In this document: in pieces, positions 1 to 64,000 of the stretch
Layout of the letters: each line of letters opens with the position of its first letter
How positions within the stretch are numbered: the first letter of the stretch is position 1
Virus record (IMG/VR): IMGVR_UViG_3300048591_000147
Coordinates: 124,001 to 188,000 of that record
Direction: 5' to 3' (one strand)
DNA length: 64,000 nt
The notes under the pieces: model-generated
What the model saw: the letters and a program-made list of their open reading frames with translations, nothing else
Database searches by the model: none
Told to the model about the DNA's origin: nothing
Position numbers and translations under genes: made by a program

Positions 1-204
1 CGCAAGAATCCAGTTAGCGTGCGCTATCCTGAGTCGTATTATGTCAAGGCATCGGACGCACTGGCTGAGGCTGGTATTAACCCTGATGCTGATGGCTACA
101 AGTATGGCAGCGCGTGGAAGTTTGAAGCTGTACCAGCTCGGGTGATTGCGTGGTTATTCTCTTTTGAGATGGCAGATGATCTGCCAGTAGTGTGGGCTAG
201 ATGA
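1..204 (+). CDS. Early-region hypothetical protein, probably 5'-truncated by the window edge
   Basis: Open frame from the window start to TGA at 202-204; same GC-rich codon style as its neighbours. Confidence 0.6.
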   Translation, partial: RKNPVSVRYPESYYVKASDALAEAGINPDADGYKYGSAWKFEAVPARVIAWLFSFEMADDLPVVWAR

Positions 205-212
205 CCAAAACT

Positions 213-245
213 GTTCAGCAATCGTTCAGCTAAGTGATGTATAAT
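213..245 (+). promoter_or_regulatory. Box-type early promoter 1: GTTCAG-N5-GTTCAG-N10-TATAAT
   Basis: GTTCAG 213-218 and 224-229, TATAAT 240-245, CATACCAAC leader 251-259, AGGA RBS, ATG 272. Confidence 0.85.
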
Positions 246-271
246 TCAATCATACCAACAAGGAACAGACC

Positions 272-517
272 ATGAACTCCAGCGAACTCAAGCGCAACAT
301 CGAACGTAACAATCCCGGTAGCCTGTTCTTTTCGCGTGGTGCCATGCAGAATGGCGGTGACACGATGCGCAACTATGGCGTCTGCACTGCAAAGATCATG
401 ACCCCAGATGGTGAAAAAGAGGTATGGGAATTGTATCGCCGTCAAGCCACCCCACGGGGTTACACTAGCTCAGTGTATTGGGACAAGGCAACATTCAAAG
501 TGGTCTACAAGGTCTGA
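272..517 (+). CDS. Early hypothetical protein (81 aa)
   Basis: ORF with its own promoter and AGGA RBS. Confidence 0.8.
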   Translation: MNSSELKRNIERNNPGSLFFSRGAMQNGGDTMRNYGVCTAKIMTPDGEKEVWELYRRQATPRGYTSSVYWDKATFKVVYKV

Positions 518-549
518 TTCAGCTAACGTTCAGGTTCTGAGCGTATAAT
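517..549 (+). promoter_or_regulatory. Box-type early promoter 2: ATTCAG-N5-GTTCAG-N10-TATAAT
   Basis: Half-sites 517-522 and 528-533, TATAAT 544-549; nearly identical to the promoter at 2797-2829. Confidence 0.85.
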
Positions 550-577
550 ACATTACATCAACCAAGGGAATGCAGCC

Positions 578-967
578 ATGATCCTGAACACTGTCGAAGC
601 CACCATCGCTTGCGAAGCTGCAACCACCATTCTGCTGGGGCATTTCCCGCATTTCATGGTCAATATTCGGGTGACGAGAATTCTTGGCGAGGTCGTTCAG
701 TTCACCGTTGCCAACGTTCCCACCGAAAAGGATGCGCCCTATGGGATCATCCACAATGCATCCTTTCTGCTCAAAGGTCTGATCCAGACTGACCGCAAGG
801 GAGCATACATGGAGAATCCGATTCTGTCTGGCCGTCACCTGAAGTTCCGCAAGATCAGCGGTTCCAGTGAAGCCGAAGTGTTGCAAAAGTTCGTGGCATG
901 GTGTGTCAAGAACAAGGCGGAAATTCTCGCCATCGTCCCGAAACTTCGCGGGTATGAGGTCAGTTAA
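578..967 (+). CDS. Early hypothetical protein (129 aa)
   Basis: ORF with promoter and AAGGGA RBS. Confidence 0.8.
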   Translation: MILNTVEATIACEAATTILLGHFPHFMVNIRVTRILGEVVQFTVANVPTEKDAPYGIIHNASFLLKGLIQTDRKGAYMENPILSGRHLKFRKISGSSEAEVLQKFVAWCVKNKAEILAIVPKLRGYEVS

Positions 968-995
968 GCTGGCGTTCAGGTTGTGGGGGTATAAT
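963..995 (+). promoter_or_regulatory. Box-type early promoter 3: GTTAAG-N5-GTTCAG-N10-TATAAT
   Basis: Half-sites 963-968 and 974-979, TATAAT 990-995, CATACCAA leader. Confidence 0.8.
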
Positions 996-1022
996 ACAAC
1001 ACATACCAAGGGAGAACGCAAA

Positions 1023-1247
1023 ATGTCAAAGAAACGACGTGTCATGGTTCGCGAGACAACGATACGTTTCTCCCCAGTCTTCGAGTGTGAGTGTTGCGGG
1101 AAGGTAGAGGTTGGAGTTGCATTCTCTCAGACATTCTATCATCGTCTACCAGAGCTTGACGAGATAGATGTTCCAGCGCATACGCTGCCACCCGGCTGGA
1201 TAATGTTTCACAATCTCCAGTACTGCGTCAATTGTAACATCGAATGA
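1023..1247 (+). CDS. Small Cys-rich (Zn-ribbon-like) early protein
   Basis: Start moved to ATG 1023 (GGAG RBS); CECC...CVNC motifs. Confidence 0.7.
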   Translation: MSKKRRVMVRETTIRFSPVFECECCGKVEVGVAFSQTFYHRLPELDEIDVPAHTLPPGWIMFHNLQYCVNCNIE

Positions 1248-1268
1248 GCCCTTCGGGGCTCTTTTTTA
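1246..1268 (+). terminator. Rho-independent terminator
   Basis: GAGCCC-TTCG-GGGCTC followed by a T-tract. Confidence 0.9.
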
Positions 1269-1285
1269 TTGTGCCACCACTTCCT

Positions 1286-1333
1286 CCGACCACGCACCCA
1301 TTTTACTACACCCACCCTGAACAGAACCTGAAC
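1286..1333 (-). promoter_or_regulatory. Reverse-oriented box element: GTTCAG-N5-GTTCAG-N11-TAAAAT-GGGTGCGTGGTCGG (motif copy A)
   Basis: CTGAAC at 1317-1322 and 1328-1333 on +; ATTTTA 1300-1305; CCGACCACGCACCC 1286-1299. Confidence 0.7.
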
Positions 1334-1350
1334 GACAAGTCATTGATTTT

Positions 1351-1383
1351 GTTCAGCTTGTGTTCAGCTAACTACTGTAGAAT
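1351..1383 (+). promoter_or_regulatory. Box-type early promoter 4: GTTCAG-N5-GTTCAG-N10-TAGAAT
   Basis: Half-sites 1351-1356 and 1362-1367, extended -10 TG-TAGAAT ending 1383, GAGG RBS. Confidence 0.85.
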
Positions 1384-1410
1384 ACTGACTATACCCAATG
1401 AGGATAGATT

Positions 1411-1788
1411 ATGAACACTGCTGAAAGTCGGCTGAAAGAAACGATGTTCATCGTCGAGGCGACCTCATTCGAACGGCATATGCTCTGGGAAACCAATCAC
1501 ACGAAAGTCAAGTGGGAACAGATTTACGATGGATGGCTGGTGACAGTGGGTAAGCTGGATGATCGTCCCTGCTGTATCGATACTTCATGGGCGCGCATCA
1601 ATGGACAATTGGTCATGTTCTATGAACAGTGTAGCCAAGTGACTGACTGTCTTCAGACTGATGCATGGTTGGATGATCATTTCAATGGTACATGGGATAA
1701 CGGTCACCGTCGAGCGCGAACAGATGCGCAGAATTTTCATCTTTGTTTGAACGCGATCAGGGATGCAAATAACCCGGAGGCATTGTAA
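1411..1788 (+). CDS. Early hypothetical protein (125 aa)
   Basis: ORF with promoter and RBS. Confidence 0.8.
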   Translation: MNTAESRLKETMFIVEATSFERHMLWETNHTKVKWEQIYDGWLVTVGKLDDRPCCIDTSWARINGQLVMFYEQCSQVTDCLQTDAWLDDHFNGTWDNGHRRARTDAQNFHLCLNAIRDANNPEAL

Positions 1789-1789
1789 T

Positions 1790-1996
1790 ATGCAAAAGTC
1801 AGTTGTGATTGATTTGACAGTTCCCATCATGTTCATTACCAGTACGCTGGTGATTCTGAAATTTGTTGGAGCAATCAATCTACCATGGTTGTGGGTCTTT
1901 TTTCCTATCTGGGGCACCTACCTTCTTTTGTTTGTCATCTGGATGATGATCGCCTCCTTTGTTCTTATCATGGTGTTTCTTAAAATTACCCGTTGA
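1790..1996 (+). CDS. Small two-TM membrane protein
   Basis: ATG 1790 after GGAGG; hydrophobic sequence with LKFVGAINLPWLWVFFPIW pattern common in phage membrane proteins. Confidence 0.75.
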   Translation: MQKSVVIDLTVPIMFITSTLVILKFVGAINLPWLWVFFPIWGTYLLLFVIWMMIASFVLIMVFLKITR

Positions 1997-2021
1997 CACC
2001 TAATAAACTATTGGGTATAGT
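1993..2021 (+). promoter_or_regulatory. Canonical sigma70 early promoter
   Basis: TTGACA 1993-1998, 17-nt spacer, TATAGT 2016-2021. Confidence 0.85.
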
Positions 2022-2048
2022 CTCTACATCGTCAACGGAGATAGCCAA

Positions 2049-2426
2049 ATGACCACCGAACGGGTTGCCACGCTGGAAGACTTGCAAGGCGCGTATTCTG
2101 ACGTGTTCAAGGACGTCTATGGCTTTCGTCCCCGTGGTTCCGTTATCTGGAACGATGAGGAAGCGTTGAAGGGTGAATTGACGTACCTGTACGCTGAGCT
2201 TGAGCGTGTGATCGAACGCGAGAAGGGTGAGCAGGCAATCGCTGTAGCCGATTTTGAGCAACGGGTGACTGAGACTATCGCCTTGGGTGCTGGAACGCGA
2301 GAGAACGCGATTCGTTGGATTGCACAGGGCATTGATGACGCTGACCCCGATGGCGTATGTTACTCGCTTGGTTTGCCGTTTGGCTACCTTGGTCAAACGT
2401 ATCTCTTTGAGCGTGAAAGTGCTTGA
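2049..2426 (+). CDS. Early hypothetical protein (125 aa)
   Basis: GGAG RBS; YSDVFKDVYGFRPR motif recurrent in large-phage early proteins. Confidence 0.8.
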   Translation: MTTERVATLEDLQGAYSDVFKDVYGFRPRGSVIWNDEEALKGELTYLYAELERVIEREKGEQAIAVADFEQRVTETIALGAGTRENAIRWIAQGIDDADPDGVCYSLGLPFGYLGQTYLFERESA

Positions 2427-2450
2427 CGTTCAATAAAATCGCGATATAAT
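2423..2450 (+). promoter_or_regulatory. Canonical sigma70 early promoter
   Basis: TTGACG 2423-2428, 16-nt spacer, TATAAT 2445-2450, CATACCAAC leader. Confidence 0.8.
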
Positions 2451-2479
2451 CTCAACCATACCAACTAAGGACCAACGTC

Positions 2480-2806
2480 ATGAAAGTTGCCCCGATTCCT
2501 CCCCGTGATCCGAACAGCACGCCCAATCCCGAATTCGTGCGCCTGTTGAAGGAAGGTCTGCCACGGTTGTGGAATGGCCATGGCTTCGAGGGTCGCAATG
2601 AAGAATTCATCTGCCACACCTTTGATCGTTGGGACGAGTGTACCCCAGCAATCCGTGAAATGATCAGCGCTCGTCTGTATGACAAATGGCATCGAACCTA
2701 TCACGATTGGGCTGATCGGTCCAAGACTATGAACAAGTTCACGAAGGCAGAGATCCAAGATGGTCGCAAGCGTTGGATGCTGGACTTGATCGCTGAGTTC
2801 AGCTAG
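2480..2806 (+). CDS. Early hypothetical protein (108 aa)
   Basis: ORF with AAGGA RBS. Confidence 0.75.
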   Translation: MKVAPIPPRDPNSTPNPEFVRLLKEGLPRLWNGHGFEGRNEEFICHTFDRWDECTPAIREMISARLYDKWHRTYHDWADRSKTMNKFTKAEIQDGRKRWMLDLIAEFS

Positions 2807-2829
2807 CGTTCAGGTTCTGAGCGTATAAT
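2797..2829 (+). promoter_or_regulatory. Box-type early promoter 5: GTTCAG-N5-GTTCAG-N10-TATAAT
   Basis: Half-sites 2797-2802 and 2808-2813, TATAAT 2824-2829. Confidence 0.85.
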
Positions 2830-2857
2830 CTCAACCATACCAGACGAGGAACGAACC

Positions 2858-3106
2858 ATGTTCATGCGAATCGAAGATCAGAACGGGACGGTGTTGCTCT
2901 CTTCGGTGTATCCCGATGATCGTATCATGGACCCTGAAGCATGTCTGTTCGATTACTTGGGTGATTTTGAGCTTGATCGCGTGGTGGAAGTCTCTTGGCG
3001 TGAAGAGGCCAATGGATGCTACGAATATCGCGTGATTTTCTTCGAAGATGAAGAGAATCCCGATCACATCGTGGAGTCTGGCGCCTTCATCATCTCGGAT
3101 AGCTGA
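2858..3106 (+). CDS. Small acidic early protein (82 aa)
   Basis: GAGGA RBS; D/E-rich. Confidence 0.75.
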   Translation: MFMRIEDQNGTVLLSSVYPDDRIMDPEACLFDYLGDFELDRVVEVSWREEANGCYEYRVIFFEDEENPDHIVESGAFIISDS

Positions 3107-3108
3107 GT

Positions 3109-3291
3109 ATGGTACTATTCGTGTATGAACCGTCATGGCTGATTGACCCTGAAGATGAAATTCAACGGAGAATGATGATGGAAAAGGATTTGTCTCGCTA
3201 CGTGGAACAATGGGAGCCCACCATTTTCCGCTCCAAACACTACAAGGCTCGCGTGTTGCGCGCCAAGGCTCGGAGGATCAAGCAATGGTAG
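3109..3291 (+). CDS. Small hypothetical protein (60 aa)
   Basis: Starts 3 nt after the previous stop; followed by a hairpin. Confidence 0.5.
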   Translation: MVLFVYEPSWLIDPEDEIQRRMMMEKDLSRYVEQWEPTIFRSKHYKARVLRAKARRIKQW

Positions 3292-3295
3292 CTTC

Positions 3296-3317
3296 AAGCG
3301 CCCTTTCGGGCGCTTCT
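3296..3317 (+). terminator. Terminator-like hairpin
   Basis: AAGCGCCC-TTTC-GGGCGCTT; weak T-tract. Confidence 0.65.
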
Positions 3318-3332
3318 GGTATCTCAACCTTC

Positions 3333-3380
3333 CCGACCACGCACCCATTTTATACCAACCAACCTGAACCAACGCTGAAT
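3333..3380 (-). promoter_or_regulatory. Reverse-oriented box element: ATTCAG-N5-GTTCAG-N11-TAAAAT-GGGTGCGTGGTCGG (motif copy B)
   Basis: CTGAAC 3364-3369 and CTGAAT 3375-3380 on +; ATTTTA 3347-3352; CCGACCACGCACCC 3333-3346. Confidence 0.7.
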
Positions 3381-3411
3381 GAAACGCGCCAATAAATTTA
3401 CAATCAATTGC

Positions 3412-3440
3412 TTTACAAGCTAATCCATTAGGCGTATAGT
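3412..3440 (+). promoter_or_regulatory. Canonical sigma70 early promoter
   Basis: TTTACA 3412-3417, 17-nt spacer, TATAGT 3435-3440. Confidence 0.75.
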
Positions 3441-3467
3441 TCATCCATACCAGCTAGGGAGAACACC

Positions 3468-3845
3468 ATGGCCAAGCGAATCCAAAAGCCCGTCCTGTTG
3501 ACCAGCAAGACCCATCAGGTCATTGACAAGGATTTCATTGTCAAGGCATTGACGAAAAGCAATGCATGGTTGTTCCGCGCCATCGTGTCGATTTTCGAAT
3601 ACCAAACCGCTGACGAACAGACTGCCGAAGTCACCGCGCACGATAATGGCGTTGGCTTCAGTGGTGTTGATGCACAGATGATGTCCAGCTTCGCCAAACA
3701 GATCATCGAACATGGCAAGGGTAACAGCAAGTTCGCTAGCCCGCTGTCCCCGAAACAGATCGAATTGGCGCGCAAGCGTATGGTCAAGTATGCCGGACAA
3801 TTGCTGCGCATCGCGCAGAGCCGTTCAGCCGCCGTTCAGCTTTAA
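3468..3845 (+). CDS. Early conserved hypothetical protein (125 aa)
   Basis: GGGAG RBS; QTADEQ...NGVGF..DA...LSPKQ...KYAGQL pattern seen in large phages. Confidence 0.8.
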   Translation: MAKRIQKPVLLTSKTHQVIDKDFIVKALTKSNAWLFRAIVSIFEYQTADEQTAEVTAHDNGVGFSGVDAQMMSSFAKQIIEHGKGNSKFASPLSPKQIELARKRMVKYAGQLLRIAQSRSAAVQL

Positions 3846-3855
3846 CCTGTATACT
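3823..3855 (+). promoter_or_regulatory. Box-type early promoter 6: GTTCAG-N5-GTTCAG-N10-TATACT
   Basis: Half-sites 3823-3828 and 3834-3839, TATACT 3850-3855, CATACCAAC leader 3861. Confidence 0.85.
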
Positions 3856-3884
3856 ACTCACATACCAACCAAGGAAGCAAAACC

Positions 3885-4244
3885 ATGAAGTCGATTCGCG
3901 AAGCTCAAACGTTCGTCACCATTCTCAACCTGATTCAGGACCGCTCGCGCGAAATCCTCTGCGATATCGTGGACGCGCTGATCTTCAACCGTGAATCCGT
4001 CCAGTCCGTTCTGAATCGTTGGGGCATCAAGCTCAATGCGGAAGCTCCCGCGATGGCTCCGAACAGTGTCACCATCAACCATGGCGGGCTCGCCTTCAAC
4101 ATGACCATCGTCCAATACAGTCAGGTCGTCAGGCTGATTTACAGTGGCCAGTGGATCGAGGGTATCAAGGCCATTCGCGCAGCAACCAATTCCGGGCTGA
4201 AGGAAGCCAAGGACTTGGCCGAGTACATCCGCGATAACAAGTGA
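3885..4244 (+). CDS. Early protein with C-terminal ribosomal bL12 (L7/L12) CTD-like domain
   Basis: IEGIKAIRAATNSGLKEAKDLAE matches the bL12 KIxxIKxxRxxTGxGLKEAKxxVE signature. Confidence 0.7.
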   Translation: MKSIREAQTFVTILNLIQDRSREILCDIVDALIFNRESVQSVLNRWGIKLNAEAPAMAPNSVTINHGGLAFNMTIVQYSQVVRLIYSGQWIEGIKAIRAATNSGLKEAKDLAEYIRDNK

Positions 4245-4273
4245 TCCATTTTCAAAAACGTAATTTTATTCTG

Positions 4274-4313
4274 AACAACCCCGGATCAGCGATGGTCCGG
4301 GGTTGTTGTTTTT
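4274..4313 (+). terminator. Rho-independent terminator
   Basis: AACAACCCCGGATCA/TGGTCCGGGGTTGTT stem followed by a T-tract. Confidence 0.85.
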
Positions 4314-4331
4314 ATGCCACACCAGATTTTC

Positions 4332-4368
4332 TGGCGAGAATCGCCACAACTAATGGCGAAAATCGCCA
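4332..4368. promoter_or_regulatory. Tandem palindromic operators TGGCGA-N3-TCGCCA (x2)
   Basis: Palindromes with perfect 6-bp arms at 4332-4346 and 4354-4368, 22 bp apart. Confidence 0.7.
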
Positions 4369-4391
4369 CACAATATCAACCGTAAAAGCCC

Positions 4392-4420
4392 TTGTATCTT
4401 TAGTTTAATTGGCGTACAAT
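4392..4420 (+). promoter_or_regulatory. Sigma70 early promoter
   Basis: TTGTAT 4392-4397, 17-nt spacer, TACAAT 4415-4420, CATACCAAC leader, AGGAG RBS. Confidence 0.75.
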
Positions 4421-4445
4421 AGGCACATACCAACAGGAGAACACC

Positions 4446-4838
4446 ATGGAAATCGAAGTCGGGGTAGGGTACGATGATAATGGTGAAATCATCAAGAAAA
4501 TGCTGCCTGCGGTGTTCACCGTCTGTCAGAACTGCGAGGGTCATGGTTTTGTGCTGAACCCCAGCATGGCTGGCCATTGTTACACGCAGGATGAATTCAA
4601 TGATGCGTTCGATGACGAGGATGATCGTGCGGAGTATTTCAAGCGTGGTGGCAAGTATGACGTGCAGTGTCAGCTTTGCAAGGGTGTGCGCGTGGTGAAG
4701 GTCATCGCGGATGATGATCAACTGACTGACGAGCAGAAAGAGATCAGCAGAGCAAACGAGTCTTTTGAGATGGGTCTGCACATGGACGCATACTATGATG
4801 CAATGACGATGCGCGGAGAATCTGGCATCTGGGATTAA
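4446..4838 (+). CDS. Acidic early protein with DnaJ-like Zn-finger motifs
   Basis: CQNCEG.G and CQLCKG motifs. Confidence 0.75.
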   Translation: MEIEVGVGYDDNGEIIKKMLPAVFTVCQNCEGHGFVLNPSMAGHCYTQDEFNDAFDDEDDRAEYFKRGGKYDVQCQLCKGVRVVKVIADDDQLTDEQKEISRANESFEMGLHMDAYYDAMTMRGESGIWD

Positions 4839-5074
4839 TCGTTGGCGGTGCGATCAGTAGCAATGGACTGTAGGGTCGCACCGTCTATCATGAAATGCTG
4901 TATTAGATAATCCTAAATTAGAGTGACGGTGTACTACCACACTAACACACCCGCAGTCTCAATAACCTACCTTTTCGATACAACCGAAAAATCGCGCGAA
5001 GACTCAAAAGCATAGCACGAAAAATAGTTGAAAAATAGTGCTCTTTGGCACTTGTGTTATAAAATAATATCAGG

Positions 5075-5098
5075 CAAAATGAGTGCGTGGTCGGGGAA
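5075..5098 (+). repeat. Intergenic motif copy C (CAAAATGAGTGCGTGGTCGGGGAA)
   Basis: One mismatch to the 19-bp core of copies A/B/D; TTGTGT lies 17 nt upstream of CAAAAT. Confidence 0.8.
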
Positions 5099-5199
5099 CT
5101 CTGGCAGGCAAACGCCCTGCGGCAAAATGATCTTACGAAAGTGGTTGCACGGCATCGGCGCTATGGTATGATTCTCTCACCCCAACGGAGATACCCCAC

Positions 5200-5529
5200 A
5201 TGAGCCTGAGCCGCCTCCGCAACAAAGTCGAAGCCCGCATTGTCCGCGCCATCGTTTCGGACGCGCTGAAAATGGGTTACACCGTGTCGGTGTACGATGG
5301 TGAAGAGTTCGCCATCGAACGCTCCAGCAATCGTAGCGCCATCCTCGCCGAGTGTGCTGCCACTGACGAAGACCGCCTGTACTTCACCCGCAACGGTCAG
5401 ACGAAAGCCATCGGTGTGGTCTGGATCATCTACGGTGAGGGTGACACCTGCATGACTGACTGGACTGACACCGATGAAGTCAACGCCATCCTGAAGCGGG
5501 CCAACAAAATCGCTGGACACGATGACTGA
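5200..5529 (+). CDS. Early hypothetical protein (109 aa)
   Basis: Promoter TTGCAC(5145)-N16-TATGAT(5167), GGAG RBS. Confidence 0.8.
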   Translation: MSLSRLRNKVEARIVRAIVSDALKMGYTVSVYDGEEFAIERSSNRSAILAECAATDEDRLYFTRNGQTKAIGVVWIIYGEGDTCMTDWTDTDEVNAILKRANKIAGHDD

Positions 5530-5544
5530 AATAGTGTAGCAGAC

Positions 5545-5568
5545 AAGCCCCCGAAAGGGGGCTTTTTC
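5545..5568 (+). terminator. Rho-independent terminator
   Basis: AAGCCCCC-GAAA-GGGGGCTT followed by a T-tract. Confidence 0.9.
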
Positions 5569-5618
5569 TGGACCATCTGCGGTACAATTGATTACTTTAC
5601 AGGTACAAAGCAATATGC

Positions 5619-5708
5619 CAAAATGGGTGCGTGGTCGGAGGAACTGGCGGACACCGCCGCGCGCTTCGCGCTAAGGCTGGCAATTTCCCCGACCGCCATC
5701 CCATTTTG
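5619..5708. repeat. Motif copies D (+) and E (-) forming a 90-bp imperfect inverted repeat with two internal hairpins
   Basis: CAAAATGGGTGCGTGGTCGGAGGAA...TTTCCCCGACCGCCATCCCATTTTG; internal GGCGG-ACA-CCGCC and GCGCG-CTT-CGCGC. Confidence 0.75.
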
Positions 5709-5893
5709 AACTAACTTATAAAGCAATGGAAGTGCCATTCGTCGGAAAGTCTAGATGGGGGTCGCTAGCTTCTGGCCGATGCTCGGGCGATCCAGCGGAT
5801 GATCGTTACACCGTTGCAAATGGCGCACGCCGCCTGATATACTACCTTCATCGGGCGGCAATCCTGCTGCCCGACACCTTCGGAGAAAGCACA

Positions 5894-6604
5894 ATGGAAT
5901 TCCTCAAGAACATCAGTGTCAAGTCGGATTTTGGTTTCTGGATCACCATGGGCATGCTGGAGGCGATCTATGTGCTGGCAGAGTGTGCCGGTGGACGCTT
6001 CGCCGCGATCATGGGTTACACTCCGGTGGGCAAAGACTGGACGGTGACGCCCGTCTACGATGCCACGTTCACCAGTCGCTTCGATACTGCCAAGCTCTAT
6101 GCTCGCAAGCTGGAAGCCTTGCAGGCGATCACCTTCGAGGACGTGGCCGATGCCATCGCGAAACAGCCGAAACTCTCTGCGCTCGAACCTGCTGAACTGC
6201 TGGAACTGTTCAATGCTCGCAAGGCAATGGAAGTCGCCAGCCTGCTCCGCACTCGCGAGGATACCGCAGCACACCGCGAAGGTCAGGCACGCTGCCACGC
6301 CACCGTGGAGGATGGTCTGCCCAATGGTGTGCGTGTGCACTACGTCACACAGAAGGGCGCTGACGGGCTCATGCATCCGGTCCTGCGTGATGGTCTGCCC
6401 ATCGCTGAAAGCATCCGTGTGCACGCACTGGAACAGTCTCGCACGTATCGTCAGGCTGGTGTGCGCAAGGTAGTGAACAGTGGTGCGCCAGTGCTCATGG
6501 GCAATGCTATCAGCACGCTACTGAACAAGCGCAGCGTGGGCATCACATCGTTCACACTGCGTGACAACTATGAAGCACTGCGCATTGACGGAGCCACGCT
6601 CTAA
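5894..6604 (+). CDS. Early hypothetical protein (~236 aa), very GC-rich
   Basis: Start moved to ATG 5894 (GGAG RBS; promoter TTGCAA 5814-N18-TATACT 5838). Confidence 0.8.
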   Translation: MEFLKNISVKSDFGFWITMGMLEAIYVLAECAGGRFAAIMGYTPVGKDWTVTPVYDATFTSRFDTAKLYARKLEALQAITFEDVADAIAKQPKLSALEPAELLELFNARKAMEVASLLRTREDTAAHREGQARCHATVEDGLPNGVRVHYVTQKGADGLMHPVLRDGLPIAESIRVHALEQSRTYRQAGVRKVVNSGAPVLMGNAISTLLNKRSVGITSFTLRDNYEALRIDGATL

Positions 6605-6628
6605 CAGTAACAGACAGTAACACAACGC

Positions 6629-6657
6629 GAAGCCCCAGCATGCTGGGGCTTTCGTTT
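6629..6657 (+). terminator. Rho-independent terminator ending the GC-rich block
   Basis: AAGCCCCAGC-AT-GCTGGGGCTT then TCGTTT. Confidence 0.8.
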
Positions 6658-6795
6658 GAGTATGATCAGATAGTAACTAGTTAGTAACTTGATAATGGTC
6701 AGGGGGATTATGTGATAGGTGAAAAACAGTTTGGGGTTACGATGAGTTACTTTATTTACTCATTATATATAATCACTCCGCCGGGGGATCAAGCC

Positions 6796-6830
6796 ATTTA
6801 ATTTCTATACCCTATTTAATTTCTATACCC
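6796..6830. repeat. Tandem 17-bp direct repeat ATTTAATTTCTATACCC x2
   Basis: Copies at 6796-6812 and 6814-6830 in the non-coding GC/AT junction. Confidence 0.9.
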
Positions 6831-6958
6831 CTTTTTCCATTCTATCCAAAATCCTATAATATTTTCTGTAATTCTATCACACGATTTGGCCATTCTCTCT
6901 AGACGATTTGTTCCGCGTATTTACTTGATGGTATCTCTGAAAAATTTCCAGAAAAATT

Positions 6959-7129
6959 TTAACGCTTATTGATCAAGAGGATAGCGTCTGTCATATTCTT
7001 TAATAGTACATATATCGACGCATTTACTTGTAATTTAGCTTTTGTTATCTCTGGCGTATCATTCTCTTCTGCTTCAAATGTTAAATCAACAAGTGCAAAA
7101 GCCTTGGCAACTCTTTCTGCGTTATTCAT
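6959..7129 (-). CDS. Small hypothetical protein (56 aa, MNNAERVAKAF...), below the ORF-track cutoff
   Basis: Translated by hand; starts just after the cca stop with an AAGGA RBS. Confidence 0.6.
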   Translation of the reverse strand: MNNAERVAKAFALVDLTFEAEENDTPEITKAKLQVNASIYVLLKNMTDAILLINKR

Positions 7130-7131
7130 TA

Positions 7132-8220
7132 TCATTCCTTAATTATATTATTCAAAGCTTCCTTACGTAATCTCTTTAATTCAATACCAAATGCAGCACC
7201 AGTTAAACCTTGTTCCAATAGATGTTGACTTGATACCGAACGCACCCTGTCGATTAACCCCATAAATTTTTCAGTATCAAAGTCGTTGAAAACTATTTCA
7301 CATATCCTGATAAACTTATCCAGTGTATCGGTTTTATGGTGTACGTCCAGACTTTCAATAATTTTGAATAATTCTTCATAATCATTGTTCAATGCGTGTT
7401 GTATCTTTGGCAGATTTTTGTAAGTTAGTATTGCCAACCTCTTTTCATTTGTTGGTATCTTTAGTTTTTCACAGATATCATGTATATCACCTTCGTTACG
7501 GCTATTAGACATTAATATGGAAAACACAACATCGCATGATTCTTTCTTATCATTCACTGCTTTATCCAAAGCATTGTTTACAGTTTCATTCAATGATAAG
7601 TGCGGCACCAGTCTATTCAATGCTCCACACTTATCCAAGACTCTAAAGAAGATGCTTGGATTTGTTTTTGAGAAGGTCTTTTTGATTTCTGCCCATACTC
7701 TTTCTGACGTTAAATTGTCTACTTCGCCATTTGTCACCATTTCTTTCATTAAATGTAATGTCTGTTCATGCAAAATGAAATCATAGGTAGCGCAAAATCT
7801 CGCTACTCTTAAGATGCGTACCGGGTCTTCTCTAAATGCTTCTGAAACATGGCGTATGACACCATTGCTAAGATCTGATAAACCATTAAACGGATCTATA
7901 AGATTTCCATTGGAATCAATTGCCATAGCATTGATTGTGATGTCTCTACGGAAGAGATCATCCTTGAGTGTTACCCCATTGGTACTTACAGAGAAACCAT
8001 TGTATCCTTTTCCTGTTTTTCTTTCTGTTCTCGCCAAGGCGTATTCGTTGCCAGTGTCTGGATGAAGAAAGACTGGAAAGTCTGCACCAACGGGTTTGAA
8101 ACCATTAGATAACATTTCCTCTTCAGAAGAATTTATGACAACATAATCTAGGTCAGATGATTTCTTTCCTAATAATAAATCTCTGACCGCACCACCAACG
8201 AGATATACGTTTTTGTTCAT
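7132..8220 (-). CDS. cca: tRNA nucleotidyltransferase (CCA-adding enzyme, class II)
   Basis: LVGGAVRD...DLDYVV, EYALARTERK, DLFRRDITINAMA, EDPVRILRVARF, ERVWAE motifs. Confidence 0.93.
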   Translation of the reverse strand: MNKNVYLVGGAVRDLLLGKKSSDLDYVVINSSEEEMLSNGFKPVGADFPVFLHPDTGNEYALARTERKTGKGYNGFSVSTNGVTLKDDLFRRDITINAMAIDSNGNLIDPFNGLSDLSNGVIRHVSEAFREDPVRILRVARFCATYDFILHEQTLHLMKEMVTNGEVDNLTSERVWAEIKKTFSKTNPSIFFRVLDKCGALNRLVPHLSLNETVNNALDKAVNDKKESCDVVFSILMSNSRNEGDIHDICEKLKIPTNEKRLAILTYKNLPKIQHALNNDYEELFKIIESLDVHHKTDTLDKFIRICEIVFNDFDTEKFMGLIDRVRSVSSQHLLEQGLTGAAFGIELKRLRKEALNNIIKE

Positions 8221-8344
8221 GACGAATCTACTTCACATTTATATTTCGATAGCATACTACATCTTGTAACATTTTTCAATTAGTTTCTATCTCCAGAAAT
8301 TTTAACGGTTACAATCATAAATATCATATAAAAGAATCCCTCAT

Positions 8345-8998
8345 ATGTTATTAAATGAAATATTGGATAGACTCACACCCCCAGAGAACGAACGCCAGAA
8401 CGGCACTGGAAGTCATAGAGATTTTGAGTATCACTGGAAGACCAAATCAGGTAATAGTGTTACATTATCTTTCTTACTTTATAAACCCAATGCCGCTGAA
8501 ATCATGTTTGAAGTTAACTATGACACCTTAGAGACTGGGCGCGAGCTTGATAAAGATATCTTGAGTTCTGTCTTTTACAAGATTGGCGAGTTTATAAAAG
8601 CCCATGATATCACTGAGGTTAAGTTTGAACCTGTGGACGATGTTAATGACTACAAAGGTTATGCGCCTCATATAGCAGTTATTAAAGATTTCGTCGAAAA
8701 CAATGCAGTACCCGCTCGTCAAAAAGGTTTGATAAGAGATCTATCGATGCTTATTTCTGACAAGAAAATAAATCAGAATTATATGAATTATATTAAACTT
8801 AGAGCATCTAGCGCTTTTGATGATGAACATCGGTTAAAGTTCGTGGCACTGCTAGACCAGTTAGAAGATATGGATCATAGTTCGATGGGTGGGCAGAATA
8901 GACGAAAGAGATTATACCTCTACGCTATTAAGAAGTACCTACCAGATTGGACTGTCAAGCAGCAAAGTTCGTACATTTACGCTTATAAAGAATACTAA
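8345..8998 (+). CDS. Putative capsid-internal protein
   Basis: TAAATA 8318; N-terminus MLLNEILD; C-terminal NRRKRLY motif. Confidence 0.6.
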   Translation: MLLNEILDRLTPPENERQNGTGSHRDFEYHWKTKSGNSVTLSFLLYKPNAAEIMFEVNYDTLETGRELDKDILSSVFYKIGEFIKAHDITEVKFEPVDDVNDYKGYAPHIAVIKDFVENNAVPARQKGLIRDLSMLISDKKINQNYMNYIKLRASSAFDDEHRLKFVALLDQLEDMDHSSMGGQNRRKRLYLYAIKKYLPDWTVKQQSSYIYAYKEY

Positions 8999-9249
8999 CT
9001 CTGCTGTTTCAAGTCCTTGAATGATTCTTCTAATATCTTTGATGCATCATCTAATACCTGTACTGATCCATCTCTATGTTCAATGGCTACCTTGACACCT
9101 GTTGCTGCCATCAATTCATTTATTTTTGCCCACATTTTCTTATTTTCTTCTTCCAAATCCATTGTGTCCATCATTTCGGCTAGTGAAATTGGTTTGCATG
9201 CATTTTTGATTATTGGTAATATGACTGGCTTATATTGTTGGTCATTCAT
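8995..9249 (-). CDS. Hypothetical protein
   Basis: Overlapping stop/start chain with neighbouring minus-strand ORFs. Confidence 0.6.
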   Translation of the reverse strand: MNDQQYKPVILPIIKNACKPISLAEMMDTMDLEEENKKMWAKINELMAATGVKVAIEHRDGSVQVLDDASKILEESFKDLKQQS

Positions 9250-9442
9250 TTATCAGTGCGTCTCTTGAGAAATAGATCGGTGTTCCATTAGCCGCCCGAA
9301 GAGTGGCTATTTCTTCTTTATACATTTTTATAATGGTGCGCGCATTGGTGTGATCCTCATCTGGATTTTCTCTAATGTGATCTTCCAGTTTTTCAATGGC
9401 GTCTAGATTCCTATTGATCCACGTTATATTAGCGTTATACAT
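9242..9442 (-). CDS. Hypothetical protein
   Basis: Coupled minus-strand ORF. Confidence 0.6.
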   Translation of the reverse strand: MYNANITWINRNLDAIEKLEDHIRENPDEDHTNARTIIKMYKEEIATLRAANGTPIYFSRDALINE

Positions 9443-9881
9443 CTACGTCACCTAGTGTGATTACCTTAGCATTAGTTACTACTGAACGGTATTCATCCCA
9501 GATGAAATATTTTATTAATTCTGGTAGTAGTGCTGCTTCACATTTTTCTTTGGTGTCAAAATATCTTATGGTTGTGCTACGAGCATCATATAGTCTTAAT
9601 CCCATTTCTGTTAGGACCAGATTGATATCTTCTATCTCGTCACCGTCATCATCCGCATCAAACTCTTTACCTTTAATCAGATGATCTACACGCGCAAAAA
9701 ACTTTATACCGATAACCTCATTAAATGAGTTTCGTGATGTTCGCTCTTTGATATAGGCTTTAACTTTTAGACCGCTTTGTTTAAATCTTTCATTAAGCTC
9801 TTCATATTTCCTAGCGGTTTGTTCATCTTGTGTAGCCTGTTCTTTCCATTCGTCGTAAGTTGGCATTTGTATGTTCTCCAT
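9435..9881 (-). CDS. Hypothetical protein
   Basis: AGGA RBS, 148 aa. Confidence 0.7.
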   Translation of the reverse strand: MENIQMPTYDEWKEQATQDEQTARKYEELNERFKQSGLKVKAYIKERTSRNSFNEVIGIKFFARVDHLIKGKEFDADDDGDEIEDINLVLTEMGLRLYDARSTTIRYFDTKEKCEAALLPELIKYFIWDEYRSVVTNAKVITLGDVDV

Positions 9882-9953
9882 TTCGTTCCTATGATATCAT
9901 GTACTCAAGATGATGTCCATGGCGTATAAATATAAAAAAGGAAAAATACTACT

Positions 9954-10505
9954 ATGAAGATATTTGATTTATTGAATGAGGCTGAAGACAATCAGGAAAG
10001 GATTCAGGAACTGTTGGCTCAACTTAAACATTTACAGGATGGTCACAAATACGCTGATCATGGTGCATACTCTCAGGATAGTCGTCGTATGCAAGACATT
10101 CATTCCGAATTGACCAAGCTTGGTTATTATGCTGATTTGCGCAATAAGAACCAGAGCGTTGAAAAGCCTAGATCATCTGATCCTAAAGAAATGCATATTA
10201 GTGTTGAAGGTAGAACTGGTGATCATAGAGAACTTATAGTTAGTTTTGATCATACTGAAAACGCAGGCGAGCATAGTGCAAATGCTGCGAATGGCATTGA
10301 TTACCCCGTTGGCGTTTATCGCTCATATGAATATGTGAGAAACCCTACTACTGGTGAGTGGGTCAAACACGCTGATCATTACGGTGGTGTTGTCGCTAGA
10401 GAAGGTGTCATTTCCGATGGCGCTAAATTGAAAGCCGTTACCCGTGTCTGGGTTAGAACTCCAAATCAATATAGCGGTAAGCTTGATTTGCTTGAGCCAG
10501 TCTGA
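9954..10505 (+). CDS. Putative capsid-internal protein
   Basis: TATAAATA 9925-9932 (perfect T4 late promoter); N-terminus MKIFDLLNEAE. Confidence 0.7.
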   Translation: MKIFDLLNEAEDNQERIQELLAQLKHLQDGHKYADHGAYSQDSRRMQDIHSELTKLGYYADLRNKNQSVEKPRSSDPKEMHISVEGRTGDHRELIVSFDHTENAGEHSANAANGIDYPVGVYRSYEYVRNPTTGEWVKHADHYGGVVAREGVISDGAKLKAVTRVWVRTPNQYSGKLDLLEPV

Positions 10506-10520
10506 ATGAAGTGAAGCGGT

Positions 10521-10847
10521 TTACGGATAAACCGCTTCTTCAAATGTGTACCGATAGATTCTCGTCTGTTTCAAGAAATCGCTGACTAATTCGTCACACG
10601 ATTCTTTACATTCCTCTAATGTAGTGTATCCGTGGTCGTAGGTTTTCTCATCTTTGAGTGTAAAGCGGAATATGCCAGTCATTGGATCTTCTACAACAAC
10701 AAAAATATGTTCACCATAATAAAGATTCAGAAAATATTTAGATGCGATATATGCGTCTAATATATCTCGTGCTTCTTGTTTGATAATAATGATTTTTATA
10801 TCCAATTTATTATCTTGGATTATTTTTTTGTTTTCATCGCTTAGCAT
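10521..10847 (-). CDS. Hypothetical protein
   Basis: Coupled minus-strand ORF. Confidence 0.6.
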   Translation of the reverse strand: MLSDENKKIIQDNKLDIKIIIIKQEARDILDAYIASKYFLNLYYGEHIFVVVEDPMTGIFRFTLKDEKTYDHGYTTLEECKESCDELVSDFLKQTRIYRYTFEEAVYP

Positions 10848-11029
10848 GCTGCAACTACCTGTTCATAGTTATTAAACAACTTTTGAAATTTTATTTCGTA
10901 CAAGTCGATCAGACCTATCAGGATGTTTTGTGGTCTGTCGCCGTCTACCACTTCCAATAGGATTCTGAGGTCGTCTATGAGTCCCCACGTTTCTAGGATT
11001 TGTTGTTCCAGTTCATATAATTTACACAT
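10841..11029 (-). CDS. Small conserved phage hypothetical protein
   Basis: LEQQILETW...LIGL..LYEIKFQKLF pattern. Confidence 0.65.
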   Translation of the reverse strand: MCKLYELEQQILETWGLIDDLRILLEVVDGDRPQNILIGLIDLYEIKFQKLFNNYEQVVAAC

Positions 11030-11243
11030 TTATTTTCATCTTTACTTTATTGATGAATGCTTTCTTATTGATTAATAACTGATTCAATTCTTTCAATAAT
11101 TCAATTTGATCTTCTGTTTTCTCTTCCGCTATATTATCGAAGAGGTCCAGAATGCCTTCTGTCAATTCTATGCTTTCAATGATATGCGGCACCAATTCTG
11201 TTTCAGTCAGTAGGTGCATCAATCTGTCTACGTTTTCACTCAT
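11022..11243 (-). CDS. Hypothetical protein
   Basis: AAGGGG RBS. Confidence 0.6.
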   Translation of the reverse strand: MSENVDRLMHLLTETELVPHIIESIELTEGILDLFDNIAEEKTEDQIELLKELNQLLINKKAFINKVKMKINV

Positions 11244-11345
11244 TTGTATTCCCCTTCATTATTTAAAACTCATTTGAGGCTTAAATGATACCACATCTGG
11301 ACCCTTTTATCCACTTCGTGATAAATATTTCTATTTGGGAAACAT

Positions 11346-12257
11346 ATGAAATTCACACAATTTTTAATCAATAATATGTTGGTCGAAGGCATCAACATGA
11401 CTCAGTACAGAAGCATCATAAATGAATGCGTCCTTGATTCTATCGATCAGATCATAGATGTTATCCCTTCTTATAAGAGAAAGATAGAGCCTGATATCAG
11501 AAATGATGCCACTCAAGGGGAATATAAGAATTTATTGAAGGCTATCAAACCGTTAATGATGAATAGTGCCAACATTATTCTTCGTTTGAATCTGACACGA
11601 CTTATTAACAGTGAAATTCCAGAGGTAGAAAAGCGTTCAAATGTATTCTTCAAGAAAATCAACGCTGACGGAACTGCGGCAGATTTTGTAATCACACTCA
11701 ACATCCGATTCATTAAAGAATTGGTTGACATATTAATCAAGACGGTGGGCAACTGGCTTGTCGTTCATAATAAAGAAAATATCAACAAATTCAAGACGTT
11801 ATTCGATATTAATAGTGATGAGATCAATCGTTTCTATGACTTCACAGGCATTCCAACGGTCTATGAGATGATTAATGTTATACTACATGAACTGGCTCAC
11901 GTTGTTCAAGATGTTAGACAGGTTCATAGGGGTGGGGAGACAGAATATCGTAGCTACTTGACCAAAAACCCGATATTCAATGACATTTTGGAGAAAATGT
12001 ATAAAGGTGCTAAGTTGACAGATGAAGAATTTCGAATTTATTTCTCCAGCCCTCAAGAGATCGCTGCTCATGCGCATAATATCGCTGCTGACGTTGTAAA
12101 GAAAATCGGTAAGTCTAAACCAACTGCTCAAGCCATCCAACAGGCAGTTAATGATTTAGTCGGAAAATTTTTTGCCGACAAGTCTGATCCGAGAATCTTA
12201 AAAGTTTATAACAGATATTTAAAACTTGTCTATCAGCAGGTAATGAATCACGTATGA
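11346..12257 (+). CDS. Zincin-like metallopeptidase, putative capsid-internal protein
   Basis: HELAH (HExxH) plus downstream YFSSPQEIAA third-ligand Glu; TAAATA 11322; N-terminus MKFTQFL...LVE. Confidence 0.7.
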   Translation: MKFTQFLINNMLVEGINMTQYRSIINECVLDSIDQIIDVIPSYKRKIEPDIRNDATQGEYKNLLKAIKPLMMNSANIILRLNLTRLINSEIPEVEKRSNVFFKKINADGTAADFVITLNIRFIKELVDILIKTVGNWLVVHNKENINKFKTLFDINSDEINRFYDFTGIPTVYEMINVILHELAHVVQDVRQVHRGGETEYRSYLTKNPIFNDILEKMYKGAKLTDEEFRIYFSSPQEIAAHAHNIAADVVKKIGKSKPTAQAIQQAVNDLVGKFFADKSDPRILKVYNRYLKLVYQQVMNHV

Positions 12258-12901
12258 AACTAGAACACGTATATAATGAAGCATTCCAAACATCTAGAAA
12301 AACTGTCATAGGTAATAATCCTCTGACGCATGGTGACCAACCTGTTCGAGATATTCCTAATAGTGATCCGCATCTAAGTACCAGAATTTCTGATAACGAT
12401 GAGATTTATAACAGATATACGAAGTTCTTATTTAACAACAAGTTAGCTCAACAGAATCCACATTTTCCTCGCATCTATGAAGAGAAAACGCTTATTAGTA
12501 CAGACAAGAATGAAACACATCCGAAGAAAGTCTTTACAATGTCAGCTACTCCTATGACATTCAGGAATTTTATTCTGTTTGAGAATAATAACGAGCAGTC
12601 ATTGGAGCGAATAAAACAAATAGCCAATATGTATTTGAACGACAGTGTTGCTTCTAACTATAATCAGGTTAAGTTAGAGAATAATAGATCGCTGGACCGC
12701 AACCGAGTTAAACAATTGGAACAAGAATTAATCTCCGACTTGTCTGATGTTGCCAATATTTCTCTCGAAACGTACAAAGAAGCATTGATGATACTTATAG
12801 ATGCGTCACATGTTGGGCGTTTAAATCTGACCGATGAGAACATAAAGGTTAGGCGCTCACCATATGGCGCGCAACTAGTTTTCGATAAGCCATTTCAATA
12901 A
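12254..12901 (+). CDS. Hypothetical protein, possibly degenerate kinase-like fold
   Basis: NPHFPRIY...NLTDENIKVR...LVFDKP resembles a kinase-like DLH..N...D pattern but lacks the catalytic residues; N-terminus MKLEHVYNEA. Confidence 0.45.
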   Translation: MKLEHVYNEAFQTSRKTVIGNNPLTHGDQPVRDIPNSDPHLSTRISDNDEIYNRYTKFLFNNKLAQQNPHFPRIYEEKTLISTDKNETHPKKVFTMSATPMTFRNFILFENNNEQSLERIKQIANMYLNDSVASNYNQVKLENNRSLDRNRVKQLEQELISDLSDVANISLETYKEALMILIDASHVGRLNLTDENIKVRRSPYGAQLVFDKPFQ

Positions 12902-12928
12902 CATAAATAAGATAAACGAAGAGTAAAT

Positions 12929-13378
12929 ATGATTAAATTTTTAGAATATTTGGCTGTGACCCAAGATGCATTAGTAGAAATGACTGCTACGCATCTATCA
13001 GGTTTACATGGATTATTGACTAGATTATTTCGAAGATATAATCTTAATTTGGTAATTACTACTCATGCATTACAGCAATTGGTTGTCAACTCTGACACAG
13101 CAAGAGCCGGAATTTCTGCTAGCGATGCTTATGAAAGTATGATTAAGTTTTGTGAGAAACAGCAACCAGCATTCGAAAAATATAAGAAAAAGAAGAAAGA
13201 GTACATAGGAATAGTGACCAATCCTGTGACCAATTTAAATATTGTGGTTTCAATTGATTATCACGATCCTCGTATCAAAGATCATCAACAACATAATATA
13301 AAGATAATCACTGCGATGCTTAAGAAAGATTTCGGATCTGACGATTATCCAGATTCAGTTAGAGTGTATGTGAATTAA
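12929..13378 (+). CDS. Putative capsid-internal protein, possible RegB/RelE-like (BECR) RNase fold
   Basis: TAAATA 12904; MIKFLEYL; ITTHALQQ...LNIVV...IITAMLKKDF. Confidence 0.45.
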   Translation: MIKFLEYLAVTQDALVEMTATHLSGLHGLLTRLFRRYNLNLVITTHALQQLVVNSDTARAGISASDAYESMIKFCEKQQPAFEKYKKKKKEYIGIVTNPVTNLNIVVSIDYHDPRIKDHQQHNIKIITAMLKKDFGSDDYPDSVRVYVN

Positions 13379-13380
13379 TT

Positions 13381-13662
13381 ATGTCCAGTAAACAATATCT
13401 CCTAATTCCACTAGGTTTATCGTTTGACAGTTTAGTTGAAGCCGCAATCGTAGCCACAAGGGTTGAAAATCGCGGCAATACAGTGCATGATACGGTCAAT
13501 GACATTGAGATAGATCGCAAGACGTTGTTAGGTATTGTACGATCTACCAGAAAACAAGAACTGGAAACGAAGAAACCCGTTCAACAAAGCTTCTTTGATG
13601 GTTACTATAAAGTATTGCCAATGTTGATCGACCCTAAGAGCCGTGCTATCATTGCATCATGA
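13381..13662 (+). CDS. Hypothetical protein
   Basis: Coupled ORF upstream of def. Confidence 0.6.
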   Translation: MSSKQYLLIPLGLSFDSLVEAAIVATRVENRGNTVHDTVNDIEIDRKTLLGIVRSTRKQELETKKPVQQSFFDGYYKVLPMLIDPKSRAIIAS

Positions 13663-14132
13663 AATACAAAATATTGACGTACCCGGACAGCAGGCTGAAG
13701 CAAAAAGCCTATCATGTATTAGAATTCAATGAAGAACTACGCACAATAGTTCGTAACATGTACGAAACCATGTATGATGCTGAAGGCGTCGGACTAGCTG
13801 CTACTCAAGTTGATATACATAAGCGCATCATAACAACATGTATTGATAAACAGGAAATAACTTTTATAAATCCTGAATTGAGTGTGGTCGGTAGCGATGT
13901 CCAAAAGTATGAAGAGGGATGTCTGTCATTCCCCTCGATGAGAGTAGAGCGATCTAGACCGACCGTTGTACAAGTGAGCTACCAAGATGTTTACGGTGCA
14001 TCACATTTCATGACGTGTGACCATTTACTGGCAGTTTGCATCCAACATGAAATTGACCATATAAACGGCATAACCTTTATAGACGGACTTTCACCGTTTA
14101 AACGTCAGAGACTGTTAGATAAATATTTTTAA
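13659..14132 (+). CDS. def: Peptide deformylase
   Basis: All three motifs present: GVGLAATQ, EGCLS, QHEIDHING. Confidence 0.95.
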   Translation: MKYKILTYPDSRLKQKAYHVLEFNEELRTIVRNMYETMYDAEGVGLAATQVDIHKRIITTCIDKQEITFINPELSVVGSDVQKYEEGCLSFPSMRVERSRPTVVQVSYQDVYGASHFMTCDHLLAVCIQHEIDHINGITFIDGLSPFKRQRLLDKYF

Positions 14133-14353
14133 CGTTTAAAAATTATATCTCTGTTTAAACTTTCGTTGCGTTGGAATGGTTGGAGTTGTACTCCAGTCAC
14201 AGCGTTTATCAATTCTATGACCTTTTGACTATCACCTTGCCGTATGAAATCTTTCATCAATAGCTTCTGCTCTTCTGATGCAGTGCGCTGAAATTTTGCG
14301 AATTCCATGAAACCCAAATTACCCGGATATACAGCTTCGTTAATATTATTCAT
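14129..14353 (-). CDS. Small late protein
   Basis: TAAATA on - strand at 14375-14380; MNNINEAVYPGNLGFME. Confidence 0.65.
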   Translation of the reverse strand: MNNINEAVYPGNLGFMEFAKFQRTASEEQKLLMKDFIRQGDSQKVIELINAVTGVQLQPFQRNESLNRDIIFKR

Positions 14354-14448
14354 CTATAATTTCTCTATTCATTTTATTTATGTTAGGTATTGCATCAACA
14401 TCGAAATTGTAGTATTATTTGTATCTCACACTATAAAAGATTATTTTT

Positions 14449-14931
14449 ATGAAAAGTCCGTATGTAAGAGAGGTTGTTGAGATCAATGGCAAGCGATATC
14501 TAGAACTTGTTGATCATTGTGGGTGGAAAGCTGGTGATAAAATCAGCTTTAGACACCAGTTGCCCGGATATACCTTAAATGTTGTTACAGAAGAGCCCGG
14601 AATCACCATCATGGCAGATCACGGTTCGACTGGTATCTGGGACTATCAGACTCGCTATATGTTGGAATACAAGGAAGTCCCAGAATTTGATGAAGAAGAT
14701 ATTAACCTCATCAAGTTGTTTATGGAATTATATGAGACTTGGCCTTGGGATTCTGATGATGCAGCAGAGATAGAGTCTGCCAAAAATGGATATGGTGTGG
14801 CGCTATTATTAAAGTCTAAACACCCAGAGATGAATATCTATTTTTATAATTATCAAAATGTAGTAAAAGAAGTACCAGCGGTATTTGACAGCAGAGCTAA
14901 AGTAGAATTAATGGAGATTAAAAAATGTTAA
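14449..14931 (+). CDS. Hypothetical protein
   Basis: 160-aa ORF coupled to the RNA ligase. Confidence 0.65.
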   Translation: MKSPYVREVVEINGKRYLELVDHCGWKAGDKISFRHQLPGYTLNVVTEEPGITIMADHGSTGIWDYQTRYMLEYKEVPEFDEEDINLIKLFMELYETWPWDSDDAAEIESAKNGYGVALLLKSKHPEMNIYFYNYQNVVKEVPAVFDSRAKVELMEIKKC

Positions 14932-16238
14932 GTGTAAAGAATGTAGGGTCGAACTACCTAGCACAGGTTGTGAAACTTGTAAATGTTAGAAAGCACACAA
15001 ATGCGGACAAGCTACAGTGCGTTACTATTCAAGGTAACAACGTTGTAACGGGTCTTGACGCAAAGGACGGTGCCGTATATGTGTATTTTCCTTTGGAATG
15101 TACTATTAATTTAGAATTTTTGGCATATTCTAATTCGTTCAGAGATAAGACCCTGAACGCTGATACTACTGTTGCCGGATTCTTTGAACAGAACGGTCGT
15201 GTGAAAGCCGTTAAGCTTCGTAATGAAAAGTCAGAAGGTTACATCGTGCCTGCTCATTCAATTGAGGATTGGTTGAAGACGAAGAACATCACCATAAACT
15301 TGGCTAATAGTATTACAGAGGAATTTGACACTATTTCTGGTATTTTGATTTGTGAAAAATACACCATCAAGTACAGCAGGCAGGCATCTCAAGGTGGTGG
15401 TAAGCAGAAGAATAAAGGCAAAGAAAAGCGTTTTGAAAGATTGATTTCAACACAGTATTCTTTAGCCGAAGACACTTCTGCACTGAAGAAGAATATCCAT
15501 AGGATCGATCCAGAGGATCAGATCACAATCAGTTACAAGATGCATGGTTGTAACTTCTCAATGGGTCGGGTGTTGTGTAATAAACCATTAAAGTGGTATG
15601 AAAAGCTGTTGAAGAAGATTGGTGTGAATGTTGTCGATACTCACTATGATACTATTTACGCTTCGCGTAATGTGATCAAAAACCAGTATGAGGAAGAGAG
15701 CACACAGCATTACTATGATGCTAATATCTGGCGCATTATTGCTGACAAATACAAGGACACTTTAAAAGACGGTATTACTATCCATGGTGAAATCGTGGGA
15801 CAGTTGCCAACTGGTTCGTGGATTCAGAGTAAGTATGACTATGGCGTTCCAGAAAAACAGGCAGAGTTGTATGTGTACAGAATGTTCTATAGATCACCAT
15901 CTGGTGATGTGTTCGAATTCAACACCGAACAGCTTATAGCTTATTGTGATAAGGTTGGTCTGAAGTATGTCCCCGTGTTTTATCAGGGTAAAGCTAAAGA
16001 CTTATTTGACATAAGTGTCTCCGAGCACTGGCACCAGACATTCCTACAGAAGTTGATTGAAAAGTATAACGAGAAAGACTGTTATATGTGTAAGAATAAG
16101 GTGCCAGAAGAAGGTATCACATTGATTTTAAACAGTAAAAATGATTTCGAAGCGTTCAAATTGAAATCATTCAGATTCCTACAACAGGAAACTGAAGAAC
16201 TGGACAAGGGTCAAGTTAATATAGAGGATGAAGTATAA
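14925..16238 (+). CDS. ATP-dependent RNA ligase, DRB0094-like (N-terminal OB domain plus Rnl2-type ligase)
   Basis: HTNADKL OB domain; motif I KMHGCN; IHGEIVG; EEGITL; FKLKS. Confidence 0.88.
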   Translation: MLSVKNVGSNYLAQVVKLVNVRKHTNADKLQCVTIQGNNVVTGLDAKDGAVYVYFPLECTINLEFLAYSNSFRDKTLNADTTVAGFFEQNGRVKAVKLRNEKSEGYIVPAHSIEDWLKTKNITINLANSITEEFDTISGILICEKYTIKYSRQASQGGGKQKNKGKEKRFERLISTQYSLAEDTSALKKNIHRIDPEDQITISYKMHGCNFSMGRVLCNKPLKWYEKLLKKIGVNVVDTHYDTIYASRNVIKNQYEEESTQHYYDANIWRIIADKYKDTLKDGITIHGEIVGQLPTGSWIQSKYDYGVPEKQAELYVYRMFYRSPSGDVFEFNTEQLIAYCDKVGLKYVPVFYQGKAKDLFDISVSEHWHQTFLQKLIEKYNEKDCYMCKNKVPEEGITLILNSKNDFEAFKLKSFRFLQQETEELDKGQVNIEDEV

Positions 16239-16240
16239 TC

Positions 16241-16266
16241 AAACGGGGCGGGAAACCGCCCCGTTT
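16241..16266 (+). terminator. Terminator hairpin
   Basis: AAACGGGGCGG-GAAA-CCGCCCCGTTT. Confidence 0.75.
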
Positions 16267-16325
16267 GACATGTGCGGTACGGATAATGTAGTATGCTTAA
16301 TCTACCTAAACGGATGAAAAATAAT

Positions 16326-17561
16326 ATGAGTGACAAAAGTACGACCAATTATATGTTTTCTGGTGATAGAGATGGACATATTCCCAGAAAAATATTCTCA
16401 AATGCATTTGGCGTAGACTACACAGACATCATGGAAATCGATTGTATCGATAATATTTCACTGGAAGATGTTGAGGGTATTATAGAAAAATTGCGACCTG
16501 TCATGGGCGACCACAAAAAGTATCGTCAAGCACATTTGAGTGTGCCTGCCGGTGATTCATCATTAGATACAGGTGACGATGATGACGATGATGACGATGA
16601 TTGTAAAAAGCATACATGTTTAACTGACAAGGTGTCCCTAGATGTCGGCTCTATTCTATATCTATTTGAAAGTGCGCACTTATTGATATACAATCAATAT
16701 TATGCTGGTGCGAAGTATTCGTCATTCAAGATTTTCTCCGATAATACTGTTGATCAAAGCATATTAAAGCTGTTCGTGGAGGCTGCTTGCCTGCTGGGTG
16801 AACAGAATACTGCCGCAATGCCAGAGGATAAGCGCCATGCTTCATTCTCCATGATCGTGAAAGGTCAGGAAGGTTATGAGACATCATCATTTAGATATGA
16901 TTATAAGAAGTTCAACAATTTACGAGTTGAGACTCATTACAACAGTGATTTTGAACCAATCAACGAAAAGATTATTAAGCACATAAACGAAAAGAAGTCT
17001 TCTGGCATCGTCATACTCCATGGCATTCCCGGTACTGGTAAGACCACATATTTAAGATACTTAATATCTAAATGTAAAAAGAACATTATTTACTTACCAC
17101 CAGACATGACAAATTATTTGTCCGATCCCGGCTTTATTAGTTTCATGAAACAACAAGTGAATTGCGTATTCATTGTTGAAGACGCTGAAGAAATTCTCAA
17201 AAAGCGCGGAGAGACTAATAACTCTGGAGCAGTGTCAAATATCCTGAATGTGTCTGACGGTATTCTAGCTGATGTTTTGCATTTCAATTTCATCTTCACG
17301 ATCAATTGTGAAATCGATCAGATTGATAGTGCGCTTAAGCGTCCCGGTAGATTGGTTGCTGAGTACAAGTTTTCGGAACTAGGTTATAATAAAACATCTG
17401 AATTAATATTTGAACTATATCCTGACGCGGCAGAAGAATTGATTAAGCACATTCCAAAGAATGGTCTTACGCTTGCTCAAATATATAATCTTAATGAGAC
17501 TGCATATCTGTACACTCCTAAAAAGAATGGTATTGGATTTACAGCTAACATAGGAGGATAA
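16326..17561 (+). CDS. AAA+ ATPase
   Basis: Walker A GIPGTGKT, Walker B FIVEDAE, ILNVSDG, ALKRPGR arginine finger; start estimated. Confidence 0.9.
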   Translation: MSDKSTTNYMFSGDRDGHIPRKIFSNAFGVDYTDIMEIDCIDNISLEDVEGIIEKLRPVMGDHKKYRQAHLSVPAGDSSLDTGDDDDDDDDDCKKHTCLTDKVSLDVGSILYLFESAHLLIYNQYYAGAKYSSFKIFSDNTVDQSILKLFVEAACLLGEQNTAAMPEDKRHASFSMIVKGQEGYETSSFRYDYKKFNNLRVETHYNSDFEPINEKIIKHINEKKSSGIVILHGIPGTGKTTYLRYLISKCKKNIIYLPPDMTNYLSDPGFISFMKQQVNCVFIVEDAEEILKKRGETNNSGAVSNILNVSDGILADVLHFNFIFTINCEIDQIDSALKRPGRLVAEYKFSELGYNKTSELIFELYPDAAEELIKHIPKNGLTLAQIYNLNETAYLYTPKKNGIGFTANIGG

Positions 17562-17565
17562 TGTA

Positions 17566-18072
17566 ATGCATCAGAATGTAGAAGCTGGCGACGATAAATT
17601 CCAAAATTATTGTATGGCGTGGGGAGTTGATGGTATATCATTTAATCAATTTAAATTCATATGCACTAGTAAATGCTGGAACGACTATACGAAGTCTTCC
17701 AAATTAATGGAAACCGTATGCGATGTATTGAAAATAACGGATTTACTTGACAATTTCACAGTGTCACCGTCTTTTAATGACACACTACCATCAACATTGA
17801 CATACTCAGTTAATTTTGATGATGGGCGCATGTTATATCTAGGTATGGATATCGCCCACGATATTAACACTGGCATTTATAATGTGTACATAACAGAGTA
17901 TGATGCCAGATTGTGTGAATCTAAGGATAGATCTGCATACCATTACAGTAATATATTTGGTCCGTTCTTCGATGATATGCCGCTAAACAATCAAGAGTTG
18001 TATGAGAAGACTCGAATGTGGCATACTGGTATTTCGAAACATTTAAGGAATATATCAAATGTTAGTAACTGA
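17566..18072 (+). CDS. Hypothetical protein
   Basis: GGAGG RBS, 168 aa. Confidence 0.65.
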   Translation: MHQNVEAGDDKFQNYCMAWGVDGISFNQFKFICTSKCWNDYTKSSKLMETVCDVLKITDLLDNFTVSPSFNDTLPSTLTYSVNFDDGRMLYLGMDIAHDINTGIYNVYITEYDARLCESKDRSAYHYSNIFGPFFDDMPLNNQELYEKTRMWHTGISKHLRNISNVSN

Positions 18073-18541
18073 CCTGTTTTCATATGCGAATATACATTTT
18101 GAACGTTACCGAGACTCTGCGTATGGTGAATTACACAACTACTATAACACGGACGTAGGGAAGATTCATTTAATGTTGAATTCTGTAGATAATAAACTTC
18201 AATTAGCACAAACCCTCGCGGATAAGTATGAAGATTATATCGATGTTATTAAACTGGCTATCGACTGTTCACTGAAGTTATTCACTGATGCCAAGATAGC
18301 TTTTAGGTTATATGACATCAACTCATTTCTGGATTCGTCCGGTATGATCGTGTTAGGATGGAATATTGATAACAAAGAGTACAACTTTGTAATCGTAGGC
18401 AATGTTAATTATGGTCCGTATTATAAAATTGGTGCCAATGATGGCGAGCATGTGGTTCTTGGTTCAATAGCTAAAGAATTCGAATTCGATAATCCTTTAC
18501 CCGTTTGGTTTATCGATGCTATGAAAACGGGATATTGCTAA
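18059..18541 (+). CDS. Hypothetical protein
   Basis: Coupled ORF with AAGGA RBS. Confidence 0.65.
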   Translation: MLVTDLFSYANIHFERYRDSAYGELHNYYNTDVGKIHLMLNSVDNKLQLAQTLADKYEDYIDVIKLAIDCSLKLFTDAKIAFRLYDINSFLDSSGMIVLGWNIDNKEYNFVIVGNVNYGPYYKIGANDGEHVVLGSIAKEFEFDNPLPVWFIDAMKTGYC

Positions 18542-18552
18542 GGAAATAAAAA

Positions 18553-18867
18553 ATGTCTGAAGTCTTTTGTGCTAGATTAGCTAGCGGTGAACATATAATT
18601 GGGTTGATTAAATCAGCAGATAGTGAACACAATACTATCAATTTAGAAAATGCATTGTTGGTAAATATCGTACCAACGGATAATGGTTATGGCGTGCAAT
18701 TTATGCCTGTCTCCCCATTGGCAAGACCGCCACTGGACAAAGGTTCTAGTGTTGTTTTGAACCTATCTCAGGTGCTGTACGGTATGGAATATGATGAAAA
18801 TCTAGTGAATAACTATAAGCAAAATGTATCAAGTATAATCACTGGCAGTCTGTTTACGGGGCGATAA
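18553..18867 (+). CDS. Sm-like fold protein (T4-like phage family)
   Basis: RLASGEHIIG...LENALLV...GVQFMP pattern. Confidence 0.55.
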   Translation: MSEVFCARLASGEHIIGLIKSADSEHNTINLENALLVNIVPTDNGYGVQFMPVSPLARPPLDKGSSVVLNLSQVLYGMEYDENLVNNYKQNVSSIITGSLFTGR

Positions 18868-19144
18868 TGCCAGTGCTAACATATAACTGATGCGACATTT
18901 CATTCATTGCGTCTTTTATGGCTTTCGTGTCCCAATCATTCGGGTGTTGATCATACATCAAGTATGTCGCACCCGTTTGTTTTTGTTGAGCCAGCCAAAA
19001 ATTCACTCCGCACAAATACAGTTTGTTATCGATATTTGTCGGTGCCTTTGTAACCCGATTCTTAAACAGAATGAACTCTATTATCTCCCCTGACATGTTT
19101 GATGGGGTTTTTATTATCTTTACTTGTTGAATTTCTTGTTCCAT
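18854..19144 (-). CDS. Hypothetical protein
   Basis: 96-aa ORF. Confidence 0.55.
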   Translation of the reverse strand: MEQEIQQVKIIKTPSNMSGEIIEFILFKNRVTKAPTNIDNKLYLCGVNFWLAQQKQTGATYLMYDQHPNDWDTKAIKDAMNEMSHQLYVSTGIIAP

Positions 19145-19355
19145 ATTTACGCCTTAGATATGAGTGGACTACTAGGAATTGATAAGATGGTAAGAATTTT
19201 ACCACATAATCTTTGATATCATTATTATAGCAAAACGAATGATGTCGTTCGTAGAGTATTGCAATATTGCTATTTATGTCCTGCAATATCAGTACATCTG
19301 CTGGGGGTTCGCCTTTTTCTTGATCGATAACACTATGCCACCACTCTTCTATCAT
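19062..19355 (-). CDS. Hypothetical protein
   Basis: 97-aa ORF overlapping the next gene. Confidence 0.45.
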   Translation of the reverse strand: MIEEWWHSVIDQEKGEPPADVLILQDINSNIAILYERHHSFCYNNDIKDYVVKFLPSYQFLVVHSYLRRKYGTRNSTSKDNKNPIKHVRGDNRVHSV

Positions 19356-19399
19356 TTCCCATCCATAAATATAGTTACAAATATATTTATGGATGGGAA

Positions 19400-19993
19400 A
19401 TGCATTTACTAAAAAATATTCTTTTAATAGAAACTCAGAAAAACACTGAGAGAGAAGTCAGAACCAGTATTGAGCTAATCAATAAGGTATATAATGATTG
19501 GCGCCTTACAGGTAGACGAAAAAATGCTATTGATTTAGTATCATCTTCTACTAACAGAATTTCTGCTATATCACCCGCTATATTGCCGCATCTTCATGAT
19601 GCCGGTGTAATGAAATTGGCATTTATTCTTATGCGATGCATGGACTTGGCGTCTTGGAAAGACGTAAGCTCTAAATCTAGAACCTATAAAAGATTATTTC
19701 CATTGATTGATAGATTACAACATTTGGATATGCAGACTGGGACGGGCGGTACATTGCGTCAAGTAATAATGACCAGACTTAGTGCTTCTCTTTCTTATAA
19801 CGATGAAGATAAATTATCTGTGTTTGTTGCATACGAACCAACCATTACCAAATCATATCTTAACTACTTGTTTTTAAACGAATTACCAAAGAAAACGGTG
19901 AAGATGCATGCACTACCCCTACCAGAATCTTTCGATACTCTGGTAGGGGTTTTAGAAATTAATCACAAAAAGGCTAAATCAAATCTCAAGTAA
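19400..19993 (+). CDS. Putative late/capsid-internal protein
   Basis: TAAATA 19366; N-terminus MHLLKNILLIE. Confidence 0.6.
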   Translation: MHLLKNILLIETQKNTEREVRTSIELINKVYNDWRLTGRRKNAIDLVSSSTNRISAISPAILPHLHDAGVMKLAFILMRCMDLASWKDVSSKSRTYKRLFPLIDRLQHLDMQTGTGGTLRQVIMTRLSASLSYNDEDKLSVFVAYEPTITKSYLNYLFLNELPKKTVKMHALPLPESFDTLVGVLEINHKKAKSNLK

Positions 19994-20761
19994 TGAGACT
20001 GGATTACATGAAGTATATTCTCCAGTGTATCCAACTGGATTGCACACCACAATAGTTTTATAATTTTCGTAAACAACCGCCTGATGACTATGACCGTGCG
20101 CCCACAAAGCTATATCATAATCATAAAACAAATCGTCTAATGCAGAGTAATATGCCGTGTTGACATTACTATTCTCCCTATAATATGGGTGAATGGAGTT
20201 TATCGATGGTGCATGATGTGTCATAACAACGTTTTTCTGACCTTCAAAATTGTACAGACATTCTTTAATAAACTTTAAATGCTGTTTGTGTATAATCTCC
20301 ACCCTATCGGTGGTTAGTCTCTTCTTATATGGGTCACCTTTAGTACCATCCCGGATTACTCGGTAATCATTCATATAAGACGCTGCATTCCACTTATCAT
20401 TTGGGTTGCCACCGTTAAAGTCCGTCCACAGCGTAGCACCAATAAAGTTTACCCCATCTATGTTTCTGGTCTTAAGCTGAAGATAGGTGACGTTAGTGAA
20501 CTTGGAATAATATTCTTCCATCTTATCGTCAATGTTGATTATCGAACCACCGTAATATTCATGGTTTCCCGGAATCGCAAACGTGTGTTTGAACCTGTCA
20601 AACAACTCTTGATTCAGAAACCATTCATGTGCCCTATTCCTTTTTATGGACATTAAATCGCCCGGTAATAGTAGAATAGTGTCCTTATCCGTATCTAAAT
20701 GACTGATCTCAAATTTACCGCCATTCTCCAAATGTATATCACTAAAAATTCTTATAAACAT
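19979..20761 (-). CDS. Calcineurin-like metallophosphoesterase
   Basis: SDIHLE, PGD, PGNHEYY, THHAP, HGHSH motifs. Confidence 0.92.
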   Translation of the reverse strand: MFIRIFSDIHLENGGKFEISHLDTDKDTILLLPGDLMSIKRNRAHEWFLNQELFDRFKHTFAIPGNHEYYGGSIINIDDKMEEYYSKFTNVTYLQLKTRNIDGVNFIGATLWTDFNGGNPNDKWNAASYMNDYRVIRDGTKGDPYKKRLTTDRVEIIHKQHLKFIKECLYNFEGQKNVVMTHHAPSINSIHPYYRENSNVNTAYYSALDDLFYDYDIALWAHGHSHQAVVYENYKTIVVCNPVGYTGEYTSCNPVSLLEI

Positions 20762-20807
20762 AATGATTCCTATAAATATTGTATATTAGCAGAGAACATA
20801 TTATATC

Positions 20808-21536
20808 ATGAGTCAGATCAAAAGACAATTCGGTTTCATACAACAGCCAGATAGCAGAGATCAGTTATTTTCGGTATCACCACTATTGATGGAGACATCA
20901 TTTATAACAGAGAAATACTGGTGGGCGGATGGTTGGTGGGGCGATCAAGGTTCAAGCTCTTGCTGTGTGGCATTTAGCTGGTCACATTGGATGGAGGATG
21001 GTCCAGTGATTCAGGATGCATTACCTGCGACTAGATCCAAACCATTATTAGATCCTTATAAATTTTATACTGCTTGTCAGCAGCGAGATGATTGGGCTGG
21101 AACCGCATATAACGGCACATCCGTTAGAGCAGCAGCAAAAATCCTTAAAGAATTGAACATCATAAAAGAGTATCGTTGGGCTACTAATCTAACAGAAGTC
21201 ATAAACACGTTGCTGAATCTAGGTCCGATGGTAGTTGGCACTAAATGGTATGATGGTATGAATACTCCTAAGTCGGATGGATATGTTACTGCCACTGGCA
21301 CGAATAATGGTGGACATGCTTATGTTCTGAACGGTGTCAATACCGTAAAGAAAGTGATCAGGATAAAAAATTCTTGGGGCCAGCAATGGGGCAAAGGTGG
21401 ACACGCTTTTATAAAATTTGCAGACTTTGAGAAGATATTGGGTGACAGTGGTAGCGCAGCCTGCATCGCATTTGAGAATAAGTTAAGAACTGTTCCTTTA
21501 TTAGAGAGTCTATCTCCACCACCTGCAAATGGTTAA
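20808..21536 (+). CDS. Papain-like cysteine peptidase (C1)
   Basis: DQGSSSCCVAF (oxyanion Gln, catalytic Cys), GGHA, KNSWG; TATAAATA at 20771. Confidence 0.88.
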   Translation: MSQIKRQFGFIQQPDSRDQLFSVSPLLMETSFITEKYWWADGWWGDQGSSSCCVAFSWSHWMEDGPVIQDALPATRSKPLLDPYKFYTACQQRDDWAGTAYNGTSVRAAAKILKELNIIKEYRWATNLTEVINTLLNLGPMVVGTKWYDGMNTPKSDGYVTATGTNNGGHAYVLNGVNTVKKVIRIKNSWGQQWGKGGHAFIKFADFEKILGDSGSAACIAFENKLRTVPLLESLSPPPANG

Positions 21537-21539
21537 AGA

Positions 21540-21563
21540 AAAAAGCCCCTTTCGGGGCTTTTT
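21540..21563. terminator. Bidirectional terminator, identical to 22038-22061
   Basis: AAAAAGCCCC-TTTC-GGGGCTTTTT between convergent genes. Confidence 0.9.
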
Positions 21564-22015
21564 TATAATCTAATTAACTTATCTTTTATCCTACCTATGA
21601 CCGCATTCTTCATGAATGATTTCGCTTTATCCGGGATTTGTAATGTGCTCTGGTTTATTTTCTCAATAAACATGTGACCAACTATAGCTCTAGTTGTTGG
21701 ATCTTTTATATCCTGCGCATGCTTAATTAATTGATGATACCTGACCACGAAGCCTGATACTTTTTGAGTCACTTTTTCTTCATTTATTTCATTCAATATG
21801 GCAGCCAATGTCACCGCAGCAGGGGAATCTCCAAAAGTGAAAGGGTCTAAAACGTTCTTATTTGTAAGTTCCCTTTTCCATTCTCCATTTGGTGGACCAC
21901 AATTACACCGATCCGCACCACAATAAACAAAGCAGTGTTTTGTTTTTCGCCATCTACCATATTCGTCATAGTAGCCCCAACCCATTTCAACATCATTCTT
22001 ATCGATTATAGCCAT
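21563..22015 (-). CDS. Hypothetical protein with Cys-rich N-terminal module
   Basis: HCFVYCGADRCNC; GAGGG RBS. Confidence 0.65.
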   Translation of the reverse strand: MAIIDKNDVEMGWGYYDEYGRWRKTKHCFVYCGADRCNCGPPNGEWKRELTNKNVLDPFTFGDSPAAVTLAAILNEINEEKVTQKVSGFVVRYHQLIKHAQDIKDPTTRAIVGHMFIEKINQSTLQIPDKAKSFMKNAVIGRIKDKLIRL

Positions 22016-22037
22016 AATATTCCCTCTAGTGTGAATG

Positions 22038-22061
22038 AAAAAGCCCCTTTCGGGGCTTTTT
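22038..22061 (-). terminator. Terminator after the Ro60 gene
   Basis: AAAAAGCCCC-TTTC-GGGGCTTTTT. Confidence 0.9.
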
Positions 22062-22066
22062 CTTTT

Positions 22067-23656
22067 TTACAATGACGCGATGATTCTTGGTACATCTGGT
22101 GAGAACCCCACTACATCCAACTGCTTAGGATCTTTTGGATCAGCAATTGTGAACTGTGTTGCGGTTGTAGCACACACAATCAAGCCAGAGTTCTTTCTCG
22201 CTGCATTACGATAATGCTGTAGTGCCTGAGAAGGATGACCATTTGCACCGAAATAAGTTTCGGAGTCTGTTATAACCACGAACTTATCAACGTCCAGCTT
22301 GTTCTGAGTAGCATATACCATTGGCAATGCACAGTCAGTTGCTCCGAACCCTAAACGCTGAGCCTTACGGATTGCGTCTTCGATTCTTGACTTATATGTG
22401 ATATCCAATTCAACAAACTTATGTGAAAAACCCATAATTACAGAATTCTGATTCTGTTTGTTGATTGCCATCGCCAATGCTACTGAAGCTTCTGCTGCTG
22501 AGAAGTTTGGAATACCAGCCACCTGACTTCCCATCATGCTTCCCGAGATGTCAACACCTAACAAATAATTTTCATTAGTTGGTTCGATATTGTCAAATGA
22601 ATTATAAAATGCGTCTTGCAACGAATCCATAATTCTCGCTGATGGTGTCCAGACATTGGAACCCTTCAAACCACGACCGCTGCCATAAATCTTGCTTGCG
22701 ATCAGAATTGAGATAGGGTGAATTCTGCTCTTTGCCAACCACTCACGATTTGTCAACTTGCTAGCAACTAGCTTTTCACTAGCTGATAACTTGCTCAACA
22801 AACCATTTGAAGCCATGGTGCCCAAATTACGAAGCAGCGCTGTTGCAGGCATCTTTGGCAGCATCGCATCCCAGACTTCAGGACTGTTCAGAAACTGCGT
22901 TGGAAGCGCTTCACGGGGCAAATTATAGTCTTCAACCAACTTGACCACTTCTTTTACACTTGAAGCTGTTGTAGCCTTCAAATATCCGTGAACAATCGCT
23001 GGCAATTCAGCAGCTTCGATAGACGTATTCAATTTTGCAAACTTGAATAGATTGTTCTGAACTTCAGAATCTGCCTTCGCATGACATAGATGTAACACGT
23101 CATGATGTGACCAACCATCACGCTGACGGTACTTAACCAACTGGTACGCTAGCTGGTCAGCATCCTTATCCTTATACCATTTAGTCAACGCCTTACGCAC
23201 AGACGAACCGAAACCGCCACCCATCTGCTTGTACTGATCCACGAATGAGAAGAAGTCTGTTGAAGTTCTGCAAACCTTTGCCAAGTTAGCCAACGCTGCT
23301 TTCTTCACTTCTGGGTTACCATTCTTGACTGCGACAGCCAGTGCGAACACCGCTGGTGCATTCTTGACAGCTAAACCCTTATCAGATACTTCGGCAATAC
23401 GTTCTACAACACGTACACCGTCAGTAACCAATAACTTCAATAGGATTTCAGCATTGTCTGCTGACATCTTATTCGCTGATACATAATAAGAACCAGAGTT
23501 TGATCCTAAGATCAAGAAACGATCTAGCTGGTCCCAAATCGATGCTACGAAAGAATAACCACCAGCATTATTCTTTTCCTGATTTGAACCTACGATCTTC
23601 TGAGTCTGTGGTGTTGTTGCGCTCTTTGACAAGCTTGTTAACTTTGCGTATGACAT
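22067..23656 (-). CDS. rsr: Ro60/Rsr-like RNA-binding protein (TROVE plus vWA domains)
   Basis: NNAGGY, LDRFLILGS..GSYY, KYRQRDGWSHHD, ALLRNLG, MIDAS DISGSM, TDCALPM, ITDSET. Confidence 0.95.
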   Translation of the reverse strand: MSYAKLTSLSKSATTPQTQKIVGSNQEKNNAGGYSFVASIWDQLDRFLILGSNSGSYYVSANKMSADNAEILLKLLVTDGVRVVERIAEVSDKGLAVKNAPAVFALAVAVKNGNPEVKKAALANLAKVCRTSTDFFSFVDQYKQMGGGFGSSVRKALTKWYKDKDADQLAYQLVKYRQRDGWSHHDVLHLCHAKADSEVQNNLFKFAKLNTSIEAAELPAIVHGYLKATTASSVKEVVKLVEDYNLPREALPTQFLNSPEVWDAMLPKMPATALLRNLGTMASNGLLSKLSASEKLVASKLTNREWLAKSRIHPISILIASKIYGSGRGLKGSNVWTPSARIMDSLQDAFYNSFDNIEPTNENYLLGVDISGSMMGSQVAGIPNFSAAEASVALAMAINKQNQNSVIMGFSHKFVELDITYKSRIEDAIRKAQRLGFGATDCALPMVYATQNKLDVDKFVVITDSETYFGANGHPSQALQHYRNAARKNSGLIVCATTATQFTIADPKDPKQLDVVGFSPDVPRIIASL

Positions 23657-23702
23657 AGCGGCTTTCTCCTTTTATTTTCGGCCTGTTAAAACAGTCAATT
23701 TG

Positions 23703-24026
23703 TTAAATGAATAACTTTTCTTTCTTACCTTTTACACTTCTCGTGACATACTTTTTATCCGTCTGTTTGTCACGCATTACCTTTGAACGGCTAATGGAAT
23801 TGTTTCTGATGTTGAAAACTCTTCCATCATCACAAGAATAAAAATCTGTGTTCTTAACTTGTTTTGGTCTTGCTACTTCTTTCCAAGTTCTACCTTTCAC
23901 GACATCTCCGATGGTTGATTTGCCAACATCAAAATCGCTTGCAATCTCTGCATAGGTTTTTCCTATGATTGACTGTAATAGTATGAGCGGAATGTCGCTC
24001 CTAGCTAGGACACTATTTGATCGCAT
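23703..24026 (-). CDS. Small HTH DNA-binding protein upstream of rsr
   Basis: TYAEIASDFDVGKSTIGDVVKGRTW HTH; NUMOD4-like DGRVFN; sigma70 promoter TTGACA-N17-TATCAT just upstream on -. Confidence 0.65.
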   Translation of the reverse strand: MRSNSVLARSDIPLILLQSIIGKTYAEIASDFDVGKSTIGDVVKGRTWKEVARPKQVKNTDFYSCDDGRVFNIRNNSISRSKVMRDKQTDKKYVTRSVKGKKEKLFI

Positions 24027-24105
24027 AATTTTTTCTCCATATTGTGTTGAGGATGATATCTCGGTGTATCGTTACTGTCAACTAAATAACATAAACGAAC
24101 CAATT

Positions 24106-24216
24106 ATGAGAAAAAATATAAAACGAGGTATAGCAGTCATAGTCATTATAGGAATTACATTGTTTGTAAGTTCTATAAAAACTGTGATCTATTTTGTGGA
24201 TAAAAACGAGGGGTAA
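24106..24216 (+). CDS. 36-aa single-TM peptide (MRKNIKRGIAVIVIIG...)
   Basis: TAAATA 24083 upstream; basic N-terminus followed by a hydrophobic stretch. Confidence 0.45.
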   Translation: MRKNIKRGIAVIVIIGITLFVSSIKTVIYFVDKNEG

Positions 24217-24219
24217 AAC

Positions 24220-24294
24220 TGGAGCAAAATTCGGGAATCGAACCCGATTCTCTAGACTGGCAATCTAGGGCAACAACCAATATACCAATTTTGC
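24220..24294 (-). tRNA. tRNA-Gly(GCC)
   Basis: Cloverleaf: acceptor GCAAAAT/ATTTTGC, anticodon arm CTAGA-TTGCCAG-TCTAG, T arm TCGGG-TTCGATT-CCCGA, U73 and encoded CCA. Confidence 0.92.
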
Positions 24295-24302
24295 TTTTTA
24301 TC

Positions 24303-24393
24303 TGGCGGTTAGGGAGGGATTCGAACTCTCAAACCCATTGCTGGATCAAACAGCTTTCGAGACTGTGTAGTGCGCCAATACTATAGCCTAACC
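24303..24393 (-). tRNA. tRNA-Ser(CGA), atypical
   Basis: Acceptor GGTTAGG/CCTAACC, anticodon arm ACAGT-CTCGAAA-GCTGT, long variable arm, TTCGAAT loop, G73 and CCA. Confidence 0.88.
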
Positions 24394-24400
24394 AATTTTG

Positions 24401-24610
24401 TTACTTTTCGATCTTTTTTAACTTTTCGTAATAGTGTGGGTCTTCATTTAAGTGATCCAGCGCTATTTCCCTTGCCACATCAGCCTTCGATGTGTGTTCA
24501 TGTTCTACTTTTATACCACGCTGCAATTCAGATTGCAACCATGGCAATTCTACCTTAAATTTCTTAGCTATTTGCTCTATTGATGGAGTCTTTACGTCTA
24601 AAAGTTTCAT
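24401..24610 (-). CDS. DUF5661-like protein
   Basis: ELQRGIKVEHEHT...AREIALDHLNEDPHYYEKL. Confidence 0.75.
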   Translation of the reverse strand: MKLLDVKTPSIEQIAKKFKVELPWLQSELQRGIKVEHEHTSKADVAREIALDHLNEDPHYYEKLKKIEK

Positions 24611-24743
24611 AGTTTTTCATTTATTGTATCAAAGTATATATGCATAAAACCGATCTAAAATTCTACCACTCCATTTAAGTACAATTTTTATTCGATCTTC
24701 AAACTATCCACCCACCACGATGGACAACTATAGAGTGCATATT

Positions 24744-25088
24744 TTATTCGCTTTTAATGCTAGTTGAGCCTGTTGCTTTGTTCAACTGTTCCAACTTTTG
24801 TTGGTGTTCGTATATCATTTTATCTAATTCTTGTTGTCTGATATATTCCAATTCTTTGACTCTAGCGATCAGCCCTATATTACTATGACTGCCCAAAGCT
24901 AATGGGTCGTATCGTAATATCTTGACTAGGATTATTAGCAATAATGCCTGCCCGTAGTTTATAGTAGATACGATGTCGAGGTTGAATGATGGGATCACCA
25001 CATTCCATACCACCAATAGCATTGTCGCTTGTACCAATAGTGTTAATATTACATTTTGTAATGTTGCCATAATAGCTTTAATGTTCAT
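24744..25088 (-). CDS. Membrane protein (2 TM plus coiled coil)
   Basis: Hydrophobic N-terminal half. Confidence 0.6.
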   Translation of the reverse strand: MNIKAIMATLQNVILTLLVQATMLLVVWNVVIPSFNLDIVSTINYGQALLLIILVKILRYDPLALGSHSNIGLIARVKELEYIRQQELDKMIYEHQQKLEQLNKATGSTSIKSE

Positions 25089-25091
25089 AAT

Positions 25092-25364
25092 TTATGGGGT
25101 TATCACTTCGTCTGGATTGTACAACGTACCCAAGTATGTAGCAGCTTCGGTGTATGTGTCAAATGCCAACGCATCATCAACATATACCGTACCGCTATCA
25201 CCTATGTCAAGGAGATATAGGATCGTAGTCTGCGTAATATTTTCTTCGTCTTCATAAATCTTAATAGTTACTACCTTACATACACCCTTATAAATCGAAA
25301 AGGTTTCGGCATCTACATACCAAAATGTATTTCCGATCAATAACTCATAGTCTACGATATCCAT
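25092..25364 (-). CDS. Hypothetical late protein
   Basis: TAAATA on - strand at 25388-25393; AGGA RBS. Confidence 0.6.
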   Translation of the reverse strand: MDIVDYELLIGNTFWYVDAETFSIYKGVCKVVTIKIYEDEENITQTTILYLLDIGDSGTVYVDDALAFDTYTEAATYLGTLYNPDEVITP

Positions 25365-25393
25365 TATATTATCCTAATTAATGATATTATTTA

Positions 25394-25585
25394 TTAAATA
25401 AGTTCTACGTCAGAGATCTGATACATGGAATATTCGTTCTTGTCATATTTTACAGACACTGAAACGATTCCGTCTACCGGATAGAACTTTTCTATCTTGC
25501 CAATTCGTCCCTTATCATGACCAGATAGTACGATTATATTTGCACCTACTGAGTAGGTCACACCGTCATTAGTGAATGAATTCAT
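25394..25585 (-). CDS. KOW-motif (SH3-like) small protein
   Basis: IIVLSGHDKGRIGKI KOW signature. Confidence 0.65.
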   Translation of the reverse strand: MNSFTNDGVTYSVGANIIVLSGHDKGRIGKIEKFYPVDGIVSVSVKYDKNEYSMYQISDVELI

Positions 25586-25660
25586 AATTTATATCCTATT
25601 TTATTTAACAATGATAACATAGATTCAATCGAACGTAAAGACGCTGTATAGTGTTCATTG

Positions 25661-26089
25661 TTAGTAACCGCGTAACTGTTGTAAGAGTGCTTTGCCTTTA
25701 TCTGTATAACATTGCTCATGTTTTTTATTTTCCTTAAATAGTGACTCGTGTAACACCGTATAGTATCCGCCAATGACTACCTGTTTTCCGGGCAAGCCAG
25801 TTAATGTGCAAGTTCTCATGGAGAACCATTCGTACAGTTCGATAACCTCTCTTATCAAGGCGAATCCTTCACGCTGCCATTCAGTGTATATAGTATCAGA
25901 CGGTTGACCAAACGAATAATACACCCGTAATGCTGTGAACTTCTGTTTAATCTGGCGATACGTGATCTGTGGGAGTCCATAGTCTTCAACTATTGCGTCA
26001 ATAGTTTCCAACATCTCGTTTACCATGGTATCCCAACCTTCGTTGAATCCCAGTCTACATTCAGTTTTTTCTAATTGTTCTAGGTTCAT
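25661..26089 (-). CDS. Conserved phage hypothetical protein
   Basis: GW...QIKQKFTALRVY...S.RTC motif; start moved to 26089. Confidence 0.7.
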   Translation of the reverse strand: MNLEQLEKTECRLGFNEGWDTMVNEMLETIDAIVEDYGLPQITYRQIKQKFTALRVYYSFGQPSDTIYTEWQREGFALIREVIELYEWFSMRTCTLTGLPGKQVVIGGYYTVLHESLFKENKKHEQCYTDKGKALLQQLRGY

Positions 26090-26102
26090 TATGTCATCTA
26101 CC

Positions 26103-26810
26103 TTACGATAATTCAATAAATTTTGCGGATATTGTACCAGCTTTTGCTGCCACCGTGATCCTATGATGTCCATCAATCAGACGATTATCTAATAAGATTC
26201 CAATTGGAAGGCCATCCGTGATGCAATATTTAGTGTGGTCAAACTTCTTCATGTATTGAAGTCTGTCATTGGTTGATCCATTATTAATTATATCACCCAC
26301 TATCTTGTCAACCACAACGGCAGACGAACAATCGTACAGTTCTGGTAATAGAAATTCGTACTCGGCTTTGATCACTAATTTGACCTTATCAACATCGTTA
26401 GGATAGTTGATCATCTCTGCCACGTCTTTGAAGAATGCTCCAAATGCTGGGTGGTCAACGCCCACTATTTCCTCGCCATAATAGCCACCGCCAATCTCAA
26501 CGTCATATGTATCTAGATCAGTCAATCCATGTAAATGGAGTAGTCTGTCTATACAATATCGTTCTATATCAGTTGGATTGTAATCATACGATCTATATCG
26601 AATCTTTTTATTGGTCTTCTTCTGAATTGAAACAATACAATTATCAATTTTGGTATCTTCGTCTATGCGCGCGTTTATTATTCTTCCACATCTACATATA
26701 GAGTCGCATCCATGGCGATCACAGTCACGTTCAGTGTCATAATCAAAATTAAATGCATATCGTGAGATGGATAGACTAACTCCATTGATATCAAATATAT
26801 TGTTGGTCAT
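26103..26810 (-). CDS. Protein with C-terminal ParB/Srx-like motif
   Basis: PIGIL...LIDGHHRITVA. Confidence 0.6.
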   Translation of the reverse strand: MTNNIFDINGVSLSISRYAFNFDYDTERDCDRHGCDSICRCGRIINARIDEDTKIDNCIVSIQKKTNKKIRYRSYDYNPTDIERYCIDRLLHLHGLTDLDTYDVEIGGGYYGEEIVGVDHPAFGAFFKDVAEMINYPNDVDKVKLVIKAEYEFLLPELYDCSSAVVVDKIVGDIINNGSTNDRLQYMKKFDHTKYCITDGLPIGILLDNRLIDGHHRITVAAKAGTISAKFIELS

Positions 26811-26815
26811 TTATA

Positions 26816-27046
26816 TTAATCTCTCGCGTGTGATAGTCGATATATTACCACAGCATCCTCTAACAGTTCAAGCTGTTTAGAGAGTCTGATTTTGATCGAC
26901 TCGTCTTCACACTCATCTAACATTTTTCTTAAATGACTAATGTCTTGATTTATTTGATCAGAATTTATCGTTTCGTGGCTCACGCAGCTTCCTTTGTTCT
27001 CATTTGCTTCCAATTCCCGAATGCTCGTACAAGATGCGGTGTACAA
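26816..27046 (-). CDS. Hypothetical protein
   Basis: ORF in a minus-strand run; start uncertain. Confidence 0.45.
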   Translation of the reverse strand: MYTASCTSIRELEANENKGSCVSHETINSDQINQDISHLRKMLDECEDESIKIRLSKQLELLEDAVVIYRLSHARD

Positions 27047-27207
27047 CCGTCAATATCTGATAATTGTTTATACGAACTCACATAAAGTTTACAACGCATG
27101 CATCTACCAGAATTGTTAGCATTTATGGCCCACTCGTGAGTGTCACACCACCATAATGGTGGGAGGACACTATTCGCATCAGGATAGAGTATTTCGGTAT
27201 AGTCCAT
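26980..27207 (-). CDS. Small Cys-containing hypothetical protein
   Basis: CDTH...CMRC. Confidence 0.5.
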   Translation of the reverse strand: MDYTEILYPDANSVLPPLWWCDTHEWAINANNSGRCMRCKLYVSSYKQLSDIDGCTPHLVRAFGNWKQMRTKEAA

Positions 27208-27210
27208 TAA

Positions 27211-27480
27211 TTATACTTTCTGGACACCAAAAGTGTAGCTATCTTTGGTTAGAAACAGAGAATGCTTTCTACCATTGTAGATCGCCACGCATTCTATTCC
27301 AGTCATTGATGATGATGAGGTAGAGTACACGGGTGTTACGTTATCAATTTCAACACCTTCTAGAAATAAGAATTCTTTTACCTGCTTACACAGTTCGAAA
27401 TCATATTTACCGTGCCTGTCAATCAAGCTATAAAGCTGGATTCTATTTTGTTCAAAAACGTCTAATAGTATATTTTTCAT
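27211..27480 (-). CDS. Hypothetical protein
   Basis: Start at 27480 after an AGGA RBS. Confidence 0.6.
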   Translation of the reverse strand: MKNILLDVFEQNRIQLYSLIDRHGKYDFELCKQVKEFLFLEGVEIDNVTPVYSTSSSSMTGIECVAIYNGRKHSLFLTKDSYTFGVQKV

Positions 27481-27516
27481 TTGTTTTCCTAATTTCTCGT
27501 ACCATCTTATCAAAAA

Positions 27517-27549
27517 GAAACGGGGGTGTCAATCGGACACCCCCGTTTC
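27517..27549 (-). terminator. Terminator after nrdB
   Basis: GAAACGGGGGTGTC/GACACCCCGTTTC-type stem with a T-tract on -. Confidence 0.8.
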
Positions 27550-27571
27550 TTTAAACCTTAAACCCGCTTTA

Positions 27572-28657
27572 TTACAAGTCTGGTAAATCTTTTAGATGTA
27601 TTGTATCAGTCATGGCACCGATTACATATGAAGTCGATTCTGTTTCTTGTAGCGCTGTTTGTTTATTATCAACTTCAGAGTGTTTCAGATACCATGGGAT
27701 TGGATGGCTTCGCGGAGCAGTACCAAGATATTTGATACCCACTTTTTGTAATTTTTCTTTTGCGGTCCAGTCTACGAACTGGCTAAGGATTCTCGCATTC
27801 AGTCCAACTACAACACCCTCACTAAACAGATAATCTGCCCATTCTTTTTCTTCTTGAATGATGTCAGCATATATTTGATATATCTCGTCTTTATGCTGTT
27901 CTTCAAGATTTTTGAAATCTGGGTCAGATTCTTTAGTCAACTTCAAAAGATCCGCAGTCCATTCAGTGTGTAGCAATTCATCTTGAAGAATTAATGATAT
28001 CTCGGCGCCGTTTCCGATGAACATTCCATTCTCCATCATACCCAAAGATGTCGCAAAAGACACAATAAAGCGAATAGCTTCAAGACCATATGACGCATGT
28101 AATGCAAGCAAAATTGCTTTCTTATGTGCTAGTTCATCATAATCTTCATGGCCATATTGCATGGCGATATTATGTTTTACGACATAATTATAATATTTTC
28201 CTATAGAGGCTGCCATATCCACAATAGGCTGGACTTTATGAATGTTGTCGAATATTTCTGAGGGATTGCTGTAGACATTCCTGATGATATGTGAATAAGC
28301 TCTACTGTGGATATTTGATTCAAAAAATGTCCAATTCAGTAGTAGGTTTTTTACTTCAGGTAAAGACACACACGGTCCAAATACCTCATAAGGGCTCTGC
28401 ATACTATCTAGTGTAGTTTGTCTTAGTAAGTTGCTCGTGTACATATGTCTTTCAGCTTTATTGGCCTTTTTGAAATCTTCTTTGTCTTTCATTAGAGAGA
28501 TTTCTTCAGGGGTCCAATAATATCCTCGTGCGATCTCTTCATATTTGTCGAGCTTCGGATATTTCACAGAGTCGAAACGTTGTACGGATACTTCACCATC
28601 TAACCACAATTTTCTCTTTTGGTATTCTGGGTTAAATGATATGTCATAATTAGTCAT
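27572..28657 (-). CDS. nrdB: Ribonucleotide reductase class Ia beta subunit
   Basis: YWTPEEI, LDSMQ, FESNIHSRAY (Fe ligands and radical Tyr), EAIRF, DELLH. Confidence 0.95.
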   Translation of the reverse strand: MTNYDISFNPEYQKRKLWLDGEVSVQRFDSVKYPKLDKYEEIARGYYWTPEEISLMKDKEDFKKANKAERHMYTSNLLRQTTLDSMQSPYEVFGPCVSLPEVKNLLLNWTFFESNIHSRAYSHIIRNVYSNPSEIFDNIHKVQPIVDMAASIGKYYNYVVKHNIAMQYGHEDYDELAHKKAILLALHASYGLEAIRFIVSFATSLGMMENGMFIGNGAEISLILQDELLHTEWTADLLKLTKESDPDFKNLEEQHKDEIYQIYADIIQEEKEWADYLFSEGVVVGLNARILSQFVDWTAKEKLQKVGIKYLGTAPRSHPIPWYLKHSEVDNKQTALQETESTSYVIGAMTDTIHLKDLPDL

Positions 28658-28666
28658 TGATATTCC

Positions 28667-30979
28667 TTATAATTTGCAAGAATCGCATTCACTTTCCTGA
28701 TCTATTTCTGGCTCAGGTTCTAATACGATATTTTCTTCATCTATTAACTGATTTTTAGTTCCAGTCTTATTAGTTATATTGTAGTACAATGTTTTAATAC
28801 CCCAGTGAATTGATAGCATCATATTCTTTGCAACTTCGGTAGCGTCTACCTTTCCATTTGGGTATTTTGCTGGATCATAGAAAGTATCAGTGCTTATGCT
28901 TTGGCAAATATATACCTGCATGACCGCAGCGGTCTTTAAATAATCAGCAACATTTGTATCAAACATTAATTGATACTTATTTTTTAACTTTTCATATTCT
29001 GGTACTACCTGCGACTTAGACACCCCTTTAGCTTCTTTAGTAGTAATTAGGCTCTTTGGTATGGCTATTCCGTTCGTCGATTGTATCATGACTGATGACG
29101 ATTCAACAGGGGCTATTGCACCTAGTAATGCATTTCGCACGCCATACTTTTGCATGTCCGCGCGCAGACCTTCCCAATCCAATGATGGATCTGGTGTAAA
29201 GTCTGTTAATTCATTAACACCTTCTGCCCTAAGCTCCCATACAAACTTACCTTCTGCATAAATGGTGTCTTTCCACTTATCACACGGTCCTCGCGTTTTT
29301 GCTAATTCGACAGATGCTTCTAATGCATAGAAATACTGATGCTCCATCCATGACTTAACCAGTGCTAGCGCTTCTGGTGTTCCATATTTTAAGCCTCTTT
29401 TAGCATGCCAATAAGCTAAATTAGTCACACCAATACCAAGCGGACGGAAATTTCTGTTAGACCGTTCCGATTGAACACTGAGAAAGTCCTGATAATCAAG
29501 GATGTTATTCAACATTCTAACTGCCAAGCTAACAGATTTCTTCATTTGTTTAGGGTTTTTGAATTTGCCCCAATTATTTGATGCTAACGTGCATAGGAAA
29601 ATCTCACCATTAGTGTCTTCGATTCTTTGGAATGGACGACTTGGGCCTAATATTTCCATGCACAGATTTGACTGTACTATTGGGTGTTTTTTAACATCAA
29701 TAGGACCATTGGCCCAGTTATCAACGAACCCGACATAGATACGATTAGTTTCGCTTCTTTCTGTAATTAGAGACTTGAATACCTGACTGGCTGGTAATAC
29801 TTTCTTTCTAATTGATTCGTCTTTCTCATATTTTTCATAGAGTTCTTCGAATTTTTTCTGATCAGAATAATAAGCATCATATAAACCGACAGCAGAATGT
29901 GGGCAGAACAAGGTAATGTTTTGGTCATTCTTGAATCTGCGCCATAGATATTTGTTTGTTATGAACGCATAGTCCAGACGTCTTTCTCTGTTTTCTGATG
30001 TGCCCTTGTTGTTTTTCAATACGACCAAGTCTTCATAATCATAATGCCATATGGGGAAGAAGAAAGTCGCAGAGGCATTTCTGATACCGCCCTGTGATGT
30101 AGCTCTTAAATCACCAAACCATTTATGGATAAACGGTACAAGCCCTGTATGCGATATTTCACCGTCTCTTATAGGAGAGCCCGCCGAACGAATTCTGCCA
30201 GCTTCTAGCCCTATTCCAGCGCGTTTTGAGGCATACTTACCCATCATCTCACCAGAAGCAAATATAGAATCTAATGTATCGTCTACGGTGATTTTCACAC
30301 ATGATGAAAACTGTTTAGTTTTAGTGCCAAGCCCTGCCGCAATTGGTGTAGCTGTTGAATTTTCACCATTGGATAGATTCTTATATAGATCCAATACTAG
30401 CGCCATTCTATCCGTTTTTGGCTCTTGATGCATGCAAACAGCAGCAACAATTATGTAACGTATTTGTGGCGTTTCATAAATCTGGCCAGTGCTCTTGTTT
30501 GATATCAGGTATTTTGACTCAAATTGTGAGATGGCGGATAATGATAGGCTCTCGTCTTTTTTGTGATCTATGAATGAATCCATTAGATTCCATTCGTCCG
30601 GGGTATACCATTCTAGAAGTTCTGGCGTATATAACCCTATTTTTATATTCTTCTCAATAATTTCTAATAGTGGTGGCGGATCATATTGACCGTATACACG
30701 CTTTCGTAATATTGAATTTTGTAATCTACCAGCGACTAGTTCGTAATTTACGTGACCGTCTACAGCAATTGTGAGGTTTGATGCTGATTTTAGTGCGATT
30801 TGATCAATATGATCGGTGGAAATTCCATCAAAAATTTCTAATCGCATGTTCATTTCTATCATCGATTCAGATACATTCGGCACTCCCTCACAAGCGAACT
30901 GAATCTGACGCTGTATCTTCTCTTGCTGGTACAATTCTCTTTCCCCGTTTCTCTTTGTCACGTATAAATTTTTTGTCAT
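28667..30979 (-). CDS. nrdA: Ribonucleotide reductase class Ia alpha subunit with ATP cone
   Basis: VTKRNG ATP cone, QFSSC, SQGGIR, SNLCME, KTLYY, C-terminal CDSC. Confidence 0.96.
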   Translation of the reverse strand: MTKNLYVTKRNGERELYQQEKIQRQIQFACEGVPNVSESMIEMNMRLEIFDGISTDHIDQIALKSASNLTIAVDGHVNYELVAGRLQNSILRKRVYGQYDPPPLLEIIEKNIKIGLYTPELLEWYTPDEWNLMDSFIDHKKDESLSLSAISQFESKYLISNKSTGQIYETPQIRYIIVAAVCMHQEPKTDRMALVLDLYKNLSNGENSTATPIAAGLGTKTKQFSSCVKITVDDTLDSIFASGEMMGKYASKRAGIGLEAGRIRSAGSPIRDGEISHTGLVPFIHKWFGDLRATSQGGIRNASATFFFPIWHYDYEDLVVLKNNKGTSENRERRLDYAFITNKYLWRRFKNDQNITLFCPHSAVGLYDAYYSDQKKFEELYEKYEKDESIRKKVLPASQVFKSLITERSETNRIYVGFVDNWANGPIDVKKHPIVQSNLCMEILGPSRPFQRIEDTNGEIFLCTLASNNWGKFKNPKQMKKSVSLAVRMLNNILDYQDFLSVQSERSNRNFRPLGIGVTNLAYWHAKRGLKYGTPEALALVKSWMEHQYFYALEASVELAKTRGPCDKWKDTIYAEGKFVWELRAEGVNELTDFTPDPSLDWEGLRADMQKYGVRNALLGAIAPVESSSVMIQSTNGIAIPKSLITTKEAKGVSKSQVVPEYEKLKNKYQLMFDTNVADYLKTAAVMQVYICQSISTDTFYDPAKYPNGKVDATEVAKNMMLSIHWGIKTLYYNITNKTGTKNQLIDEENIVLEPEPEIDQESECDSCKL

Positions 30980-31085
30980 TGCAGTCCTATAATAATTTAT
31001 TGTTGATTTTGTATAAACTACCTATGAAAATAGTATAGGTATTTAGCTAGTATGTGTGTTATTTCGACTTAATTAACGTAATCAA

Positions 31086-31619
31086 TTAGTTACGAACAAT
31101 TAAGTCATAATCGGATTTTTCTGTGAAAAAACTACACTTGATCGCATAGAAATATGGGATATTGTATATAATAACTTCAGACTGTTTGTCTAAAGCGATA
31201 TGGAGATTTTCACTCACATAGTCATCCTCCAATACCTTAGAGAGTAGTGAGATCGCTTCGTTCTCCACCATGATATCTAATACACCAAGCATGGCTGACT
31301 TATACGCTTCAGTGGTATTCTTCACGCTGTTGCAATATAAGAATTTGTAACCGTTGATTGGAAATATATAATACCGTTCCAAACCAGTTGAATCTCTCTC
31401 GGTAGTATTGCAAAATATTGATCTATAAAATATATTTGGGTAGATGTTTGCAAATGCGGTGTTGAACGCATTGGCCAGCGGCATATTCTTGGCTTTTTTG
31501 TGTCTGGCTTTTACTTTTATGAACGGTTCTCTATGCGCCGGAAGCATCTTATACATCGGAATGCCTTTACTGTCGCTGATAAATTCAGAGCATTCAGTTT
31601 TAACAGTAGGAAATATCAT
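31086..31619 (-). CDS. Hypothetical protein
   Basis: YYIFPINGYKFLY pattern; start estimated. Confidence 0.65.
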   Translation of the reverse strand: MIFPTVKTECSEFISDSKGIPMYKMLPAHREPFIKVKARHKKAKNMPLANAFNTAFANIYPNIFYRSIFCNTTERDSTGLERYYIFPINGYKFLYCNSVKNTTEAYKSAMLGVLDIMVENEAISLLSKVLEDDYVSENLHIALDKQSEVIIYNIPYFYAIKCSFFTEKSDYDLIVRN

Positions 31620-31656
31620 TATTGTACCCATAAATATTGAAGGAAAGAATACCACA

Positions 31657-32289
31657 ATGAGAGAATCACTTCAACAATTTTACGATAAAGTATCTGGTAG
31701 ACAAGTATTTGTAATTGCTGGCGGGCCAACAGTGGCACAGCAGAATCTTGAATTACTTAAAGGTAAGAAGATCGTTTGCATAAACAATGCCTACAAACTA
31801 ATAGAAGATCCCGTTGCATTATATTGGGCCGATGAGCATTGGGCTAGTCAGCATGTGGACAACCTTCAGAAACATAAATGTAAGCATCGTTTTCATTCTA
31901 GATTCCACCTATCGCAACAGATTATAGACAAGGATATCAAAGGGGTGGGGAATTGTACACTACTTAAGCGTACTGCCGAATATGGTGTAGATCCTAATGT
32001 CAATCACGTATGCGGGAACAATGGCGGGGCTCAAGTATTGAACCTGTTATTGAATATGAAAGTGCGTGAAATTGTATTACTGGGATATGATATGAAATTG
32101 ATATCCAGTAAAAGTCATTGGCATGGTGGTCATGGTCTACCAATACGACCATGTGTGTATTTCAATTTTATCGAATCTGTAAAATCTATTGCTCCATTTT
32201 TGGAGAAAGCTAAGATCAATGTAATCAATACCTCTCCAAATACGGATTTGGATTGTTTTACTAAACACAAATTAGAGGATGTGGTATGA
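31657..32289 (+). CDS. Maf/MptE-like (GT29/GT42-related) glycosyltransferase-fold protein 1
   Basis: VIAGGPT, CINNAY, NNGGAQ...IVLLGYD, VINTS; TAAATA 31631; start moved to 31657. Confidence 0.7.
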   Translation: MRESLQQFYDKVSGRQVFVIAGGPTVAQQNLELLKGKKIVCINNAYKLIEDPVALYWADEHWASQHVDNLQKHKCKHRFHSRFHLSQQIIDKDIKGVGNCTLLKRTAEYGVDPNVNHVCGNNGGAQVLNLLLNMKVREIVLLGYDMKLISSKSHWHGGHGLPIRPCVYFNFIESVKSIAPFLEKAKINVINTSPNTDLDCFTKHKLEDVV

Positions 32290-32936
32290 ATCGTGGAATA
32301 GAATGGGGGCGAGTGACCCAACAGCACGATAATATTATTATAGTGTGTGGTGGTCGTAGTCTGAGTAAATTTGACTTTTCTTTGATTAAAGATCTCGGAA
32401 CTATCATAGTTGTAAATACTTCTTTCACTGTTGTTCCATTTGCTGACTATTGGTTCACTTTAGATATTACTGGCGTTCAACAGCCAACGTCTAGTAATTT
32501 TAGTGGAAAGTTATACGCAGCAGTACCACAAACTTATGGTACGCAAAATCAAGTAGTTACTAAAAATATAACATATCTACATCGGCTGATATCACACAAT
32601 GACCCCACAATCTCTAGTGAAAGCGCTTATGTAACTGGATTATCTGAAGACAATGGATGCATCAACACCGGAAACAGCGGATTTGGTGCTTTTGGTCTAG
32701 CATATCACATGAAACCTAAGAAAATATTAATATTGGGTATGGATGGAGATATCGGATACCACTATACCGATACGCGGAAGAATCGACCACTGACTTACTT
32801 ACCATTATTAATGAATTCAACAGTTGCTCAAATAAACAAGGCTAATATAAAAGTAATAAATGGTAGCATCAATAGTAGCATAACTGCATATCCTAAATAT
32901 TGTTTATCGGAAGCGTTGGGTGAATTTAGTAAATGA
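32286..32936 (+). CDS. Maf/MptE-like glycosyltransferase-fold protein 2
   Basis: IVCGGRSL, VVN, NSGFGAFGLAY...ILILGMD, VINGS. Confidence 0.7.
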   Translation: MNRGIEWGRVTQQHDNIIIVCGGRSLSKFDFSLIKDLGTIIVVNTSFTVVPFADYWFTLDITGVQQPTSSNFSGKLYAAVPQTYGTQNQVVTKNITYLHRLISHNDPTISSESAYVTGLSEDNGCINTGNSGFGAFGLAYHMKPKKILILGMDGDIGYHYTDTRKNRPLTYLPLLMNSTVAQINKANIKVINGSINSSITAYPKYCLSEALGEFSK

Positions 32937-34252
32937 ATAAAATACTGGCTGATTGTATTCAACATATACAACCATTAAGCGGTGATATAATAGATTTCAG
33001 GGTTGGTAATGGCGACATTTTTATTAAGTTGGTTAAAAACACCGTTAAAACTCCTAAGCATGTATGGGGCGTGACAAACTATTATGGTCTTGGTGGCCCA
33101 TCCCCAGAGGACATGAAAGATTATGTATCGCGTATGGCGCGACTGAAAAAATCTACACTATCTAAGCGTGAGCTAATTAATAAACTACATCGTAATATAT
33201 TCTTATGCAAGAATAAATTCACACTTATAGAAAATACGTCTTTTCAAAAAAGCCTACTGAGCATCCCGTCACATGTGAGGTTCAGTCTGGCGTATGTTGA
33301 CTTGCTTCAATATACGCCAACATTAATGGCGTTGGCGTTCTTAGAAGATCGTTTACAGCCTGACGGTCTAATAATTATTAATAACTATGATGCTAGTGAT
33401 AATCATGCCGCAAATAAAGCCGTAACGGAATTTATTACTACTCACGGCTACACTATATTACCATCAACAGACGCTGGAGTACTAATCATTATGCGCAGAC
33501 CTAACACCACTCCTATATCAGAACCAGCCATTGAAGTGGTCAACCCAGACGAGACAGTAATCCTTGAGCCAGAATACCACATCCAGCCAATGACCGAAAA
33601 ACTGACCGTTGCTTGTGTGCTTATGAATGGCGGCAAAGTATATGACTACAAATATGTCAACGCGCTGGCTAACGCAGTTGCTAAGAACGTAACTATCCCT
33701 TATACATTTACATGTCTCACTGATAACCCGCAAAACTTTAATAAAAATGTGCACAAGGTGATAAAATTAAAGCACGGCTTCCCAAAATGGTGGAGCAAAA
33801 TAGAACTATTCCGCCCTGATATTTTCGATGATACTGAACAAGTTTTCTTTTTAGATTTAGATACAGTAATAACCAATAACATCGATGATATAGTTTCATA
33901 CGATGGTAATTTTTGTGGTCTAAGGGATTTTTATAGAATAGTGTCATTAGGAAGCGGACTGTTGTCTTGGAAACCTTCAAACCATCACCACATTTATCAC
34001 AATTTTTTATTGAAGTCTGCAAACATAATTGCGAACACACCAGAAGGTGATCAGCGGTGGATAGACAGTCAGACCAGTAAAATGGACTATTTCCAAGACC
34101 TATTTGGAAGGAAAGTGATTTCTTGGAAGAAAGACTGCGTAATTAATAAAATGGTATCCGTCCCATTGTCCGCTTCAATAATATGTTTCCATGGCGTACC
34201 TAAACCACATGAAATATCACATAGCGCCATCGTATCTAACTGGCAACCATAA
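32933..34252 (+). CDS. Degenerate TylF-like methyltransferase domain fused to a GT-A (GT8-like) glycosyltransferase
   Basis: N-term GDIIDFRVGNG...LAYVD..QY...LQPDGLII; C-term WWSKIELF, FLDLDTVI (DxD), GDQ, CFHG.PKP. Confidence 0.75.
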   Translation: MNKILADCIQHIQPLSGDIIDFRVGNGDIFIKLVKNTVKTPKHVWGVTNYYGLGGPSPEDMKDYVSRMARLKKSTLSKRELINKLHRNIFLCKNKFTLIENTSFQKSLLSIPSHVRFSLAYVDLLQYTPTLMALAFLEDRLQPDGLIIINNYDASDNHAANKAVTEFITTHGYTILPSTDAGVLIIMRRPNTTPISEPAIEVVNPDETVILEPEYHIQPMTEKLTVACVLMNGGKVYDYKYVNALANAVAKNVTIPYTFTCLTDNPQNFNKNVHKVIKLKHGFPKWWSKIELFRPDIFDDTEQVFFLDLDTVITNNIDDIVSYDGNFCGLRDFYRIVSLGSGLLSWKPSNHHHIYHNFLLKSANIIANTPEGDQRWIDSQTSKMDYFQDLFGRKVISWKKDCVINKMVSVPLSASIICFHGVPKPHEISHSAIVSNWQP

Positions 34253-34280
34253 AGCTAAATATACAATAAAAAGAGATATC

Positions 34281-35333
34281 ATGGCAACTATAAATTATAA
34301 ATGTTCTATCTGTAAAAAAGAAGTTGAATTGTTAGAGAATTCAATAGGTTTAAATATAGTTGGCGCGTGTAGTCTCACGGACGGCTGTGGTGGTAAACTA
34401 TTACAATTAAAACGAAATCCATATAACATCAGAGAATCAATAAAATATTATAATGATGATCTATTGGAGTTCGACCCGCGTAATAAGTTTCATAAACACC
34501 TACAAACAAATAGAAATAATACATGGAATGTGACTCATAATCTAAACAACCATCCAATCGTTGTCGTGTTTGTTAAAGTCAATAATTCTAATATATTAGA
34601 AAAAATCGACAACTCCACATATACGGTGTCATACACCAATGAAAACTCATTAGTCATATCTGGTTTGTCTCAACAATATACTGGAATCGCTCACTGTATC
34701 GCTCGCACATCTTCGCCAAGTTCCACAATAATTGCGACACCAGCGACCGAATATTATCAAGTTACGACTGGCGGTACTTTTACCTTTGCCATACCGAAGT
34801 TGCTTACCAAATTTGACTACACACCAACTGTTACTCCTACTCCAACACTACCACTGGATTTATACAATCTAGGTGATATAAAGTTAGAGATAGGAATAAC
34901 TAGGCCCAATGAAGAGGAAATAGTTTGTTCTGAATTAGTACCAGTACCGCAGATATCTTCCCCGTGGATAAGCTGGGGTGAAATCATCATACGTAATAGA
35001 AGAAACTATTACATCAAAATGAAGAATATATTAAATTTCACAACTTTTGATGATAGTAATCTAACATTTGATGACATCCCAAATGGTACAAAGATACGAT
35101 TTTTGCGAATAGATTATGGTACTGGTGTGTATCAGAAGATCCCATCCAGAGGCGCGTTTTTGATGTTGAGTAAAGCACCATACTCATTAACTGATAAGAA
35201 TCTTAAACAGATCGTAGACTTGGGTGAAATATTAGAAAGTAAATATTGGTATTTGACCTATAATGATGGTGAGGTATACATTGAGTTGGACGCCGTTGAA
35301 AGTACTTACCCGGATATAAGGAAAGTAGCATAA
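34281..35333 (+). CDS. Putative virion structural protein
   Basis: TAAATA 34256; WNVTHNLNNHPIV beta motif typical of virion decoration proteins; short TPTVTPTPT patch. Confidence 0.6.
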   Translation: MATINYKCSICKKEVELLENSIGLNIVGACSLTDGCGGKLLQLKRNPYNIRESIKYYNDDLLEFDPRNKFHKHLQTNRNNTWNVTHNLNNHPIVVVFVKVNNSNILEKIDNSTYTVSYTNENSLVISGLSQQYTGIAHCIARTSSPSSTIIATPATEYYQVTTGGTFTFAIPKLLTKFDYTPTVTPTPTLPLDLYNLGDIKLEIGITRPNEEEIVCSELVPVPQISSPWISWGEIIIRNRRNYYIKMKNILNFTTFDDSNLTFDDIPNGTKIRFLRIDYGTGVYQKIPSRGAFLMLSKAPYSLTDKNLKQIVDLGEILESKYWYLTYNDGEVYIELDAVESTYPDIRKVA

Positions 35334-35890
35334 TGAATATTAGATTTACTAATGGATTGATTTATTCATGGGATCGAAAAAACAACCCATTAATACTGAG
35401 CGATGGCGTCGTATCTATTAAGACATTTAATAAGAAACCAATATCTGCATCGTTTGCACATGGTCCACGAGATTACTACGCAGAAATTCCTTCAGGTAGT
35501 TGGAATATAACAACCACAGAACGCACATGGTTAACAATAGTATTGGACAACTTTTCAAGTGAATTTATGTATGTTACTACCACAATTAATCCAACTAACA
35601 ACTATGGACCAGAGTTCCCAGATACACCTGTAATAGGTGAGTGCTTCTTTCATCATTTACACAACAGAATGTTTATTTGGTCTGGTGCAAAGTGGATAAA
35701 CATCATTCAAGTGACATTAGGATATGTAGAAAATAACAAAACATATCCAGAAAATTCTGGCACTCAGGTCGGATTGAACAAGGTATCATCACCAACTGCT
35801 ATTCTAAAAGATCAGGCAGGATTGCCAATAATAAAGTTTATGGACGAACACTATCACTATTTTTTGACTGAACGAGATAATAAAAAATAA
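35333..35890 (+). CDS. Putative virion structural protein
   Basis: Coupled in the late operon; P.IGECFF...MFIWSGAKW tail-fibre-like motif. Confidence 0.55.
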   Translation: MNIRFTNGLIYSWDRKNNPLILSDGVVSIKTFNKKPISASFAHGPRDYYAEIPSGSWNITTTERTWLTIVLDNFSSEFMYVTTTINPTNNYGPEFPDTPVIGECFFHHLHNRMFIWSGAKWINIIQVTLGYVENNKTYPENSGTQVGLNKVSSPTAILKDQAGLPIIKFMDEHYHYFLTERDNKK

Positions 35891-35891
35891 A

Positions 35892-37634
35892 ATGAAAAAG
35901 AGAACTGGTGGGACGAATTTTAAATACGCTGATATACACTTCTATGTAGAAGCTGCTGAAGTGATTGATGCGCATAAGCTAATTTCATTGAATAGTGACG
36001 GTAAGGCTATCCTTGCTGATAATTCTATATCTAGAGCTATTGGCATGAGTGTTCAATATACTAATATAGGTGAAATGGTTAAGTTCGTTACATCTGGCGA
36101 AATCACCAATAAAGGTTGGATATTAGAATATCCATTGAATCATAAATTATTCTTAGGAGCATCTGGTAATTTTCTTCCCACTATCGACTCAGATCACATC
36201 ATACAGAAGATCGGTAGTGTTATATCACCTAATACTATAGAATTAGATGTTACCAACTATTTTATATTGAATCCTACTGCTACACCAATGTTTACTAGTA
36301 CTGCTACTCCTACTCCTACCGTTACGCCTACTGCGACAGTAACACCGACAATAACACCAACGATTACTGTAACTCCAACAACAACTCCAACGGTTACACC
36401 CACAATTACTCCAACGGTATCTGCTACGGTAACTCCAAGCGTGACAATGACACCTTCCATTACCCCTACGAATAGTATTGCGCCTACGTCCACACCTACC
36501 ATCACACCTACTATTAGCTTAACTCCAACGATTACACCTACAATGAGTTTGACACCTACTATCACCCCTACAAATGGCAGCATGCCAGAATTTATGGCAA
36601 TGGGCATATTTTCAAATGTGGGTGGAAACCCCCAACCATATTTGGCTAAAGTAAATTCTGACGCTTCATTTGATTCGTCATTCACCCCAATAGTAGACGG
36701 TACAATTCTATGCGGTGACAAACAAAGTGATGGAAAGATAATTATTTTCGGTGAACACCTGAACTATAACGGTATTCCAGTAACAAATTTAATGAGAATT
36801 AATACCGACAACACACTGGACAACACATTCTCATGCGCTATAACAGGTACGGTAAACGATATAAACGTTTTGGCTAGTGGAAAGATACTGATAGGTGGCA
36901 ATTTTACATTAGGAACGACAAGAAACTTTGCGAGACTAAACAGTGATGGTACATTAGATGAAACGTTCTACCTATTTGATGCGAACTTCAACGGGTATGT
37001 TTCTAGAATACTTGTTCTAACTGACAATAGCATTGTATTGTGTGGCACATTTACTACAATAACTGACACGGTTTCCAGAGTTTCTCTCGCCAAGTTCGAT
37101 GTTAATGGTGTAGTAGATGAGACATTTGATCTATTCATAGATGAATTATCTGGATTTACTACCGTTAATAGAGTTAGACAGAGAAGTGACGGCGACCTTA
37201 TTGTGTGTGGAGAATTCCAAAGAGTAGAAAGTAGCTTGTCTTATTTCTTACAGATTGAAGCGTCTGGAGCACCATATCTTGAGACATACATGGACGGCCC
37301 GGTGGCCGATTGCGACATACAATCAGATGATAAGGTGGTAATAATAGGTTCATTTACTGAAGTGGATACTATTGCTGTAGAGCATATCGCTAGAGTGGAT
37401 GCATTCGGTGCATTTGATGGTACGTTCCATTCGGCAAGTTTTGAGAATGGCGCACCATCTAATATTGAGATTATAACAGATGATTCTATTTTTGTATGGG
37501 GTGGATGGGAGACTACTGAGTTAGAAAATATTACTTATCTGGCTAGATATTATCCTACTGGATTTTTAAATGTTGGGTGGGATGCCAATATTGATTATTT
37601 CCTATCGACTAATGGATTTTTACATTTGGCATAA
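35892..37634 (+). CDS. Virion protein: capsid-cement-like N-domain, Thr/Pro mucin-like stalk, Delta-60-repeat beta-propeller
   Basis: ~100-aa TPT(I/V) run; repeats such as QSDGKIII.G, RLNSDGTLDETF. Confidence 0.75.
   Translation: MKKRTGGTNFKYADIHFYVEAAEVIDAHKLISLNSDGKAILADNSISRAIGMSVQYTNIGEMVKFVTSGEITNKGWILEYPLNHKLFLGASGNFLPTIDSDHIIQKIGSVISPNTIELDVTNYFILNPTATPMFTSTATPTPTVTPTATVTPTITPTITVTPTTTPTVTPTITPTVSATVTPSVTMTPSITPTNSIAPTSTPTITPTISLTPTITPTMSLTPTITPTNGSMPEFMAMGIFSNVGGNPQPYLAKVNSDASFDSSFTPIVDGTILCGDKQSDGKIIIFGEHLNYNGIPVTNLMRINTDNTLDNTFSCAITGTVNDINVLASGKILIGGNFTLGTTRNFARLNSDGTLDETFYLFDANFNGYVSRILVLTDNSIVLCGTFTTITDTVSRVSLAKFDVNGVVDETFDLFIDELSGFTTVNRVRQRSDGDLIVCGEFQRVESSLSYFLQIEASGAPYLETYMDGPVADCDIQSDDKVVIIGSFTEVDTIAVEHIARVDAFGAFDGTFHSASFENGAPSNIEIITDDSIFVWGGWETTELENITYLARYYPTGFLNVGWDANIDYFLSTNGFLHLA
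36273..36572 (+). repeat. Thr/Pro-rich tandem peptide repeat (TPTITPTVTP...)
   Basis: About 100 codons dominated by ACN/CCN with diversified third positions. Confidence 0.9.
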
Positions 37635-37696
37635 CTATATTGGCTTCAAAGTTCCACCATAGATAAATATTAATAAATTAGCCAATGGATTAAAAA

Positions 37697-38485
37697 ATGA
37701 AATTTTACGGTGATATAGAATTAATAAACGGATCGATACTAAATCTCAAAGTTGAAGAACTTGAGACATTGGACGTCGATACTGTAGACACGAACCGCCT
37801 TGTTGTTCATAACGGTGCATTATACTTTAACAATGGAGTTGCATACTACCCATTGATGTTTGACAACTCATTTGATGAAAATCCATTGATAATGTCACTA
37901 GGACAAAATTGGCTCAACGAAAATCAATCATTTAATCCAGTACCATTCAATGATCTGGATAATGTTAGTGACCTAGTATCTACTGATAGTCTGTTTAATG
38001 TCATACAACAATTAGACAGCGCTATTTCTGCTTTAGAAATAAATTCTATATTTGATTTGTCGGATGCGACACAGTCAGCACCATTTGCTGAAGGCCAAAT
38101 TTTGTTATACGGTGTAGATTCATTTTTCAATCTACCGCTGCAAGATGCGTTCGATTCATATGTTCAATACAATATAACAGATGCTGAAGATTTCTCACTC
38201 AATGTCATTTTAACCGAGTCTGACATCATGACATGGGATGCTGATATTGGTAAGTTCACTAATACAAAAAGCTACTATACGTATTCAAGTGATGTATTAC
38301 AGGCGAGTTACACACTCGCCCATCATTTAGGAAAAAAGTATTGTATTGTTGAGGTTATAGACAAGACAACAAATTTGAAAATCCCTAGTGATCAATACAC
38401 TGTAGAATATTTCACGAATGACATCCTTGGCGTTGTACTTGATACGCCTGCCATAGCACACATAATCGTGTTTAGTTTATCTTGA
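37697..38485 (+). CDS. Putative virion structural protein (acidic)
   Basis: TAAATA 37664; C-terminal HHLGKKY decoration-type motif. Confidence 0.6.
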   Translation: MKFYGDIELINGSILNLKVEELETLDVDTVDTNRLVVHNGALYFNNGVAYYPLMFDNSFDENPLIMSLGQNWLNENQSFNPVPFNDLDNVSDLVSTDSLFNVIQQLDSAISALEINSIFDLSDATQSAPFAEGQILLYGVDSFFNLPLQDAFDSYVQYNITDAEDFSLNVILTESDIMTWDADIGKFTNTKSYYTYSSDVLQASYTLAHHLGKKYCIVEVIDKTTNLKIPSDQYTVEYFTNDILGVVLDTPAIAHIIVFSLS

Positions 38486-38699
38486 ACTCAGTCGAGTCAG
38501 TGCATACTATTGTATGCACTTTGCCGGTTATCGCTACCTTCATCGTCTTCCACCCATCATGCTTCTCACATGTTTTTTGAGCTATGTCATAATTTTCTTT
38601 ACTTAAAGGATATTTTATGGACACAGCTATTAAGAATCCTAACAAAGTTCCTACTAAAATAGCAAGTGTGAGTATTTTATATATTTGTGGCATAGTCAT
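38472..38699 (-). CDS. Small membrane-anchored protein
   Basis: N-terminal TM; C..HDG...C. Confidence 0.6.
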   Translation of the reverse strand: MTMPQIYKILTLAILVGTLLGFLIAVSIKYPLSKENYDIAQKTCEKHDGWKTMKVAITGKVHTIVCTDSTEFKIN

Positions 38700-39556
38700 T
38701 CCGAAAATGGGTATACGATGGCTGGATGCGATTTATAATCAACTAGTTGGAAGTGTTCCACCTTCACCCAAGTCTCCAAATCATCTAAAGTCTTTATAGA
38801 CTCATCAATGATCAATTTTGGAGAACCACACGAATGTCTTGTAATTTGTTGTCGCATGCCTTCTACCTGATCTTGATATATGTGGATGTTCCATCCAAAG
38901 TGTGCCAGTTTACCCGGCTTAAATCCTGTTATCCTACATACTAACAACAGTAATAAAGCGTATGACGCAATATTATATGGACAGCCAAGTGGAACATCCA
39001 TGGATCTTTGGATCATACTAATATTTAGTTTGTCGCCCTCTATTCCAAACATATACATAAGATGACATGGCGCAAGAGCCATCTGGTCTATCTCTGCTGG
39101 ATTCCAATGAGTAACTATCAATCGTCTGTCGTCGTTTCGTGCTGACAATCTGTCTATTACCGATTTCAATTGGTCAACACTGCCGCCATCCGCCGCTTGC
39201 CACGATCTAGCTTGTACCCCGTAAATCCTTCCAAGATCGTCTTCACCACGTCTATTAGGATTTGCCAACCAATGTTTTGAGACATTTGCGTTAGCGTCCC
39301 ATATCTTAGTGCCAGCTTCTCTAAACTGGGCTGCGTTGTCGTAACCTCGTATAAATCCCAAAAGTTCTGCCACAATCGGATTTATGCTCATTTTTTTGGT
39401 TGTTAAGAGCGGGAAGTATCCATCTGATAGGTCGTAATTACTTAGATCACCAAAATACGTTATACAACGTTTCTTAGTACGCTCATTGAATGTTATCGAA
39501 CCTTCCTCCAATACCTTCTTACATAAATTTATGTACGTTTCATCAAAATTTGTCAT
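38696..39556 (-). CDS. thyA: Thymidylate synthase
   Basis: FPLLTTKK, DLGRIYGVQ, MALAPCH (catalytic Cys), QRSMD..LG.PYNIASY, HIY. Confidence 0.95.
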   Translation of the reverse strand: MTNFDETYINLCKKVLEEGSITFNERTKKRCITYFGDLSNYDLSDGYFPLLTTKKMSINPIVAELLGFIRGYDNAAQFREAGTKIWDANANVSKHWLANPNRRGEDDLGRIYGVQARSWQAADGGSVDQLKSVIDRLSARNDDRRLIVTHWNPAEIDQMALAPCHLMYMFGIEGDKLNISMIQRSMDVPLGCPYNIASYALLLLLVCRITGFKPGKLAHFGWNIHIYQDQVEGMRQQITRHSCGSPKLIIDESIKTLDDLETWVKVEHFQLVDYKSHPAIVYPFSE

Positions 39557-40299
39557 TCCACGTCACTCCATATTGACTGTTTCTTTACATTATTCACACA
39601 CTCAATTATCTTTCTACATTTCTCAATAGAAAACCAATCGTTTTCTCGAACACCACTTTCCATATCTAAGTAAACTGGAGTAGCGCCAGACGCCAATTCC
39701 ACGTCATACGCAATCTTATGAATAGTTTCTGGATTTATACCACCAGCATATCCAGTGTAAAACCCTTTAAAAGGTTTGTCAATCTTCTCAATAGTGCGAC
39801 CAAATCCACCAGAACCATCATACAACAGTCGAATTTTAATATCATCATTGTTGTTTTGGCTTTCAATATAATCCACTAGTTTCTGTTTTGATTTATTGGC
39901 TTGGAATATCACTTCATTAGTTCTTGAAGTCCATGCAGCCGCCAATGCTTTTTCTACAATACTTGGAATATCCTTCTGATCTTTCAAGGAAAAGTTTAAT
40001 TGCACCGCGTCAAATTCATTATCATTGAACATAGCTTGCATGAAAACTGGATCTTTGTTTAAGAATTTGTCTACGCTTGTACCACATAAATGTAGTGACA
40101 GTGCGTAAGGTAAATTACCATTATACAGTGATGCGAACGCATCTATGATTCTTTGAGAAGGATATCTGTTATTCTTTTTTGTTTCGCTATATAATATACC
40201 AAATTCCAACTTAACAATAGACTGACTTGCAAGAGTTTTCAATTCTTGCAAGTCAGTCCTCTCGTCCACACCAACCAAAGAAATTCTATCAATACTCAT
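39553..40299 (-). CDS. TIM-barrel protein (PRAI/TrpF-like), function unknown
   Basis: LHLCG, VQLN, LYDGSGGFG, GYAGGINPE, YLDMESGVR. Confidence 0.7.
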   Translation of the reverse strand: MSIDRISLVGVDERTDLQELKTLASQSIVKLEFGILYSETKKNNRYPSQRIIDAFASLYNGNLPYALSLHLCGTSVDKFLNKDPVFMQAMFNDNEFDAVQLNFSLKDQKDIPSIVEKALAAAWTSRTNEVIFQANKSKQKLVDYIESQNNNDDIKIRLLYDGSGGFGRTIEKIDKPFKGFYTGYAGGINPETIHKIAYDVELASGATPVYLDMESGVRENDWFSIEKCRKIIECVNNVKKQSIWSDVE

Positions 40300-40300
40300 C

Positions 40301-41170
40301 TTACATCTCCGTCAATTTTTTAATCTGTTCCAATCGCTCTTTATACGCTAGAATTTCTTGATTCACTTCGTTGATGTTTCCATAACGAATTTCGAAACAC
40401 TGAATCAGCAAGGTGCGCAAGTACGTCCAGTCCGGTGCATAAGGAATCTTGGATTCAACATATAACTTCTGAAGAGAGATTTCTTTCTCTTTGAACCAAG
40501 TTTTCAACTCGTCCATGTTATACATGCCATTACGCACGGACTTGATGATGTCACCGTTTTTCTCAAGGTTTAAATCGCGTTCGGTCAAAATCTGTTCACA
40601 TTCTAAGCATAGACGTACTAAATGCCCAGCATATTTAGTGTCATACCCGTATTTGTCTACAAGTTCCTTTCGCTTTCCGATAGGCTCTTTGTTTTCCATC
40701 TTCTTAAACTGTGAATGCGCATAACCTAAGAATTTCTGTACGCTACCTTTATGTAAGAACTGCTGACGAGCAGACCTGAGATGTTTTCCGACCTGATCTT
40801 CAGACAACACGCATCGCTGTGGTAAGAACAACACGTCAACGATGTTTGGGTTGTTCTCAGCCGCAAGACTAAAAAATTTGACAATAGAAATGATGTTGAT
40901 GTCATATTCTTTTTCATTGTGCTGAATGTGGTGCTGATTCATAGTCTCGAAAAATTCCGGTGCAGGACCGAACCCTCTGACGTAGCCCGTTCTATGAGGA
41001 AACGCCATGCCCAACGGCAACATGCAGATGCCATAGACATCTAGATCGCTAGTGTCATTCGTCGCTGCATACGCAAAGGAACCCGTGATGCCCTCGAAAA
41101 CGATGTCGGACATGAAATCTTTCGACAGACTTAATTTTCCAGCTTTATGTAATGCTTTAATTGCGCTCAT
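40301..41170 (-). CDS. Pol-beta-superfamily nucleotidyltransferase (PF10127-like)
   Basis: GSFAYA...SDLDVYG, NNPNIVDVLF, GYDTKYAGHLVRL; start moved to 41170. Confidence 0.85.
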   Translation of the reverse strand: MSAIKALHKAGKLSLSKDFMSDIVFEGITGSFAYAATNDTSDLDVYGICMLPLGMAFPHRTGYVRGFGPAPEFFETMNQHHIQHNEKEYDINIISIVKFFSLAAENNPNIVDVLFLPQRCVLSEDQVGKHLRSARQQFLHKGSVQKFLGYAHSQFKKMENKEPIGKRKELVDKYGYDTKYAGHLVRLCLECEQILTERDLNLEKNGDIIKSVRNGMYNMDELKTWFKEKEISLQKLYVESKIPYAPDWTYLRTLLIQCFEIRYGNINEVNQEILAYKERLEQIKKLTEM

Positions 41171-41264
41171 GGTAGTACTCTGTTGTAAGTGAGCGCACAT
41201 GATACGATAAACATATTCTAAAGTCAAACGCACATGATAAATATGATACAAACGGAGTTTATTA

Positions 41265-42455
41265 ATGAGCCAAGATTACATTCCAGTCCAAATAATGGGT
41301 ACTGTAAAGATATTCGATACACACACTAAAGAAATACTAAGACATAAAAGAAATGCGATTCATCCACAGAATATGTCTAGAATTATAGCAAGAGCCTTGG
41401 CGAGAGAGCAAAATTCGTACATCTTCAGAATGGCGTTCGGTAATGGTGGGTCGCAGATAGACTCTGTAGCCAACATAATATTCAATCCTCCAAACACTGG
41501 TGAAACCGATGGCTGGCAGTCTCGTCTATATAACGAAACATATTCGGAAATTGTGGACGAGAATAATATAAATTTTAAACAAGATCCCGGTTCTTGTGAT
41601 AGTTCAAACTGTCGTTTAGGTGGTGGTGCCTCTCCGTTGGATGACCCATCGAATGGTGGCGTTGAATCTGTCGAAGTTGGAGTTAAATCCAACGTTATCA
41701 TAACAGTCGTTTTAAACGAACATGAGCCATCAGGGCAGGTTTTAACAGACGACCTTGGGGTTGTTGTGGATGATTACGAAAAGTGCTTCCTGTTTGACGA
41801 GATTGGCTTGTACAGTCCCGGCCTACCTGCTAGACACACCAACGGTTACGCTAACGTGGATGTTAACACAAAAACTTCAACCGATGTTGCAGCATTAGCA
41901 GTTTCTAGTGCATACAATCTAGAAATATCTGTAAACGGTACTGCATACTCTTGTGTGATAACTACACCAGCTTCTGGTACTGGTAGTGGTGGGGAAATCA
42001 CATATGGTGATCTTTGTGAAGGTATAAATGATGGCAGTTGGATAACAAGTGGTACTAATATCAGCACATTGGTATATGTTTACATTACGGACGACTCAGA
42101 AGGTACGTATCCCACTATTATCAACAAACAAAGCTATGGTTATTTGACCTTCCAGAGTAGAACAACTGGTATCAACTCAGTGGTGTCTTTGACATGTATT
42201 CCAGAAGTTGGAGATTTCTTTTATACCCTAACCGGCAATGATTGCGCTGACTGTAACATAACAGCCGCATCTGGCGTCAACGCAGGCGTGCAAAATGATC
42301 CTGTTGTACCTGACAACGAGCGCGAACGATTGCTTACCCATTTTATATTCAGCCCTATCTTAAAAAGTGGTGATCGTAGTATTACGATTGAATACACATT
42401 GACCGTTTCTGTTGGTCAATCATCTGACTCTGAGGTATTTCAGGAAATAACCTAA
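41265..42455 (+). CDS. Virion structural (baseplate/tail) protein
   Basis: TAAATA 41238; MAFGNGG, FDEIGLY, LLTHFIFSPILKS..R.I.IEYTL motifs of large-myovirus baseplate proteins. Confidence 0.7.
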   Translation: MSQDYIPVQIMGTVKIFDTHTKEILRHKRNAIHPQNMSRIIARALAREQNSYIFRMAFGNGGSQIDSVANIIFNPPNTGETDGWQSRLYNETYSEIVDENNINFKQDPGSCDSSNCRLGGGASPLDDPSNGGVESVEVGVKSNVIITVVLNEHEPSGQVLTDDLGVVVDDYEKCFLFDEIGLYSPGLPARHTNGYANVDVNTKTSTDVAALAVSSAYNLEISVNGTAYSCVITTPASGTGSGGEITYGDLCEGINDGSWITSGTNISTLVYVYITDDSEGTYPTIINKQSYGYLTFQSRTTGINSVVSLTCIPEVGDFFYTLTGNDCADCNITAASGVNAGVQNDPVVPDNERERLLTHFIFSPILKSGDRSITIEYTLTVSVGQSSDSEVFQEIT

Positions 42456-42465
42456 GCGACAAATA

Positions 42466-44130
42466 TCAATTGGTGTATTTGTCGTTCTCTCTTCTTGATT
42501 TAGGGGCGTAGTGGTACTTTCTGTGATGGTTGGTCAACGACATTAACAGACAGCCACTACGTATTTTATTTTCTTGTTGTAGTGATTCCACATGAGACAT
42601 CCAAGTCTGTTCGTAAGTGTGAGCCCATTTAGTGTCTAAGAATACTTTAGTATTGCCACTCTTATTAAAGACTAATGGCCAATTACAATAATGGTGGTGT
42701 CCTACTGAATATGGTAGGCTTTCATAAACATTAATATAATGTATCTTTGCTAATTTTTCGTCTTGTTTATGTATGGACGTAGTGAAATACTTTGATTTTC
42801 TTTCTTTCGGTACGTTATACCATGCCCAGTCTACAAAATTATCTCCGAAAAATTCTGAGAAAGAAGTCTTGAGATAATCCAAATTCTCATTCTGCATTAT
42901 AGTTATGCATTTGTTTAACCAATTTTTGTGATAGGTATTAAACCCAGACTTACATATGGTATTTGTAGTATGGAATAACATATCATCCTCAAACATTATA
43001 TAATATTCATGGCCACTTTCGTTAAAGTGTTCAGCTATGAACTGTCTGGCGCTATTGATACCAATGTTGTCAAATTTGAATTCCTCAAAATTATATTTGT
43101 CAAACAATTCTTTATATTGTGCACTTGTTGCTGCATCGGTTGAATTATTTACAACATATTTTTTACACGAATTGAATATTTCTGGGTATACAGCTACAAA
43201 GTTTTCAACCCAGTATTGAAATTGGTTAGGTAAATTATATGTTAACGCATATATCGCTGTCTGTTCAGAGTTACCAGAGACTTCCGAGTTCTTAACGTCT
43301 TCGAAGAATTTGCATACCAATCCGTTGCCTTCTATCATTCTGATGTTGCATAACTCTGGGTGCTTATATGTTATTAATGTGAACACACTTTCTTCCGTTC
43401 CCATCAACCCATCATCAAGCGTTGAAGCTAATAACTGGTAGTAGAGATTATTGATTTGTTCTATGTGGTATCTATTACCACCAAAGAATCCGCCTCTGGC
43501 CACATGTGTAGTATCAGTACCAGCATAACGATTCATACCAGCTTTAGTAAATCCATGCACTTCAATCTGTCCGTCATATGGGAAGCACACGTATAACATC
43601 TTGTTCAAATGTTTTATTAACTTTCTTTCAAAAAGCGGGAATTCCTTTTCGTTGAAATACTGGTCTAGGTTCACCGTGTTAGCTAAGCCGCTGTCTATCC
43701 AACAAAACATATTGGTCTTGAAATGGTTAAATATCGAACTATCGTTCAGCATGAACTGCTTTTGCATTGTTATTAGATTGTAGTGTTTTAACTTTGCTTG
43801 TGGGGATTGAGCCAGCCAGCCAGCTTGATTAAGCCATGCTTCAGTATTTCTAATCTTTTCAACTTGTTCTACAAATGGAAAAGATTCCAATTCTTTTAAA
43901 GATCTATTGATTATTTTGATATTTTCTTTTTTATGTGACTGTACGAACTCATTGAGAGATTCTTCACAATATACAACTAGATTTATATGCTGATACTTCA
44001 ATAGTTTAGAAAAACATTCTTTATAATGTTCAAAAGATCTAGAGAATCCGCTCGCTAAGTGCTCTCTACCAATGTCAAATAATGCAGTAACGAACGTTAT
44101 ATCTGATTTTTTCATCCTAATTAATTCCAA
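42466..44130 (-). CDS. HtrL/YibB-family domain fused to a C-terminal GT-A glycosyltransferase domain
   Basis: TFVTALFDIGR, WIDSG, GGFFGG, GTEESV; C-term YIMFEDD; TAAATA on - at 44139-44144. Confidence 0.75.
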   Translation of the reverse strand: MELIRMKKSDITFVTALFDIGREHLASGFSRSFEHYKECFSKLLKYQHINLVVYCEESLNEFVQSHKKENIKIINRSLKELESFPFVEQVEKIRNTEAWLNQAGWLAQSPQAKLKHYNLITMQKQFMLNDSSIFNHFKTNMFCWIDSGLANTVNLDQYFNEKEFPLFERKLIKHLNKMLYVCFPYDGQIEVHGFTKAGMNRYAGTDTTHVARGGFFGGNRYHIEQINNLYYQLLASTLDDGLMGTEESVFTLITYKHPELCNIRMIEGNGLVCKFFEDVKNSEVSGNSEQTAIYALTYNLPNQFQYWVENFVAVYPEIFNSCKKYVVNNSTDAATSAQYKELFDKYNFEEFKFDNIGINSARQFIAEHFNESGHEYYIMFEDDMLFHTTNTICKSGFNTYHKNWLNKCITIMQNENLDYLKTSFSEFFGDNFVDWAWYNVPKERKSKYFTTSIHKQDEKLAKIHYINVYESLPYSVGHHHYCNWPLVFNKSGNTKVFLDTKWAHTYEQTWMSHVESLQQENKIRSGCLLMSLTNHHRKYHYAPKSRRENDKYTN

Positions 44131-44155
44131 TTTTTAGTTATTTATCGTAGTGAAA

Positions 44156-44887
44156 TTATACCACACTTGAGTAGAAATCAGAAAGCTTAAACGTCTTGTC
44201 CTCGTTAAATGGGCCATTGTCGTGTATTATTGCTGGCGCGTGTCTGGAAAATCCAGTGAATTTATTGTCTTTAATGTTTAGTAATTCGATTGATTCATGG
44301 GTACTGAAAAAGAGTTTTCGCTCATGATCCAATTTAATATCTGCACCATTAGTCAGATACAACCAAGTCCATGCGCCTTGGTCTTCCATTACACCATCTC
44401 TACCATGCGCGATAATTTTATCAAGCGCATCAACTATATGATCTCTTTTGCCTATGTAGGTGCCAGAATTTAGGTATGGGGTGTCCCATTCTTTAGTGTC
44501 ATACAAATGAGTGTATTTTGTGTTAGGCCACAAACCACGTTCTGCACCTATAACAATATTTGCATCGAAGGTGTGAAATTTGTTTAAAATATCATCCTTG
44601 TTTGTGACTATGCCAGTGTCCAATGCATCCATGAACAATAGATAATCGTTGTTTTTGATATGTTTAATTATGTTTTCTCTGAGCCTTATGATCTTATAGA
44701 AGAATAGTTTGGAATAATAATCGTTCTCATTGTTGCAGAATACTTTATACTCGTTGTCGGTATCGCTGTTATCTCTGAATACAATTATCTCATCATCGGC
44801 AAAACTCTTACGCGCCGATTTGTAAAAGATTGGCTGGATGTGATCTGGGTAGTTATATAGTACGGTGATTAAAATTAGGTTACTCAT
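44156..44887 (-). CDS. PLOD-type (procollagen lysyl hydroxylase N-domain) glycosyltransferase
   Basis: FMDALD, IGAERGLWP, YLNSGTYIG, EDQ, IKLD, IIHDNG. Confidence 0.75.
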   Translation of the reverse strand: MSNLILITVLYNYPDHIQPIFYKSARKSFADDEIIVFRDNSDTDNEYKVFCNNENDYYSKLFFYKIIRLRENIIKHIKNNDYLLFMDALDTGIVTNKDDILNKFHTFDANIVIGAERGLWPNTKYTHLYDTKEWDTPYLNSGTYIGKRDHIVDALDKIIAHGRDGVMEDQGAWTWLYLTNGADIKLDHERKLFFSTHESIELLNIKDNKFTGFSRHAPAIIHDNGPFNEDKTFKLSDFYSSVV

Positions 44888-44890
44888 TTG

Positions 44891-45619
44891 TTATACCTCA
44901 TAAAAAGTTCTTTGTTTGTTGCTGTAGAAAATGAATGCGCCGCCCAACGTCTGTTTTATGTGGAATTTTATTCCAGCATCTAACGCTGCCATGCCGATTT
45001 CTAATCCTTCTGCGTATGCCATACCTTTGTCAGCCGTACATTTTCTTTCCAATTCTGCCCATGCCGTTATGAATTTACCGATTTTATCGTTTTTTTGGAA
45101 GATTAGATATTGTTCGTTTACTATCTGGCACTGATCATACTTGTCCGTTTTATCTAAACCATAAAATACTATTTTCTCTTGTGGTAAAAATGTGCGCTGC
45201 AATTTTTCATCAATTAGATGTCTACCTCTACCTGCCATACCGTCACATTTCATTGTCAGCATTTCTTGAATGCATGCCTCGAATTTTGAGATATTTGCGT
45301 CGAATTTAAGCAACCAATCACAGTCGATATACGCAATATACTTACAGTCCTCCGCATTTGCGAAAGATATTGGGACTAATTTCAGATTATAGTTGAAGTT
45401 CCTTACATGATCAGATAAATTACTTGTCCGAGAATATGACCTATCTAATTCTTTCAATATAAGTCGTTCACTCGACATGTTATTAAAATATGCGATATTG
45501 TCAGTCACGACCAATAGTCTGCTGTCAGTTTTCTTCTCTATAGTCTTAAATAAATTCTGCGCGTAACCATTATATTCGTTACCGACCGCTAAGGTACAGA
45601 ACAGTATATCATATTTCAT
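44891..45619 (-). CDS. GT-A glycosyltransferase
   Basis: TLAVGNEY, VVTD, YIDCD (DxD). Confidence 0.6.
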   Translation of the reverse strand: MKYDILFCTLAVGNEYNGYAQNLFKTIEKKTDSRLLVVTDNIAYFNNMSSERLILKELDRSYSRTSNLSDHVRNFNYNLKLVPISFANAEDCKYIAYIDCDWLLKFDANISKFEACIQEMLTMKCDGMAGRGRHLIDEKLQRTFLPQEKIVFYGLDKTDKYDQCQIVNEQYLIFQKNDKIGKFITAWAELERKCTADKGMAYAEGLEIGMAALDAGIKFHIKQTLGGAFIFYSNKQRTFYEV

Positions 45620-46605
45620 TAACCGATGACTCTATCAAAGAACTCTATAATCCTATCCGAATCATAGTATAATGGTAACTTATTATCATGAAAATATGGT
45701 TGTGACAGCATTTTCTTACATTTGGTATCGTCGCCGTCTATCGATTTTACAAATTCTCCGACGTCTTCAAACGATTTAAAGTCGTGGCAGTTTATAAAGC
45801 TTTCAGGGTTGAAATCGTCAGTAATACAATTATTACCATAGAATATAGGAATAGTATTTGCTGCGAATGCATGGACTATTTTTTCCTGAGTTAATTTTGG
45901 CGTGTTCGTATACTGGAATGCTATATTGAATTTGCATTCTTTGAAAAATTGGATTTTACTTCTGTATGTCAGCCCGTCTATCCTCCCATAATATTCTCTT
46001 CGAAGATAAGGATATTTTACAGGTTTCTCATGCTCTGACACGGTTGGTCGCCATGGACCAGAACTTTTGATTGGCTTATACTTCGCTAGTATATCAAACA
46101 GTCTGCCTCGGTCTGCATTATCACTTGCTTGAACCACTGAACAGAATTTCTTATATTGAGAGAACATATCGTCTACATTCTTTTCCCTTGTCATCCACGA
46201 AAAGGGTTCATCAAATATTCTACTTTCATCATATAATACCCATGTGTCCAATACATACGTAGGGAATTTGAGATATCTTGGATGATCGATGTCGGAAAAT
46301 CCTAGTGCGTAATGATTTGGAGAACTGTTCACGGTATCACGGTATGATGTTTCATTAAATAGCTCACCAGTGATAAACACCTTCTTGACGTGTTCCCCAT
46401 ATTCATCTATTTTTCTATTGTTGCCACCAGTGTAATAATCAAAATTCCCACCCTCATTATGGAAGTTGGTGTAGAATACTATATCTGGGTCGTGAGAATC
46501 TATGACAACATTATATTTTTTTGATAACACCCATTTGAAATAATTCATCCACGAGAACATGGAATCGATTGGGAAGTTGGTCCTACTTAATTTTATAGTT
46601 CTCAT
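45619..46605 (-). CDS. GT10 alpha-1,3-fucosyltransferase-like protein
   Basis: KVFITGE, KFCSVV, KFNIAFQ...TQEKIVHAF.A.TIPIFYG, DFNPESFIN. Confidence 0.82.
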   Translation of the reverse strand: MRTIKLSRTNFPIDSMFSWMNYFKWVLSKKYNVVIDSHDPDIVFYTNFHNEGGNFDYYTGGNNRKIDEYGEHVKKVFITGELFNETSYRDTVNSSPNHYALGFSDIDHPRYLKFPTYVLDTWVLYDESRIFDEPFSWMTREKNVDDMFSQYKKFCSVVQASDNADRGRLFDILAKYKPIKSSGPWRPTVSEHEKPVKYPYLRREYYGRIDGLTYRSKIQFFKECKFNIAFQYTNTPKLTQEKIVHAFAANTIPIFYGNNCITDDFNPESFINCHDFKSFEDVGEFVKSIDGDDTKCKKMLSQPYFHDNKLPLYYDSDRIIEFFDRVIG

Positions 46606-46614
46606 TTAAAACCC

Positions 46615-47832
46615 TTACATGAATGTTATGCCGGTGCCAGTAATATGACCCAGCAGAGTGATGTCTAATTTATTATTTAGTCCATTCCAGAATGTGCTCA
46701 TATTATCATTCAAATGGATATCGTCCCAGACCACAATACCTCGGTAGCCTATATTCTTTAAATGGTCGTAGAACTGACGCTCAAACACACCGTCATGCAT
46801 TGTATCCACCACTATAAATTTAGCTAATAATAACAACTCTACAAACTTTTCAGACATCACGCTATCCGTGATAAATTTGCCCTTATAGATCTCTTCTAAT
46901 TTGTTATATGTGCTAAATCGACTGACATCAAACGACACTACAGAATTATTATTGGTCGCTAGCGCTACGTGACTTGCACCATAATATGCGCCAACTTCGA
47001 CCACTACAGAATTGGTATACTGTGAAGACAATTTTCTTAGCAGTCTATAATGTTCTGCGCCAGCCCGTAATTTGAAATACTCCGAAGGTACACCAACCTG
47101 ATTCAATATATTAAAGTCGTCTTCCATATTAATAGAATCTAACTCAGTCTTTATTTGCTCTAGTGTTTCCATGTGTGGAAATATCTTTCGATATTCGTCA
47201 AACGCTTCTGCACGTTGGGCCGCTTCTCTTTTTTTACACACCCAGACGACCGGATCAAACACTTCTTTATTATAGCTAACAAGATTATACAATTTACAAA
47301 CACCACTAATATGCTTTTCTTCTATTTCACACCAATTCCATATTTTGTCCAAGAAATTGTTTTGAAAATTTTCATGAGTGTCAACATAATCATGCGCCAT
47401 TATAAAATCGCCAACCTTCAAGAATTTGGAGAAGATGGCGAATTCGCCTTGTTTATATCCACCATCACATAGCACGAGTGTTACTCCGGGTGATTGTATA
47501 TACTCTTTGACAAATGTTTCGTCTTTAAGATCCGTATACGCATGTGTGAATATATTCTCAATTCTAATGTCAATATTGGCATCTCTTAATTGTGGATAAT
47601 ACGGGCGACTCTCAATATCATATGATATAATTTGTGTATCGCTTAACCCAAGGGAATTCAAATGTTCTCTAATGCCAAGAATCAAACCGCCACAGGCAGT
47701 GCCTATTTCCAACACTCTAACGGGTCTAATGTCCGCAAGAAAGTCGTAGAACACATCTAATGCATTTCTATGCTGTTGCGCCGTATATCCTTTGTAAAGT
47801 GTGTTACCAGTAACTGGTAAATCGTTGCTCAT
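46615..47832 (-). CDS. Tandem class I SAM-dependent methyltransferase domains (Methyltransf_24/CmcI-like)
   Basis: VLEIGTACGG...CDGG...AHD and VEVGAYYGAS...VDTMH...VWDD. Confidence 0.78.
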   Translation of the reverse strand: MSNDLPVTGNTLYKGYTAQQHRNALDVFYDFLADIRPVRVLEIGTACGGLILGIREHLNSLGLSDTQIISYDIESRPYYPQLRDANIDIRIENIFTHAYTDLKDETFVKEYIQSPGVTLVLCDGGYKQGEFAIFSKFLKVGDFIMAHDYVDTHENFQNNFLDKIWNWCEIEEKHISGVCKLYNLVSYNKEVFDPVVWVCKKREAAQRAEAFDEYRKIFPHMETLEQIKTELDSINMEDDFNILNQVGVPSEYFKLRAGAEHYRLLRKLSSQYTNSVVVEVGAYYGASHVALATNNNSVVSFDVSRFSTYNKLEEIYKGKFITDSVMSEKFVELLLLAKFIVVDTMHDGVFERQFYDHLKNIGYRGIVVWDDIHLNDNMSTFWNGLNNKLDITLLGHITGTGITFM

Positions 47833-47851
47833 AATTTATATCCGCTATTAG

Positions 47852-49576
47852 TTAAGTAGTAATTGGCTCTTCAACTCTATCTAGCCATCCATGTGAAATG
47901 CTATGCGGCCATACGATATATGAGGTTGGATCTGAGTTGGACATAAATGTTAAATTCATCTTGAATCTTTCACTGTTTGCCTTAATACATCTCTTAATCT
48001 CTAATTGATTTAAGTCCTTTCTATAGATTTCCTTGCCGGATGAGTCATTAACCGCTAACACCCAGCAATTATAATCTGTTAATAGTTCTTTACCCCCTGA
48101 GTTATTGGTGGCCTTAATTTTGTCCATGTCCATGTTTATTGTGACAATATGTCTTGTCACTGGACGTGATTTTCTGATTACATCTTTATGTTCATTACAC
48201 TGGCGAGTAACTCTATGTAACCACCCTTTTGATACACTATGAGGCTGAATGACATATGATGCTGGATATTCATTAGCTAAAAATATAGATCGATAGTCTA
48301 CCCATTCCACTTTACCTGACGTATATCGTTTAATCTCGTTAGGTAATATATCCTTTCGATGGATTTCTTTTCCATCCACGTCATATACTGCAACCATCCA
48401 ACAATTATAATCATCTAAGAAAACCTTTTTACCATTTTCATCAGTTGACTTTAACTCATTTACATGTACACAAATATGAATATCTCTTGACCCACATAAC
48501 TCATCATTCCACTCTTCTTCTGGCTTATTCACTATTGGTAGTACTGGTAATTTCTTTTCTAAAGCATCCTTATGCACTGCACGCTTTTTAAATGATAGTC
48601 CAGCATATCGTTCATAGTCCTGCAACGTTCTTACATCACCGAACCCATATTTACCAAAATCTATTTGTTTTGGATCTTCTCCATCCATGCCAAATAGTAT
48701 TCTATTACGCTTATGACATTTGTCATTGCGCTCTACCCAATGTAGATCGGTCTTACCTTTCTCTTTCAATGACTGGGTATGATCGTCCCATACTTTTGTT
48801 CTACCTTTTCGGGTATATTCATGCCAGCAGATTAGTCTATGTGGATGATATAGATCATATCCATGTGTAAACGCCCTCGCGGCTATTGATATCTCTTCAC
48901 CATGAAAGAAATATTCAGGGTCGTGCTGAACTTCTACTGCAAATGAGCCGTCCGCAAATGCGAAATGTCCTGAATAAAATCTAGCCAAAATAGGCTCTGA
49001 TAATTCTTTCCAATCGTCAATTGACGCTGGCATAAAAAATACGGCCCCTTCTGGTATGAATCTATCAAAGTCCATCTTCCATGGTATGTTAATTCTACCA
49101 TTTGGTTCATTCTCTGGGTCATATGAAGATACGTAACCAGTTAATACAGGCTTTTTTGATTTCGAACGTAAGCTTTCCAACATTTCAATTGCAACCTCAT
49201 CCCAATTCTCAACAAATCTGTGATGCGAGTCTAACTGTAATGTGTATGTTTCATCATGATATAACTGCTGGATTAGATTTCTAGCCCAACACGCGCCTTT
49301 ACTTTTTTCGAATGGAACATCTATAAGAATTATCGTAGCATACGATTTGTTTAATACGATGGTATCGAAGCCTTGGGCATCGAGGTTGTTCTGAATTACA
49401 CCATCTATGGTGAATTCATGTTTTAAGAAATCTTCAATAGTCTGCTCATCACCGTGCTGCCAGTTTACCACTATGTGTAGCCTATGTGATTCTGATGCTT
49501 TTGATATTATATCATTTAATGTTGGTATTAATTCTGGGTCGCGGTATGCTGCTATTTGTACGAAGATTGTTGTCAT
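47852..49576 (-). CDS. Gnt1-type polypeptide GlcNAc transferase (GT60/PF11397-like) with a duplicated C-terminal domain
   Basis: TIFVQIAAYRD.E, KGACWAR, LQLDSHHRF, FF.GEE...R.FT.GYD.Y.P, G.G..RTL.DY. Confidence 0.85.
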   Translation of the reverse strand: MTTIFVQIAAYRDPELIPTLNDIISKASESHRLHIVVNWQHGDEQTIEDFLKHEFTIDGVIQNNLDAQGFDTIVLNKSYATIILIDVPFEKSKGACWARNLIQQLYHDETYTLQLDSHHRFVENWDEVAIEMLESLRSKSKKPVLTGYVSSYDPENEPNGRINIPWKMDFDRFIPEGAVFFMPASIDDWKELSEPILARFYSGHFAFADGSFAVEVQHDPEYFFHGEEISIAARAFTHGYDLYHPHRLICWHEYTRKGRTKVWDDHTQSLKEKGKTDLHWVERNDKCHKRNRILFGMDGEDPKQIDFGKYGFGDVRTLQDYERYAGLSFKKRAVHKDALEKKLPVLPIVNKPEEEWNDELCGSRDIHICVHVNELKSTDENGKKVFLDDYNCWMVAVYDVDGKEIHRKDILPNEIKRYTSGKVEWVDYRSIFLANEYPASYVIQPHSVSKGWLHRVTRQCNEHKDVIRKSRPVTRHIVTINMDMDKIKATNNSGGKELLTDYNCWVLAVNDSSGKEIYRKDLNQLEIKRCIKANSERFKMNLTFMSNSDPTSYIVWPHSISHGWLDRVEEPITT

Positions 49577-49646
49577 GTGTTTTTCCTAGAAAAAACGGGG
49601 TAAAAAATTTACCCCGTTTGGTTTTATTGCTATTTATGCGCAGAAA

Positions 49647-50057
49647 TTATTCCTTCGGCGTAGGCGGGCGACCCTTGTTGGTAACAGGTGCTGGCGCTGG
49701 CGCTTGGGTACTAATACCAAGCTCTTCCGCAAATGTTGCTGTGCGGATACCAGTACCTTTTCCGGGTGGTATGATTTTGCCAGAAACTAATCTGTTCATT
49801 ACTAACTGATGATATGTTTCCAACGCATTGCAACCGTTTTTCAATGTTACTTGACTTAATAGATCCCATAGAGGATAATTACTTGCGTCGCGGCGACGCA
49901 ATATGTTAAGAAATCGCTTTCTGTCGATTGGATCTAAATCACCAGTCTTGATGAAATAGATGTCACCGTTATATGGATCTTCTTTTATTACTAGAATTTC
50001 ATGTACAACACCATCTTTCTTTAAATCTATTGCTCTTACGTGCTGATATTTTGCCAT
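49647..50057 (-). CDS. Conserved large-myovirus hypothetical protein
   Basis: LD.IDR.R...YPLWDLLSQ..L.NG.NAL..YHQL; TAAATA on - at 50087-50092. Confidence 0.7.
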   Translation of the reverse strand: MAKYQHVRAIDLKKDGVVHEILVIKEDPYNGDIYFIKTGDLDPIDRKRFLNILRRRDASNYPLWDLLSQVTLKNGCNALETYHQLVMNRLVSGKIIPPGKGTGIRTATFAEELGISTQAPAPAPVTNKGRPPTPKE

Positions 50058-50091
50058 TTCCCTTCTCCTATATTAAAGGTTTTCAATATTT

Positions 50092-50523
50092 ATGAATAAA
50101 AAAAATGAGTGTCCCAAACTTAAAAGAGCGTATATGATACCTGTTTTCGTACATCAGGGTAACATATATATCATGGTAATGCGCCCTTCAGATAAAAAAT
50201 TCGGTGGGACTGAATATCAAATAGCAAAAGGACGAATAGATCCGGGTGAAACAAGTCTCGAAGCTGCAATTAGAGAATGCGAAGAGGAACTAGGATTATT
50301 CTTACCAGAAAATAGTGCTGTATCATTGGGGTATTACTTCAACAATACTGGTGAGGTATTTTATTCAATTGTAGATAATTCAGAATATCAAACAAAGCCA
50401 TGCCATGAAACTATTCATACTGCATGGCTTTCATTATCAGAATTTATGTTAATTGGTCGCGGAATTCAGAAGCACATAATCATGAATTTAGGTGAAAGGT
50501 TGAATATCATAGAAAATGTCTAA
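50092..50523 (+). CDS. NUDIX hydrolase
   Basis: KGRIDPGETSLEAAIRECEEELG Nudix box. Confidence 0.9.
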   Translation: MNKKNECPKLKRAYMIPVFVHQGNIYIMVMRPSDKKFGGTEYQIAKGRIDPGETSLEAAIRECEEELGLFLPENSAVSLGYYFNNTGEVFYSIVDNSEYQTKPCHETIHTAWLSLSEFMLIGRGIQKHIIMNLGERLNIIENV

Positions 50524-51489
50524 TTCCATCAATAGTTCATATATCTCTGAACATACATAATCACCGTACTCACCCTCCCACCATTTTTCACAATATCTTG
50601 CTACTAATTTCTTAAATTCTGTTGGGGCATCTTCACCATTTGGCATGTTGTATAGTTTTAGTATCTTGAATTTATGCTCTCTAGCATAATATTTTAAACT
50701 TTCAACACCCACATTTGTGATGTCTATTTTAAATACATTATGCGGCATATATTCATATTTTGCCACAAATATAAACTTTTGGCTATTTTGTTGTGTTTCT
50801 ATATGGGCAATTGTACTCCCACCCAAAAACTGTCTCCATGATATCCAATCATGGCGATAAACTACGTCAGGTCTGGATGGAACATCTTTAGGTTTTTTAC
50901 CACTTTTACAGAGTTCAAACCATTCTTCTCTTATTTTCAAACCTAATGACTGTGCGTATATCCGTGACTCTTCGTATGGTCTATATGTTATCAATCTCGC
51001 ACGAGCATCATAGAAGTTTTTATTATCGTTTCTTAGGAAATAGTTCCACCCCTTCCATTCATCTCTATAAACTCTGCTTGGGTCTGCTGGTAATCTTGCT
51101 GGTCTGTGTAATTTGAACCATTTTTTAAACATCCAAGCAGACGAAATAGCTTCGTCATAAACTAACTCCCTAGCTTTTTCAAATGTCAAGAATGACACCT
51201 TCCGCTTCTTAGGTTTTTCCCTAATGCGTTTCTTTTTTATTGGGACTATTTTCTTCGGTTTTATTTTCTTAGGAACCCGAACCTTTGGAATGTATGGTCG
51301 CTTCTTCGGTGGTTTTCTTAGCGCAGGGTCTAATTTAGGTCTTCCAACTGGTCTGCCAGTTTTAATCCATCTCGGTTTTACAGTGACTTCTTTTCTAGGT
51401 CGTCCCCTTGGTCTTTTAGGAGTGTCGTCTATCACTATTTCCTTTCTAGGACGACCAACTCTTTTTTTGATTTTATCATCATCTGTCAT
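50488..51489 (-). CDS. Basic DNA-binding protein with AT-hooks and integrase-repeat-like units
   Basis: RVGRPRK, RPRGRPRK, GRPVGRPK; two [YF]EE/KAR...W...P..P..VY..W.GW units. Confidence 0.7.
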   Translation of the reverse strand: MTDDDKIKKRVGRPRKEIVIDDTPKRPRGRPRKEVTVKPRWIKTGRPVGRPKLDPALRKPPKKRPYIPKVRVPKKIKPKKIVPIKKKRIREKPKKRKVSFLTFEKARELVYDEAISSAWMFKKWFKLHRPARLPADPSRVYRDEWKGWNYFLRNDNKNFYDARARLITYRPYEESRIYAQSLGLKIREEWFELCKSGKKPKDVPSRPDVVYRHDWISWRQFLGGSTIAHIETQQNSQKFIFVAKYEYMPHNVFKIDITNVGVESLKYYAREHKFKILKLYNMPNGEDAPTEFKKLVARYCEKWWEGEYGDYVCSEIYELLMELDIFYDIQPFT

Positions 51490-51500
51490 AAATATTTACC

Positions 51501-51941
51501 ATGGATATAAGAAAAATTTCACTTTTATTAGCGGAGGCAGTTGATGCTTGGCGCATAGTACCAAGAATAGTATTGGTGTCGTATGCTTGGCTTGTCTACC
51601 AGCTATATTTATGGTACACAAAAATACCTACATATGTTCAAGAACAATGTAATTCTGAGGTATTGCAGACATTAGTTGCCGCTGGAATAGCGCTTAACGA
51701 CGCTAAGAATCTGGCGTGTAGTGTTATGGACGTCGTAGGCGGTCCCACAGCCGCTCAGTCAGCGTTTGTGACCACCATCATAGGTTTATCTACTGGCATC
51801 TTCGGATTGTACACAGCGACTGGTAGACGCTGGGATGGAAATACCACTCCACAGCAGCCTATTAATAATGTGACGATAGTACAACCACCAGTCAATCCAC
51901 AACCAGCCGATGTGGTAGTCGATAATGGTCCACAACCTTAA
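51501..51941 (+). CDS. Late membrane protein (possible holin)
   Basis: DAWRIVPR plus two TM segments; TAAATA 51489. Confidence 0.5.
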   Translation: MDIRKISLLLAEAVDAWRIVPRIVLVSYAWLVYQLYLWYTKIPTYVQEQCNSEVLQTLVAAGIALNDAKNLACSVMDVVGGPTAAQSAFVTTIIGLSTGIFGLYTATGRRWDGNTTPQQPINNVTIVQPPVNPQPADVVVDNGPQP

Positions 51942-52891
51942 ACTGTAAGATTTTTGTGACCTACTAATACATCACTGAATTGTTCTACAGCTTCTGCGAT
52001 ACCAAACAATCTGGCTCTATTGCAATACCGTATAAACTCTATCATATTATATTTTGAGCGCTGACTCTCGTTCTTCTGAATGGTATGTTCTATCAATTCT
52101 CTTATGTGCGGGGGTTGTTGTGTTAGATCCATTAATAACAAATTCTCAGTGTACACTTCACTAGTCTTGTACTCTTTCTCGACTAGATTTCCTTCGGCAT
52201 CGAAGTATTTTACTGTAAACTTGTTCTGCATTATATTCTCAAGATTAAACTCGTTGGTATAAGCGTCTTTTATTTTCTTAGATGATAATCTAGGATACGA
52301 CGACATAACATTGTCACCAGCATCCCCTCTAAAACATTTATGAAATATGAAATAATCTGGATCAAAATCGTATTCCGCCAATGTTTTATTTTTATCTGGA
52401 ATCGGATCAAAAATAGTTAGTAGGGGATGTTCTAATAACTGTAGAAAGTCATTGTCACCACTTACTAGGGTGTGTTTATCATTTGCATATTTTTGTATAA
52501 AGCCTGCTATTAGATCGTCAGCTTCTAGTAGTTCTCCGTCTAAAACCAATATTCCAGTCTTTTCTTTTAGCATGGTTTTGAACTGTGATATGTGCTCATC
52601 AAATATTTCATAACGGATTATCTGCTCTTCTGTCAGATCTTTTCGTCTATTCCCTTTATACTTCTTGTGGGTGATAGCTTTATCACTGGCAGTATGCAAC
52701 TTTCTCCATGATGAGTTATCAAATGCCGCCACCACATTATTTGGCTTGTACTTTCTGTACATACTATTCAATTGGTGGAAAGTGCGATGAATGCTCATCG
52801 CACTTATGGTTTCCGCATCTTTGGCATCAGTAATAGAAAAAAACATTCTATGCATTAAATGATGCATGTCAAAAATTAAATGGTGATTCAT
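51938..52891 (-). CDS. rnh: 5'-3' exonuclease/FEN (T4 RNase H-like)
   Basis: IFD, AFD..SWRK, YKGNR, EADDLIA, SGDNDF.QL, GDAGDNV. Confidence 0.9.
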   Translation of the reverse strand: MNHHLIFDMHHLMHRMFFSITDAKDAETISAMSIHRTFHQLNSMYRKYKPNNVVAAFDNSSWRKLHTASDKAITHKKYKGNRRKDLTEEQIIRYEIFDEHISQFKTMLKEKTGILVLDGELLEADDLIAGFIQKYANDKHTLVSGDNDFLQLLEHPLLTIFDPIPDKNKTLAEYDFDPDYFIFHKCFRGDAGDNVMSSYPRLSSKKIKDAYTNEFNLENIMQNKFTVKYFDAEGNLVEKEYKTSEVYTENLLLMDLTQQPPHIRELIEHTIQKNESQRSKYNMIEFIRYCNRARLFGIAEAVEQFSDVLVGHKNLTV

Positions 52892-52892
52892 A

Positions 52893-53498
52893 TTATCTCT
52901 GATTAGCTATCTCTTGTAACCACATTTGTACCAAGTCATCCTCGTTTTCACCGGGATACCCTTTCTGCTTCAGTAACTTGATAAAGGCATCATTCCAATC
53001 AAAGCTTATCTTCATGCGCTTTTCGTCCTCATCATAGTAATCACCTACGACCTCTACCCAAGGCTGATTGCTCTTTTTTTTAGTCTCTATTCTATATTCT
53101 TCAAGAATAGTTGAAAATTTGTCTAACGATACGTCTTTGGTAGGTGACTTTTCAAGTGCTGTTAGGAATTTATTGATGTATTCATCATACATGTTAGTTT
53201 TTCTAGCATGATCTAATAATTTCCCTGTCAACTTTTCCAAAATGTCATCTTTAGCGGGTGACTGATCAAGTGCTGTAAAAAAATTATTCACATAGGTATC
53301 ATACATGCCGTTTGTTTTAGCATGGTCCAATAGCTTATCAGTTAATAGTTGTAGTATGTCATGAGATGCTTCGTAATCTGGCTCCATATTTAATAGAATT
53401 GTATCTAAACCATTGACGCCAAATCTATGAAATAATGTATTTGCTAGTTCTTGAAGAAAGTCGTGATCTTTTAGTATTGCATTTTTAGTTAAAAACAT
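52893..53498 (-). CDS. Conserved hypothetical protein with an internal duplication
   Basis: LTDKLLDHAK.NGMYD.Y..FFTAL present twice; DWNDAFI..L...GY.G..E; start moved to 53498. Confidence 0.65.
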   Translation of the reverse strand: MFLTKNAILKDHDFLQELANTLFHRFGVNGLDTILLNMEPDYEASHDILQLLTDKLLDHAKTNGMYDTYVNNFFTALDQSPAKDDILEKLTGKLLDHARKTNMYDEYINKFLTALEKSPTKDVSLDKFSTILEEYRIETKKKSNQPWVEVVGDYYDEDEKRMKISFDWNDAFIKLLKQKGYPGENEDDLVQMWLQEIANQR

Positions 53499-53511
53499 TT
53501 TTATTTTTCCT

Positions 53512-54231
53512 TTATACTTCGGCAACCGTGTAGACATTAATACCGTTTGATGGCGTGATTAACATCCCTTTACGTGTGATTTTTACGGTCTTGTAGTTAG
53601 AAGCTACTGAATCTCTAAGTAGTCTTGCGATCTTTTTGGAAGAGTATATGAAATTGAATTCTTCAGTATCACATTCTTGATCCCATATGATCGGAGACTC
53701 TGTTGTATGCTCTAGCAAATCTTTGTTATTATCTTGGACCTTAATCAATAGGTTTGGCTGCGACTTGTTACCATAGAACGCCACCACTTCAGCACCCATT
53801 GCTGAAGTCACCCTATTTAACACTGTGACAGTATCTGCGTCCATATCAAAGGTGTAGAAAACTGGATCACTAACCCTAATCGGGCATCTTACGTTGTCTG
53901 GGTTTGCGCATCTGAATTCGATCTTGGTTCTTTTGCTTTTCAGTATCAACTGAACCACCTTCGCACCAGTAGGATCATTCACATAGAATGCATCATATTC
54001 GGTGATGTTATCAACTAATGCTAATCGTTTCTTTAATGTCGATAATCTAGTTAACGCTAATGGCGGAAACTCAAACTCTTCTTCCACTTCTTGTAGAATG
54101 AAGATGCCATTCTCAATAGAGTGTCCTCGTATCTTTTTATTGGCGAATAGCACATGCTCTATGTCATTTGCTTCCGCTATGTCTATCGTGCGCTTTATAA
54201 GCGCTAATGTAGCCTTTGATATTTTATTCAT
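53512..54231 (-). CDS. Probable sliding clamp (gp45-like)
   Basis: 239 aa, adjacent to the polymerase, alpha/beta pattern with KIEFRCANP; no diagnostic motif. Confidence 0.55.
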   Translation of the reverse strand: MNKISKATLALIKRTIDIAEANDIEHVLFANKKIRGHSIENGIFILQEVEEEFEFPPLALTRLSTLKKRLALVDNITEYDAFYVNDPTGAKVVQLILKSKRTKIEFRCANPDNVRCPIRVSDPVFYTFDMDADTVTVLNRVTSAMGAEVVAFYGNKSQPNLLIKVQDNNKDLLEHTTESPIIWDQECDTEEFNFIYSSKKIARLLRDSVASNYKTVKITRKGMLITPSNGINVYTVAEV

Positions 54232-56833
54232 ATTCCACTAATTCATCCAATAATAATATTTTTCGTGTTGGCAAGATTTGTCCGATAGCGTCTAGGAGAG
54301 ATTCACATACATTATCCATTAGTCGTTCTATCTGCATCTTCTTATCTACTCTAGGTAGAATGTGCTCTTTAAACCATCCCGGTACTATATCAATATCCAC
54401 GGGAATTGCAATAGATTTGTGTTTATCTTTCTTAGATTCAGTCTTGAGATAAAATTTTCTACCTCTAATACCTGACACCATCTTCATACTTTCTTTGTCA
54501 CCATATGTTGTAAGACACTCGTTCCAATAATATGCTGCTCTACAACCACCGGGGACAGTGATTCCTTTTGTGTTGTTTATATACGCATCATGGTATGTTT
54601 CGAGCCCGTTGATTTTCTGTGGGATGCCTAACATTTCTATATCTGTGTCCACAAGGATCTTTTCTCTATTTTCCAATAGCGAAAGGCCGATTTCTTTCCA
54701 AGGGGTGCCTTTGAGGTATCTTTCAAAGTGATCTGTCAATAGTTTTCGCATGGCTTTCGGGGTCGAAGTTTTCTTGATCTGTAACCCTTTGACCACCATT
54801 TTATCCACTTTATTTCCATCCTTTTCCACTACATGCATCATGTAGTGTTTCTTTCCATGAGTGAATATGGAATTAGCAGCCACAACTTCTTGGCTGACTT
54901 GGAACAATCCTAAGAACTCGTCACACAACAAGAACTTCTCTTTACAGAACTCTTCGAATGAATCGTTAATAGCTTTGGCAACTTTCTTTGCAGTCTGTGA
55001 AGCAAGTTCAATATCTGTCTCATGAGTTTTGAAATAATTTGAGTCGGTGTCGCCCGCGATTACGCTATTATTCGGATAGTAATATTGGCCCTCTAAAACC
55101 TGTCCAACAACTTTGGTCATATGGAATAATACTTCTCTACCTGTTTTAGTGGTGGACTCTGCTAGCCGCACGTCATACCATCTAAAGAATCTGTTACCAC
55201 ACGCACCATATGTTGAGTTCAGTTTTAATTTGAACACAGTTTGCATTAAATCGTAATACTGGTACTCGTCATAATATTTCTTTGCTTGCGTACCCTCTTT
55301 ATCTGTACATTTGTTGTAATTGTCCAACGCACTGAACGCTTGCTTTTTAAGCTGTTTTCTTTTAGTGAACCACTCTTTTAATAACGATGGTATGATTCCG
55401 AACTTATGTAAAGAGAATACAGTTCCGAAACCGGATATGGACCATTTCATCTCAGTGAATAGCTTACTCCATTCTTTGGCTGGCAATACATCCACGTTAC
55501 CATCATCAAATACTAGTGTGAGTTCTTTGTCTGATTTATTAGCTATCTCTTCAAATGCCTTGTGGTTATCAGTAAACTGTCCAAGTAGTGTGTCATAGCT
55601 GATATTCACCGACATCATTGATGAAGGATACAAAGAGTTAACGTCAATAGACGCTATGTTTTTGTGTTCACCGATCATTGGCGGTAATACGATAGCGCCG
55701 CCGAACTTCTCGCCGCTGCCGTCACCGTCTATCTGTTTATCTGGTACGCGGATGTTTAGTACGTGGTGGCAATAATTTGTTATAGCCATTTCGGCTAAAC
55801 GTATGGTTCCAAGTACGTCTTTAACCAACCCACTATCCATGTGCGCTAGTAATAGCGACAAGTAAATGTATCCTTTCTTCTGTTCCAATCCTTTTAGAAT
55901 TTCACAGTCTCTAGCATTGTATTTTAAGAAGAAATCGAAATCATTTTTGTACAAATCTGCTAATGACCCTTCATAGGTCAACTTTGGCATATCGGTCAAT
56001 ATCTCTTCTGCCACTGCCTCCAGCGCAAAGCTGTCACGCTCGCCCGGTTCGAATTTTATCATGACTTGCATTAAGTCTAATAAAATTCTACCAGAGGTCA
56101 CAAGAATATTTTTCTTGGTCTTGTGTTTGTCGGCTTTCTCTTGAAAGTATGGTTTTCTCGCACCCTCAAATGATAACCTATGCGCGTGCTTGTCCCCAAG
56201 AACCATCTTTATTCTGTTATATACATAGATGTCGTCGAACCCTTCTGAGTTCCAACCTGATAATAGATCTGTATCTTCTATTTCGTCCAAAAACGCTAAT
56301 AAGAGTGCTATTTCAGTCCTAAAAAGTCTGATCTCCGCTATCGCTCTTGTTTCTTTGGAAATGCTTGCTAGTGTTATATCAGGTCTTGGTGGAACCGCTA
56401 ACACGATCATCTTATCACTATACTTGTGGTATATTGAGATCGCGTTTATGGGTGCATACGGTTCGTTGTAGATGTCTGGCATGCCCCTTGTCTTATCGTA
56501 ATCTATTTCGATGTCATAGAACGATACATTTATCGTACCTTCTATATCATTGTAATAATGATTCGATAGAACCTTGTATTCTAGTGGTATGTCGGACTCG
56601 AATACTTTCTTGCCGCTACTCTTCAAGCGTTTTGCCGTATTGTAGTATTGGTCGTATTCTTCGAATTCTAGACGCTGTAGCTTATTACCCTTGTAATCTT
56701 GGTCTTTGCCGTCTTCGTCTTCGACATAGAAAAACAAAGGGGAAGGGTACTCTTGAAGTACCCTTCCCTCTTTTGTTCTTTCCCACACTTTTACCCTACT
56801 TCTGTCGTAGGTTGTCTGTGCAGATATGTACAT
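54224..56833 (-). CDS. Family B DNA polymerase (gp43-like)
   Basis: Exo I YDIE, Exo II GWNSEGFD, Exo III YNARD, DVNSLYPS, KLKLNSTYG, GDTDS. Confidence 0.96.
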   Translation of the reverse strand: MYISAQTTYDRSRVKVWERTKEGRVLQEYPSPLFFYVEDEDGKDQDYKGNKLQRLEFEEYDQYYNTAKRLKSSGKKVFESDIPLEYKVLSNHYYNDIEGTINVSFYDIEIDYDKTRGMPDIYNEPYAPINAISIYHKYSDKMIVLAVPPRPDITLASISKETRAIAEIRLFRTEIALLLAFLDEIEDTDLLSGWNSEGFDDIYVYNRIKMVLGDKHAHRLSFEGARKPYFQEKADKHKTKKNILVTSGRILLDLMQVMIKFEPGERDSFALEAVAEEILTDMPKLTYEGSLADLYKNDFDFFLKYNARDCEILKGLEQKKGYIYLSLLLAHMDSGLVKDVLGTIRLAEMAITNYCHHVLNIRVPDKQIDGDGSGEKFGGAIVLPPMIGEHKNIASIDVNSLYPSSMMSVNISYDTLLGQFTDNHKAFEEIANKSDKELTLVFDDGNVDVLPAKEWSKLFTEMKWSISGFGTVFSLHKFGIIPSLLKEWFTKRKQLKKQAFSALDNYNKCTDKEGTQAKKYYDEYQYYDLMQTVFKLKLNSTYGACGNRFFRWYDVRLAESTTKTGREVLFHMTKVVGQVLEGQYYYPNNSVIAGDTDSNYFKTHETDIELASQTAKKVAKAINDSFEEFCKEKFLLCDEFLGLFQVSQEVVAANSIFTHGKKHYMMHVVEKDGNKVDKMVVKGLQIKKTSTPKAMRKLLTDHFERYLKGTPWKEIGLSLLENREKILVDTDIEMLGIPQKINGLETYHDAYINNTKGITVPGGCRAAYYWNECLTTYGDKESMKMVSGIRGRKFYLKTESKKDKHKSIAIPVDIDIVPGWFKEHILPRVDKKMQIERLMDNVCESLLDAIGQILPTRKILLLDELVEYE

Positions 56834-57189
56834 TATTCGCCTTCTGTAACTGTTTCTACCGCAGGGTCAGCAGTCCCTTCCCCACCACCTTGTGCTGCTT
56901 GAATGATTCTTGAATACGCTTCACTGTATATGGCGTTTTCATGATCCTGATCCTCGAAATCACCTGCGAAATATGTCTTGCCCATCTTAGCAGCAACCTT
57001 TTTTGGAATGCCATAACCACCCTCAATGTCAAGCGCAAAGTCTTTTAGATCTTCTCGCTTGTCTTTAATAAATTGATGGCACCCACTCATCTTTCTCAGT
57101 ATCTCTAAAAGATCTACCAGTTGGTCACCAGTTGGCATCACGAAACTCTCGTCCTTTGCACTAACTTTTTCTTTCTTAGGTCTTCCCAT
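56833..57189 (-). CDS. T4 DsbA/GapR-like dsDNA-binding protein
   Basis: IKDKREDLKD...GIPKK coiled-coil pattern; N-terminal GRPKK; start moved to 57189. Confidence 0.55.
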   Translation of the reverse strand: MGRPKKEKVSAKDESFVMPTGDQLVDLLEILRKMSGCHQFIKDKREDLKDFALDIEGGYGIPKKVAAKMGKTYFAGDFEDQDHENAIYSEAYSRIIQAAQGGGEGTADPAVETVTEGE

Positions 57190-57238
57190 TTGTATCTGTC
57201 CTTTTGTTGTGTCCAAAGAATAAACCACTTTTGGACAC

Positions 57239-57655
57239 TTAGCAATAGCCCGCTAATGTTAATGAACAGTAATTAGTAGTCGGGTCTGTGACATCCGCAT
57301 CATGGTAATCAGCTTGTACAATAAATACGTCACTATAAACTTTATCTGCCGTTATACAATCAAATTTGTACTTGTTGAATGCTGTTGGGAGCAGCCCTGT
57401 TGTCTGTTGTAGCTCTAATTGCTGCTGGACCAGAATTGCTAGTTCTGGAGTTAGTTCAAATTTTTGTATCACTATGCGCCTATACTGTGGAGTGTCCCAT
57501 TCTGCCACCAACCTATCGTCAGTCATTTTCTGTGTTTCGTCTGGGTGCATCATCTGGTCGTATGTTTCTTTGAACATCTGATGCGGCTCTAACAATTCAG
57601 CGGTAATCTGCACATTGTTAAACACCTGCCCATTGGTTAGTAATATAGTATCCAT
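57239..57655 (-). CDS. Hypothetical protein
   Basis: AAGGA RBS, 138 aa. Confidence 0.6.
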   Translation of the reverse strand: MDTILLTNGQVFNNVQITAELLEPHQMFKETYDQMMHPDETQKMTDDRLVAEWDTPQYRRIVIQKFELTPELAILVQQQLELQQTTGLLPTAFNKYKFDCITADKVYSDVFIVQADYHDADVTDPTTNYCSLTLAGYC

Positions 57656-57664
57656 TTATTTTCC

Positions 57665-58291
57665 TTATGTGAACCATGTCTTGTAGTTGCCCGGAAATAA
57701 CTTTGGATTATATTTCCATGGCTCTGAAGCGTTGATGTAGAATCTTATCTGATGTAGCTCCCCAAGCTTGATGTCACTGGTGCAGTTTATGAAATGTTGT
57801 TCACCGGGGAATATTACTAGAGTACCACGCTTAGGATTTATTGAAAACTGATGATTAAGGAATTGTAGTTTACCACCATTGACTTCGAATTCTTGATCGA
57901 ACGGCGCTTTTTCTGCATAGTCATTTAAGAAAATTATACCACAAAAATCCCTACCGTTTGCTCTATGCCATGATGGTTTGCCACCACTGGTGGATATACT
58001 GTTTTCACATCTTTGTCTGTTGTTTTTGCAACGTTGCGGATACCATTCGAATTCAAAAGGGTACATGCCCTTGTATTTGAAGCCATAGTAAGCTTCCACA
58101 TCCGGTATTAAGAATTCTTCTATCGCTGTTGATAAGCGCATTTCAGATAATCGATTAAATCGCACGCTCATGATTGGTTTGTTATCTTCGTCTACATCTG
58201 GTATCTGATTATCCAGATCGTTAATTATTTCTTCGCACATTAGTGGAGAAATAAAATCTTCTATTACAAAAAATGGGGACTTACTTTTCAT
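57665..58291 (-). CDS. 2OG-Fe(II) oxygenase-fold protein with non-canonical ligands
   Basis: IEDFISP..C, IIFLND, GGKLQF, PKRGTLVIFP; no HxD...H triad. Confidence 0.65.
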   Translation of the reverse strand: MKSKSPFFVIEDFISPLMCEEIINDLDNQIPDVDEDNKPIMSVRFNRLSEMRLSTAIEEFLIPDVEAYYGFKYKGMYPFEFEWYPQRCKNNRQRCENSISTSGGKPSWHRANGRDFCGIIFLNDYAEKAPFDQEFEVNGGKLQFLNHQFSINPKRGTLVIFPGEQHFINCTSDIKLGELHQIRFYINASEPWKYNPKLFPGNYKTWFT

Positions 58292-58344
58292 ATATTTTCC
58301 TGTTGATGGAAATATATATCTTGGAAATTATGTAGTGTCTACGC

Positions 58345-58650
58345 TTACTTACCTTTTAAATAATCATTGAAACGTTGTAGAACTTTTGTTCCGGTTTGGG
58401 TTTTAGTTCTTGCCGCCTTTCTAGCGGTCTGCTTTTTGCGAAGTCTAGCCGTAGCTTTGCCACGTCTAACCTTTCCGGGATCTTTTTTAATTCCACACTT
58501 ATCAGGTGTCGAAACTAATCTACCAGCTTTGTCACCATAAGTACATCTATACTCACGTTTAAGTTTCCCGCCAACCCTTTTTAACTGGCGGGAAACTCTT
58601 TTACTTTCTTCTATGTAAAACAAATCTAAGAATGTTTCTTCTTCGTTCAT
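58345..58650 (-). CDS. Small basic head-associated protein
   Basis: Acidic leader ending in EE followed by a K/R-rich body (YRCT.G.K.GR). Confidence 0.55.
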   Translation of the reverse strand: MNEEETFLDLFYIEESKRVSRQLKRVGGKLKREYRCTYGDKAGRLVSTPDKCGIKKDPGKVRRGKATARLRKKQTARKAARTKTQTGTKVLQRFNDYLKGK

Positions 58651-60116
58651 CGCATCGAACCTAATCTACCAACCTGCTGCTGATTGTTCTGCTGATTAAT
58701 CTGCTGCTGATTATTTTGCTGCTGATTATTTTGCTGCTGATTACTCTGTTGATTATTTTGTTGCTGATTGTTCTGCTGCTGATTGTTTTGTTGGTTTTGA
58801 CCTTGTTGCATTCTATTGGTCTTAGCCTGTAAAGCAACTCGCTGTAAGCGGATGCGCAATTCTTTCATCGCCAAGTTCTTCTCCTGTTGTGGGAGTGAAG
58901 ACATTCTGATGGCTTGCATTGCTGCCATTACCGATCTAGTCGTATCACCAGTCTCAACTTCGAATAACATGAAATTAATGTGCTTACTTTTAGTTTCTAC
59001 CGACTCCATTGCCATACCGTTTGTCTGCTTAACTCTATGTTTTGCCAAATCTGATATGCGTCTAGCTTCTTTCTCTTTCTTCTTCTGACTTTCTACTGAC
59101 TGCTCCATGGCCAATAATTCGGCTTGTTGTTCCACTGATGCTGAAGCCGCTTTTGCAGTATATTCAGCCTGTAACGCGCGTGCTTTTTCGCTTTCTGCTT
59201 CAGCTTGTGCTTTCTTAGCGTCAGCATCGGCTGTCAGCATCGCTAGAATACTTTGCAGTAATCCTTCGACACCACCGCTGCTAGGTTCAGGTTCGGAAAA
59301 ATCTGATACCGATTCATCATCACCTAAATCTCCGTCTGCACCCATTTCACCACCCATTTCATCGCCACCAGCATCCATTCCTAGACCGCTAGCGTCACCA
59401 CCCATTTCATCACCCATACCCATCTCACCAGTTTGATCTGGCTCAATATTATTGTCTAAATCTACTTCACCACCAACTGCGTCACCGTCATTGCTCATTT
59501 TAACTTTGTCAGCGTTGTATATTGCATTGGCAGGGATCTGAGGGAACTCTACATCTACTATCTCAAATTCATTTTTCAATTTAAACAGCAATTCCGCCAT
59601 GCTAGTTGATTTCTGCTTGCCTAGTTCGTTGTTTAATTGCGTAGCATTTGACAACTCTGATGATAATCTTTCCTCGAATTCTGCTGCTGCATCACGCCTA
59701 ACAGTGACCTTCATGATATTGCCAGCATCATCTTCAACACCATATGTTATGGTATCTTCAGTATTTCTACCTTCCATGTCTTTAAGGCGAGAGACAACAT
59801 CATCCATATCAAATGCTTCAGCTAATCCCATATATTTTTTCATTCTGTATAGGATTGAATTCTTCTGTTCTAATCGCTTTCTAGCTGCTAAAACTCTTTC
59901 TCTAGCTTCTGGATTACTCATTAGTTTAGCTAAGTCTTCTTTCTTCTGCTGCTGTTGTAGTTTTGCCTTGCTTCTCCAATCATTTTCAACAGAGCTAGCA
60001 TTGATATCGACTCTACGTCTAATATTTCCATCGGTTGATGGATTAGCTGCTACTGAACCTGCGCCGATTGCGCCCCCGGCAGCCATTTCTTTAATTATTT
60101 CTTTCAATAATGACAT
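58647..60116 (-). CDS. Putative prohead core/internal head protein with acidic G/D/E/M region and Q/N-rich tail
   Basis: TAAATA on - at 60140-60145; MSLLKEIIKEM; GDEMG repeats; QQQNN repeats. Confidence 0.65.
   Translation of the reverse strand: MSLLKEIIKEMAAGGAIGAGSVAANPSTDGNIRRRVDINASSVENDWRSKAKLQQQQKKEDLAKLMSNPEARERVLAARKRLEQKNSILYRMKKYMGLAEAFDMDDVVSRLKDMEGRNTEDTITYGVEDDAGNIMKVTVRRDAAAEFEERLSSELSNATQLNNELGKQKSTSMAELLFKLKNEFEIVDVEFPQIPANAIYNADKVKMSNDGDAVGGEVDLDNNIEPDQTGEMGMGDEMGGDASGLGMDAGGDEMGGEMGADGDLGDDESVSDFSEPEPSSGGVEGLLQSILAMLTADADAKKAQAEAESEKARALQAEYTAKAASASVEQQAELLAMEQSVESQKKKEKEARRISDLAKHRVKQTNGMAMESVETKSKHINFMLFEVETGDTTRSVMAAMQAIRMSSLPQQEKNLAMKELRIRLQRVALQAKTNRMQQGQNQQNNQQQNNQQQNNQQSNQQQNNQQQNNQQQINQQNNQQQVGRLGSMR
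58673..58808 (-). repeat. 15-nt-period repeat encoding (QQQNN)n
   Basis: TGCTGCTGATTATTT-type units on +. Confidence 0.85.
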
Positions 60117-60142
60117 GTATAAAAACCCTTTTTATGATATAT

Positions 60143-60589
60143 TTATCGTATTATATTTTTTTCTACCGCAAATCTATATTCGATGTTTTTACCTACACAC
60201 CATCGCATTGCGGCTTCAGCTTTCAGCATATTGATCATGTATGTATAATTTTCTACTATTGCTGTCTTCTTGTTTCTAGCTTTACTTTTTCTAATCAACT
60301 TTTCCGGCTTTATTTCTATAATAACTTTCTTTAAGGTTTTATCCTTATCGATGTACTCGACATACAAGTCTGGGTAATACTTAGACGGTTTAATACTACC
60401 GTCTGGCATAGGTTTCATATAATCTATCGCGATCTCTTCTGACGACCAACCTAGTACAAATGGGTTGCTATCCAAAAACACAAAAGAATTTAATTCTAGT
60501 GATGACCTATACTCAATATTATCTAAATCTCCAAGATATTTGTTGGGATTCTTAGGTTTAAATTTTCCTTCATATGGTGATCTACGCAT
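60143..60589 (-). CDS. Head completion nuclease (T4 gp4-like, TnsA fold)
   Basis: GKFKPKNP.KY.G...YRSS.E, WSSEEI.I.Y, YYPD, IEIKP. Confidence 0.9.
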   Translation of the reverse strand: MRRSPYEGKFKPKNPNKYLGDLDNIEYRSSLELNSFVFLDSNPFVLGWSSEEIAIDYMKPMPDGSIKPSKYYPDLYVEYIDKDKTLKKVIIEIKPEKLIRKSKARNKKTAIVENYTYMINMLKAEAAMRWCVGKNIEYRFAVEKNIIR

Positions 60590-60598
60590 TTAAATTAC

Positions 60599-61327
60599 TC
60601 ATATCACACGAGACTCTTTGGACATGTATACCGAATCATAATTAAATGTCATGTCAATAGTTGCTACCCCGTTTTGGGTCATGTCCAGATCACTAGGCGC
60701 CATTGAGACTATCTTGGGATTTAAGTAATCATACGTTATTATTTGACTAATTCCTCGCTCTTTATAAGAATGATTTAGGCGTAATCTCTTAATCAATCCG
60801 TGTCTACGTGTTGGTTCACTTGAACCAGCCGCCATATCCAAACTACCTAAAGATGCGGTGTGCTGTTCACCTTCTTTGAATTGTCCTAGCACGTCTAGCG
60901 AGTTTGCAAAGTTGCTAGTTACATTAGCAATAGGACTTACAGCCTTCAGATATCCCATTAAAATATTAAATGCTCTATTTGTTGCATCATCGTAAAATGA
61001 TATTGTGACTTGACCGTAATCAACACTAGTCGCAACATTAGTTCTAAAATTATAGAAATTGACCTTTTGATAATTAATTGTTGGTTGTGGTCTAGATACT
61101 TTAACTACCGCAAAACGATTTTGCATTGGATCTTGTGCTTCACTATCAGACAGTCCCTGCTGTTCCATCTTATTACTGTAAAAGAATTGTACTGTGAATG
61201 CAAAGTTATATTTTGGAGACTCTGTGGTGGACATCCGATCTGGGATCAATCTACTACCATCAGGCTCAAAAGCAATGTCTGGAGTTAGTTTCCAGTTTGG
61301 CTCTTTTATTATTGCGCACTCTGCCAT
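60599..61327 (-). CDS. Tail-tube-like baseplate/tube initiator (gp54/gp48-like)
   Basis: V.RP...N.YN...Y..VTISFYDD...NP.I.S...DLD....ATIDMTFNYD. Confidence 0.7.
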   Translation of the reverse strand: MAECAIIKEPNWKLTPDIAFEPDGSRLIPDRMSTTESPKYNFAFTVQFFYSNKMEQQGLSDSEAQDPMQNRFAVVKVSRPQPTINYQKVNFYNFRTNVATSVDYGQVTISFYDDATNRAFNILMGYLKAVSPIANVTSNFANSLDVLGQFKEGEQHTASLGSLDMAAGSSEPTRRHGLIKRLRLNHSYKERGISQIITYDYLNPKIVSMAPSDLDMTQNGVATIDMTFNYDSVYMSKESRVI

Positions 61328-61328
61328 G

Positions 61329-61871
61329 TTATATTACCTGCCTATGATTAATAGTTACTCTAATAACACTTTTACATGCTATTAACATCTGTTGTTCAAA
61401 ATCCGCTTTGACAAATGCGCCAGCTTTAATGCGTTTGTGTATTGTTAAGCACAAATTCTTGAGTTTATCACTCTCCTTTGAATTAACATCTTTGGCAATG
61501 TTGTAATAATCCAACATTCCCAGATTTTCTAAAATAATTATAAGCGCAAATCTGTCATCAGCATTTTTTAGTTCGTTTGGGGTATATACGACATTATATG
61601 TATTGAATATCTTATATGCGCTCCAGCTTGCGCCTGCGATAACATCCGACATAACTTGAAGCGCGCCTAGCCCTGCTGTTATAGGACCGACGCCAATATC
61701 ATACAACCATGGGAAAGCCGTATCTATTTTCGTTTGTTTTGTTTCAATCATTTCAGGATTAACAACAATACCATTACCAGTTCTATTGGCTGCTATATTT
61801 TGAAGGAATTGTTCTACCTTATCGAAATCCCTTCGTTCGAATGCGTCAATAACTTCTTTTACTGTTGCCAT
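61329..61871 (-). CDS. Hypothetical late protein
   Basis: TAAATA on - at 61890-61895; GGAG RBS. Confidence 0.6.
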   Translation of the reverse strand: MATVKEVIDAFERRDFDKVEQFLQNIAANRTGNGIVVNPEMIETKQTKIDTAFPWLYDIGVGPITAGLGALQVMSDVIAGASWSAYKIFNTYNVVYTPNELKNADDRFALIIILENLGMLDYYNIAKDVNSKESDKLKNLCLTIHKRIKAGAFVKADFEQQMLIACKSVIRVTINHRQVI

Positions 61872-61904
61872 AAAATACTCCGTATAAGGTATTTATTACA
61901 AAAA

Positions 61905-61931
61905 CAAATGCCAGCTTTCGCTGGCATTTGT
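61905..61931 (-). terminator. Terminator after the tail tube gene
   Basis: ACAAATGCCAGC-TTTC-GCTGGCATTTGT with a T-tract on -. Confidence 0.85.
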
Positions 61932-61952
61932 TCATAACCTATTACCTTTTAC

Positions 61953-62561
61953 TTAACACCCGGATCGTAGACCAGAGTGACCACCTGTAGCACTCTTATC
62001 GATACCGCAGATTAACTGACGCGCGTGATCGTATCTAAAAGTTACAGAAATTTTAACAGCTTCGTTTGCAGCATAATCCACATCACCATAATCGATGTTC
62101 TGGATGAATACACCTTCATAAGCCCATGATTCAACTGGAGTTGTATCACCATCCAACATTTCACAAATCATAGCAAATTTATAGTCTTCACCGCCTTGCG
62201 CAGATGCCATTACACCACTTGGAGAACCAAACGGCGCTATGATAGTTTGCTGGCGCTCTAACTGATCTTGGAATATCTGTGAAACTCTACCACCAAGATC
62301 TGATTCAAATGACCACACTGCTGCTGACCAGTTATGCTTACCAGCAATCCAAGCTCTCGAATTATAACGATGTAGTTCGATTTCTTCGAATTCTAATTTA
62401 GGTCTGTCACCCTGTACGGCTTGAAGAGTTAAAATTTCACTCATATTACCATCACCCTGACCCCCTATGTTTAGGAATCGAACTTTCCACTTATATTTTG
62501 TTTGTGGGTGTATAATACCACCCGCTGATGGTATTACGCCGAAATCCGCAAGTATTGCCAT
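61953..62561 (-). CDS. Tail tube protein (gp19-like)
   Basis: RPKLEFEEI...IAGKHNW, W.YEG.FIQNIDYG..DY, VTFRYDHA; TAAATA on - at 62596-62601; next to the sheath. Confidence 0.85.
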   Translation of the reverse strand: MAILADFGVIPSAGGIIHPQTKYKWKVRFLNIGGQGDGNMSEILTLQAVQGDRPKLEFEEIELHRYNSRAWIAGKHNWSAAVWSFESDLGGRVSQIFQDQLERQQTIIAPFGSPSGVMASAQGGEDYKFAMICEMLDGDTTPVESWAYEGVFIQNIDYGDVDYAANEAVKISVTFRYDHARQLICGIDKSATGGHSGLRSGC

Positions 62562-62674
62562 TTGTTTAACTCCTTAAAGTCATATTAGTTATAAGTATTT
62601 ATTAATTTGACCAAATAATTCAAACTTTTTTGTCATGTAATGAATAAATATAATAAACATGGACTTAACAAGAT

Positions 62675-63415
62675 ATGAGATTCAGTAAATTTCTAACAGA
62701 GAAGGAAGAGGCGAATAATTTGTCTGCAAACGTGCTTATTATAATGCACCGGATATTCGCCGCAGTAGAACAAACACACATAGAGAAAAGTGACGGCATG
62801 TGTGAGTTCAATATTGGTCAAGCCATAAAAGATAAAGATCTAAAATCGCTGAACATCGCCATAAAGAAAGGTCCAGCACCATCTGCAAAGTTTGCTGTAA
62901 AAAGTGACGGAGATGACTATTATATTGTTATTGAGACTCCGAAATACGAAGAAAATCTAGAAAGGGAAGATATAATCGCGATTTTGGAAAGCGCTTCATT
63001 AAAAACTCCGCTACATGATGCAATAACACACTTCTTAAAATATGCAAGAGATGAATTTGATGAGAAGAACGTACCATCACACCACGAACAGAAAACAGAC
63101 GCTAACCAGAATGTTGAGCAAAAATATGATGCGCTAATTAAGACCGTAAAGAGTAGATTAGAAGATCATCATTCAGCGGCTGCCGAAATAGACAGACAAT
63201 CGAAACAGACGTCTAATGCCTTTAAGCAAGACAGTTTCAAAATGGCGTTGGAAAAATTGAAAGAAGAAACTCATGGAAAGGATTTTAAAGGATTCTTATC
63301 AATAGTTAATAAGTTACCAGAAGGTGGATTCATTAAAGAGTTGGAAGGTGACCTTAAGAAAAAGATCTTGAGTAGATTAGAAGACTACTACGAGCATTAT
63401 TTAAACAAGCAATAA
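62675..63415 (+). CDS. Putative capsid-internal protein
   Basis: TAAATA 62645; N-terminus MRFSKFLTEKEE. Confidence 0.6.
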   Translation: MRFSKFLTEKEEANNLSANVLIIMHRIFAAVEQTHIEKSDGMCEFNIGQAIKDKDLKSLNIAIKKGPAPSAKFAVKSDGDDYYIVIETPKYEENLEREDIIAILESASLKTPLHDAITHFLKYARDEFDEKNVPSHHEQKTDANQNVEQKYDALIKTVKSRLEDHHSAAAEIDRQSKQTSNAFKQDSFKMALEKLKEETHGKDFKGFLSIVNKLPEGGFIKELEGDLKKKILSRLEDYYEHYLNKQ

Positions 63416-63441
63416 CGTCATAATTTTCATATGACAGACAA

Positions 63442-63470
63442 CAAAAAAGCTGGGTTTCCCCAGCTTTTTT
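63442..63470. terminator. Bidirectional terminator
   Basis: AAAAAAGCTGGG-TTTC-CCCAGCTTTTTT between convergent genes. Confidence 0.9.
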
Positions 63471-63494
63471 ATTTGTCTCTATTTCACTCAACGA

Positions 63495-64000
63495 TTAGTT
63501 GAAAGAGCTTCCAGTACGTGAAGTACCAATATTCGCGCCAGTATTAACCACACGAACTTTCACGTAGATGAATTCTATCGCCTTCACAGGTTTAATCGCG
63601 ATATCAACGTGTAACTCGTTGTTATCAATTGTGAAAGGTGTGTTGTTATCTGTGTCAATCAACACCGCGAAGTCATATAACGCTCTACGACCTATCAAAG
63701 TACCTAAGAATCCATCGCATGCAGCCTTGACAAGATCCCATGTGATTCTATCATTTGGTTCGAACAAGTATGCGAACAACGCTTTTCTTAACTGTCTCTT
63801 GATGAATTTGGTCAAACGAACCACATTGATTCTGTCTAATGCAGAGAATGCACCATACGTAGTTTTCTGACCCATGACCAAAATTCCTCGACCCGGAATA
63901 AATGAAATTGGGTTGATATTTTTTGGAAACTCATATAGATCATCTCGTGTTCCAGTATCTAGATATTCTGATACGAAAGTTGTTGGACCACCAAGTGTTC
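63495..64000 (-). CDS. Tail sheath protein (gp18-like), C-terminal part only
   Basis: INPISF.PGRGILVMGQKT, SALDRINVVRL, LFEPND, NNTP..ID.NEL, IKPVKAIEFI. Confidence 0.95.
   Translation of the reverse strand, partial: TLGGPTTFVSEYLDTGTRDDLYEFPKNINPISFIPGRGILVMGQKTTYGAFSALDRINVVRLTKFIKRQLRKALFAYLFEPNDRITWDLVKAACDGFLGTLIGRRALYDFAVLIDTDNNTPFTIDNNELHVDIAIKPVKAIEFIYVKVRVVNTGANIGTSRTGSSFN

Follow-up and report, generated by a model that had tools for sequence, protein, structure and literature searches.

Nine open reading frames (ORFs) in the 64,000-nucleotide stretch of phage DNA analyzed here (the window) were found to encode short N-terminal leaders resembling the capsid-targeting sequence (CTS) of phage T4, and judged from its genes the phage probably loads many uncharacterised proteins into its capsid. 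The explanation we favor, which we consider somewhat better than an even bet, is that these are late phage genes with CTS-like cleavable propeptides, among which a variable cluster encodes cargo and three conserved genes encode head components. The genes would be transcribed from gp55-type A-TAAATA late promoters, and their products would carry an N-terminal propeptide of 5-17 residues acting in the manner of the T4 CTS. During prohead assembly the protein would dock on the scaffolding core through the hydrophobic face of its leader, and a gp21-type protease would then cut after the Glu of L/I/V-x-Glu to release the mature form within the head. The products of the six genes from 8345 to 14353 would be accessory cargo, one of them an HExxH protein, probably ejected with the DNA, and the products of 19400, 60116 and 62675 would more likely be internal or core components of the head. 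Late timing, packaging, cleavage and ejection, as well as any effector or anti-defence role, are what we infer from the promoters, the leaders and the head-assembly genes described below.

The window is part of the complete 314,956-bp genome of a T4-related jumbo phage, which encodes a T4-type DNA polymerase, NrdA and RnlA. The identity of the DNA polymerase to those of the nearest cultured phages was ~43%. All nine ORFs put forward in a sequence-only reading of the window were present, with the starts and N-termini given there, and 14129-14353 and 58647-60116 are those on the minus strand. They are listed below and named by the positions of their starts; a slash marks the end of the leader. 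The strict pattern was hydrophobic-x-x-hydrophobic-hydrophobic-x-E with E at residue 8-12, set in advance from T4 ipII/ipIII and gp24.

8345..8998, + strand: 217-aa late ORF, short leader MLLNE/I, variable hot-spot gene; TAAATA at 8318..8323 (+), 21 nt before the ATG
9954..10505, + strand: 183-aa late ORF, leader MKIFDLLNE/A, strict pattern, variable hot-spot gene; TAAATA at 9927..9932 (+), 21 nt before the ATG
11346..12257, + strand: 303-aa late ORF, leader MKFTQFLINNMLVE/G; TAAATA at 11322..11327 (+), 18 nt before the ATG
12254..12901, + strand: 215-aa ORF, leader MKLEHVYNE/A, strict pattern, without its own promoter motif
12929..13378, + strand: 149-aa late ORF, leader MIKFLEYLAVTQDALVE/M; TAAATA at 12904..12909 (+), 19 nt before the ATG
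14129..14353, - strand: 74-aa late ORF, very short leader MNNINE/A, weakest of the nine; TAAATA at 14375..14380 (-), 21 nt before the start
19400..19993, + strand: 197-aa late ORF, leader MHLLKNILLIE/T, clade-conserved; TAAATA at 19366..19371 (+), 28 nt before the ATG
58647..60116, - strand: 489-aa late ORF, leader MSLLKEIIKE/M, strict pattern, clade-conserved; TAAATA at 60140..60145 (-), 23 nt before the start
62675..63415, + strand: 246-aa late ORF, leader MRFSKFLTE/K, clade-conserved, divergent beside a structural-protein gene; TAAATA at 62645..62650 (+), 24 nt before the ATG

That the ORFs are unrelated was borne out by all-against-all BLASTP, which found no paralogues among the nine. An orientation opposite to the neighboring genes, which had also been described, was seen for 8345, 9954, 14353, 19400 and 62675, but 60116 runs with its neighbors.

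Putative late promoters and head-assembly genes

TAAATA was located 18-28 nt before the start of eight of the nine ORFs, within the distance of about 18-30 nt read from the sequence alone, and 12254 was the exception as described there. Genome-wide, 88 of the 513 called genes had TAAATA 15-35 nt upstream, compared with ~8 for the reverse complement TATTTA in the same bins (the gene calls were heuristic and some starts may be wrong). The motif is thus enriched about ten-fold at this position, as would be expected of a promoter element in the sequence-only reading. The preceding base was A in 73 of 89 cases, giving the consensus A-TAAATA, in which the initial T of the T4 octamer TATAAATA is not conserved. 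TAAATA was also found upstream of the portal, tail-sheath, baseplate-size and other structural genes. The genome has the gene for a gp55-like late sigma factor at positions 217386-217976 on the minus strand (phrog_234 'late sigma transcription factor', E = 2e-25). Since this sigma factor is encoded and the motif precedes structural genes, the assignment of the TAAATA sites as putative T4-type (gp55-dependent) late promoters is supported, with A-TAAATA in place of the T4 octamer assumed earlier. A TAAATA peak was likewise present in Xoo-sp13 (41% GC), and in the related Rak2-like phages CBB and GAP32 the identical ATAAATA motif is reported before structural genes (PMC5259590).

The genome encodes a gp21-family (Peptidase_S77) prohead protease at 224666-225085 (PF03420, 86 bits, E = 3e-25), a diverged paralogue of it at 278884-279306 and a gp23-family capsid protein. 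The N-terminus of the protease, QLLIEE, resembles QLLIET of T4 gp21, and GGLTE/TAAAG of the capsid protein aligns with the T4 gp23 cleavage site FLTE/AEIGG. Candidates for the scaffolding core were recognized by position and composition: a 143-aa protein with an acidic tail and another of 128 aa, both encoded in the interval from the portal gene to the protease gene, and, ahead of the capsid gene, a coiled-coil-like ORF of 312 aa. The 143-aa protein has an acidic tail like that of T4 gp67, sits in the gp67 position and fits the strict leader pattern. No match in profile searches backed the three ORFs as analogues of the gp22, gp67 and gp68 core proteins.

Hot-spot genes and clade-conserved genes

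The six ORFs from 8345 to 14353 belong to a variable hot spot, and Xoo-sp13 lacks all six. The hot spot is situated between the gene for a CCA-adding enzyme and an RNA ligase gene. At the same site the relatives L011 and L013 have different leader-bearing late genes, with leaders including MQTFIRYLIE, MQFLKFLLE and MFLRNLLLE, and one of these proteins has an Amidoligase_2 domain. Pfam and PHROG searches with the nine ORFs gave no significant match, the only sub-threshold one being GP57 for 62675 (17.9 bits, cut-off 27), and Pfam, PHROG and structure searches assigned no function to any of the mature domains, none of which resembled a known anti-defence protein.

In the 8345 family (alignment A4), M1 and the Glu were invariant in 8/8 and P3 was L or I; among the homologues the leader is longer, for instance MKTFTQFLIE/K. 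The leader of 9954 was kept in four close homologues and in L011. A total of 35 homologues of 11346 were found, and in alignment A2 (18/18) M1 and E14 were invariant, P3 was L, I or V, and HExxH..Q, EYRSY and SPQEI of the mature part were invariant. In the AF2 model of this protein (pLDDT 83) residues 1-12 were unpacked, with pLDDT < 50. Fold searches gave no convincing match for 11346: Foldseek found none at E <= 1e-3, the best PDB profile match reached only E = 0.3, Pfam was empty, and the best relevant VIA structure match (SPRTN 6mdx, Z = 4.3) was within noise. One source labels a homologue 'SprT family'. The 12254 ORF overlaps the stop of 11346 and was called translationally coupled to it; its homologues in L011 and L013 start with MKLLDIKE/S, MLINEIFD and MKLYEIFD. 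The L011 orthologue of 12929 starts with MIRFLNYLIE/MTTTHL, therefore the Glu-Met junction is conserved. Orthologues of 14353 start with MNEINE/A (L011) and MILE/A (L013).

The other three genes were conserved across the clade, so that the arsenal proposed from the sequence alone would fit the variable 8345-14353 cluster better than 19400, 60116 and 62675. In alignment A3 of 19400, M1 and E11 were invariant and P3 was L, I or V in 18/18, and the Xoo-sp13 orthologue starts with MELFKQLLLHE/S. The AF2 model of 19400 (pLDDT 90.5) showed the leader as the start of a long helix (pLDDT 76) with no free tail, a point against the favored explanation, and a fold search with it returned no known fold, the only match being the unnamed viral homologue A0A292GIZ6. 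The middle of the 60116 protein is acidic and coiled-coil, and its tail is rich in Gln and Asn. Its gene is directly downstream of ORF 60143-60589, located where XacN1 and Xoo-sp13 have their head-completion gene, and the 60116 orthologues XacN1 ORF347 and Xoosp13_317 start with M(T/N)KQKLNE/TA.GGA. The Xoo-sp13 orthologue of 62675 starts with MRFTQFLVE/D, with an identity of 31% overall and 6/9 in the leader. Because these genes are clade-conserved and two of the three are inside the structural gene block, we consider a place in the head core or among the internal structural proteins more likely for their products than membership of a variable arsenal.

All of the leaders might be genuine prohead-targeting, cleaved propeptides on core, scaffold or inner-head parts that are degraded, expelled or retained, with no injected effectors among them; we regard this as unlikely. 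The clade conservation of 19400, 60116 and 62675 fits such assembly parts, as does the location of 60116 and 62675 within the structural block, next to the head-completion-position ORF and a 'structural protein' gene. The 60116 protein is acidic, coiled-coil and of low complexity, like scaffold and core proteins, and the same leader is present on the gp67-like protein, whose T4 counterpart is degraded. However, the variation of the 8345-14353 genes among relatives and their absence from Xoo-sp13 would be unusual for assembly parts and is typical of T-even internal-protein loci (PMC3012670). The enzyme-like HExxH core of 11346 and the amidoligase domain in the cargo of a relative also argue for cargo in the hot spot.

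Composition and conservation of the leaders

Approximately 20 late genes in the genome have a T4-style leader, nine of them inside the window, and the set reaches well beyond it, including genes adjoining the protease and capsid genes. The enrichment of the N-terminal motif expected from the sequence-only reading depended on the pattern applied. A loose pattern, [LIVMFY]xE ending at residue 5-15, had a frequency of 31% among late genes and 24% among the others (p = 0.09), and such a motif near the N-terminus often arises by chance. The strict, T4-derived pattern was found in seven of 89 late genes, compared with 1.13 expected from the interior rate (p = 1.5e-4) and 1.39 expected from a within-protein shuffle of residues 2-12 (P = 0.0008). 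Three of these seven matches adjoin head genes. In Xoo-sp13 the strict pattern was found in 4/66 late genes, with 0.73 expected (p = 0.006). A nearest-neighbor leader score, for which leaders of other genomes were the sole training set, was at least 10 in 10/89 late and 9/424 non-late genes (p = 4e-4).

Among the nine named ORFs, four (9954, 12254, 60116 and 62675) displayed the strict pattern. The other five failed the hydrophobic spacing of the T4 CTS (residues ~4, 7 and 8, with Glu at ~10); 8345, 11346, 12929, 14353 and 19400 fit only L/I/V-x-E, which is conserved in their homologues. This shorter motif ended at residue 5-17 in eight of the nine, while 12254 has Y-N-E. The mature parts of the leader proteins ranged from acidic to basic (pI 4.9-9.8).

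In three unrelated families (8345, 11346 and 19400) all 44 of the aligned homologues retained the leader-ending Glu, and all 44 had Leu, Ile or Val at the second position before this Glu; leader and Glu were conserved in homologues otherwise only 25-50% identical. The L/I/V-x-E of these homologues matches the L/I-x-E motif after which T4 gp21 cleaves (PMC9026906), in agreement with the capsid-targeting-like leader and gp21-type cleavage proposed earlier. The first 10 residues of IPIII are enough for packaging (PMC9026906). In some homologues the last leader residue is Asp (MLINEIFD, MKLYEIFD), which speaks against the favored explanation, as Asp at the site blocks cleavage in T4 (PMC9026906). 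Orthologues of the nine ORFs are not named in the accessible parts of the XacN1 and RsoM2USA virion protein lists.

Could the resemblance be a by-product of expression in ordinary non-virion late proteins? In highly expressed late genes a Lys codon in second position would be favored, together with an AT-rich, unstructured stretch of initial codons (Lys, Asn, Ile, Phe, Leu, Tyr, Glu), and such codon bias would produce M-K-hydrophobic...E strings without a targeting role. Codons 2-11 were indeed poorest in GC in the leader genes (0.23; remaining late genes 0.29, non-late genes 0.35, gene interiors 0.40), and the loose motif was not enriched in late genes. Since the N-terminal codons of late genes are AT-rich, the leader resemblance could partly reflect selection on translation initiation. 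As a full explanation we consider it quite improbable, because the shuffle, which preserves composition, gave far fewer matches than observed, and the Glu and the residue two positions before it were invariant in the homologues. In addition, the motif end peaked at residues 9-10 in late genes and the leader of 62675 was better conserved than the rest of the protein. A signal for another destination or partner (an amphipathic membrane-binding helix, recognition by the second protease-like paralogue, or a mark for degradation or for a chaperone) is very improbable and the least probable of these readings: the diverged protease paralogue and the short amphipathic leader helices in the predicted models of 11346 and 19400 would fit it, but leaders inspected by eye had no transmembrane or signal-peptide features, the motif agrees with the specificity of gp21 and with the aligned cleavage site in the capsid protein, and proteins encoded next to the canonical protease have leaders too.

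Returning to cleavable, CTS-like propeptides, a late promoter and a hydrophobic leader ending in L/I/V-x-Glu would, if the leaders work as in T4, predict packaged or injected proteins, and the injected proteome of an uncultured jumbo-phage clade could be read directly from the genome. The 19400, 8345, 9954 and 11346 (HExxH) families would be candidates for early counter-defence or takeover proteins of no known fold. A bolder proposal, possible but rather doubtful in our estimation, is that in the XacN1-like jumbo phage clade a portable tag of 9-14 residues and a private late promoter load 15-20 proteins for delivery with the DNA, with an HExxH hydrolase-like family and an amidoligase among the cargo. 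The site between the CCA-adding enzyme and RNA ligase genes would then be a fast-turnover cassette of novel-fold anti-defence or takeover effectors. If the leaders do work as in T4, the T4 capsid-targeting mechanism would be far older and more widespread than the T-even phages, and the tag could be used to package proteins in other phage chassis, a purpose for which the T4 CTS is already employed.

Relation to known systems

The T4 internal proteins IPI, IPII, IPIII and Alt likewise have a short leader (MKTYQEFIAE/A; MKTFKEF...ITE/A) with hydrophobic residues at ~4 and 7-8 and ending in L/I-x-Glu. Both phages encode a gp21-family protease, in both the mature domains are unrelated and share only the leader, and the T4 internal-protein loci vary between related phages as does the locus described here. 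However, ~20 leader-bearing genes were detected in this distant 315-kb relative, an uncultured metagenomic phage, compared with ~4-6 in T4, and their leaders vary in length (5-17 residues). The leader genes here have their own proximal A-TAAATA, while the T4 ip genes are without a proximal TATAAATA.

In the jumbo phages phiKZ, 201phi2-1 and SPN3US a T4-related prohead protease processes many head proteins by cleaving behind a Glu, and these proteins are passed to the host (PMC5694885); a diverged protease paralogue is found in phiKZ-type phages (PMC5694885) and here. Their cleavage sites are A/S-x-E, mostly behind propeptides of >100 residues, and they have no T4-type late promoters, whereas the leaders here are of T4 length and end in L/I/V-x-E. 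The Rak2-like phages CBB and GAP32 have the same heptamer upstream of structural genes and encode a gp55-like sigma factor; the accessible part of that study ties the motif to structural genes only and describes no leader-bearing cargo class (PMC5259590). The Dar anti-restriction proteins of P1 are reported to be accessory proteins that are built into the head as it forms and injected to shield the DNA entering the cell (PMC12810830). They depend on a hierarchy of partner proteins instead of a shared cleavable tag, and have no sequence relation to the leaders described here.

Genome context and probable late promoters

The virus record (314,956 bp, window at 124,001-188,000) has direct terminal repeats and is graded complete. 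The window codes for a T4-type DNA polymerase, NrdA, RNA ligase and glycosyltransferases. Genes outside it specify a late sigma factor resembling gp55 (phrog_234, E = 2e-25), a prohead protease of the gp21 family (genome 224606-225232; PF03420, E = 3e-25) and, as major capsid protein, a gp23-family member that has a gp24-like paralogue. The DNA polymerase was ~41-43% identical to those of the nearest named phages, namely two Stenotrophomonas phages and the Xanthomonas phages Xoo-sp13 and XacN1; when pieces of the window were compared with phage records by megablast, there were zero nucleotide-level matches. The virus, whose GC content is low (37%), is therefore an uncultured jumbo phage of the T4-related, XacN1-like branch. 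Genes were called across the genome by a simple heuristic based on codon usage and RBS; of the resulting 513 genes (minimum 45 aa), some may have wrong starts.

Window positions 1-8000 belong to a higher-GC block (genome about 65-130 kb; 41-50% vs about 37% elsewhere) crowded with small plus-strand ORFs; this block may represent an early region or have been acquired. The GC drop back to 37% near 8 kb coincides exactly with the start of the leader-gene hot spot described below. A big glycosyltransferase-like gene cluster (31444-49576), including a 574-aa phrog_24687 glycosyltransferase, had a weak match to a T4 beta-glucosyl-HMC-alpha-glucosyltransferase-like family. TAAATA lies upstream of some of its genes, and the cluster could serve DNA or virion glycosylation.

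Nine ORFs, designated by their starts (8345, 9954, 11346, 12254, 12929, 14353, 19400, 60116 and 62675), were leader candidates. TAAATA preceded eight of the nine ATGs at 18-28 nt, as the sequence-only reading had stated; the exception, ORF 12254, has no motif and its start overlaps the stop codon of 11346. The positional enrichment asked of this motif was borne out, with 88 genes carrying it 15-35 nt upstream of the called start (late genes hereafter) vs ~8 for the reverse complement in the same bins. The preceding base was A in 73/89 cases and the next base out was unconstrained, giving the consensus A-TAAATA. Motif-bearing genes include those for the portal, the tail sheath, a 3106-aa baseplate-size protein and many in the structural block. 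The complete Xoo-sp13 genome has this peak as well (54 vs about 6). For the Rak2-like phages CBB and GAP32, one paper (PMC5259590) describes the heptamer ATAAATA, identical to the motif here, ahead of structural genes, together with a gp55-like factor. Motif, sigma factor and gene content indicate that the TAAATA sites are probably late promoters. Between 8000 and 21600, sigma-70 promoters and terminators were no more frequent than in shuffled sequence, which is uninformative on early units.

Four paralogues outside the window (genome 23158-23778, 33438-34313, 47537-48187 and 96024-96953) have GIY-YIG-type homing-endonuclease-like N-termini, and all are preceded by TAAATA. The seg and mob genes of T4 are likewise frequently downstream of late promoters.

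N-terminal leaders of putative late genes

All nine ORFs were recovered with the N-termini originally quoted, and their products were mutually unrelated by BLASTP. The loose pattern first proposed (hydrophobic-x-Glu within the first 15 residues) did not hold up, being found in 31% of late vs 24% of other genes (p = 0.09); a variant with at least three hydrophobic residues was likewise unenriched in late genes. A stricter pattern was therefore fixed from T4 sequences. By inspection, T4 ipII and ipIII begin MKTYQEFIAE/A, ipI begins MKTFKEF...ITE/A and gp24 begins MAKINELLRE (the slash marks the predicted cleavage point). T4 gp21 cleaves after L/I-x-E, residues 1-10 of IPIII are sufficient for packaging, and within this leader residues 4 and 7 govern targeting and residues 8 and 10 processing (PMC9026906).

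The T4-derived pattern, hydrophobic-x-x-hydrophobic-hydrophobic-x-Glu with Glu at residue 8-12, covers only part of the leader set. It occurred in 7/89 late genes vs 1.1 expected from the interior rate (binomial p = 1.5e-4) and in 8/424 non-late genes vs 5.4 expected, with end positions peaking at residues 9-10. In Xoo-sp13, 4/66 late genes matched vs 0.73 expected (p = 0.006). A nearest-neighbour score, trained solely on T4 and on leaders from other genomes without homologue here, selected 10/89 late vs 9/424 non-late genes (p = 4e-4; interior control 3/513), and placed 60116, 62675, 9954, 11346 and 12929 within its top twenty. These enrichment tests all rest on one common late-gene definition. 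A stricter regular expression (p = 5e-5) was set aside as post hoc, its place being taken by the out-of-sample score and the T4-derived pattern. Comparing N-termini pairwise without supervision produced a modest signal only, in part due to the homing-endonuclease paralogues. At 51501-51941, a plus-strand ORF amid minus-strand genes starts MDIRKISLLLAE/A and matches the strict pattern; TAAATA is only 6 nt from its called ATG, which casts doubt on either the start or the promoter assignment.

The first codons of late genes are AT-rich, and the leader resemblance might accordingly be an artefact of translation initiation. However, when residues 2-12 of each late protein were shuffled with composition kept, the strict pattern was found in a mean of 1.4 vs 7 observed (P = 0.0008), so AT-richness does not explain the excess. 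Homologues also argue against an artefact. For the 11346 family (35 homologues), an alignment of 18 members (24-73% identity) was N-terminally invariant only at Met1 and the leader-ending Glu, with leaders as different as MRFSQFLIE/R, MKLTEILLE/S and MRIKDIIDE/A. The same two positions were invariant in the 19400 family (18 sequences, e.g. MELFKQILLHE/S) and the 8345 family (eight sequences), where 8345 itself has a leader shortened to MLLNE/I and relatives have MKTFTQFLIE/K. Across these three families, the Glu and an L, I or V two residues before it were each present in 44/44.

The leader of 62675 was 6/9 identical to that of its Xoo-sp13 orthologue (31% over the whole protein), and the 60116 orthologues of XacN1 (ORF347) and Xoo-sp13 retain K-L-N-E/T-A-x-G-G-A. 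In XacN1, ORF352 occupies the place corresponding to 62675. In the AF2 model of 11346 (pLDDT 83), residues 1-12 are the sole long low-confidence N-terminal stretch; in that of 19400 (pLDDT 90.5), the leader opens a long helix and is less tail-like. The sequence features are thus real, non-random, conserved and replicated in the cultured relative Xoo-sp13.

Two paralogues of the 12254 family (L011:8757-9491 and L013:7073-7732, from metagenomic relatives) start MLINEIFD and MKLYEIFD, with Asp at the expected Glu position. In T4, Asp in place of this Glu permits targeting and blocks cleavage (PMC9026906); by analogy, part of the cargo may be packaged uncut.

Head genes and the variable hot spot

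Three of the seven strict matches are situated among head genes:

143-aa protein, MRYLKLFLE/H, occupying the place of gp67 between portal and protease; its long acidic tail resembles T4 gp67
122-aa protein, MKIQHLVNE/S, directly after the protease
211-aa protein, MKRFIQYLQE/APLPEDWD, directly after the capsid gene

Xoo-sp13 orthologues of head-adjacent leader proteins begin MKIQSILNE/D and MPMTFSQFLTE/APLPDDWD. In the capsid protein, GGLTE/TAAAG aligns with the T4 gp23 maturation site FLTE/AEIGG, so the protease plausibly has nearly the specificity of its T4 counterpart.

A second, shorter prohead-protease paralogue (genome 278884-279306; L019:16884-17306; 140 aa, 27% identical) has an N-terminus, MKHTTYNVILKE/AG, that itself matches the leader pattern; diverged protease paralogues were also noted in SPN3US-like giant phages (PMC5694885). 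A 74-aa ORF (genome 310386-310610; L005:1450-1674) matches the Gp23 capsid profile at positions 8-32 only, near the profile N-terminus, and has CSVQPM (cf. GVQPM of the capsid protein); it may represent a fragment of that protein or mimic it. An 89-aa late gene product (genome 2910-3179; L017:2910-3179) carries a helix-turn-helix domain of excisionase/MerR-like type behind the leader MKLIDLIQE/H and might accordingly bind DNA and be packaged. Its Xoo-sp13 orthologue has a different N-terminus.

Local BLASTP against the Xoo-sp13 gene set found orthologues of 19400, 60116 and 62675, each behind TAAATA, and none of 8345, 9954, 11346, 12254, 12929 or 14353. These six variable ORFs are flanked by the CCA-adding-enzyme gene (7132-8220) and the deformylase and RNA-ligase genes (13659-16238). 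Synteny at this hot spot is common to L011 (~70% aa identity) and L013 (~40-55%), whose TAAATA genes there differ in part and encode clear leaders:

MQTFIRYLIE, 590-aa protein
MQFLKFLLE
MFLRNLLLE
MKLTEILLE, second HExxH paralogue
MKSFKHYLVN...PE/G, 534-aa protein with Amidoligase_2 domain

T-even internal-protein loci, which show the same turnover, encode diverse proteins with the targeting sequence as sole common part (PMC3012670). Among the nine, the proposed arsenal would thus be the variable six, whereas the conserved three are more likely head proteins. ORF 60116 follows the ORF that occupies the head-completion position, and opposite 62675 all relatives have a 'structural protein' gene; both ORFs, and possibly also 19400, more probably encode conserved head proteins of the interior or core.

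An RNA-maintenance gene set surrounds the hot spot:

7132-8220, CCA-adding/poly(A)-polymerase-family enzyme
13659-14132, peptide deformylase
14925-16238, Rnl-type RNA ligase
22067-23656, Ro60/TROVE-like RNA-binding protein
24220-24393, tRNA-Gly(GCC) and tRNA-Ser(CGA)

A 242-aa gene at 20808-21536 is behind a TAAATA promoter and lacks a leader; its L013 homologue is 73% identical with a weak Peptidase_C1 match, and a C1 peptidase has been reported in XacN1.

Putative cargo, proposed mechanism and comparison with T4

None of the nine proteins had a significant match in Pfam or PHROG. In the 11346 family, the motifs HExxH..Q, EYRSY and SPQEI are invariant, and a homologue is called SprT-like by one source; profile and fold searches with the family gave no reliable match, and tblastn against phages and an IMG/VR pattern scan with 11346 gave zero matches. 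Atlas searches with 19400 and 8345 provided no usable lead. Fold searches, run with the confidently modelled 11346 and 19400 families, identified no known fold, the single match of 19400 being an unnamed viral homologue, UniProt A0A292GIZ6, which is presumably the XacN1 orthologue; dynamin-stalk and helical fold rows (Z about 6) were rejected as within the stated noise for helical proteins. The predicted mature proteins (8-53 kDa, pI 4.9-9.8) are not uniformly small and basic, unlike T4 IPI-III.

In the mechanism deemed most likely, at slightly better than even confidence, the leader genes would be expressed late, the leader would dock each protein to the prohead core, a gp21-like protease would cut after Glu, and the proteins would be released inside the head, with an accessory subset ejected. 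An assembly-only role, without injection, ranks first among the rivals and accords with the head-protein reading of the conserved genes. The weakened translation-initiation artefact comes second, and a tag directing proteins to another destination third.

A literature search of incomplete coverage found no description of such leaders in XacN1-like or Rak2-like phages. In their promoter type, leader shape and cleavage motif, the sequence features match the known T4 system; the clade, the repertoire size (about twenty genes genome-wide), the private promoter of each gene and the variable cassette site are new.

Follow-up and report, generated by a model that had tools for sequence, protein, structure and literature searches.

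We analyzed a window of 64,000 nucleotides (positions 124,001 to 188,000 of IMG/VR record IMGVR_UViG_3300048591_000147), which belongs to the 315-kb genome of a wastewater jumbo myophage distantly related to Xanthomonas phage XacN1. This window carries nine genes encoding about twelve predicted sugar-adding and sugar-modifying domains, distributed in two clusters next to tail-fibre-like genes with Thr/Pro-rich (T/P) linkers. The genes and features of the locus are as follows:

31629-31641 (plus strand): promoter-like 13-mer CATAAATATTGAA, 16 nt upstream of the first gene of cluster 1
31657-32289 (plus): small MptE/WaaZ-like ("Maf-like") putative ulosonic-acid-type glycosyltransferase 1
32286-32936 (plus): small MptE/WaaZ-like putative glycosyltransferase 2
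32933-34252 (plus): fusion of a TylF-type sugar O-methyltransferase (N-terminal) and a GT-A glycosyltransferase (C-terminal)
34281-35333 (plus): fibre-anchor family protein, corresponding to the conserved N-terminal domain of large T/P-linker proteins in relatives
35333-35890 (plus): 185-aa protein of the fibre-like block without family hit
35892-37634 (plus): T/P-repeat protein with an N-terminal domain, a ~100-aa TPTxTPT linker (about nt 36273-36575) and a C-terminal DUF5122 beta-propeller; candidate acceptor
37697-38485 (plus): 262-aa protein, possibly structural, with its own ATAAATA site at -34
41265-42455 (plus): conserved neighbour of the glycan locus (phrog_11259), with a non-enzyme-like beta-rich fold
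42466-44130 (minus): core enzyme 2, an HtrL/YibB-like domain plus a second GT-A domain with an EDD motif (HtrL_GT)
44156-44887 (minus): variable cassette, PLOD-type GT-A glycosyltransferase
44891-45619 (minus): variable cassette, GT-A fold glycosyltransferase with a DCD motif
45619-46605 (minus): variable cassette, GT10 fucosyltransferase-like enzyme
46615-47832 (minus): variable cassette, two-domain SAM methyltransferase (CmcI/rhamnosyl O-methyltransferase type)
47852-49576 (minus): core enzyme 1, PF11397/GT60-type putative polypeptide GlcNAc transferase
49593-49619 (no strand): GC-rich, terminator-like hairpin with T-runs on both sides, between the 136-aa ORF and GT60
49647-50057 (minus): conserved 136-aa ORF directly upstream of GT60 in all relatives
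50082-50094 (minus): second copy of the 13-mer CATAAATATTGAA, upstream of the 136-aa ORF

The observation made in the preliminary description was confirmed: all nine genes, their domain assignments and the ~100-residue T/P repeat are located where it had placed them. In cluster 2, the GT60-type enzyme matched PF11397 "GlcNAc" (3.1e-79; 267 bits against a cut-off of 21) and phrog_24687 (3e-181), it carries an invariant LDSHHRF motif and an alignment showed that its C-terminal domain of ~115 aa is tandemly duplicated. The methyltransferase matched PF04989 (1.6e-5) and presents a second GxG-type SAM motif in its C-terminal half; this protein is split into two ORFs in L017 (L numbers designate the individual loci that we compared). 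The GT10 enzyme matched PF00852 (1.7e-9; 38 bits against a cut-off of 23.9) as well as FucT_N, and its best PDB hit was the H. pylori alpha-1,3-FucT (3e-18). The DCD-motif protein yielded no Pfam hit but its neighbours in the Atlas structure search were GT-A, GT8, GT6 and Nucleotid_trans-like, and its family is also present in XacN1, L012, L014, L017 and L018. The PLOD GT domain matched PF25342 (3.3e-22), with PDB hits to mimivirus R699 (4e-10) and human LH3 (2e-6). Finally, HtrL_GT matched PF09612 (3.9e-20), with weak TAGT and phrog_842 hits on residues 334-457.

In cluster 1, the two small proteins matched phrog_4603 (3.6e-34) and phrog_2111 (3e-40), respectively. Their Pfam matches to MptE-like are weak (about 1e-3, below the cut-off; 1.6e-3 for the first protein, which also matched NCBIfam WaaZ_KDO_III at 5e-3), but the Atlas structure search gave TM values of 0.76-0.79 to MptE-like/WaaZ_KDO_III clusters. 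These proteins, initially described as Maf-like, are minimal MptE/WaaZ-like domains and not members of the Maf family. Homologues of the first protein precede the fibre genes in XacN1 and Xoo-sp13. The third gene combines a TylF methyltransferase (PF05711; 4.1e-5; 23.4 bits against a cut-off of 23) with the phrog_1962 glycosyltransferase (3e-37 on residues 225-435) and showed a weak PDB hit to the Skp1 alpha-galactosyltransferase Gat1 (7e-3). No enzyme of the two clusters has a predicted membrane segment. We found no sugar-nucleotide synthesis family in 35 further ORFs of the window, although this search covers only 64 kb of the 315-kb genome and does not inform on the supply of GDP-fucose and CMP-ulosonate.

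We then examined the genes located next to the clusters. The actual start of the 380-aa ORF is at 34281. This fibre-anchor protein belongs to a family with 331 representatives in our library, and its AF2 model has a pLDDT of 90.7. Its N-terminal module of ~75 aa is shared with phage tail fibre, tailspike and Mtd-N proteins in BFVD, and the protein is homologous to the N-termini of XacN1 ORF370/372 and Xoo-sp13_332, which lie upstream of the tail sheath genes. The 185-aa protein has only a weak homologue, next to the fibre-anchor gene in L007. In the T/P-repeat protein, the repeat covers residues ~128-228 and is followed by the DUF5122 beta-propeller (PF17164; 1.2e-38), but this specific protein has no homologue in the phage collection and its location in the virion is inferred from synteny and fold only. 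The 262-aa protein weakly matched phrog_16122 "virion structural protein" (1.2e-4); it has homologues next to T/P-rich ORFs in L011 and L012 and is not related to the tail sheath stabiliser of XacN1. The phrog_11259 protein (8.7e-107; hereafter p11259) is present beside HtrL_GT in 12 phage loci and is fused to a T/P-rich protein of 1699 aa in L019, but its AF2 model is poor, with only weak FliD-head-like hits.

The motif upstream of these genes is ATAAATA rather than the plain TAAATA initially reported for both clusters. Indeed, TAAATA is not enriched in the window (66 sites against 83 expected), whereas 16 of the 24 ATAAATA sites of the window lie 13-41 nt upstream of ORF starts on the same strand. 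The exact 13-mer occurs only twice in the window, both times upstream of ORF starts. Cluster 1 shares an operon-like block with the fibre-like genes behind this late-type promoter motif, which the replication genes lack. However, the site preceding GT60 lies at -61 and is followed by the terminator-like hairpin, so that late co-expression of cluster 2 is not established.

The comparison of 15 related phage loci revealed a conserved core surrounding a variable cassette. GT60 and HtrL_GT are conserved in these loci, as are, in most of them (L017 is the exception), the flanking polymerase-side genes, and the 136-aa ORF shows 38-55% identity in 15 loci. The stretch between the two core genes spans 0-4 kb and contains a carbamoyltransferase (6 loci), a polysaccharide pyruvyl transferase (3 loci), FkbM/RfbT-type or CmcI-type methyltransferases, and GT10 plus PLOD GT (the window and L017, the only loci in which the PLOD GT was found), while L013 and L016 have nothing between the two core genes. 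This is the pattern of a surface glycan under diversifying selection. T/P linkers are also a trait of this clade: T/P-rich stretches occur in fibre-like ORFs of XacN1 (five ORFs), Xoo-sp13 (two ORFs) and 7 distinct UViG loci. In the fibre-anchor family, 37 of 47 long members present a T/P stretch (at about residue 345-400) against 5 of 103 short members, and this stretch typically starts right after the anchor domain.

We further tested whether GT60 co-occurs with T/P-repeat proteins, as the preliminary description had suggested, and the result was positive in related phages and across bacteria. Of 80 bacterial GT60 loci, 24 have a T/P-rich ORF within 8 kb, and 13 of 26 order-level groups are positive. 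P/T is the dominant low-complexity type (24, against 4 for the next type). By gene rank from GT60, T/P-rich ORFs represent 25 of 279 at ranks 1-2 and 3 of 344 at ranks 3 and beyond (odds ratio 11.2; P = 7e-7; Fisher test), although these loci are phylogenetically related and the P-value overstates their independence. The other 56 loci, including all 7 Gemmatimonadales loci, show no T/P neighbour within 8 kb, and T/P linkers are common in secreted and fibre proteins generally. The carriers are unrelated proteins: T6SS VgrG spikes with a (PT)n tail, crAss muzzle-like proteins, Rv2525c-like hydrolases, T9SS cargo, fn3 and LamG proteins. The T/P stretch is the only feature that they share. HtrL_GT is adjacent to or near the GT60 homologue in all phage loci and in 27 of 80 bacterial loci, and L044 repeats the XacN1 layout (GT60, carbamoyltransferase, HtrL_GT) beside a T/P-rich gene.

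The interpretation initially given, a eukaryote-like O-glycosylation pathway bracketing a mucin-like virion protein, is only partly supported by these results. A multi-enzyme glycan-building pathway is present, but the term "eukaryote-like" is overstated since PF11397 homologues at 35-56% identity are common in bacterial chromosomes and more than 6,800 metagenomic proteins match the family (a lower bound). The bracketing layout is not universal: the two clusters lie about 30 kb apart in XacN1, and thymidylate synthase and other unrelated genes sit between them in the window. The recurring feature is the T/P linker and not the specific T/P protein. The proposed order of initiation, extension, fucosylation and methylation, as well as the acceptor residue, are inferred.

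Several alternative explanations were considered. It is possible, although unlikely, that the enzymes glycosylate virion or other phage proteins of which the T/P linkers are not the acceptor, such as the major capsid protein, a decoration protein or p11259, and that T/P linkers are ordinary flexible spacers. p11259 is an invariant neighbour of the locus and is fused to a large T/P-bearing protein in L019, the glycoprotein bands of XacN1 are unidentified, and the glycans of mycobacteriophages sit on capsid and tail-tube C-termini and not on linkers (as summarised in PMC12619734). However, this does not explain why unrelated T/P-rich proteins cluster within two genes of GT60 homologues across 13 bacterial order-level groups, and p11259 has no homologue beside the bacterial GT60 genes. 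Alternatively, the clusters might remodel a host envelope glycan (LPS core or O-antigen, capsule, exopolysaccharide) during infection, for instance to block superinfection or to aid release, which we consider more doubtful still. HtrL/YibB is an E. coli protein family of unknown function whose gene lies beside the LPS core genes, WaaZ-like, RfbT-like, pyruvyl- and carbamoyl-transferases are typical polysaccharide-tailoring enzymes, and the variable cassette resembles O-antigen loci. In contrast, neither cluster contains a flippase, a polymerase, an undecaprenyl-phosphate transferase or a membrane segment, the characterised members of the PF11397 family have only polypeptide acceptors, and the locus is conserved in lytic jumbo phages next to structural genes and is linked to T/P-rich proteins. 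Finally, hypermodification of phage DNA (glycosylated hydroxymethyl-pyrimidines) to evade restriction is very unlikely: phage glycosyltransferases building multi-sugar DNA glycans are known, a thymidylate-synthase-family gene is a conserved neighbour and the C-terminal domain of HtrL_GT weakly matched TET-associated glycosyltransferase (1.4e-3) and the T-even beta-glucosyl-HMC alpha-glucosyltransferase PHROG (2.4e-4), but these hits cover only the generic DxD region, the thymidylate synthase is canonical (TIGR03284, 228 bits against a cut-off of 108; best PDB hits to ThyA at 1e-58; conserved catalytic Cys-His and Asn motifs), no hydroxymethylase, TET/JBP or base kinase is in the window, and the DNA of XacN1, which has the same GT60 plus HtrL_GT core, is cut by BssHII, NaeI and SpeI.

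With moderate confidence, our results are best explained by a cytoplasmic protein O-glycosylation system of the phage, which most likely acts on T/P linkers of virion fibres. Virion glycosylation is already known; XacN1 virions show two PAS-positive bands and phage-encoded glycosylation was already proposed by its authors (PMC5852040). GT60 enzymes are polypeptide alpha-GlcNAc transferases that start mucin-type O-glycans on Ser/Thr-rich domains in protists (PMC8724618), and the activity of the phage and bacterial homologues is inferred here from this family precedent. Our analysis establishes the domain identities, the architecture of a core with a variable cassette and the genomic linkage of GT60 homologues to T/P-rich proteins, whereas every step of the mechanism, including donor and acceptor, is inferred. 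In this view, the soluble GT60-type enzyme would transfer a first sugar during late infection, by family precedent GlcNAc from host UDP-GlcNAc, to Thr residues of T/P-rich linkers in fibre-like virion proteins, and the acceptor in this genome would be the TPTxTPT stretch of 35892-37634. The bifunctional HtrL_GT, the invariant partner of GT60, would extend this core, and the swappable cassette (here the PLOD-type GT, the DxD GT-A, the GT10 fucosyltransferase-like enzyme and the double O-methyltransferase) would tailor the glycan. Cluster 1, directly upstream of the fibre genes, would add further sugars or make a second glycan, and nothing ties the two clusters to a single one. The outcome would be a strain-variable glycan coat on flexible fibre linkers, giving protease and shear protection and changed surface recognition.

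We first verified the gene content of the two clusters. The observation made in the preliminary description holds, since every gene and domain that it named is present in the sequence:

31657-32289, plus strand: cluster 1, protein of ~210 aa with a strong match to phrog_4603
32286-32936, plus strand: cluster 1, protein of ~210 aa with a strong match to phrog_2111
32933-34252, plus strand: cluster 1, fusion of a TylF-type methyltransferase to a glycosyltransferase
34281-35333, plus strand: fibre-anchor family protein, not named in the preliminary description
35892-37634, plus strand: protein with a Thr/Pro (T/P) repeat at residues ~128-228, followed by a DUF5122 beta-propeller
42466-44130, minus strand: cluster 2, HtrL_YibB domain plus a second GT-A-like domain with an EDD motif (hereafter HtrL_GT)
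44156-44887, minus strand: cluster 2, PLOD-type glycosyltransferase (GT)
44891-45619, minus strand: cluster 2, protein without Pfam hit but with a DCD motif and GT-A neighbours in the Atlas
45619-46605, minus strand: cluster 2, GT10 fucosyltransferase-like protein
46615-47832, minus strand: cluster 2, CmcI-type methyltransferase with a second SAM-type GxG motif in its C-terminal half
47852-49576, minus strand: cluster 2, PF11397 'GlcNAc' protein (hereafter GT60)

We then compared each protein to the thresholds of the families to which it might belong. GT60 matches PF11397 over profile positions 1-351 of 352 (3.1e-79, 267.4 bits against a cut-off of 21). Its LDSHHRF motif, of the metal-binding DxH/DxD type and presumably corresponding to the catalytic motif of GT60 enzymes, is invariant in 11 phage and metagenomic sequences. 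The ~115-aa C-terminal domain of this protein is tandemly duplicated (residues ~345-460 and 460-574) in this phage and in two close metagenomic relatives (P0002 and P0003), while the other phage homologues have one copy; this domain could be an acceptor-binding module. The GT10 protein matches the family catalytic domain (PF00852, 38 bits against a cut-off of 23.9) and its best solved relative is the alpha-1,3-fucosyltransferase of H. pylori (3.2e-18 over residues 61-301, with the conserved (T/Q)EK and IPI(Y/F)(W/Y)G region), whereas FucT_N scores 25.3 bits, just below its cut-off of 27.2. The PLOD-type protein matches PF25342 (79.3 bits against a cut-off of 27), with mimivirus R699 as the best solved relative (4e-10) and a further match to LH3 (2e-6). 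Full PLOD enzymes also carry a 2OG-Fe(II) hydroxylase domain, which is absent from this 243-aa protein, so it has a PLOD-type GT fold but is not a PLOD enzyme. HtrL_GT scores 73 bits against PF09612 (cut-off of 24.1) but remains below the NCBIfam equivalog thresholds (69.6 against 264.9 and 50.3 against 342), and represents a distant family member fused to a second GT-A-like domain. Sequence searches of the PDB with GT60 and HtrL_GT returned no hits, and a megablast of cluster 2 against the phage collection returned no match.

The two small proteins of cluster 1 had been described as Maf-like. However, they score 18.6 and 19.4 bits against PF01973 (MptE-like; cut-off of 34.6) and, with only ~210 aa, they lack the multi-domain architecture of Maf flagellin glycosyltransferases. 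Their fold-level similarity to MptE-like/WaaZ_KDO_III clusters (TM 0.76-0.79) indicates a resemblance at the superfamily level only. The candidate mucin-like region consists of ~100 aa of TPTxTPT repeats and reaches up to 78% T+P+S in a 40-aa window. None of 35 further ORFs in the window matches a sugar-nucleotide synthesis family and none of the enzymes has a hydrophobic segment typical of a membrane span.

The DNA polymerase of this phage (IMG/VR contig UViG_3300048591_000147, 314,956 bp) is 41-43% identical to those of the jumbo myophages Xanthomonas XacN1 and Xoo-sp13 and Stenotrophomonas CM1 and RAS14. The locus retrieved with the GT60 protein is 100% identical to the window. Public runs holding the sequence are wastewater metagenomes; those labelled 'RNA-Seq' look like DNA at low depth and say nothing about transcription. 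The G+C content is 0.36-0.40, except for positions 1-6600 where it reaches 0.48-0.51. This stretch holds only small plus-strand ORFs (100-290 aa), no rRNA or tRNA, and has no match in the phage collection, and it may be a recently acquired island or an assembly join. Outside the clusters, the window also contains an RNA-repair-like gene set (7132-8220, 14925-16238, 22067-23656, 24220-24393 and 40301-41251) comprising a CCA-adding/poly(A) polymerase family enzyme, an RNA ligase, a phrog_850 RNA-binding protein, tRNA-Gly and tRNA-Ser, and an RlaP nucleotidyltransferase. Between ThyA and the RlaP gene lies a 248-aa ORF (39553-40299) whose only family hits are very weak, to a TIM-barrel (PRAI-like) family.

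We further searched for promoter motifs. The T4 late promoter octamer TATAAATA was found at only 2 sites against 6.9 expected, and plain TAAATA, the motif of the preliminary description, at 66 sites against 83 expected, so that neither is enriched. In contrast, of the 24 occurrences of ATAAATA on both strands, 16 lie 13-41 nt upstream of an ORF start on the same strand. This motif precedes the first cluster-1 gene, a 262-aa ORF, the conserved neighbour p11259 (phrog_11259), HtrL_GT and the 136-aa ORF upstream of GT60, but it is absent from the polymerase, RNase H, RNR and ThyA genes. The exact 13-mer CATAAATATTGAA occurs only twice, before cluster 1 and before the 136-aa ORF. These results suggest that cluster 1 and the fibre-like block probably share a late-type promoter. 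For cluster 2 this is less clear: the site nearest GT60 lies at -61 and is followed by a strong terminator-like hairpin with T-runs on both sides (49593-49619), located before the GT60 start codon, which could terminate the transcript of the upstream 136-aa ORF or attenuate cluster 2.

To analyze the architecture of the locus, we compared fifteen related phage loci, plus XacN1 and Xoo-sp13. The order around cluster 2 is conserved in most of them: polymerase-side genes, the 136-aa ORF, GT60, a variable stretch, HtrL_GT, p11259 on the opposite strand and, usually, ThyA. One exception is locus L017, which lacks the polymerase-side genes and p11259, and in which the CmcI-type methyltransferase is split into two ORFs. 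The variable stretch is 0-4 kb long and holds different glycan-tailoring genes in different phages: a NodU/CmcH-type carbamoyltransferase (six loci, including XacN1 ORF333), a polysaccharide pyruvyl transferase (three loci), FkbM/RfbT-type or CmcI-type methyltransferases, the DxD GT-A family, and GT10 plus PLOD GT (only the window and L017). In loci L013 and L016 nothing lies between GT60 and HtrL_GT. Occasional endonuclease-like inserts were also found: Vsr/MTES_1575 endonuclease-like ORFs lie inside the cassette of two related phages (L015, 12007-12849; L019, 11402-13054) and may be homing endonucleases that help exchange it. A fixed two-enzyme core with a swappable tailoring cassette is the signature of a conserved glycan core whose outer decoration varies between strains. 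The DNA polymerase gene of some relatives (L007, 1810-5457; L008-L010, 2307-5448; L019, 2189-5365) is split into two ORFs or enlarged to 1,215 aa, which suggests an intein or an intervening element.

The ORF following cluster 1 starts at 34281, because all 150 homologues compared begin at query residue 31. It belongs to a family of 331 cluster representatives, which are either ~340-aa proteins or the N-terminal domain of proteins of up to 1,439 aa. Members include XacN1 ORF370 and ORF372 and Xoo-sp13_332, whose genes follow the cluster-1 homologues and lie upstream of the tail sheath genes. Of 47 family members longer than 420 aa, 37 carry a T/P-rich stretch, typically starting at residue 345-400, directly after the conserved domain, whereas only 5 of 103 short members have one. 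The domain has four nearly invariant N-terminal cysteines (zinc-ribbon-like). Its predicted structure is confident (pLDDT 90.7) but has no PDB match below E = 0.1, although its N-terminal ~75 residues superpose on the N-terminal modules of phage tail fibre, tailspike, collagen-like and Mtd-type proteins in BFVD. T/P-rich stretches also occur in XacN1 ORF325, 350 and 369, in Xoo-sp13_331 and in seven distinct UViG loci; in L019, one is fused to a p11259-like domain. The T/P protein of the window itself has no homologue in the phage collection and shares only repeat similarity with XacN1 ORF369, and its virion location is inferred. The recurring element is the linker, not this protein. We also found that the 262-aa ORF is not the tail sheath stabiliser of XacN1.

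The preliminary description had set the co-occurrence of GT60 with T/P-repeat proteins as a test of its model. A scan of one genome per bacterial species returned 80 loci with PF11397 homologues at 35-56% identity, from Burkholderiales, Gemmatimonadota, Bacteroidota, Verrucomicrobiota, Acidobacteriota, Actinomycetota, Planctomycetota and others. An HtrL_GT homologue lies next to or near the GT60 gene in 27 of them. A T/P-rich ORF of at least 150 aa occurs within 8 kb in 24 of the 80 loci, while the remaining 56 are negative within this reach. Two internal controls were used in place of a genome-wide background rate. First, among 710 ORFs, P/T is by far the commonest two-residue low-complexity type (24, against 4 for E/P and 3 for G/R). 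Second, T/P-rich ORFs are concentrated at gene ranks 1-2 from the GT60 gene (25 of 279, against 3 of 344 at ranks 3 and beyond; odds ratio 11.2; P = 7e-7; Fisher test). The loci are not phylogenetically independent, however, and some of the MAG contigs may be viral. Positive loci fall in 13 of 26 order-level groups, and on a FastTree of 91 GT60 sequences, none of them eukaryotic, they are scattered, with at least 12 changes forced by well-supported branches.

Pfam searches confirmed that the T/P-rich ORFs are real proteins from unrelated families: T6SS VgrG spikes with a C-terminal (PT)n tail of ~130 residues (Ralstonia, Paraburkholderia, Achromobacter, Cupriavidus), crAss muzzle-like proteins, Rv2525c-like hydrolase-domain proteins, T9SS cargo, and fn3 and LamG proteins. 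In Burkholderiales and a Neisseriaceae genome (Ralstonia sp. 25C locus L024, 461-13134; also loci L023, L026, L031 and L072), the GT60 homologue lies inside a T6SS cluster (ImpE, TssE, TssF and ImpA; DotU and OmpA-like in L023), beside an Rhs toxin gene and a VgrG spike with such a tail. The crAss muzzle-like neighbours were found in a Saprospiraceae and a Planctomycetaceae MAG (L062, 316-7948; L069, 7502-9265); these 'bacterial' loci may be prophages or mis-binned phage contigs, and they point to a second phage lineage with the same association. The Rv2525c-like glycoside-hydrolase-domain proteins, with long T/P-rich regions, lie directly upstream of the GT60 homologue and in the same orientation in three distant bacteria (L089, 3643-8001; L096, 4388-7996; L097, 6856-7980). 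Finally, the Jiulongibacter locus L044 repeats the XacN1 layout (GT60, carbamoyltransferase, HtrL_GT) beside a small T/P-rich protein. The only feature that these neighbours share is the T/P stretch, and we take this as the strongest available evidence that the T/P stretch is the acceptor.

GT60 enzymes are polypeptide alpha-GlcNAc transferases that initiate mucin-type O-glycans on Ser/Thr-rich domains of protists, and one of them, Gnt1, acts in the cytoplasm on Skp1 hydroxyproline (PMC8724618). The domain assignments, the conserved core with its variable cassette and the genomic linkage to T/P-rich proteins were established here from sequence, whereas the enzymatic activities, the acceptor and the order of the steps in the phage are inferred. 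In the model that we favor with moderate confidence, the putatively soluble GT60 enzyme would start the glycan on Thr of T/P linkers of fibre proteins as they fold in the cytoplasm; no prolyl hydroxylase is present in the window, which favors Thr over hydroxyproline. HtrL_GT would then extend the core, and the cassette enzymes would add hexose and fucose and O-methylate. The cluster-1 enzymes may add an acidic sugar and a methylated sugar, as their nearest named folds use CMP-ulosonic acids. Donors would come from the host, at least as far as this window shows. External support comes from XacN1, whose virions give two periodate-Schiff-positive bands and whose authors proposed phage-encoded glycosylation (PMC5852040). 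The interpretation of the preliminary description is partly supported, but its label 'eukaryote-like' is not justified, because the closest relatives of the phage enzyme are bacterial: in the tree, which holds no eukaryotic sequences, the phage clade groups with the T6SS-associated Burkholderiales genes (support 96).

Alternatively, a different protein acceptor, such as the capsid or p11259, remains possible; the predicted structure of p11259 was too poor to interpret (pLDDT 54.7), with only weak FliD-like matches. It is also possible that the clusters remodel the host envelope, which cannot be excluded, but there are no lipid-carrier, flippase or membrane components in either cluster. Glycosylation of phage DNA is unlikely, since the neighbouring ThyA is a canonical thymidylate synthase, no hydroxymethylase or TET is present in the window, the TAGT (1.4e-3 over 35 residues, below its cut-off) and beta-glucosyl-HMC hits are weak and cover only the DxD region, and XacN1 DNA is cut by BssHII, NaeI and SpeI (PMC5852040).

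We compared this locus to the closest described systems. As in protist mucin-type initiation (Dictyostelium and T. cruzi pp-alphaGlcNAcT; the Skp1 Gnt1 pathway), a PF11397 enzyme, predicted to be soluble like cytoplasmic Gnt1, is accompanied by a Thr-rich repeat as candidate acceptor and by extension and fucosylation-type enzymes, and one cluster-1 domain weakly resembles Gat1 of the Skp1 pathway. However, the phage enzyme carries the extra ~115-aa C-terminal domain. XacN1 belongs to the same phage clade (DNA polymerase 43%, GT60 56% identity) and presents the same GT60 plus HtrL_GT core and the same cluster 1 before the fibre genes. Only two GTs were recognised in that phage, its cassette holds a carbamoyltransferase instead of the fucosyltransferase, PLOD GT and methyltransferases, its two clusters lie about 30 kb apart, and neither the T/P linkers nor the acceptor were discussed (Yoshikawa et al. 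2018, PMC5852040). In mycobacteriophages, phage-encoded GTs reportedly modify virion proteins in the cytoplasm and the glycan acts as a surface shield (Freeman et al. 2023, as cited in PMC12619734). The GT families differ, the acceptors are the C-termini of capsid and tail-tube subunits rather than T/P linkers of fibres, and those loci appear to be small, with one to a few GTs and no variable cassette.

The serine-rich repeat adhesin islands of Gram-positive bacteria offer an analogy only: a cytoplasmic initiating O-GlcNAc transferase (GtfA/GtfB) acts on a long hydroxy-amino-acid repeat encoded in the same locus and is followed by a strain-variable set of extending GTs, but the initiating enzyme is unrelated (GT4, against PF11397), the repeats are Ser-rich and export depends on an accessory Sec system. 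Giant viruses (PBCV-1 capsid glycans; mimivirus fibril glycans with R699/L230-type PLOD-like enzymes) also possess virus-encoded, host-independent multi-GT pathways that include sugar methylation. Those are eukaryotic viruses that often encode their own sugar-nucleotide synthesis, which is absent from this window, and their acceptors and glycan structures are unrelated. Virion glycosylation by virus-encoded enzymes is a known phenomenon (mycobacteriophages, chloroviruses, mimivirus); what is new here is the GT60 plus HtrL_GT core, the hypervariable cassette, the T/P-linker association across phages and bacteria, and the link to T6SS clusters. Literature searches for GT60 or PF11397 in phages or bacteria, and for VgrG glycosylation, found nothing relevant.

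More tentatively, PF11397/GT60 enzymes, usually paired with an HtrL/GT-A partner, may be a widespread and so far unstudied class of cytoplasmic polypeptide O-glycosyltransferases in prokaryotes and phages. They would write mucin-type glycans on Thr/Pro-rich linkers of machines and proteins that are assembled in the cytoplasm and then exposed outside the cell, such as jumbo-phage fibres, crAss-like muzzle proteins, T6SS VgrG spikes with (PT)n tails and TAT/T9SS cargo. In phages, a swappable tailoring cassette would make the coat strain-variable. In this view, the protist mucin-initiating enzymes would be one branch of this older family.

Virion glycosylation by phage-encoded enzymes has been characterised only in a few actinophages and was hinted at for XacN1. 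If the fibre-linker model is right, it would define a large, environmentally abundant glycosylation system of jumbo phages infecting Gram-negative hosts (more than 6,800 homologues, as a lower bound), with a recognisable acceptor signature (T/P linkers) and a conserved two-enzyme core that are amenable to study in a cultured relative (XacN1 on Xanthomonas citri). It would also give the first functional handle on bacterial PF11397 genes, including those inside T6SS clusters next to VgrG spikes with long (PT)n tails. Finally, it would bear on phage stability, host recognition and immune recognition in phage biocontrol, and would inform the origin of protist mucin-type O-GlcNAc initiation.
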